NCBI RefSeq assembly: GCF_001194135.2
Contig: NC_068998.1
Coordinates: 49,242,651 to 49,291,113 of the forward strand
Source: Octopus bimaculoides
Taxonomy: Eukaryota
Length of the DNA stretch: 48,463 bases
Direction of reading: 5' to 3'
The translations under genes were made by a program, and so were the position numbers. The notes under the pieces are model-generated. The model had not been told where the DNA came from. It worked only from the letters and a program-made list of their open reading frames with translations, and did no database searches. Below, in pieces: positions 1 to 48,463 of the stretch (position 1 is the first letter of the stretch; the number at the start of each line of letters is the position of its first letter).

Positions 1-53
<53 letters not shown>

Positions 54-96
54 TACATACATACATACATACATAAATATTTACACACATACACAT
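1..96. repeat. (AC)n/(ATAC)n microsatellite (probably in intron 2 of paralog A)
   Basis: Direct reading. Confidence 0.95.
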
Positions 97-243
97 ATAT
101 CACTCGGACCTAATTGCCGGAGAGACAGTGGAAAGGGAATTTAATGAAAGTCGAGTCTGACTCCAGAATCGAGAGGTTTATAAAAATATAAACAATACAA
201 GAATACCAGAATGTATGATTTCCATTCATAATTTGCCTTCCAG

Positions 244-1565
244 AACTTTCGACGAATTTATGAACTGCTTCAAGAGATATGCGCTTGTTTGCTTAGATCA
301 TTATAAATTAATACATTTCAAGAGATGCCCGGTAAGTAGCTTTCATTCTCTTCCTTATATTTCCAGTAAAAATGAGCGACTGAGAAATTAACGATTCAAA
401 CAGTTTTGTTTTATTTAAAACATCTAAACAATCATTAATTTTCCTTACTTCACTATTGAAGGAAGAATCGAGAGAAGAAAGCGCAAATTATATTTAGTTA
501 CGATTTTCTTTTCTTTCAATTGAATACTAAATAATGGGGCATAGTAGGTACCGCGATGAAATAAACGTAATGAACCTGAAAATCTATATTGTTTTGTTTG
601 TGAGATTTCTAATCGATTGTAGCATTACGCCTTCTATATTCAGTAGAGGATAATTTTTGACATGGGAATATGACTGAAAATCTATTATTGGCTTTTCACA
701 ATAATTCAACATATTTTACAGAGTACTCATCCGCCAGAGACGGATTTGTGCAATATAGTTGGAGTAAGCAAAACATTTCTATTGCCGCCGAGTCTTCAAT
801 ATATGACAACGATTTCGATGTCAATTCACTGCAATACCCTCGCAACATTCATGTTTTAAACACCGCTCTGTATTTGTTATTACTAACATAGCATGGTAAA
901 CCATTTCAATATGGCTACAATAACGGTAACATAGGCATAAAATATAATGCAAAGCCTCCGGAACGCAAATGGGCATATTATAACGTCCTAAATAAAATAG
1001 AAGTGTTCACAGTAAAATAAACGCGTGAGCTATGTACTAAATATTCCTTGTTTGGGAATGTTAAAAGATGGTTTCAATGTAAGGGCAGTTTTAGCAAATT
1101 TCATTAAGAAACCGCGTAGTCACAATAACATACAATTTCACATTAAGCATAGGAATTAGAATTATGAGAATGAGCTGATTGTTTCATAAGACGAATGTGC
1201 TAGAGTTATCCGTCCAGGTATATTTTGAATATATTTTAATAGTGTACATATGTATAATCTTCATAAAACATATGATATAATATTTATGGCGTTACATGCC
1301 GGTCGCAAATAAAATGATGTGTATGCTTGATTAATATATTCTGTGTCTATATAATCGAAAAACAAAAGCATAGGCCATTCGAAAATTAATGGAAGTAATA
1401 TGAATAGCAGAGTAAAACGTCTCACAAGTAAAACGGTCCCCTAATTCACATTATATTATTGTTTTTTTTTTGTTAAATTTCGAATAACGAATCTTTTTTT
1501 CTATTTACAGCAGCCAGCCAGTATTCGGAGCTGCTATTGTAACTCTATTACTCACACATACATAA
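244..1565 (+). CDS. Paralog A (5'-partial, exons 3-5) of a 6-Cys putative GPI-anchored small protein family
   Basis: Exon 3 244-331 (ttccag|...|gtaagt) = TFDEFMNCFKRYALVCLDHYKLIHFKRCP. Exon 4 722-763 (ttacag|...|gtaagc) = STHPPETDLCNIVG. Exon 5 in the family frame from the AG at 1516-1517: 1518-1565 = PVFGAAIVTLLLTHT*. The first AG (1509-1510) gives QPASIRSCYCNSITHTYIIIYVFIMAL* (1511-1594). Exons 1-2 lie upstream of the window. Confidence 0.8.
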
Positions 1566-2194
1566 TAATTTATGTATTTATTATGGCTCTATAAATACGT
1601 TTGTGTCGTAATAACAAGATTCTAATATTACAAGAGGTCGACTTCACTGCAGATGTCTACAATTTCATACGTGACATTGAGGATATCTAATAATGTACTA
1701 CATTGTATGCTTTAAATATAGATTAAAATATCTTTCTATTTCAACGACTTTTACTGCGTCAGTTTTTGTAATTTTCAAATTGTTTTAAATTCAATATTCC
1801 AAGTATTCACTCGGATGAAAATGGTGCCATACAAGCAGAATCAATAATTGTAAGAAAGGAAGAAATTGTTTTACGTTTCACTGTAAGCCTGAAATTGAGC
1901 ATCAATTAAGATTTAGCATTATGGATCGTGAAGCATAACTTAATAGAAATACTACAATAAGTAGGCCCACACGAGATACTATGACATATATTTTCGAAAT
2001 AAAATCTCTTACGACAATGCATACATTTGAGTGCGAGTCATTAAACGGCACGGTCAGGGATTGGAAAGTATTTGGAAAATAATTCTTCATATATAAAGAT
2101 GTGATACAGTTCTATATTTAAGAGATGAGGAATTATTTACATTATTTACATTATCTACATTTGACGGATATTCGTCCTCATCTTGTTTGTTGTT

Positions 2195-2240
2195 AACACA
2201 ACGTTTCGGCTGATATACCCTCCAGCCTTCGTCAGGTGTC
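2195..2240 (-). ncRNA. Minimal type I hammerhead ribozyme motif
   Basis: Reverse complement reads GACAC-CUGACGA-A-GGCUG(10-nt loop)CAGCC-GAAAC-GUU-GUGUU: helix I 5 bp, helix II 5 bp, palindromic ACGU helix III. Confidence 0.72.
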
Positions 2241-2294
2241 AGGTGTCTTAGTAACATCGATAGGAATGAGAACCCAGGTTCGAAATTTCCCCAA

Positions 2295-2340
2295 GACACC
2301 TGACGAAGGCTGGAGGGTATATCAGCCGAAACGTTGTGTT
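2295..2340 (+). ncRNA. Minimal type I hammerhead ribozyme motif
   Basis: GACAC-CUGACGA-A-GGCUG gagggtatat CAGCC-GAAAC-GUU^GUGUU. Confidence 0.72.
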
Positions 2341-2972
2341 AACAACAAACAAGATGAGGACGAATATCCGTCAAATGTAAATAATGTAAATAATGTAAAG
2401 ATGTGATGTATTCTAATTTTAGAGTAGTATTTAAAGAATGTGGACAAGCATAACTGTGATGAAAGCAATACCATCTTCCATTAGTATTGCTATATCTCAT
2501 GTGGTGATAAAGAGTATAGCTGTCGGAATATCTCAATTAAAATTTGAGTACTCCTTATTTAGATTTGTAATTGTAACTTTCGGGTAATTTAAATATTATG
2601 GGTATAAATTATATAATATGTGTGTGTGCTCACATCTACAACACAGAATATATGACCATTATCCATGAATATAATGCACGTTTTACATTTTATTTCGTTC
2701 TAAATGGCGTGTTTTTAGGTGAGGAAAAGGAGCTAGCTAGAAAGGTATGTTATGTATAATACTTGAAGCAAAATAATGAACGGAAATAAACATTATTTAA
2801 CATTTTCAATTAATGCAAATCCTTGGAAGTACGAAGATTTACGACGTTATCTCAGAAGGAATAGAAAAGATATAGACAAAAAAAGTTAATCCGTGCTGTA
2901 CTGGCGTGGATTTAATAAAATGTTTATCCCTCCAACCGAAATTGCTTGCCTTGTGACAAAATTTGAAACCAT

Positions 2973-3381
2973 TACTCTTTTACTATTTTAATTGTTTCAG
3001 TCATTTGACTACGGCCATGCTTGTGCACCGCCTTTAGTCGAGCAAATCGACCCAGGACTTACTCTTTGGAAGCCTAGTACTTATTCTATCGGTCTCTTTT
3101 GTCGAACCGCTAAGTTACGGAGACGTAAACACACCAGCATCGGTTGTCAAGCGATGTTGGGTGGGGGGACAAACACAAACACCCACACACATGTACATAC
3201 ATTTACATACATATATATACGGCAGGGTTCTTTCAGTTTCCGTCTACCAAATCCACTCACAAGGTTTTGGTCGGCCCGAGGCTATAGTAGAAGACACTTG
3301 CCCAAGGTACCACGCAATGGGACTGAACCCGGAACTATGTGGTTGGTAAGCAAGCTACTTACCACACAGCACTCCTACGCC
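2973..3381 (-). mobile_element. tRNA-derived SINE
   Basis: Pol III A/B box-like head (GTGCTGTGTGGTAAG...GGTTCAGTCCC on the minus strand) and an internal microsatellite. The body matches the copy at 22745-23058. Confidence 0.75.
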
Positions 3382-3392
3382 TATAATGTGGG

Positions 3393-3512
3393 ATGCTTAC
3401 AGCACCTAGGTTTCCCAAGCGGTCACCCATCTAAGTACTCACTAGATTCGACGTTGCATAACTTCGGTGATCGGACGAGAACCGGTGCTATCAGCGTGAT
3501 ATGGCCACAAAC
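3393..3512 (-). pseudogene. 5S rRNA pseudogene (full length, ~120 nt)
   Basis: Reverse complement GTTTGTGGCCATATCACGCTGATAGCACCGGTTCTCGTCCGATCACCGAAGTTATGCAACGTCGAATCTAGTGAGTACTTAGATGGGTGACCGCTTGGGAAACCTAGGTGCTGTAAGCAT matches the metazoan 5S consensus. It has several substitutions, a weakened helix I and no oligo-T terminator. Confidence 0.88.
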
Positions 3513-3979
3513 AAGATGCTTTAGATGCTTTATTTAAATGCTTTACATTTCTCCACGCCACCTAACATTTTCTAAAGTATAATAAAGTGTAACATAAATC
3601 GGTAATGCTTTCAGCGACGTTGAACGGTCAGAAATATATCACGTTCTTCCTTAATAAAATGGAGACATAAAGACCATTCAGACTGAACACATTGTACATG
3701 TAATACTAACTCCTTCAACGCTGTACTGGTACAAACATCTATCACATTTTTATGGAAATACTATTTCCTTGGTCACTCTACAGCAATAAAACTTGAATAT
3801 ATATCATGATATAACATGGCATAAATGAATTTTACAACCCTACCTCGTCACTTGTTGTATGATATCCTATATGATATTAAATTATCAAAGAAATACCATG
3901 TGTACCAAGAAGAGTTATACCGATAACTAAAAAGCAATAGGAAACATATAGATATAGAGGTAAGATACGTCGGCAGAAT

Positions 3980-4043
3980 TTGAAGAGTTCATCACGAAAT
4001 TACACGATGATATATGGCATATTCATTTTCCTTATCATTTCTA
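3980..4043 (+). pseudogene. Extra (relic or alternative) signal-peptide exon 1 upstream of paralog B
   Basis: Reads (TTG)KSSSRNYT-MIYGIFIFLIIS|gtaatt. It has the same 64-nt length and phase as the B and C exon 1, an intact second ATG at 4007, and homologous intron-1 sequence to ~4150. Confidence 0.7.
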
Positions 4044-4176
4044 GTAATTAGCTATATGATAATTTTAATTAATATCTATGAGCAGAATATAGAAACGATA
4101 TAAATGATGTGTTAATACGACTCATCTTTTTCTTACTCATTTTCTCTCATCAGGCATACACACATGCACACATACG

Positions 4177-4246
<70 letters not shown>

Positions 4247-5033
4247 GTAGTTCTATGCTGTCAACTTAATGTGACTGCTATTTTGCCCGAGGAAGCAGCA
4301 CCGCTTCCTGTCGGCCTTGACACATTTCCTGTGTCCTTATATTTACAAGGGGGAGACAAGCACCCCCCACCCAGCTAAGCCTGCATCCAGCGATATGTTT
4401 CTGAGTCTTTGCTCGTCATCAGTCTTGAATAGCAATAGCCTGCTAATTGGAAATGCCTGTCAAGCTCTTGTAAACATATAATAATTCCAGTGAAACACAT
4501 TCACAGATTGTTATATGTAATTCTTTCCGGTATCTCCCTGAGAAATGCAAAGCAAATGTGAAAAATTAAACGGTCTTGTGTAGCCAACGAGAAATCAGGA
4601 TCACTCCCATATTCCACCAGAGTGTTAATATTTATGCTAGAGGCTTATTGGAGGTGTTGAAGATAATGTTTAATCCCTGAATATATGAATTACGCACATT
4701 CTGAAAGAGACGAAATCACTCAAGGAGCAGGTGTATCTACCGAAATTGCTTACCTTTTCAGACAGCTTGAAACGAATATTCAGATGGCTTAAATTCTTCC
4801 ATTTCATCTCAATCTTCCTCACATACAATATGAAAAGTTGATGTATCCTGTGACTATGAATGGTGACAAAAATATACAATATTTTTTCTCAGTAAAATGG
4901 AGACCTGAAAAATCAATAAATTCAGACGGAACCCACTGTATATACAATATTGATTTCCTCCATTATGTACAGGTACATGTATTATGAAATAGCATGTCAT
5001 AGATCAAATTTACTAACCTTCTTCGTAAGTTGA

Positions 5034-5090
5034 AACACATGTTACATCTTTATATGAATTTATAAAAGAAACTGCATTGCGTAAGTCGCG
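5034..5090 (+). promoter_or_regulatory. Core promoter of paralog B (AACACATGTTAC motif + TATAAAA)
   Basis: Motif at 5034-5045 and TATA at 5061, ~35 nt before the ATG. The same layout recurs in all paralogs. Confidence 0.6.
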
Positions 5091-5095
5091 CGAAT

Positions 5096-5318
5096 ATGAA
5101 GACTTCATCACGGAATTACACAATGTTATATTCTATACTTATTTTCTTTCTCATTTCTCGTAAGTAGCATTAAGATAATTATTTCTGAATTTTCATTAAT
5201 ATTTGTGCGTCGAATATAAGTGATGTAGTAATAGAGTTAATCTGATTCATGTTTTTCTTACTGATATTCTCTCCCCATGCATACACACATGCATACATAT
5301 GTAAGCATTATATGCATG

Positions 5319-5355
<37 letters not shown>

Positions 5356-6650
5356 NNNNNNNNNNNNNNNNNNNNNNNNNNNNNNNNNNNNNNNNNNNNN
5401 NNNNNNNNNNNNNNNNNNNNNNNNNNNNNNNNNNNNNNNNNNNNNNNNNNNNNNNNNNNNNNNNNNNNNNNNNNNNNNNNNNNNNNNNNNNNNNNNNNNN
5501 NNNNNNNNNNNNNNNNNNNNNNNNNNNNNNNNNNNNNNNNNNNNNNNNNNNNNNNNNNNNNNNNNNNNNNNNNNNNNNNNNNNNNNNNNNNNNNNNNNNN
5601 NNNNNNNNNNNNNNNNNNNNNNNNNNNNNNNNNNNNNNNNNNNNNNNNNNNNNNNNNNNNNNNNNNNNNNNNNNNNNNNNNNNNNNNNNNNNNNNNNNNN
5701 NNNNNNNNNNNNNNNNNNNNNNNNNNNNNNNNNNNNNNNNNNNNNNNNNNNNNNNNNNNNNNNNNNNNNNNNNNNNNNNNNNNNNNNNNNNNNNNNNNNN
5801 NNNNNNNNNNNNNNNNNNNNNNNNNNNNNNNNNNNNNNNNNNNNNNNNNNNNNNNNNNNNNNNNNNNNNNNNNNNNNNNNNNNNNNNNNNNNNNNNNNNN
5901 NNNNNNNNNNNNNNNNNNNNNNNNNNNNNNNNNNNNNNNNNNNNNNNNNNNNNNNNNNNNNNNNNNNNNNNNNNNNNNNNNNNNNNNNNNNNNNNNNNNN
6001 NNNNNNNNNNNNNNNNNNNNNNNNNNNNNNNNNNNNNNNNNNNNNNNNNNNNAAATATTTTCAAGTTGATTATTCTTTGGATTTACATGTAGTCAACGCA
6101 AAGCAACTAAAATCTGAATATCAAGAAATATTTCTTTTGTTATTTGCATCATTTGCGTTTAATGTTTGCTCAAAATTCCTCAGCAGTTGCGAATTTCTTT
6201 TTTTTTATTACCGAAAACTATGGTTTGTAACATGTTTATAGAGCTGTATTTTGGCTCGAAAACCGGTAAAGAGGGGGATTATTCTAGTAACCCATTTCGT
6301 CCATTCCTCGAGTGTCCAATCCATGGTATCAACTCAGTCCTTTAAAGTACCCTGGTACTGAGCTGGGGCCTGATTTTGAGGGCAATGAACTGCATGCGTT
6401 CGTATGGTAGATCGTCTCTAAGTTGAAGTAAATATGCGAAGTCACAATACCATCGGTGAGGAATTGTTCAGTCGATCTTTTTCGTGAATACAAGTACCCT
6501 AATACAACACTTCCATATCTACGTATCTAGCTATCATCTATATGGGTGTCTATCTCACACTTCATGACTCTACGTATACATGCATATACACACCCATGCG
6601 AGCGCGTACACACGCACACACACATATACTGAAAGAGGGAGAGAGAATGA

Positions 6651-6701
<51 letters not shown>

Positions 6702-8116
6702 AGGACAGTCAATTACGCGGGTAGAAAAATTAGATATAGTAAATATAATATAATAGTTTGGCCATGAAGTTCGACGATTCCATCTTCGAATTAACTTCTC
6801 TGTATTAAAATATCAAATGTAAGAACTTCTTTACCTTGATGATGGGGTCACATCTTATGGTATCTTGATTGCATTCATTACGACATATATTGACCTGAAA
6901 TACATCTACCAGCATTAACATGTCACTAAGCCTCCAGATTTTCGTCTTATGCCACCAGTTTTCTCTTTAGATTGTACTCTGTGTTAATTGGATCTATGAA
7001 TAGAAATATGTATATATCTTTTCTCAAATTTTCATTGTTTGAAGGTCTCAATTTTTTGTTTGGTGTCAATTTTCATGTATACATATATATACATAATTTA
7101 TGTGTCATGCGCAAACATTACCAATCATAAACGTGATAAACAAAGGGAGGCTGTCGCCGAACACCATCACGTATCGGATTCAACAATCACAAATGTGATG
7201 AAGGAGGACGTTCGATATATGGCACGTGTACTGTGAAGTACAGCAAAGAGAATGGAAATTGTTTGATCCGTGACAAGGGGCAAAAGTCATAAGAGAAATC
7301 ACAGACTGTTATGTACAGCTCCGGATACACCCTGAGAGAAATGCACAATGAATGTGATAGATTCAACGGTCATGAATAACCAATGTCACGTCATCTCAAA
7401 TATTCCATCAGAGTCCTAATAATTATGCTGGCGTCTTCGTTGAGATGTTGAAGATGATATTGAATCCCTGGATGAATAAAGTAAGCTCATTCTCACAATG
7501 ACTCCCAGGGATATATGTAACGCCTAACAAGTGAAATTCAATCCAACACGATTTTACGTTTGAAGCATGTTGAATGGGAGACAAATCGACATTCTCACAA
7601 TTTCATAAATTTCTAACAAAATTCATCAAAAAACTAAATTCTATCTATTTTCATCGCCCTCACAATTCCCCGAAATCGAAAATCAAACAGCCATATTTAG
7701 AATGTGTATCATACGAATGCCTAACAAACACAAATGTGTGTTGTTTAACAAAAAAATTATTTTGCAATAACCATTTGATATTTTCAATCCAGACCACACA
7801 TTTTTTAGGTGTCAGCTCAGTGGGACAATTTTGCTTTGGCGAGGGAATGCGTGTGTGTCCTGCTCATTTTAAAGACCCTAGACATAAGTACGAATTCTGC
7901 AGGTATGTGTATTTACATATATATATATATATATATATANNNNNNNNNNNNNNNNNNNNNNNNNNNNNNNNNNNNNNNNNNNNNNNNNNNNNNNNNNNNN
8001 NNNNNNNNNNNNNNNNNNNNNNNNNNNNNNNNNNNNNNNNNNNNNNNNNNNNNNNNNNNNNNNNNNNNNNNNNNNNNNNNNNNNNNNNNNNNNNNNNNNN
8101 NNNNNNNNNNNNNNNN

Positions 8117-8174
<58 letters not shown>

Positions 8175-10174
8175 TTCTGCCCCCTCATTGGAGAAGATAC
8201 ATTACAAACTGTGTTAGGTAACTCTTAGGATGTTTAAGAAGCTCCGAAATGCTAATATCTGGATAATATTATATCTGACATAGATATTAATTGTTTTGTG
8301 TCGTTGTAGAACTACGTAGTTCAAAAGTGATTTGGGTTTTAATCATTGAATTGATTTTGGTCTCATCTGCTTATAACTCTGAGTTACTTGAAAGTGGAGT
8401 CTGATTAAAGTTTTAATTAAGATATAAATAATACAATAATGCCCGAATGTATAATTTCCATTCATAGTCTTACCTTGCAGAAACTTCGAGAACTTTAATA
8501 AGTGTTTCCAGAAGGGATCCGCAAAATGTATACGTGAGTACAAACGAAAACATTCTTACGTGTGTTTTGTAAATATCTTTCATTATCTTACTTATATTTT
8601 GCCTAAAATGAGAGACCGAGACAAAAATGATCTAAAACTAATCGTTGTATTGTAATAATATTAAAAAAAAAACATTAGATTTCCTAAAGTCACCCTTGAA
8701 GGAAAAGAAAAACAAAAAAACGAGCAAAGGATGAATATGTTATTTAGCTACTGTCATATTTTCTTTCAATCCAACTTTAAATAGCATGGTATACAATGTG
8801 CCGTGATAACATAAACGTAATGACGGTCATGGTTACAGTATCTTTGGTAGCCTCTGACTGTCTATTTTGTCTTAGATGCAAGATTTTTAATCGATGATAA
8901 TATTATCACTGCTATATGCAGTAGTGAAAGTTAATCTTTCACTTGGATATATGTCTGAAAATCTATTACTGGTTATGAAACGAAATTTTCACAAAAATTC
9001 AACCTATTTTTCAGACTCCTAAACCGTTGCCGAGCGCCTCGTGCGACATTGTTGGAGTAAGCAAAATATTTCTATTTCCGCTGTCTTCAATATATAATAA
9101 CCATACCGATTTGAAGTATATGTCTTTTTTTTTAATTCACTACAATTCTGTTGCAACATTTCTGCTGTTAACGTAGCTGTGTATTTGTTATAAGGGACAT
9201 AGCATTGTAAACCTTTTCAATAAGACTACAATAAAAATAACATCAGCATAAAACATAATGCAAAGCCTGCGGAACAAAACGGCATATTATAACGTCTCAA
9301 CTGAAATAGAAGTGTTCACAGTAAAAGAAATGCATTAGATATGAAATACATTCTCGATAATGGGGTGCTCGATTCATGATAGGGACACGCTAGATCTATT
9401 CCCGCAGGAAGATTTTGATTTTATTTTAATAACATACGCATAATCTTTATGATAAATATGATGTAATTTTGATGGCGTTACATAAACATTACAAATAAAA
9501 ATATTGCAATGTTTAATGACAATGCTGATTATTACGAGAAAGCATTGGAAAGGAAAGTTCTTAAGAATGGAGCTCTGTAGGTTCCTGTGACGGAACAAGA
9601 ATTTCATAGTAACAGGTCCGTTAATTCCCGTAGAAAAAGAAATAGTTGTAAGACACAGTATAGCCCGGTTATTCTACATCAGCAATTATCATCATCCGTG
9701 AGCGTACATTGGGTTTAACTTCCATAGTATTAAACTTACGTTAGATCACGAAATCTATAAAAGTACAGGATAAAGGCACTGTGTCGGATATATTCTATTC
9801 AGCGTACCTACCCCAAAACATCAATTTTAAGTTAATCAAAGGTATCTGCAATCATATTGCAAGTTTGAAGAACATAGCATAGACTGCGGTCTTATAAAAG
9901 AATCTACCTTAATAATGACATAAAACTATATGTGGACTGATTAATATATGTTGTGTCCATATCATTAATGAAAGCATAAGCCAAATGAAAATTAATGGAA
10001 GTGATAAGAGTAGCACAGTAAAAAGTCTTACCTAATTAACATTAAATGATAGTTGAAATAAATGTTGGAATAACGAATTTTTTCTTCCATTTACAGGTTA
10101 GGAGCGAGTCAGTATACGCAACTGCCGTTGTAACTCTATTACTCAACGTACATAAGTATTTATTATGTCACTGA
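5096..10174 (+). CDS. Paralog B, complete 5-exon gene, 121 aa signal-peptide, 6-Cys, putative GPI-anchored protein
   Basis: join(5096-5159,7809-7902,8481-8568,9015-9056,10097-10174). All introns GT-AG, phases 1,2,0,0. Protein: MKTSSRNYTMLYSILIFFLISRVSSVGQFCFGEGMRVCPAHFKDPRHKYEFCRNFENFNKCFQKGSAKCIREYKRKHSYVCFTPKPLPSASCDIVGVRSESVYATAVVTLLLNVHKYLLCH*. TATA box at 5061. Confidence 0.88.
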
Positions 10175-10631
10175 AAGTACGTATATGTATTAATTTGAAA
10201 AAAATATTCAATGATATAAGTGATAAAAACGGAATTCAAATATTACAAGAGATCGACTTCACTACAGATGACTACAATTTTATACGTGCCATTGAGGATA
10301 TCTAATGATGTCCTACACTGTATGCTTTAAATATAAATTAAATAACTTTGTTGTATTTCATAGATTTTTCCTGCGTTAGTTTTTTGTAATTTGGAAATCG
10401 GTGTAACATTCAAAGTGTTTAAGCGGGCTGAAAATGGTGTCGTATAAACAGAGTACATAATGTTAAGAAATGAAGAAATTATTTTAGGTTTCAACGTAAG
10501 CCTCAAATTGTACATTACTTAAGATTTAGCTAAACTGACTGATCATTTTCTTACTAATTTTCTCTCCTCAAGAATACACACATGCATACATATGTACGCG
10601 CGCGCACACACACACACGTATCATGCTTGTG

Positions 10632-10702
<71 letters not shown>

Positions 10703-11040
10703 CAGTTAGAGGGGTTTACTAACTCTAAGGGGTAAAATATAAACAAATTGAATACACACGAGTGCAATAATGTGCTTTAGGAAACTCAGAACCCACACCA
10801 AAATAATGATAACCCCGCTCTAATTACCCAACGAAACTAACCAGCCTACCACACACTGAAACCTCTACCCAGCGAAATTACCATCGTAAGAACAAAATTT
10901 AATGTAAGTCTTACTACCTTCGCTTCTATTACCATCACATATGTATCAATTATTTTCGCATCCTAACAGATGCATCTATCTATCTTCGCATTCTGAAGAG
11001 ATTTATTTTAGCCAGTAAATCGAAACGATCGTAAATACTA

Positions 11041-11151
11041 CCTTCTTTGCTTCCTTCTTCTTTGCTTCCTTCTTCTTTGCTTCCTTCTTCTTTGCTTCCT
11101 TCTTCTTCGCTTCCTTCTTCTTCGCTTCCTTCTTTGCTTCCTTCTTCTTTG
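11041..11151. repeat. 15-bp minisatellite (TTCTTCTTTGCTTCC)n, ~7 copies
   Basis: Direct reading. Confidence 0.9.
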
Positions 11152-12243
11152 TTATCTAATTAAATTATTACATCTATTTTCTTCTCTCTCACTATATATA
11201 TATATGTACTTATGCTATATTTTCTATATGTGTCTTCCGAAATACAAATCCACAAAGTATAACACCAAACCTAAGTCCCGCTAAAATGCCTGCACATACT
11301 GAATGAGTATCAAAACACGTTTTACTTAATTCTTTTAGCATTCTGTGAACAGAATTTTATTTTCATTCTCATAAAGGAAATGTCTTAAAGCTCATTATCT
11401 TTCGTATATACATGTTAATTATGTAAAAGTCTGAATGAAAATGGAATGACCTTTAAAAAACATCGTCATTTGTGCAAAACCTGTACGTGAAAGGCAAAAA
11501 AAAAAAAAAAAAAAAAANNNNNNNNNNAAAGAATATTTAGAGCCAAATAACAACATGGTCCAGAGTTAACTACAATTGGACAATTATCATTTACATTTCA
11601 AAATGTAGACTTGTGTTAATTGAGTATTAATCATTTAGATTTGTAGCAATAAATTTCCCGTAATTTAATTGCTATCAGTACAAATTATAAAAAAATATTT
11701 GTGTGCTCACATCTAAAACCCAAAATAAACTGATTATTATCCCTCAAATATTGTCCATTCTATCTGTTATTTCGTTCTAATTCATGTATTTTGAGATTTA
11801 AAAAACCGAAAATAAGAGGAAAAGTCGCAGTCCAATTTCCGCCGAGGTTGAATTTTATTAGCTCGTTTGAGGCCTAATAATACATGTACAAGTGAAGTGT
11901 TGGAGTAGATATAACGGAATGTTTATCCAATCCAGGGAAATTGGTTACATCGTCCTAAAATTCGAAACGAATATTGAGAAGGCTTACATTTCTGCGTATT
12001 ATCAAAAAGTTTTCTTAAATACTGCATGAATAGTTAATGTATTCAGTTAAATTCAGGCCGTACACGTTGTATATGTAATATTGACTGCTTCCACTATGCA
12101 CGAGGACAGACATACGTCACAGTTTTATGCAAATTATCTTTAAGACACCTGCCTCGTTGGTGACTGCACAACGACAAATAATGTAAATATATTATGATAT
12201 AGCGTATCAAAAACGAAATTTACATGCCTTCCTTGTCAGTTGA

Positions 12244-12298
12244 ATCACATGTTACATCATATTAAATTATAAAGGACAGTGCCATGTGTAAGTCGCCA
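12244..12298 (+). promoter_or_regulatory. Core promoter of paralog C
   Basis: CACATGTTAC at 12246-12255, TATAAA at 12268-12273, gtaagtcgcc at ~12288. Confidence 0.6.
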
Positions 12299-12302
12299 GT
12301 AT

Positions 12303-12515
12303 ATGAAATGTTCGTCTGGAAATTACACAATGATATATTCTATATTTATTTTCTTTCTCATTCCTCGTAAGTTTCTATATGATAATTTTTTCGGAATTTT
12401 CATTAATATATTTTTGTTGAATTTAGATACGCTATAAATGATGTAGTAATATAGTTAATCTGTCTCATCCTTTTCCTACTCATTATGTCTCCTCATACAT
12501 ACCTACATACATACA

Positions 12516-12551
<36 letters not shown>

Positions 12552-13129
12552 TGTATGTATATATATAGATATATATACATACTTATGCCAAAATATTTTT
12601 ATATATCTTACAGAAATACGAACCCACAAAATATTACACCAAAATATAACCTTGTTAAATGGATGTACACATTGAATGAATATTAAAATGCGTTTTTCTT
12701 CAATTTTTTTTTGAATGCAGCAATCAGAATTTCATTTTCTTTCGCATAAACGAACTGTTTTCAAGTTGATTATCTTTCGGATCTACACGGTGTAGTTATA
12801 AGAAGGAATTGAAATCCGAACATCACAAAATATTTCTTTTGGTATTTGAACCATTTGCGTTTAATATCTGCTCACAATTCTTCGGCTGTTGCACACTTTT
12901 TGTAATATTTTGCGTGCGTTCGTATAATAAGTTGCCCTTATAAGTTGACGTAAACGTGACAAGTCAAAATACCGTCTGTGAAGAATCGTTCAATTGATGT
13001 TATTCTTGAATACACGCAACACAATGTAACTCGTGCATATCTATGTATTTACTTATGTATTCTATATAGGTGTCTATCTCACACTTCGTCAGTCTCTCTA
13101 CACATTCAAGCGTGCTCACACACATATAT

Positions 13130-13205
<76 letters not shown>

Positions 13206-14060
13206 GGTAGAAAGAGATGGGGGAGAAGGAGAAGCAATGATGCAGATAAAGAAATTAGATATCTCAAATATAACATAATAGTTTGAGTATCAGCTAAATC
13301 CCTGAAATATAAAATCTCTTCCCTGATGATGAGGTACCGTCTAATACTATGTTGATTGCACCCCTTACGGCACATATTGAGATGAACAACACCAACCAGC
13401 ATTATCACGCATCTCCAAGCCTCCAGAAACAGATTTTGGGCTTATAATTTTCTCTTTCGTTTATACTGTGTAAGCCTGGTTAATCAATATAAATATCTTA
13501 TACTTGTTCTTAAATATTCATCGTCTGAAAGTCTCCATCTTTTACTTTCTCTCTATTTCCATGTATACATATATACATATCACGTGTTTCATGCGCAGTT
13601 ATGTACATATATATTAATACATGTAATATACATGTATACGCCAACCCTCACACATATGTGTGTGTGTCTGTGTGTGCGCGTGTTTCCGTGTTTGTGTACG
13701 TTGCTAACATTCAATCATACCGTAAAAGTGCAAATGAATTTCCCCTCTATGTTTCCATACATTACTTACAGTATTTTGAAATCCCCAGACATATCCAATC
13801 CCCGATCAGAATTATAATGAAATCTCATCATTGTACGCACAAATCCCCAGAATCGAACATTAAAATACCATATATATTCTCTGTGTCATATAATTGCGTA
13901 ATAAACAACATTCAATTCTGCAAAGGTCATTTCATAATTTCCTATAAATCTTAAATTTTTTTAGGTATCAATGCAATGACTGTGGATTGCATTAAAGAGG
14001 CAAAAAAGCATTGTCCTAGTTTTGTGCATCCTGATAAAACTGATGAATACTGCAGGTACG

Positions 14061-14093
<33 letters not shown>

Positions 14094-16253
14094 ATAATTT
14101 TATTGTTAGACTTTAACAAATAATTATACAATTATGTATTGTCAAATATTTGCTTTTATAAAACGTTTATCTTTATAGAAAGTCTAAATCTTTTTAGATG
14201 AATCCATAGCAATGAAAATAAATATTTCTTTTGACTATTATTCATAATAATGATTTCAATGACAGTAATGTCGATGGAGAGTGTACGTCGATTACATCGA
14301 CTCCATTACTCAACAGCTATTTTTTTGATCGACTCAAAGGGATGAAAAGTATAGAATTTTAACTCAGAATGCAAAGACAGACGAAATGTTGCTACGCATT
14401 CCGTCCGGCGTGATAGCGATTCTATCAGCTTGTTCTACATGTTCAATTATATAAAGACAACCGTGCAGACTTACGTTTATTTCTTTTTTTTCATTTCAAT
14501 TTTAAATCGTTTAATTTTGCTATAGTAGTTCAATTATATAAAGACAACCGTGCAGCCTGACGTTTATTTCCTTTTTTTCCATTTGTATTTTAAATTGTTT
14601 AATTTTGCTATCGTAGTTTATATATTTCTGAAAGGTTAATCTCTGGATAATATATCTGGGAATAGAGTTGATATAAAAATATAAATAAAACAGGAATACT
14701 TGCACGTTTAGAATTCATTCATATTTCTACTTTGCAGAACTTTCGGGGAATTTGAAAAATGCTTCAAAACACTTGATATATATTGCTTTGAACGGTTCCA
14801 AACCATACATTTTCATAATTGTTTGGTAAGTAGCTGGCATTGCATTCGAATTATTTGTCTTAAACAAAAAGTGACAGATCTGAACTATGTAAAAAAAAAC
14901 ACAAAGTTTTATTTTAAGAGTATAAACAATGAAATTGCCCTTGAAAGAACTAACGAGCAAGAAAAGAAAGAATATGTTATTTAGTTCCGTATTTTTTTTA
15001 TTTTCTTTCAATTCAATACTAAATAATATGGCGTAGTACGTACTGCGATAACGTAATCGTACCAAACGGTCGTAGTTGCAGTATTTCATAAATTCTCTAA
15101 TAATCTACTGTGTCATACTTGTAAGAGTTTTAATCAGTCGTAGTATTATGGTATCTATATTCGATATTGTTCGATGAATTCCATATAGGTATATGTCTGA
15201 AATGGCATTATAATTTTTCACAACAGTTGAACATTCTCTTTCAGACTGTACCGAAGAGGAACAGCTTCCGCAACACAGTTTCTACTGGTCCTGCGTCTTC
15301 AGTATGTGAATATAGCTATATCAATTTCAAGGATACGTCTTTTAATTCGCTTTCATATCATTTAAACATTTCTGTGATAAACGCAACTGTTTTTTTTTTC
15401 TGTTGTTATCAGTGAGATAGTATGGTAACCTATTTCATTATCGCTACAAAAACAGTAACATAAGCATAAATTATACTGCAAAGCCTGTACGATGTACAAA
15501 GATATATTTTCTGTAGATACATTGTAATGTATCTAATATCTAATTACAACAGTCGAATTTGTAATATATACGAATATATACCATATATACGTTTCAATGT
15601 GAATTATAGGGTTTTTAGTAACGAGAGTGTGTCGTTGTACTACAATTTGTAGACAAGTTATCTAAAATCCTGTTGTAATTACAATAATATCATTGTTAGT
15701 TGAAACTACGTTATACATAGATGGTTTGAAAGTTGAGCTAGTTTTTGATGGAGTTTCTCTATAAGCCTCCACTGAAGTCTAATGCTGGCTCCGTACCGTT
15801 TACATAATGCAGTTCTATATTTTAGAGATGAGGAATTATGTACATTATTTACATTTGACGGACATTTGTTCTCATCTTGTTTGCTCTTAAATATAGAACT
15901 GGACTTTATAAGTTAATGAAAATTAGTCTCTAAGCATAACTTATATGGTTAAAAATATAACAGACTACGATTTGATGAGGTATCTTAATGTATCTACAAC
16001 AATTACTCGATACATGAGAATATATGATATATCATTAATATATGATATATTCACAACACCCTAGAGGTCATAGGCCACGTGAATAATAATGGAAGTTCTA
16101 GGAGTATAATTGCTTACCTAATTCGCATTAAATGTTTGTCGGCATAAAACTTTGAATAACCAACATTTCTTCCATTTGCAGCCAGCCAGTATTCACAACA
16201 GCCACTTACTATTCGCAACTGTTGTTGTAATTCTGTTACTCACACATACATAA
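12303..16253 (+). CDS. Paralog C, complete 5-exon gene, ~123 aa
   Basis: join(12303-12366,13965-14055,14738-14825,15245-15301,16182-16253). Protein: MKCSSGNYTMIYSIFIFFLIPRINAMTVDCIKEAKKHCPSFVHPDKTDEYCRTFGEFEKCFKTLDIYCFERFQTIHFHNCLTVPKRNSFRNTVSTGPASSPASIHNSHLLFATVVVILLLTHT*. The exon-4 donor used here is the non-ancestral GTATGT at 15302. Confidence 0.85.
13133..13203. repeat. (GA)n microsatellite (homologous tract at 6652-6696 in intron 1 of B)
   Basis: Direct reading; the flanks are homologous between B and C. Confidence 0.9.
14280..14430 (-). mobile_element. Diverged SINE fragment
   Basis: gtcgattacatcgact...gacagacgaaatgttgctacgcattccgtccggcg matches the same family in reverse. Confidence 0.55.
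14441..14616. repeat. ~87-bp tandem duplication in intron 2 of paralog C
   Basis: gttcaattatataaagacaaccgtgcag...aattttgctat occurs twice. Confidence 0.85.
15810..15901. mobile_element. Collapsed remnant of the same Penelope-type terminal repeat, in intron 4 of paralog C
   Basis: Matches 2108-2190. Ends CAGTTCTATATTT...AAATATAGAACTG form a 13-bp inverted repeat; the hammerhead part is deleted. Confidence 0.6.
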
Positions 16254-16689
16254 GTATCATTATACAGGTATGTATGTGTGTTATTTTGAAGACGTTATTC
16301 AATGAGATGAGCAGTAAAAGTGAAGTCCGAATATTACAAGAGATCAGTTTCGCTACAGATGTCTACAATTTTATATGTGACTTTGAGGATAACTTTTAAT
16401 ATTCTACACAGTATGCTTTAAGTGTAGATTAAAATGTAGATTAAAATAATGTAGTATTCTTTTATTTTTATTTTTTTACTTGTTTCAGTTATTTTGACTG
16501 CAGCCATGCTAGAGCACCACCCTTTAGCCGACGAAATTGATGCCAGGAATTTGTATTCAGAAAGTTCAGGTGCATTTTCAGCAACAAAGCTTCATATATA
16601 TTTGTACAGAGATATTTAAAGTCTAAAAAGTATATGTACGTACTGGCCACAGAAACCCACGAACTACTAAAGAGTCCGCTATATAAATT

Positions 16690-16764
16690 TACATATATAA
16701 GCCAGAAAAATCCGCGTTGTAGTGAGTGCGCGATAGGTGAACCGCGATATGGAGAAGGATTACT
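16690..16764 (-). mobile_element. Tigger/pogo-like MITE end
   Basis: Reverse complement begins CAGTAATCCTTCTCCATATCGCGGTTCACCTATCGCG next to a TA. Confidence 0.4.
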
Positions 16765-17559
16765 GAATAAGTATTTTGGGGTGAACAGGAAGTAGAAAGA
16801 AGGCAATTTGTAGAGCAAGAAAAAATGTGAGAAAAGGACAAGTGAAGAGGAGATAAAATGGAGAAAATAGAGGGAAAATTAAGGTGAGAGGGATAAAAAA
16901 ACGAGAGAGGAAATTCAGAGTTCAAATTCCGCTGAGGTCATCTTTACAGTTGCTCCTTTCGGGCTGAATAAAATATGTACAAGTTAAGTACTGGGGTGGA
17001 TGTAATAGAATGTTTATCCTCTCCGACGAAATCGCTTACTTTGGCATGCAAAATATGCTCCACCGGAGACTTTTGTGACAAAACACTTTGGTGGAGGCTC
17101 TATCATGCTTACGTTTGCAATTGATCCTTTATGAATCGATAAAATATGTACAAGTATCAGGGTCGAAGTAATAGATGTTTATCCTACCCGGCGAAATTGT
17201 CTACCTTGTCCCAAAATTTGAAACTAATATTCCTTCTTAACATTTTCTCAATTATAACATGAATCTTTATACTCTCAAGCATCACTAATTAGCTACAAAT
17301 TCATCAACTGTTCATTAAACAAAAAAGCGAAAACAAAACGAACAACAAACAAACAAGAAATAAATAAAATTCAGACATAATAAAAATCGTTAAATTTAGA
17401 CTGAATACATTGTAAATGTAATTTTGAACCTAACCTTCCACTATGTACAGGTACACCAATATATCACAATTTTCTTAAGGTTATCTTTTATACACCTGTC
17501 CTGTTGGTGAAAGCTGAAAAATAAGAAGTTGAAAATGTATCATAATCTAGCATGTTATA

Positions 17560-17700
17560 GATCAAATTTACATGCATTCTTCGTAAGTTGAAACACATGT
17601 CACACCATATTTAATTATAATAGAAATTGCAACGTGGAGGCCGCCAGCGAAGTTTTTCTCCCGAAATTACAAAATCAATATACATAGGATATAAGTAATG
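17560..17700 (+). pseudogene. Degenerate promoter/exon-1 relic upstream of paralog D
   Basis: agcatgttatagatcaaatttacatgcattcttcgtaagttgaaacacatgtcac...ttataatag closely matches the B promoter (4991-5070). The signal-peptide exon that follows is eroded. Confidence 0.6.
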
Positions 17701-17902
17701 TAGTGATCTACCTACTTTTGATTTCATTCTAAAATCATGAGGCTGCTTATTGCTGCTAAATCTCCAGCTATTGATATATGCTAAATCAAAACGTACTTTT
17801 ATTTGAAATAAGGATTTTGTTTTACAAATATATTATCGATAGCCTTTGAAATCAATTTTGAATTATTAGCTTTCTTAGGCCTATAAATATATATATATTT
17901 TT

Positions 17903-18240
17903 TTAAAGCATCCTGACCAGATGACCACTCCATCTGAGCCTTTGCTTCAACACAAGAGCTTCTATACTTTCATACCGAGAGCTTTCCAGTATCTCAAGAT
18001 CACTGATGCGGTCCTCCCAATTAATGCCATAGATCCGTCTGAGACACATCTGATGGAAACGTTCCAGTTGTGTTAGCTGGTATCGATATGTGACCCAGGT
18101 CTCAAAGGCATAAAGAAGAGAAGCGAGTACACACGCCTTGTACACCTTTATCTTTGTCTTCCTGCATATGTCTCGCCGAGCCCAGACACGCCTTTCTAGC
18201 CTTCCGAAATCATAACTTGCTTTCCTAATTCTGTATGGGG
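17903..18240 (-). mobile_element. RTE-clade LINE reverse transcriptase C-terminal fragment
   Basis: IRKASYDFGRLERRVW...TKIKVYKACVLASLLYAFETWVTYRYQLTQLERFHQMCLRRIYGINWEDRISDLEIL...QRLRWSGHLVRM is the typical RTE/BovB post-RT motif. Confidence 0.85.
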
Positions 18241-18848
18241 TTATGCTATTGTTTAGAATTTATTCACGCATGTAGAACTTTGTAAACGAGTCTCTAGGCT
18301 GCTTTTCTTTCTCTTTTGTCTTGTAGGTACAAGTTGTGACAGCATTATTGTTCTTTTGTTATCGGATTTAATACTTTTGTAAGACAGTATAAAGTTGAAA
18401 GTTACACATTCTAGTATCGAAGCGCTTAGAAGTTGGGTACGTAACTTGGGTGTGTCGGTAAGAGAATGTATATAGGTGGTTAGTGTAGGCTTGCCCTGTC
18501 CTTAAATATAAACAAAACGCCCCTAAGGATTTTGCCCTGCGTTTTAACAATTCCGCTAGCTCAGCACGTTCTATGCATATATTATGTTGACGTCTACCCA
18601 CTTATGTGTGTACACACATATATCCCATTGTATGTAAAATCATATTCTACACAGATGTTGTGATGTATAGAAGGGTAGCTCAATCCTAAAAAAATAATGA
18701 GAATATGAAGTATGAAGACAGAGGTGATTGATTTAGACTTACAAAAGTAAATATTAATAACATATCTGTAAATATCTCATTCTCTTCACCCCCTAGTGTC
18801 CAAAAGTTTCTGCCATAAATCAAATTTTCAAGTCTTCTCCATGATTCT

Positions 18849-18905
18849 AACACATGTTACAATATATATAATCATAAAAGAAATTGCCAAAGGTAATTCG
18901 CCCGA
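18849..18905 (+). promoter_or_regulatory. Core promoter of paralog D
   Basis: AACACATGTTAC at 18849-18860, CATAAAA at 18873. Confidence 0.5.
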
Positions 18906-18942
18906 ATATGAGGAGGTGTTGAATTCATCACGCAAATACACC

Positions 18943-19131
18943 ATGAAATATTCCATAATCATTTTCCTTCTTATTTTCCGTAAGTAGCTATATGATAATT
19001 ATCTCTGAATTTTTAATATTGTTTGTGTGCAGAATATTAATATGATATAAGTGACATTGTAATATATCCATTCTGTCTCATCGTTTTCTTTCTCACTCTC
19101 TGTGCTTATACATACACACATGCATAGACAC

Positions 19132-19196
<65 letters not shown>

Positions 19197-20386
19197 CGTG
19201 TGTATATATACATACATACATAGATACAAAAGTCACCGGATATCATTGAGATAAAACGTAATTTTCAAGTTAGCGGCCAAAGAAACAGAATTCAGCTCCA
19301 CTGCACTTCGTGGAGATAAGTCTTGTAGCCCCCCCCCCTCACATACAAAAAATAAAGATAAGATTACAACCGGGACTGAAATTTTCTTTGCTTGTAGGTC
19401 ACCAAACCTTTGAGATTTACGGCTTTGCACCCATCTGAATGTAACGTTGAAACAGTGGAAAATTTATGTACGTTTATATGTTTCGTGGGGAATCAAATAT
19501 TACGTAGTAGTGCATGCAGCTGAATATCTCAAACTCTTTGAACACACACACACACACACACACCATCAGCTATAATATCACTTATACATACAGCTCTGTA
19601 AAAAAAACGCACTCAGTGTGATATTGAAAACCACGGCAGCGCTTTGAGAACATTGCTATCTATATATGCTAAAAACGTGCTTCGAAGAAGCTTTCAAACA
19701 CAAACAGAAATAGACATTTATCAGGAGAATGGATCCTGAATAACAATTGAACCAATCAAAATATTACCATCAACAGCATCCACATTCAACAACAATAAGA
19801 ATGCTCGGGTTGGCAAAACACTTGCATGAAAACCTGCATTAGCAACCAAAGTGTGGCGGATGAAGACTGGACAATAAAAAAAAAAATCAAACAGAACTCG
19901 AAAATGTTCTATTCATATATCAACAAGCATAAGACTGCTTTCTCACCGCTGATCGATAATATCAGAATTCTCCAATACGACGCTAATGAAATGACAGAAT
20001 TACTGCAGAAACAATACAGCCCTGTCTTAAGTGATTCCAATGATAATGACACAAGCGATCTCAACGAATTCAATCCTCAACACATTATCTCGGGTATAAC
20101 TTTTACTGCCTCAGACAACAATAAATGAAACCAAGTACTATTCTACTATAGGCTCTGATAAGTTCTCCATAAGTATCCCACAGGAATGTAGACCCTAACC
20201 GACCTCTGGAGAATTTCGGTTTAGATTCTGAATATGTGCCGAAACAGTTATCATTTTGATCTGTCATTCCGGTCTTCAGAAAGGGAAAAACGGTTTATCG
20301 CCGATATTACACAGTTCGCATATCATCAAAGTGTTTCAAAGGTCAGTGGGTGTGATCAAGGACAACTGGCTCTCTGGAGAGCATTG

Positions 20387-20417
<31 letters not shown>

Positions 20418-21170
20418 GTGTATATAAAGTAGTTCGAAATCAGTAACAAAACGATATGTTTCGTATTTAATATCTTCAGAGTTGTAAGGCGGCGAGCTGA
20501 CAGAATCGTTGGCAAGTCGTGCGAAATGCCTATCGGTATTTCGTCTGCCGTTGCGTTCTGATTTCAAATTCCGCCGAGGTCGACTTTGCTTTTCATCTTT
20601 TTAGGAGTCGATTTAAATAAGTACTACTTACGCACTGGAGTCAATGTAATCGATTTAATCCCTTTGTCTGTCCTTGTTTGTCCCCCTCTGTATTTATCCC
20701 CCTGTGGGCAATAAAGAAATAAATATTTTCAGAATTGTTGCCAGTTGTAAAAGCAACAGAACTTATTCTATTGATATAGAAACAGATTGATCTTCATAAT
20801 TTTCTTGATTATAAACTTATACAACTTTAGCCCTAGCAACGATAAATGGAGAATAATCAAGAAACACAAGTGCATGTCGTGTAATAAGTGTCCAGCACAC
20901 ATTAGGAGAGAATTTTAGCCAATGTGGTAATGTCTCATATATTATATCATACAAATGAGCAGACACACTCATGCGCACCCGACACACACACACATCCACA
21001 CACAAACCGTAATGTACATACATACCTATCACTATATCCATGTATACATATATGGAGCGAGAGATAAAAAGATAAATATACACTTAAATGCATATATTTA
21101 TGTACATGTACATGTACATAAATATATACATGCATATGTGTGTGCATACAGATATATCTATGTATATATA

Positions 21171-21221
<51 letters not shown>

Positions 21222-21236
21222 CAGTGTATATATAAG

Positions 21237-21273
<37 letters not shown>

Positions 21274-22424
21274 GTGTATGTATATATATATATAATACAA
21301 AGAATATATATACATGTATACACACATATATGTACATACTTACATCTACATGTGTATATACATGCATATCAGGGTACAGGACGTTAGAACAATAAACTAC
21401 AGACAACGGAACGAACACATAGGAAAACGGAAAGCCACTTGGAATATTCCTTCATCAGCTGTCTCTATTCTATCTAGACGTTTNNNNNNNNNNNNNNNNN
21501 NNNNNNNNNNNNNNNNNNNNNNNNNNNNNNNNNNNNNNNNNNNNNNNNNNNNNNNNNNNNNNNNNNNNNNNNNNNNNNNNNNNNNNNNNNNNNNNNNNNN
21601 NNNNNNNNNNNNNNNNNNNNNNNNNNNNNNNNNNNNNNNNNNNNNNNNNNNNNNNNNNNNNNNNNNNNNNNNNNNNNNNNNNNNNNNNNNNNNNNNNNNN
21701 NNNNNNNNNNNNNNNNNNNNNNNNNNNNNNNNNNNNNNNNNNNNNNNNNNNNNNNNNNNNNNNNNNNNNNNNNNNNNNNNNNNNNNNNNNNNNNNNNNNN
21801 NNNNNNNNNNNNNNNNNNNNNNNNNNNNNNNNNNNNNNNNNNNNNNNNNNNNNNNNNNNNNNNNNNNNNNNNNNNNNNNNNNNNNNNNNNNNNNNNNNNN
21901 NNNNNNNNNNNNNNNNNNNNNNNNNNNNNNNNNNNNNNNNNNNNNNNNNNNNNNNNNNNNNNNNNNNNNNNNNNNNNNNNNNNNNNNNNNNNNNNNNNNN
22001 NNNNNNNNNNNNNNNNNNNNNNNNNNNNNNNNNNNNNNNNNNNNNNNNNNNNNNNNNNNNNNNNNNNNNNNNNNNNNNNNNNNNNNNNNNNNNNNNNNNN
22101 NNNNNNNNNNNNNNNNNNNNNNNNNNNNNNNNNNNNNNNNNNNNNNNNNNNNNNNNNNNNNNNNNNNNNNNNNNNNNNNNNNNNNNNNNNNNNNNNNNNN
22201 NNNNNNNNNNNNNNNNNNNNNNNNNNNNNNNNNNNNNNNNNNNNNNNNNNNNNNNNNNNNNNNNNNNNNNNNNNNNNNNNNNNNNNNNNNNNNNNNNNNN
22301 NNNNNNNNNNNNNNNNNNNNNNNNNNNNNNNNNNNNNNNNNNNNNNNNNNNNNNNNNNNNNNNNNNNNNNNNNNNNNNNNNNNNNNNNNNNNNNNNNNNN
22401 NNNNNNNNNNNNNNNNNNNNNNNN

Positions 22425-22459
<35 letters not shown>

Positions 22460-22860
22460 TATTGAACATTGGGAGGGGCATTATGCCGGTAATAATAAAC
22501 ACACGCGCTGGTTTAGTCCTTTATTATTATTGTTATTTAATGTGTTAGTTACTCCGTTAACCAATTTAGCGATCAGCCGTTCTATAACATCTCTTTCAAC
22601 ACGTGAATTCACACCAAGAATCTTGCAATCCAAATACAAATACGAACTATATGTATATGAGTGTGTTATAGGCAATGAAATATTCTTAAATAAATAAGAC
22701 CTAATGGCAGCATTCGAACAGTTTATCAATGTAAAAGATGACAAACCGGTAAGTTGCGGGACGTAAACACACCAGCATCGGTTGTCAAGCGATGTTGGAG
22801 TGACAAACATAGACACACAAACATATACATATGCATACACACACACACACACAGACACAC

Positions 22861-22904
<44 letters not shown>

Positions 22905-25726
22905 CAGACTTCTTTCAGTTTCCGTCCACGAGATCCACTCACAAGGCTTTGGTCGGCCCGAGGCTATAGTATAAGGCACTTGCACAAGGTGCCACGCAGT
23001 GGAACTGAACCCGAGACCATGCGGTTGGTAAGGAAGCTACTTATCACACAGCCTCTCGTACAGCTTTTGAATTGAAAATTGTTTCATTTTTCTATCGTCG
23101 TTTCAAGATCTCCGAAGTTCTAATCCCATGGCTATATTATATTTAACAGTGAGAGTAGACTTTCTGTTTTGTGGTAACAAGCTGAGAAATGATTTTAAGG
23201 AAAAATATTACGACTTGATTTTGGTTTATTAATCTTATAAACATCGGCCACTCGCAAGGCTATTTTCATTAGGATATAATATTATGAACAATACACGAAT
23301 ATCTGAATGTATAATTTTCAAGCCTGTTTTTACACTGCAGTAACTACAAACTTTTCCTCGAATGCTACGAGAGATACAAAAAGGAAGACACTGAGTGTTT
23401 GGATCGTTTCGACTTCTTACATTTTCATAAGTGTCAGGTAAATAGCTGGTATTACTTTAAGCTTATAAACCTAAAACAATGAGTGAGTGAATATATGGCC
23501 GGTATTATTTTGTTACTTTAATTTATTTTCCCTGCCCCATTAAATTAAATAGAAACAAACGATTTAATTTTTTTTTTTTGTAAGAATATAAGCAATCAAT
23601 ATTTTTCCGAGAAGCCCCTTCGAAGAGACAATCGAGCAAGGAAGGATAGAGTATATTATTTAGGGGTGTGTTTATTTTTTTTTCAATTTAATACTATATG
23701 ATGTGGCCTAGAAACTGCCGCGACGGCACGGTGGCAGTATTTTCTTTGATAGTCTCTGACAGTCCATAGTTTATTACTTGTATGCATTTTAGTCAATCGT
23801 TGTTGCTGTTGTTGACACTCCGTCGCTTACGACGTCGAAAGTTCTAATTCATCCGATCAACGGAACAGCCTGCTCGTGAAATTAACGTGCAAGTGGCTGA
23901 GCACTCCACAGACACGTGTACACTTAACGTAGCTCTCGGGGATATTCAGCGTGACACAGTGTGACAAAGCTGACCCTTTGAATTACAGACACAACAGAAA
24001 CAGGAAGTAAGAGTGAGAGAAAGCTGTGGTGAAAGATTACAGCAGGGTTCTCCACCATCCCCTGCCGGAGCCTCTTGGAGCTTTAGGTGTTTTCGCTCAA
24101 TAAACACTGCCAACGCCCGGTCTGGGAATCGAAACCGCGATCCTATGACCGCGAGTCCGTTGCCCTAACCACTGGGCCATTGCGCCTCCACTTAGTCAAT
24201 CCTATATAATCAGTATATAACGAGGTATTTCACATGGAGGTATGTCTCAATATTTATCATAAGTTTCGAAACAAACTTTTCACAACAATTTAACATTTTC
24301 TTTCAGATAAAGCAAAATTCCGGCAACACAGTTCGAGTAAGCAATACGATTCTAGTGCCGCTGACTCTTCAATATCTGTCTACAACAATATCAGTTTGAA
24401 GGATATGTTTCTTTAATTCTCCCTAATGCCGTTGGAACATCTCTGTAGTAAACGCAGTTGTGTTTTTGTCATCAATGAATAAGTGTTGTGAACATTTCCA
24501 GTAACTGTAACATGACCAGAAGACTGCAAAGGCACCCCGACAGAAGAATATTTTGTTCAGTAATATGACAACCTAATTTCATTGATAATCGGTTACAGTG
24601 GACCGAATTAAAATTTTGATATGCTTATATGATAAAATGTCTGATTAAGCTGATAATATAACGTAATAATTGAAATATTAGAACAGTGTATATTCAAATA
24701 GATGTGTTAGATACATAGTATATATTCAATACTCGTTGCAATCTAAACTCGACGCTACTGTGTTAAGTAATTGTTTCGATGTAAGAGATGTTCTAGACAA
24801 AGGTACTTAGAAAGTGGCGCAATTACTTTCAAATTATTACAAGGTTAACATACGTTATTCGTATAATATCGCAGTATGCAACTGGATTATGAGAGGGCAT
24901 GGTGCTAGTGTCCAATTACAGATACAGTAGCATTAGTCTCTGCATCAATATTTTCAATGTATTTTAATAATATATATAACAATATAATAAGAAGTATGAT
25001 ATTATTGTGATGGCGCTACATTGCGGTTAATAATAAAATTGTTACCGAAGTAATATTCATTGCTAATATGAATATTAAGAGAAAGTACCCGAAGAGAAAG
25101 GTTTGAAGAATAAGATTAGATACATTCATCCGAATGAACAACGGTCTCATAGCAGCAGTCCATAATTCCCATAGAAAGATAAATAATAGTAAGAAACTTT
25201 ATATCTGAGTTACTGTAAAACGAATAATTAGTAATGTCCTCGATCGTAAATTAAACCTACATACACTGTACTAAAACTAGAGCTACGCCAGTCCTTAAAA
25301 ACATAAGTACATTAATATAGACAGAAAATTTGTAAAACTATTAAATCAGATATTGGACCTATCAAAGCAAACTCTACTTCGAAAATAAAGATATATCAGG
25401 GCATGACTAATATGCCTAACAAATATATTTAATACTAAAATCTGATGTATGAATCGAATTTAATATACCCGTTATATAAAAAAAACAATATATTTAGGTT
25501 TTACCAATATATATTATAAACACAATAGACTAGAAAACATAGGCCAACTGAATATCAATGAAAATACTGAAAGTAAAAAATGTAAAATAGCTCACGTGAT
25601 TCACATTTTATGTTGGTCGATATAAACATTCGATTAACCAAAGTTTTCTTCTATTTACAGGTGAAGAGCCAAACAATCTTCGTTACTGCGTTTTCAATTC
25701 AGTTATTCATCTATATGTATAAATAA
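18943..25726 (+). CDS. Paralog D (exon 2 not visible, probably in gap 21484-22424)
   Basis: Exon 1 18943-18979 = [12 protein letters not shown](R)|gtaagt. Exon 3 23341-23437 = [32 protein letters not shown]|gtaaat. Exon 4 24307-24336 = [10 protein letters not shown]|gtaagc. Exon 5 25661-25726 = [27 protein letters not shown] at 25722. Confidence 0.8.
19780..20130 (+). mobile_element. CR1/L2-like LINE ORF2 linker fragment
   Basis: [14 protein letters not shown]...SPLID...[16 protein letters not shown] resembles the KxNPKxFYSY...EMAxxLNxxF region between endonuclease and RT. Confidence 0.6.
20485..20723 (+). mobile_element. SINE (core TTCAAATTCCGCCGAGGTCGACTTT family)
   Basis: Core shared with 25951-26120, 11820-11970 and 16917-17040; A-rich 3' end. 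Confidence 0.7.
20940..21370. repeat. Compound (TA)/(TG)/(CA) microsatellite field
   Basis: Direct reading. Confidence 0.9.
22745..23058 (-). mobile_element. tRNA-derived SINE (same family as 2973-3381)
   Basis: Near-identical blocks acgtaaacacaccagcatcggttgtcaagcgatg and ttctttcagtttccgtc...ggtcggcccgaggctatagt. Confidence 0.75.
23799..24191 (-). mobile_element. Full-length tRNA-derived SINE with 10-bp TSD, in intron 3 of paralog D
   Basis: tRNA-like head, (CAA)n-like tail, TSD TTAGTCAATC at 23789-23798 and 24192-24201. Homologous to 44150-44530. Confidence 0.85.
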
Positions 25727-25950
25727 ATATTATAATGATACATGTATATATCGTTTATCTTTTATGTGTTAATTGTTTCATTCTTTTAACTATAGCTATT
25801 ATATGCACAATGTTGAAGTGTTTATTCGACAAACTGCCTTGTAAACGTTTAAAAATCCTGTGTTAGAAATTCCCACCTTCACTGTAGTTATCTGAAGTCT
25901 TGTACTTGTCATTTATAGTACAATGTTTTACATAATATTAGGCGTATTTA

Positions 25951-26120
25951 AAGGCGAAGAGCTGAAAGAAATGTTAGCACGCCGGATGAAATGGTCAGCG
26001 GCTTTTCGTCTGTCTTTACGTTTTGAGTTCAAATTCCGCCGAGGTCGACTTTACCTTTCATCCTTCCGGGGTCGATAAATTAAGTACCATTTGCGTACTT
26101 GGGTCAATCTAATCGACTGG
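25951..26120 (+). mobile_element. SINE (same core family)
   Basis: aaggcgaagagctg...gagttcaaattccgccgaggtcgactttacctttcatcc... Confidence 0.7.
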
Positions 26121-26862
26121 CGATTAAAGTGACGAGAGAATACCCAAAGTCCTTATGTACAGCCAAGTTGATACTATGCCCAACATAAACATTATGTCTG
26201 ACAAAAAGAGAGTGTAGATAGCCGGATCCTCATACTTTGAAACCGTTGGGAGAGTCCTTCATATATATNNNNNNNNNNNNNNNNNNNNNNNNNNNNNNNN
26301 NNNNNNNNNNNNNNNNNTTATATATATATATATGTATATATACACATGAATTTTTTTTTAATACATATTTTACCTGTGAATTTGCGTGTGTAAACTGGGA
26401 ATGCATACGACGAGTTTCTCTGCCTTAGGTATACAGAAAACACTCGGCGAGAAATGGAAGAAAGAAGAAAAAAAAATAATAATGATAATAACATCGAACA
26501 CAAGGATGATAAATCGATATCTGAGAGAAAGAGAGAGTGAGACACTGTGTTCTTCCACTCTACAAAACAAGATACTTCGTTTAGGATTTACTGAGAATCA
26601 CCAGGCGTTTGACATTCAGAACTGGAAGAAAACTCTATTCTCATTTTTGCGCAATTTAAAAGATATATAGAAATCCTAACTGAAGGAGTGAAGCAAGTAA
26701 AGTTGATGCTAGATATGTATCCTAGCTATCAGACCTTCTGATGTAATAATATGAGGAAGAAATGTAGAAGAGGGCAAACATTTGCGAGTGGGTATTTGTC
26801 GAAAGTGGTTTAAAATTTTAAAAAATGAGACGAGGACTGAAGAGGGGTAATATAATTTAGAT

Positions 26863-27198
26863 CAGGGCTTCTCAACCGGGGTCCATATGGACCCTGGAGG
26901 TCCATATGGACCCTGGAAGTCCATATATCGTTTTGCGGTCCATAGATACAATATAATAAATTGGGTGTTCACGGTAATTTTTCAGGGGCCATGAAGGAAT
27001 GGATTCAGACAAGTGTGTGTGTGTGTGTATGAGCAATAAATTGGGTATACATCAACGATACATGTAATATTTCATCAATTACTTTTATGCAATTCCTAAT
27101 GACATTTAAGCATAAAAAACATCACATGTCTATGGGAGTCCATCCAAAGAAAACGGAAGTCAAAACGGTCTATGGGCCAAACATGGTCGAGAATGCTG
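26863..27198. mobile_element. hAT-like MITE
   Basis: Imperfect TIRs CAGGGCTTCTCAACC / GGTCGAGAATGCTG and an internal 19-bp duplication (gtccatatggaccctgga). Confidence 0.45.
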
Positions 27199-28262
27199 AC
27201 TTTAGGGAAAGTGTTTCAGTGAATATTAAACTGGGGGTCATTTTACCGTGGAAGTACCCATTTTATCGTTGGAGTAACTTTTGAACAGAAAGGCCTTTGA
27301 AGAGATGAACTGGGTATTGTTCAGAAAAAATGAAATGAAAGTGATTAAAATTTAGGAGTGAGATTTGGGTTGAGTGGTTAAGAAGGAAGAGAAAGGGGCA
27401 CAAAAGGGAGATTCGGATTAAAGGGATGAGTTTTAAGGAGAAACGTAATAGTTGGGCGCTTACTACCTCACATATTCGCGTGCCCGCGTGCGCATGCGTG
27501 CACTAACGTTATGTCGAATATTTCAGTATATGAAATACATACGCACGTACGAATATGCATATTTTCATAAGTAAAACGGAAGATATAAACAAATCACAAA
27601 GCTAAGGAAATATATAAATAAAGCGTTGAAAAATTGTAAAACGGAAGTTCTAAAGGGATCACATAATCAAGAAAATATATAAAGATAGCTTGAACAAGTA
27701 ACTGTTATAAATACATTAAAGAGGTTCAAATGTGTGGGTGCTGATGTATGTATATATATGATATATACATATATATGCATATATATGTGTGTTTGTATGT
27801 GTGTATCTATCTATCTATCTNNNNNNNNNNNNNNNNNNNNNNNNNNNNNNNNNNNNNNNNNNNNNNNNNNNNNNNNNNNNNNNNNNNNNNNNNNNNNNNN
27901 NNNNNNNNNNNNNNNNNNNNNNNNNNNNNNNNNNNNNNNNNNNNNNNNNNNNNNNNNNNNNNNNNNNNNNNNNNNNNNNNNNNNNNNNNNNNNNNNNNNN
28001 NNNNNNNNNNNNNNNNNNNNNNNNNNNNNNNNNNNNNNNNNNNNNNNNNNNNNNNNNNNNNNNNNNNNNNNNNNNNNNNNNNNNNNNNNNNNNNNNNNNN
28101 NNNNNNNNNNNNNNNNNNNNNNNNNNNNNNNNNNNNNNNNNATATATATATATATATATGTATATATATGATATATACATATATATGCATATATATGTGT
28201 GTTTGTATGTGTGTATCTATCTATCTATCTATCTGTTTCTCTCTGTGCAACCTATGCACACA

Positions 28263-28310
<48 letters not shown>

Positions 28311-28897
28311 TATACACATGTATAGGGGTGCGAGTGTATGTGTGGGTGTGTACATATATTTTAATAAAAGTGCCATTTGACATTCTAACATACCTGATTA
28401 GCCGCAGAAGAAAGACTAATTAAACGTTTGCAATATTCACCACGGAACTTCATTGTGGAAACTATGAATGATTTAGAGAAGGTTATTAAGAAGTTTAAAT
28501 ATTTAATATTTTCTCCTGACACTTGACTTCATAATCTAAAGGAATGCTCCTCTTACATTAGCTTTCTACTGTGGCATATTGCCAGTCATGCTGTATCCGA
28601 AACAGTCGGATAATTTGGCAAGCAATACAATTGAGTAAACTTGAGAGAGTATCCTATATCACAAACATTGATGAAGAAATTGTTACCACGCTCAATATGA
28701 ATTGGGAAAACGTCTTCGATATATTTCTTGGCTATACATATAGTTTCTTTTGGCCTTTTGAGGTTAATGCTATCACTGACATTCGTGTCAGAATCTTTCG
28801 GTAATATTATCTGTAATAAGGAACAACTGCAAAAATACCGTAATTCATTGGAGAAGATGGATGGTTGACACCGAAACAAAGAGTCACACACGTCGCT

Positions 28898-29025
28898 TTT
28901 ACATTTGTTATTTACATTTACGCTATCACTTCGGATATTTTTTCGTCATGGTACTCACGAGGATCTGAAAGACATCATCTGCAGCAATGAACTTTTTGGT
29001 GGGTACGTTGTACTCATGTGTGGAA
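28898..29025 (+). mobile_element. Short inverted copy of the Helitron PIF1 junction fragment
   Basis: Reverse complement of 30679-30805 with only a few mismatches. Confidence 0.75.
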
Positions 29026-29430
29026 ACCTGGGGTCGATTTGCTCGACTAAAACCGTTTAAGTCGGTTCTCCGGCATGGCTGCAGTCAAATGACCGAAACA
29101 AGTAGAAGAATAAAAGAATAACAGACTGTATTATTGACATTTAATATTATGTATGCGTAGGCAATATATTTCTGTCATATTTCAAATTATATTTGATACA
29201 CATTTCGCGATGAAGAATGTAAAATAATCAGTTACTTCTTTTAGCTTTAAAGTCAAAGTAAAACCAATTCGGTTGCTTTGAATTTGCAAGTATATATAGC
29301 AAATGAAGTAAACAGTATAGTTACACCTGCAGATAATGACCCAAATGTTCTCGGAATAAATAAACATTTGAAAACAAATTACCATGTAGTATGTCATTCT
29401 AGAAGTTTATATATCTCCTAGTTTAGTTCT

Positions 29431-29488
29431 AACACATGTTACATCGTGTATAATTACATAAGTAAATGTTATATGTAAGTTGTCATAA
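29431..29488 (+). promoter_or_regulatory. Core promoter of paralog E
   Basis: AACACATGTTAC at 29431-29442; the TATA position is degenerate (TACATAAG). Confidence 0.45.
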
Positions 29489-29524
29489 TACGAAGAGGAG
29501 TTGAAATAAACAGGACAATTCCCA

Positions 29525-35845
<6,321 letters not shown>

Positions 35846-36033
35846 ATAAACATGATAATATTAGTATATATGTGCATTATTTTGAAATATTATCGTTATT
35901 CAACAACATGTCCCATTACTGCGAAATTATTACGGAAAATCCGGAAGTCGCCCACTGCTTTATAAGTTGAATATAAGATATCGTATATCGCTTAACACAA
36001 AATTAGGCATATTTTAACTTCATATGAGACTTC

Positions 36034-36074
<41 letters not shown>

Positions 36075-36190
36075 NNNNNNNNNNNNNNNNNNNNNNNNNN
36101 NNNNNNNNNNNNNNNNNNNNNNNNNNNNNNNNNNNNNNNNNNNNNNNNNNNNNNNNNNNNNNNNNNNNNATATATCGATAGATAGATTAA

Positions 36191-36229
<39 letters not shown>

Positions 36230-36315
36230 CACACACGCACACACACACACACCGATATGTATATTGAATTGAGTCAGAAATTTTGCAATATTTTCGTAAA
36301 TTATGTAATATATTT

Positions 36316-36370
36316 TTCAAGTTCCATGTTTTTCAAGTTCCATGTTTTTCAAGTTCCGTGTTTCGTGGTT
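36316..36370. repeat. 16-bp tandem repeat (TTTCAAGTTCCATGTT) x3
   Basis: Direct reading. Confidence 0.8.
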
Positions 36371-36720
36371 CACCGTGTGGGCTATGATTCTGCTAGTTGT
36401 TTGATCCCATCATGGTAGCAGGTATTGTCCTTCGAGGGGAAGGAACTCTTTCACTGAAGATTCCGATGGCGAAATATCACGAGCGTAAGACATGAGAAAT
36501 GGATGGGAACGAGAATTAATGTGAAGGACCTAGGTCTACACTATACGCTAGGTGTGGCATCAGTTTGACTTCCTTCAGCTCCTGATTCTTATTCAGTGGC
36601 ATTCAAGCGGCAACAGAGCTTGTAGTGGAAGAATTCGTTATCTGTTAAACAATACTGAATCTTTTTGCTACACAATACCATACGTCCGTAACATGCCATG
36701 ATCGTCTAATATACTCTCAG
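36340..36720 (-). mobile_element. Degenerate mariner transposase C-terminal fragment
   Basis: Minus strand LMPHLAYSVDLGPSH*FSFPSISHVL...GIKQLAES, a decayed HPxYSPDLAPSD motif. Confidence 0.6.
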
Positions 36721-38313
36721 TGCGTATTATCTAGTTTGCCTACAGCTTGAAACACGACCTCTGAATCGACTGTTTTAGGGTTAAATGGATTTTCAAATTG
36801 TCGATGTTCTTGCAGTTCGAGAGAAATTTCTTGAGCACACTGGATACTGTACTGTGGCCAAATACGCCTTTACGGTTTACACCAAACTTGCTTTTGGTTG
36901 ATTTCGCTGTGCTATGGCCCATTTCGATATCATAAAGCCTAAGTTACCGAATATGACTATTCTGCATGAGCATCTGTGTGACTTTCGAACCACATGCGGA
37001 GTTAAGTTATGCACAACAACCTACCGATATTACTACAACATTACCAACTTCAGACGAGACCTGATGTCATATTTTCAGTTTTTACTATTTGCATTTTTTA
37101 AACAATTTTACAATATTGAAATAAACTAGTACTTTCCTGCATTTCGCAATCATCAGATTCATGTAGTGACATTCGTTTTCCACAATTAACAACTGTAGCG
37201 AATGGTTGAATTTATCGTTTAAGTACTCTCCGGTGGGCTCAAGCAGTCTGAATCTTACGAACCAATTCTGACCAATTAGTATGTGGCTTAGAAGTAAAAG
37301 GTCGGCGGGCACACCGTAGATTCTTTACTTTGAGCTCACATAGAGGAATAATTATTTGTCTATATTTTTGAACTTTATAATCAATGTTCTTGTTTTCATA
37401 AAATTCTATTCTTAGTATTCGAGAAATTTTTACATTTCAATCGCCTCAAAGTTCATTTGGTCAACTCAGCTACCATCCTCACTATCCCTTTTATTATTGT
37501 TGTTAGTGGTAGCAGTTGTAGCAGTAGTACTTATTTTTATCACCATCATCATCATAATAAACTGTCCATTTATCGCGGGTTTGAATTTAAGAATAAAATT
37601 CTTTTCTCTGAAATTTCTCTCAACTTGATTTGATGTGTGTAGTTTGTAGATGGAAATATTATACACTTTTTTTTATCACATGTTCCTAGATGGTTGCTTA
37701 AAGGGACGTAACGGACACGAGAGTCCATAATCTGCTGTCAGTACACACGTGAATGTTCCGATAATGCATTCCCAGTCTGACCAACGTATATCACAATTCA
37801 CAATTCAGGCATTTGATGCAGTAAATTAAATTTCTGCTTTTGCAGTTCATATTTGCATCTGTAAATATTGTTCCGGGTTTATGTTCATATAATGATCGGT
37901 ATGTATGAACTGAGATGTACCACATCGATTATCATTCCATGTAGTTACAATGAACGATTCGTTATTAGATCAAACTTTGGTAAGATTGCTTTGACAATGC
38001 AAAAGACGTTTTGGTGGAACGAATTGTGTCTCACTATAAATGGTAGTACCTGCTCACGTTTTCGTCATTTTGGGTTGCCTTAAGATGTTGTATGGATGTT
38101 TCTATAGCACGCTGTATATAATTTTCTATGAGCGGGATGTGAATTTTTGTTTGAGTAGAAATTCTTTGAGTTCTGTTTGGCGTTTAACTCTGGTATTCAC
38201 ATCTTTCACAATGGTACAATATTATTCTGGGTCGGCAGTATGGATATTGGATTTTGTATGTTTTGGATTAGAGGTAAACTACGGCACTGTATATATATAT
38301 ATATTGAAAATGC

Positions 38314-38650
38314 ATGGAAGAGATACCTCGAGATGATTGCTTCGTAATCTGGAAAAATCTCTAGATACACTGGAAGAACAAATATCCTTCTGAACAATCT
38401 GCACCCAACTCCCCGATTTACAAATGAAATGAATAACATCAGATTACAATTCTTGACATAATGATAATTACGAGTGACACCACCATCACCACTCATATAT
38501 ACTATAAACACAAAGACAGGCATTATACCTCAAGTATAAATGGTGCCATCCAAAACATGCAACGTCATTATGGATCTGTAAGCCCCCAGATAAAGCCGTT
38601 GGGCTCACAACAACTTTTTTCCAACTCATTAATTTTCTCTGCCGTTTGTA
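38314..38650 (+). mobile_element. Penelope-like element reverse transcriptase fragment
   Basis: With frameshifts: WKRYL-DDCFVIW...LNNLHPTPRFT.E...LQFLDIMI...ITTHIYYK, i.e. the RT catalytic YxDD and Penelope-type thumb region. Confidence 0.7.
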
Positions 38651-38976
38651 CTCTGTGTTAGTTGGAAATTTGAATATAAATATCTATATATTTACGCTTA
38701 AAAATTCCTCATATGAAAGTCTACACATTATCCTTTCTCCCGTTTTGCATGTATACATATATACATATTTTATATTTCATACCCAAACTATATATTTAAT
38801 ATATTTACTATATATAATATTCCTAAATTGTACATCCGCATAATTGCCTCTATACCCGCTCATCTTCATCTTTCTTATAGCCATTCTTACCATCGGAATC
38901 GATCTCCTGTAAAAAACATCGAAGTTTGAATTTTTTCAGTACAATTCTCTTGTATACGTAGAATCTCTGAATCTCG

Positions 38977-39116
<140 letters not shown>

Positions 39117-39406
39117 AATTATTGAGATCTTCGATTATGCGTGTTTGCACGCATGTGCATTTATACACATATATACACTCGCTGAGATGGTAAGTGCACA
39201 TAATCATTCATTCTTTCAGAACCTAAAGAGAAAATTAAGACATCGATGACTGCTTTACATTTGCAAGGTTATTTACTAAAAAGATACGCGCCAGATTTAC
39301 GCCAGCAGATAATGCCATATCTGTTTTCCATATCAATAAATATGTACAAATTTATTACCGTATAGCATGTCACACAAGACGTTTTTATGCCTACGTGTTC
39401 AGCTGA

Positions 39407-39464
39407 AACATATGTTACGTCCAATTTAGTTAATATAAGAAGTAGTACGTTTAAGCTGCCATAA
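39407..39464 (+). promoter_or_regulatory. Core promoter of paralog F
   Basis: AACATATGTTAC at 39407-39418, TATAAG at 39434. Confidence 0.5.
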
Positions 39465-39500
39465 TATGACCAACTGCTGAGTTAAACAGGAAAATACTCG

Positions 39501-42500
39501 ATGAAATATTCTGCATATATCTTGCTTCACATATTTGGTATGTAGACATATGACAAATATTCTCCATTTTTTTTCTTCCTACTTGTTAATGTAATATATA
39601 TATATAAATATGTGTGATATAGTTGTCTATCTGTTTTGTCAATACTTTATGTTTGTCAATGGCATTTAAGGAGAAGGGGAAGTTGTGGTGTGTGAAATGT
39701 GTAACTTGCTTTGTTAACTGGGTTTTTTCCCCGTTACTCAACCCCCGCTTGTAACGCTTCCACATGATTAGTTGAAGAGAAATGGGAAGAAAACAAAAAG
39801 GACAGAAATAATTGGGTAAAGCGAAGAATGAGAGAGAAACAGGGATATTTTTTGTATTAGGTTTATAAGATTGTGCATAAAGTGTATAAAGTGTATAACG
39901 TGTATAAAGTGCATAAAGTGTATAAAGTGTATATCTTAAGTATATTGATTAATCATCGCATTCGAATTGCTTTCACTTGTCAATGATTAGCAAATGCGCG
40001 AATATCTTTTGATGTAGACGCAACACAGGTTATGTATTCCGGTTCTTGGGGTAAAGTTTTCAGAAATAGCACAATAACTTTACCATTAATTCTATGAAAT
40101 ATTCAGGGGCTCCGCTAATTTTCCTTTTTTTATTTCTACACTCAGTTACGGTATCCTAACGTCTTCGAAAGTATTTGTCCCAGAGCATTTGATGACACTT
40201 GAAATGTATTTTATGTAAATGCTCAGGGGAAAAGACACCACATACAGTGATTTTGAGATGGCTATAATAAGATACTGTGAATGAGTATATATTCTGATTC
40301 TTAAAAATCCATTTCAACTTGTACTGTTGTTTTAATAATTCAAATTGTGATTATTTATTAAGCATACAGCGAGTCACGCTGTATAAGTCTTTACAGGAGT
40401 TAAAGTTTATGGTACCTGTATGCTGTCTTATCCCGATGTGATTACGAGATGTTCGAAGAGATGTAGATACTACATTGTTTCACCTCATTCAGTTATATAG
40501 CACAGCTGCTTCACATTTAGGTACTTGTAGGTGTCGAGGAAAATCTGATTATAAACGTCTTTTCGTATAATTTAATCATACTTTTGCTTCGAATATTTGA
40601 AAATGAGAAAAAGTTTATCGCAAGTAACATAAATGATTTTTTTTTGAATATCAGAAAAAAATGTATTACACACACGTGCACACACATACACACATACACA
40701 CACACACAGACTTATATGTATTTACGACACGTATGTAATAGATATACCAACAGAGATAATTCAGTTCTTGTTCCGTAGGTTAATAGAGCAACGAATATTC
40801 TTAATCTATTTTCGAATATTATTGACATCTCAGAATTATCTACATTTGACCATTATCTTACCAAACCCAGAGAATCAACACCCTCATCCAATCTATTTTT
40901 ATACTCAATAATTCTAGTAACTAAGAGAACTGGCGGTAAAATTAGCATGTCGTAAATTGTAATACTTTAATTAATATCAAGGGCTTGCCCACAGGAATCT
41001 AAGCACATATACTACAATATCAAGGTATGTATATTATAATATATTTAACATATATAATAAATATAAAAGCAAAGCTAATCTAGCTATTTCTCTGTAGATT
41101 GGGAAAACGTTGACCAGCTTTAATCGGTTTTCGTAACTTATTGAGTTCTCATCAAAGTTGTCTACATGTATGCAGGTACGTATGTATGTATACATGTATG
41201 TATGCATTCATGCATGTACGTATGTATGTACGCAAGCATGTATATATGTATCTATATAATTACCGGCAAAAAATAAAGTTTTTCCCGAACACTAATTTTG
41301 GACAGCAGCTTTATATTCTGAGGTACACTTGTTATCACTGTATACATGCTTGTTGTGTAAGTGGAAGAAGACACTTGGGTTATTTTAAATATTATTGAGA
41401 ATATCAAGTCTTCAAACTAAACATTGAGATATAATATAATATAATATAATCATTGAGGTATAATATTACCGCTTCTGTGGTAAGCTACTTTCCGAATACA
41501 ATTGTGGCTTCCATTCTCTCTTTCCATCGAAATTCGCTGCTAATATAATTAGTCTCAAAATCAAACTACTCTATCTAGATTAAAACTTAGATATAGCATG
41601 TGAGCACGTTATGTACACACTCTTCAATTTATATGTTTAAATGAGTTGATTTGTAATTTGCAAAGACAATAAGAAGTAGCACATGTAGTAGTTTTTGTCT
41701 AAGATCATTGTGGGGCTCCGTGTATTTCTTACAAAAAATATACGTCTGAGTTTCCTTTCCAAGATTTATCATATCTAAAAAAAGTATTTTTTTCATTAGA
41801 TCATTCTATTTAATGTAGCTGCAATTTCATTGTAAACTGTGACTTTACCATTTAGTATAACTTACTACTCTACCACTTCTTGAGATTTTATAACTAACTA
41901 TTTTGGTTGTTGGAAATCAGTCACTGACTGCCACTTCGTTTAGAATATATCGGTGGCAGAAGCGGATCTTAGCTATCAATCCATCGCGTAGGTGCGCTTG
42001 GCTGATGTGAGCCAAATAGCTCGAAACTGGACGGTAATATATATATATATATATANNNNNNNNNNNNNNNNNNNNNNNNNNNNNNNNNNNNNNNNNNNNN
42101 NNNNNNNNNNNNNNNNNNNNNNNNNNNNNNNNNNNNNNNNNNNNNNNNNNNNNNNNNNNNNNNNNNNNNNNNNNNNNNNNNNNNNNNNNNNNNNNNNNNN
42201 NNNNNNNNNNNNNNNNNNNNNNNNNNNNNNNNNNNNNNNNNNNNNNNNNNNNNNNNNNNNNNNNNNNNNNNNNNNNNNNNNNNNNNNNNNNNNNNNNNNN
42301 NNNNNNNNNNNNNNNNNNNNNNNNNNNNNNNNNNNNNNNNNNNNNNNNNNNNNNNNNNNNNNNNNNNNNNNNNNNNNNNNNNNNNNNNNNNNNNNNNNNN
42401 NNNNNNNNNNNNNNNNNNNNNNNNNNNNNNNNNNNNNNNNNNNNNNNNNNNNNNNNNNNNNNNNNNNNNNNNNNNNNNNNNNNNNNNNNNNNNNNNNNNN

Positions 42501-45135
42501 NNNNNNNNNNNNNNNNNNNNNNNNNNNNNNNNNNNNNNNNNNNNNNNNNNNNNNNNNNNNNNNNNNNNNNNNNNNNNNNNNNNNNNNNNNNNNNNNNNNN
42601 NNNNNNNNNNNNNNNNNNNNNNNNNNNNNNNNNNNNNNNNNNNNNNNNNNNNNNNNNNNNNNNNNNNNNNNNNNNNNNNNNNNNNNNNNNNNNNNNNNNN
42701 NNNNNNNNNNNNNNNNNNNNNNNNNNNNNNNNNNNNNNNNNNNNNNNNNNNNNNNNNNNNNNNNNNNNNNNNNNNNNNNNNNNNNNNNNNNNNNNNNNNN
42801 NNNNNATAATGCCGGTTTTTTATATTCTTTTATTTTTCAAAATAAACATAAGCAAAGTTCTTTCTTAATCTAAAATATACTCTCCCTCATTTTCTACAAT
42901 GGCTTTCCATCTACCTGGTAGACCTGTAAGGCCCCTCTTCCAAAATTCACCTGTCAGCGGCGAAAAATACTCCTCCAGTACTGTTCTGACCTCCTCTACA
43001 ATATTCATATTTTTTCTGTCTAAATGGTTTTGAATACTGTGGAATAAATGACAATCTGACGGAGCAATATCCGGCGAATATCGTGGGTGGGACATCGTCT
43101 TCCATTCAAACGGATCGCACCCTCTCCAACTTTTAGTACATACAATTGAAAAAACTGCATTATTTATGGGATGACCCAATATATTCATTTTCGTTTACAC
43201 AAATGAATTTAAAATAACTCACATGGAACAAGTGGTGGTTGCTCTACCAAATCTGTTACACACTGCAATGGTTCTTTTTTCACAAGGGGAGTGTGAGGTT
43301 TACTTATATTTATAATTAAATAGAATAATTAAAAGATGCAAATTTTGTTATTCAACAGTCAGACTTTTGGCTTATTTTAAAATGAAATTGGTTTAGTTTT
43401 ACTAGCATTGACCTTACGGATTGTTTCCTCCAAAAGGTCAATTTATGGGTAATATTCTATCTGCCACTGAGTTTACAATTTACCGCAGTGATGCGTTTTA
43501 TGAAAGAATTACGTCCTTGCGGAGTGATTTGAATGTCTCGTTTGTTGTTTGATAACTGCGTATTATATTTCGGTTATTTTACTTACAACAATGTATCACA
43601 TGGAAGGCGATTCTGACCGCTTAATAGACAAAATATTACAACATAAACAATATAATTAAAAACGTGATTGTTTGAACAGTACCTGAATGCATAAACAGTA
43701 CTTGAATGAATAATTTTCAACTGTATGTTTATATTTCAGATACTACTACAAGTTACACAATTGTTTCTTTCTTGTAAATCGCGACTGTATGACATATTTC
43801 GCATACTTGCACGTTCATAGGTGCTCGGTAAGATATTTGCATTTCTTAATTGTTATTTAGCAAAATTATGAGATACTGAATATAACCACTGCATTAATTA
43901 GTTTCTTTAATTTACGATTGTCCTACTACAACAATTTTGAAAAATGATTGTTTAAATGTAGCAAGTTTTTTTTTCTTTAAACAAAATGCAATATAGTATA
44001 ACATAGAACGCGCCGACGATGACAGAAGATGTTCAAACAGAAACGTGTCTTCTATTCCAGTAGTGCTCTATTATTTCTTTTAATATCTATGACCATTCAT
44101 AGAGTATCACTAGAATGATTTTTAATACGATCGTAGTATGAAAGTATCTGTTGAGGCGCAATGGTCCAGTGGTTAGGGCAGCGGACTTGCGGTCATAGGA
44201 CCGCGGTTTCGATTCCCAAACCAGGCGTTGTGAGTGTTTATTGAGCGAAAACACCTAAAGCTCCACAAGCTTCCGGTAGGGAATGGTGGCGAACTCTGCT
44301 GTACTCTTTCACCACAACTTTCTCTCACTCTTACTTTCTGTTTCTGTTGTGCCTGTAATTCAAAGGGTCAGCCTTGTCACACTGTGTCACGCTGAATATC
44401 CCCGAGAACTACGTTAAAGGTACACGTGTCTGTGGAATGCTCAGCCACTTGCACGTTAATTTTACGAGCAGGCTGTTCCGTTGATCAGATCAACTGGAAC
44501 CCTCGACGTTGTAAGCGACGGAGTGCCAACATGAAAGCCTCTATATTCAAATGACAACGATTAATTTCAAATTGGTATATTTCTTAAGATTTACCATTCG
44601 ATTTCCATGTAAATTTCCACAGTATATTAACATTTTGTTTTTAGTTTACAACGACAACGAAATCGAAAATGTCAGGTAAAGGAGTTGGAGTAAGTAACAC
44701 GTTTCTCGTTCCTTTGAATAACCAATGCATTTCTACAATTACTTCATTATGAATGATAATTCGTGTAATTCACTGTAATATTATTGAAACCTTGCTGCAG
44801 GACACGCAGTTGCAAATTTTCAGCACTGAATTTGTCTTCAATAACACTGACATAAACTTAACCCATACCGCCAGGCCTCCCATAATATAAACGTTATAAC
44901 TAATAAAAACATTACTTTATACTATGTCTGTAATTTCATTGTTATTTAGTTACAAGGAACTAATCTAAAATATTGATGCAATTTTATTAATAGTACTTCC
45001 GCACTAACGGAAATATTTGAGCTTACTTAACTTACATCAAATATTTGAATAACCATATTTTTCTTCCATTTCTAGGTGAAACGACTCTCATTATTCAGTA
45101 CTGCGGTTGTAACTCTATTACTCATGCATATATAA
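39501..45135 (+). CDS. Paralog F (exon 2 not visible, probably in gap 42056-42805)
   Basis: Exon 1 39501-39537 = MKYSAYILLHIF(G)|gtatgt. Exon 3 43740-43827 = YYYKLHNCFFLVNRDCMTYFAYLHVHRCS|gtaaga. Exon 4 44645-44689 = FTTTTKSKMSGKGVG|gtaagt. Exon 5 45076-45135 = VKRLSLFSTAVVTLLLMHI*. AATAAA at 45135. Confidence 0.8.
39873..39932. repeat. 9-bp tandem repeat (GTGTATAAA)n
   Basis: Direct reading. Confidence 0.85.
42862..43260 (-). mobile_element. Mariner transposase C-terminal fragment
   Basis: WKTMSHPRYSPDIAPSDCHLFHSIQNHLD...FWKRGLTGLPGRWKAIVENEGEYILD*, the mariner YSPDLAPxD motif. Confidence 0.88.
44150..44530 (+). mobile_element. Full-length tRNA-derived SINE, in intron 3 of paralog F
   Basis: Head GAGGCGCAATGGTCCAGTGGTTAGGG...GGTTTCGATTCCC. 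Imperfect 12-bp TSD atgaaagtatct/atgaaagcctct. Orientation is opposite to the copy in D. Confidence 0.85.
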
Positions 45136-45839
45136 ATAAATATTATGACAACACAAGTGTTTTTGTATATTATATTGAAGTAATTGTACACCGGCTAGTA
45201 CCTCAAATGTAGACTACTTATATTAAATAAAATCATTTTAAACATAGATGTCTGCTATTATATGCATGAAAATTGTCATATCTTGGAATGCATTACACAA
45301 TATTAGGTAAATAGTAACATTAGATTAAAATCTATTTTTGAACTTTCAACGATTTGCAACCATCTCGATGTTTATATGTTTATAAGATTCAAATCATATA
45401 TATATATATATATATATATANNNNNNNNNNNNATGCAGGTGCATTTGTTTAAAGCTCAGGAAAAAATAGAAAAGTCTTTTACGTTTCGAGCACACGCTCT
45501 TAAACACAAAAGGATAAACACATTTTTTAAATGGAGAAAGAGCGAAAGCAACAGAAAGAGAAAAACTGTGTAGAGTTCAACATGGCGGGATGAAGAAAAC
45601 TTCCTGGCTTTAAGGGTATCGCAGAAGGCTTGGTGAGAGACTCAATATTCCAAGTTCTTTTACAAGGATTAAATGAAATGAGCAACCACTGCAACAAGTA
45701 TATGAATATGAGAAATGCGCTGAATAAGTTCATAACTGATTCTTCTCGATTTTGTTTAAACGCAAGCTAGAAACTTTTCAGCAACCCTCATATTGTATCC
45801 ATACATATATTCATGCATATATGTACATCTATCTATCTC

Positions 45840-46040
45840 CGCCTATTTAAGACGACCTTCGGGCCGGGACCTATGGACAACTTCCAGAGATCCCTGGCCT
45901 GGCAGTGCTATCGAGAAGCTCTACCCGTTCGGGATAAACTCTACAGGCATGGCTCGAGAAACACGGGGCCGACCTGTCTGAGATGCGCGCGGAGCGACGA
46001 AACCGTTCTGCACGCACTCGTACAGTGTCCCACCATTTNN
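45840..46040 (+). mobile_element. Tx1/L1-like non-LTR retrotransposon C-terminal zinc-knuckle fragment
   Basis: LAWQCYREALPVRDKLYRHG...TCLRCARSDETVLHALVQCP (CxxC-x8-H-x4-C). Confidence 0.75.
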
Positions 46041-46719
46041 NNNNNNNNTGTGAATGACGGAGCCACCTTGAGCATAACACTATAAAGGAGTAAAAAATAT
46101 CCAGACAAAAAACAAAAAGGCAAAAAAGAATCACTTACTGTTATAGTTTCTGCAATGACAATATTGACCAAGGTTACCGTGGTCTTTTCCGTAGGCTTTT
46201 CTTTCCATGGCTAAACCTAAACTGTCCTCCCCTCTTTTTACACGAGAACATTACTGTGATACACGATCCCTATTTTTTCTTTTTTTTTCTCTCGGTCCCT
46301 TTTGATCGAACTCCCCCTTTTTTCTTTCCTACGATCCCTTTTGATCGACACCCACCCCTACTTTTTTTTCTCTTCCTTCCCCCTCCTAAAAAGAAAAGCT
46401 CTACATTGTATTCGTCCCATCTTTGTTGAGCCCTGTGTGGCTAATAAATGAAATGTATCTATCTGTTTGCCTATATATTTATCTATCTATTCGTCTATCT
46501 ATTTACATACACATACATGCACAAACACACACATACATATGTGTGTGTGTGTATTCATGCATTTTTAATAAATGTTGGATTAGAAATAACTCATTGGTTC
46601 CATCTTATCGAATACAAGCCTTCAAAGTGATGCTACAACATGGCGGCTGTCTAACTCCTGAAACAACTAAAATAGTATACATACATGGAAATATATATAT
46701 ATATAGAGAGAGAGAGTAG

Positions 46720-47070
46720 CTGTCCATAAGGAACAAATAAACCTCCCTCAATACCGTCAAATTCCACTCAGTGGCCACATAGACTCTTGCGCCAGAAACA
46801 AAAGCCCTAAATTCATTATATTCCCTTTCTATCAATGTAAAGAGAGAATCTCCACACAAGAAAGAATCAACAAGGATAATCTTTTCATAGAGAAATTCCA
46901 ACCATTTCTTAACACACACACCCCTCAGTGACCTTATTCCTCTATGAACAGACACAAACTTCCTGTTTGGAAAAAAAGAGTTCATAACTCCAACTAAAAA
47001 CACTTGTCTCCCCTTACACACACTTCCTGTTTTGACACCACATTTCCTGCTTAACACAAACTATTAACCC
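46720..47070 (-). mobile_element. Probable degenerate Tx1-like 3' fragment
   Basis: Minus strand LIVCVKQEMW...RGVCVKKW weakly resembles the C-terminal tail of the same clade. Confidence 0.35.
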
Positions 47071-47754
47071 TTTTTTTAAANNNNNNNNNNNNNNNNNNNN
47101 NNNNNNNNNNNNNNNNNNNNNNNNNNNNNNNNNNNNNNNNNNNNNNNNNNNNNNNNNNNNNNNNNNNNNNNNNNNNNNNNNNNNNNNNNNNNNNNNNNNN
47201 NNNNNNNNNNNNNNNNNNNNNNNNNNNNNNNNNNNNNNNNNNNNNNNNNNNNNNNNNNNNNNNNNNNNNNNNNNNNNNNNNNNNNNNNNNNNNNNNNNNN
47301 NNNNNNNNNNNNNNNNNNNNNNNNNNNNNNNNNNNNNNNNNNNNNNNNNNNNNNNNNNNNNNNNNNNNNNNNNNNNNNNNNNNNNNNNNNNNNNNNNNNN
47401 NNNNNNNNNNNNNNNNNNNNNNNNNNNNNNNNNNNNNNNNNNNNNNNNNNNNNNNNNNNNNNNNNNNNNNNNNNNNNNNNNNNNNNNNNNNNNNNNNNNN
47501 NNNNNNNNNNNNNNNNNNNNNNNNNNNNNNNNNNNNNNNNNNNNNNNNNNNNNNNNNNNNNNNNNNNNNNNNNNNNNNNNNNNNNNNNNNNNNNNNNNNN
47601 NNNNNNNNNNNNNNNNNNNNNNNNNNNNNNNNNNNNNNNNNNNNNNNNNNNNNNNNNNNNNNNNNNNNNNNNNNNNNNNNNNNNNNNNNNNNNNNNNNNN
47701 NNNNNNNNNNNNNNNNNNNNNNNNNNNNNNNNNNNNNNNNNNNNNNNNNNNNNN

Positions 47755-47819
<65 letters not shown>

Positions 47820-48463
47820 ATATAATTTAAAAAGGACCACTATTAAATAATTCAACAAAGAAGAACTCAACTCACACAAAACAAATGTATTACAAAAGCC
47901 TTTTTCAAAAAAAAAAAAATCAATAAAATACAAAAAGAATAACTAGTAAATGGTATAAAATCACTATGTATATACACAGAAACAAAAGATGGGGTCTCAG
48001 TTCACAGGTGATCTAAACGACTAGGTACGCTAGGTAAGTGCTGTAACGGATTACTAGGTCTTCAAGTCTATAGCTGAGACGGTAGTTATGGAGCCATTGC
48101 AGATTTCGGATAATTTTGAAAGAGGGCAATAAATGTTACGACACGCCAAACATTTCATATCATATATGAAATTGTTACTGGAAAAAAAAAAACTTTAAAA
48201 TCTGACAGCTGTTTCTGGCATAACCCAGAATATGGATATTCCGTTTTGCTGACAAATAGGGAAAATCTAAAAGGTAAAGATAAATGAAATGACGACATAT
48301 AGTACAGGAGTAAAGGAATAAGGAAATGCAAGAAGAGATGGAAAAGAAGCATAAAATTTCACAGTTCAAATTTCCGATCGTGTAGATATAAGTACATAAG
48401 TCCTTTGATGCCTGTACAAATTTACAAAATCAAGTAGGTTAAAGTCCTGATACATATATATAT

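Follow-up and report, generated by a model that had tools for sequence, protein, structure and literature searches.

A tandem array of six Octopus bimaculoides genes for a family of small six-cysteine, putatively GPI-anchored proteins

Introduction

What kind of protein is encoded by a series of very short, repeated exons on chromosome CM046618.1 of Octopus bimaculoides (about 49.24–49.29 Mb), and why do its copies differ so much from each other? The 48,463-nucleotide stretch of DNA analysed here, called the window below, holds six head-to-tail units on the + strand (genes A to F) which share a common five-exon plan with canonical AG/GT splice sites. We describe the structure of these genes, the extent of the family to which they belong, the predicted fold of its members and the pattern of their divergence, and weigh the possible natures of the products.

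Gene structure of the array

The positions of the exons and of the assembly gaps are given in Table 1. Exon 3 occurs in six copies on the + strand and is 88 nt long (97 nt in gene D), each copy having a YAG acceptor, a GTAA donor, the same open frame and three cysteines at aligned positions. An exon 3 profile was built from 24 family members, including gene C and excluding genes A, B, D, E and F; its matches fall exactly on the predicted exon 3 positions, with E-values of 6.8e-11 for E, 2e-5 for D, 1e-4 for F, 8e-3 for A and 0.06 for B. A chance origin of the exon 3 copies is excluded. Exon 1 measures 37 nt, or 64 nt when counted from the upstream ATG in B and C, exon 2 measures 94, 91 and 91 nt in B, C and E, exon 4 measures 42, 42, 57, 30, 39 (or 30) and 45 nt in A to F, and the coding part of exon 5 ranges from 48 to 78 nt; the intron phases 1-2-0-0 follow from these lengths. 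The cysteine spacing in B, C and E is C-x7-C-x12/13-C-x8-C-x7-C-x11-C. The six-unit array, its exon plan and phases and the cysteine spacing, all proposed in the initial annotation, were borne out nearly to the base. That these are real genes is supported by the independent RefSeq model LOC128249755 ("uncharacterized protein"), identical to the splicing reconstructed for gene C, the only one of the six window copies that RefSeq annotates.

Table 1. Exons and assembly gaps of the array (positions in the window)
Feature	Position	Strand	Remarks
Gene A exon 1	outside window (L003 18384-18420)		
Gene A exon 3	244..331	+	88 nt; TFDEFMNCFKRYALVCLDHYKLIHFKRCP; profile match
Gene A exon 4	722..763	+	42 nt; STHPPETDLCNIVG; AG/GT, phase 0/0
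Gene A exon 5	1518..1565	+	PVFGAAIVTLLLTHT*; hydrophobic tail
Orphan seventh exon 1 copy	4007..4043	+	MIYGIFIFLIIS, donor GTAATT; 1.1 kb upstream of B exon 1
Gene B exon 1	5123..5159	+	37 nt, MLYSILIFFLIS + 1 base; donor GTAAGT; 64 nt from in-frame ATG at 5096
Gap	5356-6052		gene B intron 1
Gene B exon 2	7809..7902	+	94 nt; Cys1-3; then (TA)n and gap
Gap	7940-8116		gene B intron 2
Gene B exon 3	8481..8568	+	88 nt; Cys4-6
Gene B exon 4	9015..9056	+	42 nt; TPKPLPSASCDIVG
Gene B exon 5	10097..10174	+	VRSESVYATAVVTLLLNVHKYLLCH*
Gap	11518-11527		intergenic
Gene C exon 1	12303..12366	+	RefSeq start ATG 12303; ATG common to all copies 12330
Gene C exon 2	13965..14055	+	91 nt
Gene C exon 3	14738..14825	+	88 nt
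Gene C exon 4	15245..15301	+	57 nt; TVPKRNSFRNTVSTGPASS
Gene C exon 5	16182..16253	+	PASIHNSHLLFATVVVILLLTHT*
Gene D exon 1	18943..18979	+	
Gap	21484-22424		gene D, between exons 1 and 3
Gene D exon 3	23341..23437	+	97 nt; 3-codon insertion between Cys4 and Cys5
Gene D exon 4	24307..24336	+	30 nt
Gene D exon 5	25661..25726	+	AATAAA overlaps stop codon
Gap	26269-26317		intergenic
Gap	27821-28141		intergenic
Gene E exon 1	29525..29561	+	MYYSIFILFPIF, GTAAGT
Gene E exon 2	32702..32792	+	91 nt
Gene E exon 3	33637..33724	+	88 nt; top profile match among copies outside the profile
Gene E exon 4	33883..33921	+	DHTTKKPNGSVNI
Gene E exon 5	35792..35845	+	VEIQPVFVTAIGTLLLV*
Gene F exon 1	39501..39537	+	MKYSAYILLHIF, GTATGT
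Gap	42056-42805		gene F, between exons 1 and 3
Gene F exon 3	43740..43827	+	88 nt
Gene F exon 4	44645..44689	+	45 nt; FTTTTKSKMSGKGVG, GTAAGT
Gene F exon 5	45076..45135	+	VKRLSLFSTAVVTLLLMHI*

No assembly gap overlaps an exon or reading frame of the window, and genes C and E are gap-free. We infer the linkage of the gene B exons, because gaps sit in its introns 1 and 2. Of the six copies, gene B has diverged most, and the family profile does not detect its exon 2 at E<1. Genes A, D and F had been described as copies showing only the exon 3 half; this holds for the readable part in that exon 2 is missing from all three, but exon 1 is present in D and F. The second exon of A probably lies inside a 1585-N gap directly preceding the window start. 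That of D was not found between exons 1 and 3 outside the gap located there and is probably within it, since the gap precedes a (TA)16 tract resembling the (TA)n which follows exon 2 in B and C. That of F was not found in the readable sequence between exons 1 and 3; it is possibly in the corresponding gap, or lost. Exons 3, 4 and 5 are open in every one of the six copies, and the AG acceptors, the cysteine positions and the stop position are likewise preserved. GT donors are also kept, with the sole exception of the canonical exon 4 donor of gene E, where the GTAAGC of the family has become ATTAGC; splicing at this exon is uncertain, the GT donors still available, 30 or 39 nt into the exon, being weak.

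Extent of the family

A profile scan of 1.84 billion representative proteins yielded 27 relatives of 77–140 residues. About 25 O. bimaculoides loci account for 26 of them and the remaining one is from O. vulgaris; all 27 bear the names 'uncharacterized' or 'hypothetical'. The six cysteines are invariant or nearly so over the 28 family sequences. All but one of the O. bimaculoides loci are located on CM046618.1, and further annotated members lie 4.5 kb before the window and 4.6 kb after it; the array extends on both sides, and the six copies form part of a larger tandem array on one chromosome. When the 28 members and two consensus sequences were compared with Pfam, none of the members reached the threshold of any family, and saposin, insect OBP, GFR-alpha (GDNF) and DUF19 gave no match even at E up to 10. 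As judged from these sequences, the family is restricted to Octopus and uncharacterised, in agreement with the lineage specificity proposed at the outset. The description of the family as unrecognised stands with regard to the Pfam thresholds but not with regard to RefSeq, in which about 25 loci including gene C were already annotated, albeit as uncharacterised.

Predicted fold and targeting signals

Prediction with AlphaFold2 for 24 mature domains gave a confident three-helix domain (pLDDT 94.4, pTM 0.76) with helices at residues 3–10, 20–34 and 39–54, and a Foldseek search of this model against the PDB, RGM_ND chains included, returned no match. This fold prediction and search had been suggested as a check. 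No strong match to any characterised family came from the profile, Pfam or Foldseek comparisons. The exclusion of Ly6, OBP, saposin and GFR-alpha made from the cysteine framework is upheld, the predicted fold being all-alpha and Pfam matches to these families being absent.

Signal peptides and GPI signals were called by a rule-based layout test and not by a trained predictor. In most of the 28 family sequences the best N-terminal 9-mer has a hydropathy above 2.5, a C-terminal hydrophobic 11-mer is followed by at most four residues, and a small-residue triplet (xSS, NSG, NGS, DSS and similar) is found 6–12 residues upstream of the tail. The GPI-signal layout as a whole is seen in most of the 28 members and in window genes B, C, D, E and F, and in gene A only with a short spacer. 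By this rule, both layouts first noticed in the window recur across the family. The proteins end 20–45 residues past Cys6 with no further domain, and the pI of the mature domain starts from 5.0 at its lowest.

Divergence of exons and introns

Conservation is higher in exons 1 and 5 than in the adjoining sequence, whereas in exons 2–4 it is equal or lower. Between gene A and the neighbouring LOC128249756, identity amounts to 71–86% in the introns, 95% in exon 1 and 88% in exon 5, against 62% in exon 3 and 64% in exon 4. Fisher tests of exon-versus-intron divergence in three pairs gave p = 1e-4, 3e-6 and 5e-4, and pN is 0.32 in exons 3 and 4 versus 0.034 in signal and tail. Since the mature-domain exons are less conserved than introns and the signal and tail exons more so, the comparison suggests diversifying selection on the mature domain. 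The acceleration cannot be ascribed cleanly to positive selection, because synonymous differences are high, samples small, sites saturated and mosaic conversion possible. The synonymous differences of the mature-domain exons also exceed intron divergence, for which a higher mutation rate confined to these exons would be a speculative explanation with small odds of being correct. The conservation of signal and tail goes beyond the needs of GPI attachment or ER entry and could reflect another role, or gene conversion.

Discussion

The reading that we favour, with a probability of roughly 60%, is that this lineage-specific family consists of binding modules which are tethered to the cell surface by a GPI anchor and diversify rapidly. 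In this view, a cleavable signal peptide for the ER would come from exon 1 together with the first part of exon 2. Exons 2 and 3 would supply a domain of some 56 residues made of three alpha-helices and six invariant cysteines (presumably forming three disulfides), exon 4 a short Ser/Thr/Pro/Asn-rich stalk bearing the small-residue site, and exon 5 a spacer of about 8–10 residues and a hydrophobic tail of 11–15 residues with almost nothing beyond. The precursor would enter the ER, a GPI anchor would replace its tail at the small-residue site, and the helical mini-domain would come to sit on the outer leaflet of the plasma membrane, where it would bind a partner, be it a ligand, a receptor or the surface of another cell. 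Repeated duplication in tandem, while selection diversifies the displayed domain and leaves the two targeting signals conserved, would create a repertoire of binding surfaces. The genes, their exon plan, the family, the confidently predicted fold and the contrast between exon and intron divergence are results of the analysis, from which we infer signal cleavage, GPI anchoring, disulfide pairing and a binding or modulator role; the divergence of the mature exons, faster than that of introns, fits such a role in recognition or modulation.

Alternatively, the products could be secreted peptides (toxin, antimicrobial, pheromone or signalling), with the hydrophobic C-terminus serving as a pro-region or being dropped by alternative splicing, a reading that we consider unlikely. 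A conserved signal exon with mature exons outpacing introns is classic for conotoxin and snake-toxin genes, and the invariant cysteine framework with hypervariable residues in between is a further likeness to those families. Some products may indeed be secreted, since the RefSeq isoforms P0005 and P0008 read through the exon 4 donor and lack the tail, and the mature-domain pI of some members reaches 9.65. However, only one part of the gene is better conserved than the tail, which occurs with GPI-like spacing in each of the six window copies and in most members; this conserved GPI-type tail sets the octopus genes apart from the toxin families and argues for membrane tethering. Moreover, no dibasic processing site recurs at a constant position ahead of the tail, and no toxin or antimicrobial-peptide family of Pfam matches the family members.

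A slightly less probable proposition derives the family, by strong divergence, from neuritin or from the N-terminal domain of the repulsive guidance molecules (RGM), and would have its members act as these do, either as GPI-anchored co-receptors of BMP/GDF-type ligands or as growth and plasticity factors. RGM_N (PF06535; PDB 4UHZ, 4BQ6, 6Z3H) is a three-helix six-cysteine domain on a GPI-anchored protein, braced in RGM by three disulfides, a plan resembling the one predicted for the octopus proteins. It is the sole Pfam family to recur among the members, matching 5 of 28 with a best E of 0.02, yet the scores of 15.6 bits for the best member and 14.4 bits for the family consensus stay below the gathering cutoff of 24.2. 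Comparison of the family profile with PDB sequences retrieved RGM N-domain chains only (E 0.6–1.3), aligned on FC-x8-C-x7-C. The RGM N-domain sequence in the PDB also contains six cysteines (C-x4-C-x22-C-x8-C-x7-C-x21-C), but the outer spacings of RGMB (x4/x22/x21) differ from those of the octopus proteins (x7/x12-17/x11), and convergence can yield a short cysteine-spacing match in helical cysteine-rich domains. The hhalign probability is 5.7% against RGM_ND and 1.5% against human NRN1, over only 27–28 columns, and the Foldseek search mentioned above speaks against this kinship as well. RGM is a conserved small family whereas the octopus family is large, fast-diverging and in tandem. The C-terminal domain of RGM, which is vWD-like and carries the GDPH autoproteolytic site, is missing from the octopus proteins. 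In RGM, this domain is sufficient for neogenin binding (PMC7354924).

Neuritin (CPG15) has in common with the octopus proteins a small precursor, a signal peptide, a six-cysteine mature part, a C-terminal GPI signal and the C-x8-C-x7-C core, the latter being seen in the small human neuritin. The human sequence used as query matched Pfam NRN1 at 2e-39. Neuritin is GPI-anchored (PMC12715718). Only one of the 28 members matched NRN1 (PF15056; E 0.033, below the 27-bit gathering threshold), and the neuritin domain, of about 85 residues, has longer loops than the octopus domain. Neuritin is also a conserved gene of one or two copies and is not known to form a hypervariable array.

The octopus proteins do not fit the Ly6/uPAR family (Lynx1, CD59), their domain being predicted all-alpha as opposed to the beta-stranded three-finger fold, with six instead of 8–10 cysteines, no CCxxxxCN motif and no UPAR_LY6 Pfam match. 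The likeness between the two families lies in the small multi-exon gene, the signal peptide, the compact disulfide-rich domain, the GPI signal and the clustering of paralogs. Ly6/uPAR proteins also have roles as modulators of receptors (PMC4839075). A bolder form of the preferred reading, in which GPI-tethered three-helix 'mini-RGM/neuritin-like' modulators or co-receptors would make up an octopus-specific, positively selected repertoire with each member tuned to a different partner, is speculative and has small odds of being correct. If true, BMP/GDF-type ligands or the expanded clustered receptors of octopus sensory and neural tissue would be examples of candidate partners, and the modules would parallel the Ly6 prototoxins with a helical fold.

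It is improbable, to a greater degree than the kinship with RGM or neuritin, that the products span the membrane once, as type I proteins anchored by their hydrophobic C-terminal segment with no GPI exchange. In the AlphaFold2 model of P0001 the C-terminus is helical (residues 107–121), and the tail motif TAVVTLLL is unusually conserved, which would fit specific intramembrane helix contacts. However, the hydrophobic run of 11–15 residues is too short for a stable transmembrane span and is followed by 0–4 residues with no basic stop-transfer cluster, and the upstream small-residue site and spacer match the GPI rule.

Finally, it is very improbable that most window copies are decaying pseudogenes around a live gene C, with relaxed constraint behind the fast exon evolution: frames, acceptors, cysteines, stop position and all donors except that of E exon 4 are kept in 6/6 copies, pS exceeds pN in 15 of 15 exon 3 pairs, relaxed constraint cannot push exon divergence above that of introns, and the absence of exon 2 coincides, at least in A and D, with assembly gaps and not with deletions. 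Some of the copies may nevertheless be pseudogenes, because C alone is annotated (also within 10 kb on either side of itself), B is divergent and scores poorly against the family profile, the exon 4 donor of E is poor and exon 2 is unreadable in A, D and F. The orphan copy of exon 1 upstream of gene B either serves this gene as an alternative first exon or is a relic of duplication.

Gene models and exon organization

Comparison of six-frame fragments and a scan for the cysteine pattern reveal six related short open frames (copies A–F), all on the + strand. Alignment of the six copies places exon 3 (88 nt, 97 nt in D) between a conserved YAG acceptor and a conserved GTAA donor; the frame open in all of them begins at the second base, so that the intron before it is of phase 2 and the intron after it of phase 0. 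Exon 2 is 94 nt long in B and 91 nt in both C and E; AG and GT flank it, and its first two bases belong to a split codon, which makes the preceding intron phase 1. Exon 1, counting 37 nt from the ATG, is found in every copy with the donor GTAAGT or GTATGT; an extra in-frame ATG 27 nt upstream extends it to 64 nt in B and C, and E and F have a stop just upstream of the ATG. Exon 4 measures 42, 42, 57, 30, 39 (or 30) and 45 nt from A to F, its donor being damaged in E, and exon 5 runs for 48–78 nt to the stop after a conserved TTTACAG. The conserved placement of polyadenylation-type hexamers (in A, B and C an ATTAAA 157 to 175 nt past the stop codon, in D, E and F an AATAAA that overlaps it) fits exon 5 as the terminal exon. 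The cysteine spacing in B, C and E is C-x7-C-x12/13-C-x8-C-x7-C-x11-C. Alignment and splice sites thus bear out in detail the units, exon plan, intron phases, cysteine spacing and outer bounds proposed in the initial annotation.

The proposal that these are real genes is likewise upheld. The spliced C protein is 100% identical to the 123-residue RefSeq entry "uncharacterized protein LOC128249755 [Octopus bimaculoides]", the RefSeq model beginning nine codons ahead of ours at an ATG in the same frame; the annotated gene has exactly the length of its window interval. The offset was fixed by matching the sequence of a neighbouring locus directly, window position 1 being record position 49,242,651. 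Twenty-four family members, C among them but not A, B, D, E or F, served to build an exon 3 peptide profile, which was run against every six-frame fragment from the window and from four other loci. It recovers the predicted exon 3 of E (E = 6.8e-11), D (2e-5), F (1e-4), A (8e-3) and B (0.06), with no comparable score elsewhere in the window, and synonymous differences exceed non-synonymous ones in exon 3 in 15 of 15 pairs.

A seventh copy of exon 1 in the window (MIYGIFIFLIIS, donor GTAATT), lying in a local duplication 1.1 kb upstream of B exon 1, could serve as an alternative first exon or represent a relic. Read-through past the exon 4 donor leaves an open frame that is alike in A (VSKTFLLPPS..LQYMTT) and B (VSKIFLFPLS..), and it matches the C-termini of two RefSeq isoforms of family paralogs, P0005 (..VGISTAFLLPLCLQYITT..) and P0008 (..VGVSKIFLLPLSLQYMTTNSI). 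This pattern points to a recurring isoform that retains the intron and has another C-terminus; given the endings of these two isoforms, products devoid of the tail may exist.

Coordinates of features in the window (in the upstream flanking locus L003 where stated)
Feature	Position	Strand	Remark
A exon 3, start	244	+	outer bound of the array
F exon 5, end	45135	+	outer bound of the array
LOC128249755 (copy C)	12303-16253	+	CM046618.1 49,254,953-49,258,903, GCA_001194135.2
E exon 1	29525-29561	+	
Seventh exon 1 copy	4007-4043	+	
Local duplication	3976-4178; 5092-5303		similar to each other
Exon 4 read-through, A	764-860	+	
Exon 4 read-through, B	9057-9170	+	
(TA)n/gap sites	7920-8173; 14061-14089; 22425-22457		
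(TA)n/gap site, L003	19571-21155		L003 numbering
5S rRNA match	3394-3512	-	Rfam RF00001
Repeat adjoining 5S match	3105-3370		
Related repeat inside D	22744-23052		
382-bp repeat, D intron 3	23810-24191	+	
382-bp repeat, F intron 3	44150-44531	-	
MITE-like element	2097-2480; 34392-35033; 15807-15890		
130-bp inverted repeat	28898-29027	+	
130-bp inverted repeat	30676-30805	-	
zf-RVT ORF fragment	45813-46085	+	PF13966
Putative transposon-like ORFs	42865-43188; 30775-31242	-	

Extent of the array and of the family

Self-BLAST of the window, which is AT-rich (34% GC), rich in microsatellites and interrupted by 11 N runs, gives a head-to-tail period of about 6–10 kb. The nearest annotated members, LOC128249756 and LOC128249757, lie 4.5 kb upstream and 4.6 kb downstream of the window, and past them are more, among them one encoded on the other strand. 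When 1.84 billion representative sequences were scanned exhaustively with HMMER, a family of 27 proteins emerged (77–140 residues, E ≤ 1e-3), of which 26 are O. bimaculoides products named "uncharacterized protein LOC..." and one is an O. vulgaris "hypothetical predicted protein". The former derive from about 25 loci, all but one of them on the same 55.56-Mb chromosome. The six window copies are therefore a slice of a far larger array seen only in Octopus, in line with the lineage specificity initially proposed. Word-indexed protein searches with C, with the six-copy alignment or with a 28-member alignment returned little beyond C and a few paralogs, being not sensitive enough for the family. 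The 28-sequence alignment shows four fully conserved cysteines, Cys3 to Cys6, with Cys1 and Cys2 nearly invariant, and a common N-terminus (MKYSIFIFLLI..GVA) and C-terminus (..TAVVTLLL.H.). The sole O. vulgaris relative stands alone in 24 kb (OX597831.1, 19.25–19.27 Mb), where exon profiles found no second copy; the spacing in O. bimaculoides is one per 6–10 kb. A literature search on 12 LOC identifiers of the family, including LOC128249755, and on octopus orphan, cysteine-rich or GPI-anchored families returned nothing relevant.

Missing second exons and assembly gaps

RefSeq lacks five of the six window copies, C alone being annotated independently. No assembly gap overlaps an exon or reading frame; C and E are free of gaps, D and F have one each, at 21484-22424 and 42056-42805, between exons 1 and 3, and B has gaps in introns 1 and 2, so that the linkage of its exons is inferred. 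The three other gaps recorded for the array and four further N runs of the window are intergenic. In B and C, exon 2 is closely followed by a (TA)n microsatellite; the gap of B starts inside that run, and the gap of D ends in a (TA)16 run. A gap of 1585 N directly precedes the window start, at the expected site of A exon 2, and A exon 1 can be read another 2.7 kb upstream. Neither regular-expression nor profile searches found exon 2 of D or F in the readable sequence between exons 1 and 3. The initial annotation had described A, D and F as showing the exon 3 half; this stands insofar as their exon 2 is not readable, but D and F do have an exon 1. Since the exon 2 site coincides with gaps and (TA)n runs, the halves of A and D are most simply explained as assembly losses, exon 2 being probably hidden in the gaps, whereas for F such an explanation is less clear. 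The (TA)n repeat appears to be a systematic cause of breaks in the assembly, and annotation of such arrays should take into account both the copies absent from RefSeq and the recurrent loss of exon 2 in gaps adjoining this microsatellite.

Predicted fold and targeting signals

AlphaFold2 models of the six window copies are confident in the core only (block pLDDT about 87–91, residues 31–80). For an alignment of 24 mature domains, from which the domain pieces of B and E were left out, the prediction reaches a pLDDT of 94.4 and a pTM of 0.76, with helices at residues 3–10, 20–34 and 39–54. Foldseek found no match to the trimmed high-confidence domain in PDB or BFVD; the full-length model, being dominated by signal and tail helices, gave only noise in PDB (E > 2.9). 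The mature domain is thus confidently predicted to be a three-helix module, devoid of detectable relatives.

Simple rules assign most members a hydrophobic signal at the N-terminus. Most also carry, near the C-terminus, a run of 11–15 hydrophobic residues followed by at most four others, with a small-residue triplet 6–12 residues upstream of this run. The layout initially described hence recurs; judged by rule, it is that of a textbook GPI signal, the hydrophobic run being too short for a transmembrane span, and putative GPI-anchored display at the surface is likely. A diversified binding or modulator role is plausible. Among members the pI of the mature domain spans 5.0 to 9.65.

Comparison with known families

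No member reaches any Pfam family threshold. The initial annotation had found no match to Ly6, OBP, saposin or GFR-alpha, and Ly6/uPAR, saposin, OBP and GFR-alpha are indeed excluded by the all-alpha prediction with six cysteines and by the lack of a profile match. A weak similarity recurs only for the repulsive guidance molecules (RGM): RGM_N, their N-terminal domain, matches 5 of 28 members below threshold (best 15.6 bits, cutoff 24.2), and the family profile finds among PDB sequences only RGM N-domain chains (E = 0.6–1.3), aligned on FC-x8-C-x7-C. The RGMB sequence in PDB has six cysteines too, spaced x4/x22/x8/x7/x21. Human neuritin has six cysteines with the same x8/x7 core as the octopus family and matches Pfam NRN1 at 2e-39; one octopus member matches NRN1 weakly. 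Neuritin is likewise small and GPI-anchored (PMC12715718). With scores below threshold, a model not linked to RGM_ND by Foldseek and an hhalign profile-profile comparison that is not significant (probability of 5.7% for RGM_ND and 1.5% for neuritin, over 27–28 columns), the octopus family is filed under neither. It resembles them in its predicted architecture, with a three-helix six-cysteine module carried on a GPI anchor, and this resemblance may be convergent.

Divergence of the mature domain

Each exon was compared with 250 nt of flanking intron. Conservation is higher than in the flanks for exons 1 and 5, and equal or lower for exons 2–4. As most window pairs are saturated at synonymous sites, intron divergence was taken as the neutral yardstick in place of dN/dS. 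In the cleanest pair, A and its upstream neighbour LOC128249756, identity amounts to 71–86% in introns, 95% in exon 1 and 88% in exon 5, and falls to 62% in exon 3 and 64% in exon 4. The difference between exons 3 and 4 and the adjacent introns is significant by Fisher's test (p = 1e-4 for A and LOC128249756, 3e-6 for A and B, 5e-4 for B and C). Nei-Gojobori estimates are pN 0.32 and pS 0.56 for exons 3 and 4, and pN 0.034 and pS 0.27 for signal and tail; the elevated synonymous value of exons 3 and 4 comes from about 24 sites and is noisy. Their pN exceeds the intron divergence (about 0.21), which points to diversifying selection on the putatively displayed domain. Conversion homogenizing the rest of the unit possibly helps the pattern; relaxed constraint cannot yield a pN above intron divergence and is rejected.

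In its essentials the initial reading holds. To it are added the size of the array, the predicted three-helix domain, exon 1 of D and F, the probably gap-hidden exon 2 of A and D, the damaged donor of E and a mature domain that changes faster than introns.

Lineage-specific expansions of genes, few of them with an assigned role, are a known trait of cephalopod genomes. The present family (about 25 annotated loci and unannotated copies) combines a compact, confidently predicted fold and a clear predicted membrane-display architecture with signs of diversification that are unusually strong: the putatively displayed domain outpaces introns while both targeting signals stay constant. With these features it is amenable to study as a candidate for cell-surface recognition or receptor modulation peculiar to octopus, a function that we infer.

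Other elements in the window

Between A and the seventh exon 1 copy lies a full-length match to 5S rRNA (94.3 bits, model positions 1–120 of 120), which could represent a lone 5S gene or pseudogene, or else the leading part of a SINE derived from 5S. The sequence adjoining it is 74.5% similar to a repeat inside D, and no second 5S-like copy was found in this related repeat of the D intron. Introns 3 of D and F share a 382-bp repeat in opposite orientations (90.8% identity), probably a young interspersed element. A palindromic MITE-like element, its arms showing about 90% complementarity, recurs in the E–F region and downstream of C. Two putatively transposon-like ORFs have no Pfam support at E ≤ 0.01. 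An ORF fragment just downstream of F matches zf-RVT (E = 3.7e-7), by which it is classed as a relic of a non-LTR retroelement, and a 130-bp inverted repeat (95% identity) flanks E exon 1.

What the first reader, a model, noticed from the sequence alone, without database searches (positions are those of the whole stretch)
244..9326. Mature-domain exons diverge much faster than adjacent introns (conotoxin-like accelerated evolution)
Hand counts. Exon 3 of A (244-331) versus B (8481-8568) is 44/88 nt identical (50%) and 9/29 aa identical. An intron-4 segment of the same two genes (886-1017 versus 9197-9326) differs at only about 20 of ~130 positions (~85%). Signal exon 1 of B versus C is 54/64 nt identical (34/37 from the second ATG), while their exon 2 shares little beyond the Cys, Pro and flanking residues. 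Conserved signal and introns with hypervariable inter-Cys residues is the established signature of diversifying selection in cone-snail and snake toxin genes and in recognition proteins. Gene conversion restricted to introns is an alternative explanation.
Basis: partly seen in the sequence, partly recalled or inferred. Interest (0 to 1): 0.8.

Follow-up and report, generated by a model that had tools for sequence, protein, structure and literature searches.

The report
Fast-diverging exons in octopus gene array
Six tandem copies of an uncharacterised Octopus bimaculoides gene for a small cysteine-locked surface protein have domain-coding exons that differ more than the surrounding introns, which resembles venom-toxin gene evolution, but the standard test for positive selection (dN/dS above 1) is not passed.

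Summary
The 85% intron block is a local peak, though. Whole A/B introns are about 70% identical, against 50% for exon 3.

The window is Octopus bimaculoides chromosome CM046618.1, about 49.24-49.29 Mb. It holds six + strand units (A-F) of a five-exon family seen only in this species' annotation. Each gene encodes a signal peptide, a roughly 55-residue predicted three-helix domain with six invariant cysteines, a linker and a hydrophobic, GPI-signal-like tail. Only gene C has a RefSeq protein.

Closer paralogs just upstream (U6, U7) make the contrast clearer. Non-coding DNA is uniformly about 80% identical, and identity drops to 52-62% exactly at the exon 3 borders. Nonsynonymous divergence is 0.32-0.41 per site. 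Non-coding divergence is 0.18-0.27 (P = 0.004 to 4e-10).

Cys codons are not position-specific. Gene conversion does occur in the array, but it does not explain dips confined to exons.

Verdict: exon-limited accelerated divergence is real. Diversifying selection is the likeliest cause but is unproven. This is a new member of a known kind.

The parts
244..331 (+). Gene A exon 3 (second half of the Cys domain, 3 Cys). A's exons 1-2 lie upstream of the window.
   Evidence: AG/GT borders and translation TFDEFMNCFKRYALVCLDHYKLIHFKRCP; nhmmer exon-3 profile hit.
722..763 (+). Gene A exon 4 (linker, STHPPETDLCNIVG).
764..860 (+). Conserved start of A intron 4. It reads through in frame as VSKTFLLPPSLQYMTT..., an alternative C-terminal tail used by RefSeq isoforms of sister genes.
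   Evidence: 81-89% identity among U6, U7, A and B; P0008 and P0006 end in the homologous read-through peptide.
886..1017 (+). It is a local identity peak (87% to B 9197-9326).
1518..1565 (+). Gene A exon 5 (hydrophobic tail PVFGAAIVTLLLTHT*). The acceptor at 1517/1518 keeps the family frame. The acceptor at 1510/1511 would shift it.
3969..4065 (+). Extra exon-1 copy upstream of gene B. The first ATG is lost, the second ATG is intact and the donor is gtaatt. It is either an alternative first exon or a relic.
   Evidence: nhmmer E = 3e-17; sequence; units U3 and U6 also carry two exon-1 copies, and RefSeq isoforms use both in U3.
5096..5159 (+). Gene B exon 1 (signal peptide; family start ATG at 5123, upstream in-frame ATG at 5096).
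5356..6052 (.). Assembly gap inside intron 1 of gene B.
   Evidence: flanks collinear with unit C.
7809..7902 (+). Gene B exon 2 (first half of the Cys domain, 3 Cys).
7940..8116 (.). Assembly gap inside intron 2 of gene B, between (TA)n and (AC)n.
8481..8568 (+). Gene B exon 3.
9015..9056 (+). Gene B exon 4.
10097..10174 (+). Gene B exon 5 (tail and stop).
12303..12366 (+). Gene C exon 1. C is RefSeq XP_052830199.1 (LOC128249755), which starts at 12303.
   Evidence: P0001 is identical to my spliced model.
13965..14055 (+). Gene C exon 2.
14738..14825 (+). Gene C exon 3.
15245..15301 (+). Gene C exon 4 (extended to a downstream donor).
   Evidence: confirmed by P0001.
16182..16253 (+). Gene C exon 5.
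18943..18979 (+). Gene D exon 1. D's exon 2 was not found and probably lies in gap 21484-22424.
23341..23437 (+). Gene D exon 3 (97 nt, three extra codons).
24307..24336 (+). Gene D exon 4.
25661..25726 (+). Gene D exon 5.
29525..29561 (+). Gene E exon 1.
32702..32792 (+). Gene E exon 2.
33637..33724 (+). Gene E exon 3.
33883..33927 (+). Gene E exon 4. Its donor is AT, not GT, so the read-through tail is probably used, as in U2 and U3.
35792..35845 (+). Gene E exon 5.
39501..39537 (+). Gene F exon 1. F's exon 2 was not found; gap 42056-42805 is the likely location.
43740..43827 (+). Gene F exon 3.
44645..44689 (+). Gene F exon 4.
45076..45135 (+). Gene F exon 5.

Best explanation
What it is. 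The window is part of a tandem array at least 130 kb long on Octopus bimaculoides chromosome CM046618.1. The array carries an uncharacterised five-exon gene family. Each gene encodes a surface protein of about 100 aa:
- exon 1 encodes the signal peptide;
- exons 2 and 3 encode a roughly 55-residue predicted three-helix domain held by six invariant cysteines;
- exon 4 encodes a short linker with small residues, the probable GPI attachment site;
- exon 5, or read-through of the exon-4 donor, encodes a short hydrophobic C-terminal tail.

How it evolves. Units arise by tandem duplication and are occasionally homogenised in part by gene conversion or unequal exchange. After duplication, the domain exons 2-3 and the linker part of exon 4 accumulate substitutions about 2-3 times faster than the surrounding non-coding DNA. 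The signal and tail exons stay as conserved as the introns, or more so.

Most likely cause. I think the most likely cause is diversifying selection on the exposed surface of the helical domain, that is, a recognition or ligand-binding protein under pressure to differ between paralogs. An unexplained moderate excess of synonymous change (about 2-fold) accompanies it, as in the classic venom-gene cases.

Shown: the gene structures; the family and its species restriction in the databases searched; the exon-bounded divergence; dN above non-coding divergence; the conversion tracts.

Inferred: selection as the driver, the GPI anchoring, and any function.
For: Gene models:
- Canonical splice sites and intact reading frames for B, C and E.
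- The C model is identical to XP_052830199.1.

Family:
- A profile search of 1.84 billion representative proteins found 24 hits, all O. bimaculoides. Twenty-three are on the same 55.56-Mb chromosome record.
- All six Cys positions are conserved across the 26-sequence alignment: five columns are invariant and the sixth is nearly so (the one exception is a short isoform, P0022). Mean column identity is 24%.
- The AlphaFold model has a core with pLDDT about 90, three helices, a disordered linker and a C-terminal hydrophobic helix.

Exon versus non-coding divergence:
- A/B: exon 3 is 50% identical and exon 4 is 60%, against flanks of 70-81%.
- U6, U7 and A: exon 3 is 52-62% identical, against about 80% for non-coding DNA. 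Exon 3 is lower than every 88-nt non-coding window.
- U6/U7: exon 2 is 61% identical, against flanks of 84% and 79%.
- Identity collapses at the exon borders at base level.
- Non-coding divergence is homogeneous on both sides of the exon (U6/U7 chi-square P = 0.70; U7/A P = 0.12). This argues against a patchwork of intron conversions.
- Nearest neighbours agree between the exon-3 and intron-3 matrices. This argues for a shared history with faster exons.

Selection tests:
- pN is 0.32-0.41 and non-coding p is 0.18-0.27, Fisher P = 0.004 to 4e-10.
- Exon 4 of U2/U3 has dN 0.37 and dS 0.14, and sits inside a block that is about 95% identical.
- GC and CpG content of exons and introns are similar, so composition does not explain the rate difference.

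Conserved parts: signal exon 34/37 (B/C) and 36/37 (U2/U3); tail exon 81-85%.
Against: - dN/dS is not above 1. ML estimates are 0.38 (U2/U3, significantly below 1), 0.40, 0.44, 0.84 and 1.35 (not significant).
- Third codon positions are the most diverged (A/B 19/29).
- Synonymous changes at codons with unchanged amino acids run about 2 times the non-coding expectation (19 observed against 9.1 expected in three independent pairs). Amino-acid-level selection alone does not explain that.
- In U2/U3, exon 3 is no more diverged than its immediate flanks. In U4/U5 there is no synonymous excess.
- For the more distant pairs in the window, exon and intron are equally saturated.
- The exons are tiny (29-32 codons), so every estimate is noisy.
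- No orthologs, polymorphism data or expression data were available.
- Five of the six window genes have no RefSeq protein. E has a non-GT exon-4 donor, and exon 2 of D and F is missing from the assembly.
Confidence: 0.5

Rival explanations
1. The exons are old and the non-coding DNA has been rejuvenated. The paralogs are ancient (dS 0.5-1.5). Repeated gene conversion or unequal crossing-over homogenises the introns, spacers, signal exon and tail exon. The domain exons escape, either because converted variants are selected against or because their divergence blocks heteroduplex formation.
For: - Synonymous and third-position divergence in exons 2-3 is 2-4 times the non-coding divergence.
- Conversion-like tracts are visible. 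U6/U7 are 97-100% identical over more than 800 columns, from mid intron 4 through exon 5. U2/U3 jump from about 83% to about 95% inside intron 3.
- A/B non-coding identity is heterogeneous.
- B/C is a mosaic: the exon 1 region is 70-92% identical, and no blastn match exists over 7114-8722.
Against: - The flanks on both sides of exon 3 have the same, statistically homogeneous divergence in U6/U7 and U7/A.
- The drop coincides with the exon borders to within a few bases in several lineages. This would need paired tracts of equal age ending at each exon edge.
- Almost the whole A unit, including the spacer, aligns to B, rather than patches on an unalignable background.
- The observed tracts do not respect exon borders and include exon 5.
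- This model still requires selection for exon diversity.
Confidence: 0.2
2. A mutational process is focused on the exons. This could be locally elevated or clustered mutation, as was proposed for conopeptide genes, or repeated short patch conversions from distant paralogs into the domain exons. No adaptive drive is needed.
For: - All three codon positions are accelerated.
- Replaced codons differ at about 2 of 3 positions in A/B (39 differences in 20 codons, my count from the sequences).
- The synonymous excess at conserved residues.
- pN is about equal to pS in U6/U7.
Against: - No mechanism is known that targets exons of 88-97 bp while sparing exons 1 and 5 of the same transcript.
- Exon and intron composition are similar.
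- No donor-like exon appears among the 13 units or the 24 database proteins.
- The Cys and aromatic scaffold is retained, so selection is clearly acting.
Confidence: 0.12
3. Constraint is relaxed and the yardstick is constrained. The domain exons evolve nearly neutrally apart from the cysteines, and several copies may be pseudogenes. The introns and UTRs are slowed by function: the alternative read-through coding sequence, splicing signals for micro-exons, and regulatory elements.
For: - Omega is about 0.4-1.35.
- Only C has a RefSeq protein.
- U4 has lost two cysteines.
- The first roughly 100 nt of intron 4 are coding in some isoforms.
- The same non-coding blocks (end of intron 3, start of intron 4, upstream of exon 5) are the best conserved in many pairs.
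Against: - Exon 3 is below even the least conserved non-coding window in U6/U7/A.
- The non-coding divergence there is Poisson-like rather than patchy.
- It would take uniform constraint of about 50% over more than 1 kb of intron.
- B, C and E keep intact reading frames, splice sites and all six cysteines.
Confidence: 0.13
4. Assembly artefact. Short-read assembly of a tandem array could have produced chimeric units or copied sequence. The array has 11 gaps in 48 kb.
For: - Many N gaps next to microsatellites.
- The perfect U6/U7 tract could be a copy error.
Against: - The exon-bounded pattern recurs in independent unit pairs at 50-85% identity, which is too divergent for collapse.
- The C model matches RefSeq exactly.
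Confidence: 0.03

Closest known systems
Accelerated evolution of snake-venom PLA2 and other venom isoform genes (Ogawa 1992 and Nakashima 1993, as summarised in PMC7285919)
   Same: [quoted passage not shown]
- The signal-peptide region is spared.
- Substitutions accumulate at similar rates at all three codon positions.
- The genes are multicopy paralogs.
Here, A/B codon positions differ at 13, 12 and 19 of 29 sites, and non-coding DNA is 70-80% identical against 50-62% for the exons.
   Different: - In the venom genes KA is reported as close to or larger than KS. Here omega is mostly 0.4-0.8, with a maximum of 1.35 that is not significant.
- There is no evidence that this octopus family is a venom component.
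- The fold, the likely membrane anchoring and the five-micro-exon structure are unrelated.
Conopeptide genes, and mussel MgCRP-I cysteine-rich peptides (PMC4558851)
   Same: - Molluscan, lineage-restricted, multicopy families.
- Conserved signal, hypervariable mature region and six invariant cysteines.
- The functional modules lie on separate exons.
   Different: - MgCRP-I shows significant positively selected sites and site-specific Cys-codon preservation (PMC4558851). Here TGT and TGC alternate freely at each Cys position, and no significant omega above 1 was found.
- There is no propeptide or dibasic cleavage site here.
- The product here is larger, predicted helical, and ends in a hydrophobic anchor-type tail rather than being a free peptide.
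Intron homogenisation with exon diversity maintained by selection, as described for MHC genes (from memory, not checked here)
   Same: Non-coding DNA looks younger than the adjacent variable exons at synonymous sites too. Recombination or conversion is demonstrably active in the array.
   Different: That case concerns alleles under balancing selection. Here the sequences are tandem paralogs, and the flank divergence is homogeneous, which fits poorly.
Small GPI-anchored Cys-rich surface proteins (Ly6/uPAR family)
   Same: Signal peptide, a compact disulfide-rich ectodomain of 55-70 residues, a short linker with small residues and a C-terminal hydrophobic tail. Tandem clusters and rapid divergence.
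   Different: Six cysteines rather than 8-10. The fold is predicted to be all-helical, not a three-finger beta fold. No Pfam hit. Not a member.

Membership tests
Venom/conotoxin-type accelerated evolution (as an evolutionary mode) | Signal-peptide exon conserved relative to the mature region | tested here: met
   B/C 34/37; U2/U3 36/37; mature exons 50-85%.
Venom/conotoxin-type accelerated evolution (as an evolutionary mode) | Hypervariable mature region on an invariant cysteine framework | tested here: met
   All six Cys positions conserved (five columns invariant, one nearly so); mean column identity 24% in 26 sequences.
Venom/conotoxin-type accelerated evolution (as an evolutionary mode) | Introns and flanks more conserved than the mature-region exons | tested here: met
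   Met for U6/U7/A/B and for A/B in the window. Not seen in saturated pairs.
Venom/conotoxin-type accelerated evolution (as an evolutionary mode) | dN/dS at or above 1 in the mature region | tested here: inconclusive
   ML omega values are 0.38, 0.40, 0.44, 0.84 and 1.35. Only U2/U3 differs from 1, and it is below 1. Exon 4 of U2/U3 gives 2.6, on 17 codons. dS is partly saturated.
Venom/conotoxin-type accelerated evolution (as an evolutionary mode) | Position-specific conservation of Cys codons | tested here: not met
   TGT and TGC are mixed at every Cys position across 13 units.
Venom/conotoxin-type accelerated evolution (as an evolutionary mode) | Expression in a venom or secretory gland, or toxic activity | not testable with these tools
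   No expression data are available, and no similarity to any known toxin family was found.
Ly6/uPAR (three-finger) domain | 8-10 cysteines in the LU pattern and a beta-rich three-finger fold | tested here: not met
   Six cysteines, predicted three helices, no Pfam match at E <= 10.
GPI-anchored protein | N-terminal signal peptide plus a C-terminal signal: a small-residue omega site, a spacer and a terminal hydrophobic stretch of 10-20 residues with no cytoplasmic tail | not testable with these tools
   The sequence is consistent with this by eye (for example ...NGSVNIVGVEIQPVFVTAIGTLLLV*). The hydrophobic run of about 11-12 residues is too short for a transmembrane helix. No GPI predictor or assay was available.
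RAMP (receptor activity-modifying protein) | Three-helix, three-disulfide ectodomain, a transmembrane helix and a cytoplasmic tail, with detectable fold or sequence similarity | tested here: not met
   The top Foldseek hit was RAMP1, but with E = 3 and TM 0.18. It was not recovered with the core-only model. The profile search against PDB sequences gave 0 hits at E <= 10.
Concerted evolution by gene conversion | Tracts of near-identity with abrupt borders between paralogs that are otherwise diverged | tested here: met
   U6/U7 are 97-100% identical over more than 800 columns, against about 81% elsewhere. U2/U3 step from about 83% to about 95% inside intron 3. Between window units there is no tract above 90%. 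An assembly artefact is not excluded.

The most novel reading that the evidence does not exclude
This is an octopus-lineage family of membrane-anchored three-helix proteins, with more than 20 genes, whose domain exons are diversified by an exon-targeted process. Selection would act together with locally elevated or clustered mutation or patch conversion. The result would be a repertoire of variable surface-recognition molecules, for example for self/non-self, neuronal or chemotactile recognition, built on a fold with no detectable relative.
Probability: 0.12. Interest if true: 0.8.

Novelty: new member of a known kind. Interest (0 to 1): 0.5.

Why it matters
Cephalopod genomes are known for lineage-specific gene expansions whose functions are mostly unknown. 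This family has at least 24 annotated proteins on essentially one chromosome region. It has no Pfam domain, no PDB relative and no hit outside O. bimaculoides in a search of 1.84 billion proteins.

It shows the same puzzling signature as venom and immune effector genes. Exons outrun introns even at synonymous sites. In this array the contrast can be resolved cleanly, because non-coding flanks with homogeneous divergence provide an internal clock next to exons of 88-97 bp.

If orthologs and population data confirm selection, the array would be a compact system for separating selection, conversion and mutation bias in hypervariable gene families. It would also point to an uncharacterised class of octopus cell-surface proteins.

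Tried and rejected
- Pfam scan of B, C and E: no family at E <= 10.
- Word-indexed protein searches: nothing for B, only 5 family members for the 26-sequence profile, and only itself for P0005.
- Foldseek against PDB with the full-length model and with the core-only model: nothing significant. The RAMP1 lead was not reproducible. The core-only AlphaFold model was poorer (pLDDT 70) than the full-length one.
- Profile search against PDB sequences: 0 hits.
- Search for exon 2 of D and F by pattern and by nhmmer: not found.
- Global MAFFT of A/B intron 4 misaligned its 3' part because of a roughly 450-bp indel. I used local blastn blocks instead.
- Composition (GC, CpG) as a cause of faster exon change: rejected.
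- Literature searches for the family: nothing found.
- NG86 dS was often incalculable because of saturation. I therefore added a pairwise ML codon model and a count of synonymous changes restricted to codons with unchanged amino acids.
- codeml site models (M7/M8) were not attempted. Paralog dS is saturated and no orthologs were available.

Full report
**Observation.**
- Exon 3 of A (244-331) versus B (8481-8568) is 44/88 nt and 9/29 aa identical.
- The intron block 886-1017 versus 9197-9326 has 113 matches, 17 mismatches and 2 gap columns.
- Exon 1 of B versus C is 54/64 identical, and 34/37 from the second ATG.
- Exon 2 of B versus C is 47/91.

The 85% block is a local maximum. Whole A/B intron 3 is 71.5% identical at aligned positions, intron 4 is 69%, the upstream flank 67% and the 3' flank 77%. 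blastn gives 67.6% over 145-1042. Exon 3 is still the trough of the A/B profile. Only 3.8% of 88-nt non-coding windows are as diverged. Alignments of shuffled introns give about 45% identity.

**Gaps.** Gap 5356-6052 lies in intron 1 of gene B and gap 7940-8116 in intron 2. Both are bounded by microsatellites. No exon or compared segment crosses them. The flanks are collinear with the gap-free unit C and with A. The spliced B reading frame is intact. Exon 2 of D and F could not be found and probably sits in gaps 21484-22424 and 42056-42805.

**What is there.** Profile scans find exactly six copies each of exons 3, 4 and 5, six copies of exon 1 (one of them an extra copy at 3969-4065), and three copies of exon 2, all on the + strand. 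The five-exon model has canonical splice sites. My spliced model of gene C is identical to RefSeq XP_052830199.1, "uncharacterized protein LOC128249755" of Octopus bimaculoides. This places the window at about 49,242,651-49,291,113 of CM046618.1.

The encoded protein has these parts:
- a signal peptide;
- a domain with the pattern C-x7-C-x13-16-C-x8-C-x7-10-C-x11-C;
- a linker;
- a short hydrophobic tail.

An AlphaFold model gives a confident core (pLDDT about 90) of three helices, a disordered linker and a terminal hydrophobic helix. There is no Pfam family, no PDB sequence relative and no significant fold match.

An exhaustive profile search of 1.84 billion representative proteins found 24 relatives. 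All are O. bimaculoides "uncharacterized" proteins, and 23 are on this chromosome. Genes A, B, D, E and F have no protein record. Absence from other species is not proven, because relatives above 50% identity are hidden behind the representatives and small micro-exon genes are easily missed by annotation.

Some isoforms, and the genes whose exon-4 donor is AT instead of GT (E, U2, U3), read through exon 4 into "intron 4". This gives an alternative tail (...VG[VI]S[KT].FLLPLSLQYMTT...) and explains why the first roughly 100 nt of that intron are conserved.

**Extending the test.** I fetched neighbouring loci of the same chromosome and annotated seven further units, U1-U7. By intron-3 identity the units form young clusters. 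Exon-3 identity for the same pairs is lower:

| Cluster | Intron 3 identity | Exon 3 identity |
|---|---|---|
| U2, U3 | 90% | 85% |
| U4, U5 | 82% | 74% |
| U6, U7, A | 77-81% | 52-62% |
| B versus that trio | 67-71% | 47-52% |

Nearest neighbours are the same in both matrices. For U6/U7, U7/A and U6/A, exon 3 is less conserved than every one of the 88-nt non-coding windows. Exon 2 of U6/U7 is 61% identical, against flanks of 84% and 79%. The base-level alignment shows identity collapsing at the exon borders. The flanking non-coding divergence is statistically homogeneous for U6/U7 (P = 0.70) and U7/A (P = 0.12), but heterogeneous for A/B. Within the window, the more distant pairs (A/C, B/C, C/D, and those involving E or F) show no contrast, because exons and introns are both near saturation.

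**Selection tests.**
- Nonsynonymous differences per site are 0.32-0.41. Non-coding differences per site are 0.18-0.27 (Fisher P = 0.004 to 4e-10). With equal mutation rates this indicates change faster than neutral.
- Synonymous sites are at least as diverged. A/B differences by codon position are 13, 12 and 19 of 29. NG86 pS exceeds pN in every exon-3 pair among the six window genes.
- A pairwise ML codon model gives omega of 0.38 (U2/U3), 0.40 (U7/A), 0.44 (A/B), 0.84 (U6/A) and 1.35 (U6/U7). None is significantly above 1.
- Counting only synonymous changes in codons whose amino acid is unchanged, the observed numbers are about twice those predicted from non-coding rates. They are 8 against 3.5, 6 against 2.9 and 5 against 2.6 in three independent pairs, and 6 against 2.2 for U7/A. 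U4/U5 goes the other way, 1 against 4.0.
- GC and CpG content do not differ enough to explain this. Cys codons are not position-specific.
- The linker exon 4 of U2/U3 has dN 0.37 and dS 0.14 (omega 2.6, on 17 codons only) and is embedded in sequence that is about 95% identical.

**Gene conversion.** U6 and U7 are 97-100% identical from mid intron 4 through exon 5 and beyond, over more than 800 columns, against about 81% elsewhere. U2/U3 step from about 83% to about 95% identity inside intron 3. B/C is a mosaic. Conversion or partial duplication is therefore active, unless these tracts are assembly copies. The tracts include an exon, and their borders do not track exon edges. To produce the exon-3 dips they would have to end on both sides of the exon at the same age in several lineages.

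**Interpretation.** The best reading (confidence 0.5) is accelerated divergence limited to the exons of the helical ectodomain. Diversifying selection on a membrane-anchored recognition or ligand-binding protein is the likely driver, within a birth-and-death array that is occasionally homogenised.

The rivals are:
- old exons with rejuvenated non-coding DNA (0.2);
- relaxed constraint measured against a constrained yardstick (0.13);
- a mutational or patch-conversion process focused on the exons (0.12);
- assembly artefact (0.03).

[quoted passage not shown] It also resembles the molluscan MgCRP-I and conopeptide families (PMC4558851). It differs from those in lacking omega at or above 1, site-specific Cys codons and a propeptide, and there is no evidence of toxin function. 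It is not a Ly6/uPAR or RAMP member. GPI anchoring is inferred from the sequence only.

**Verdict.** The finding is a new member of a known evolutionary kind, in an uncharacterised family so far seen only in octopus. Interest is 0.5.

Noticed in passing
window 3394-3512 (- strand); 3105-3370; 22744-23052: A full-length 5S rRNA match (94 bits, E = 3e-19) sits directly next to a roughly 270-nt repeat. The repeat recurs at 22744-23052 (74.5% identity) in intron 2 of gene D. This may be a 5S-derived SINE rather than a true 5S gene.
   Followed up: partly
window 2136-2240 / 2295-2399; related copies at 15807-15890, 34392-34515 and 34862-35033: A near-perfect palindrome with 105-nt arms (99% complementary) and a 54-nt loop. 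Related copies elsewhere in the window are 82-93% identical. It looks like a MITE or foldback element.
   Followed up: partly
window 23810-24191 and 44150-44531: A 382-nt repeat (90.8% identical) lies in intron 3 of gene D and in intron 3 of gene F, in opposite orientations. These look like independent insertions of one element into the same intron of two paralogs. They account for the long intron 3 of those genes (869 and 817 nt, against about 400).
   Followed up: no
window 28898-29027 and 30676-30805: 130-nt inverted repeats (95% identical), about 1.65 kb apart, bracket exon 1 of gene E (29525-29561).
   Followed up: no
window 3969-4065; L001 18335-18371 and 19353-19389; L003 about 17648 and about 20127: Several units carry two copies of the signal-peptide exon. 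RefSeq isoforms of LOC128249826 use either copy, so the extra copy upstream of gene B may be an alternative first exon rather than a relic.
   Followed up: partly
window 33928-33929 (gene E); L001 15777 and 21519 (U2, U3): The exon-4 donor is AT instead of GT in three genes. Annotated isoforms read through into intron 4 and end in a different hydrophobic tail. The family therefore appears to have two alternative C-termini.
   Followed up: partly
window 1504-1520 (gene A exon 5 acceptor): A has a run of acceptors (cag cag ccag ccag) and a roughly 20-nt deletion relative to C. Only the acceptor at 1517/1518 keeps the conserved tail frame. The first acceptor gives a frameshifted tail.
   Followed up: no
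window 5096, 12303 and about 18910: B and C have an upstream in-frame ATG that adds 9 residues (MKTSSRNYT, MKCSSGNYT), and RefSeq uses it for C. In D the equivalent reading frame hits a stop after 4 codons. In E and F it is absent. The conserved start is therefore the second ATG.
   Followed up: partly
L001 27502-27589 (unit U4): Exon 3 of U4 has lost two of the three cysteines (Cys to Tyr and Cys to Arg) and no exon 2 was found, so it is probably a pseudogene. Its sister U5 is intact.
   Followed up: no
L003 about 24700-25591 versus about 33400-34311 (U6, U7): More than 800 columns are 97-100% identical between adjacent units whose exon 3 is only 55% identical. This is either a very recent conversion or a partial duplication, or a copy error in the assembly.
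   Followed up: partly
window 11040-11150 and 14441-14618: A roughly 15-nt tandem repeat (CTTCTTTGCTTCCTT) lies in the B-C spacer. A roughly 90-nt direct duplication (91% identical) lies in intron 2 of gene C.
   Followed up: no
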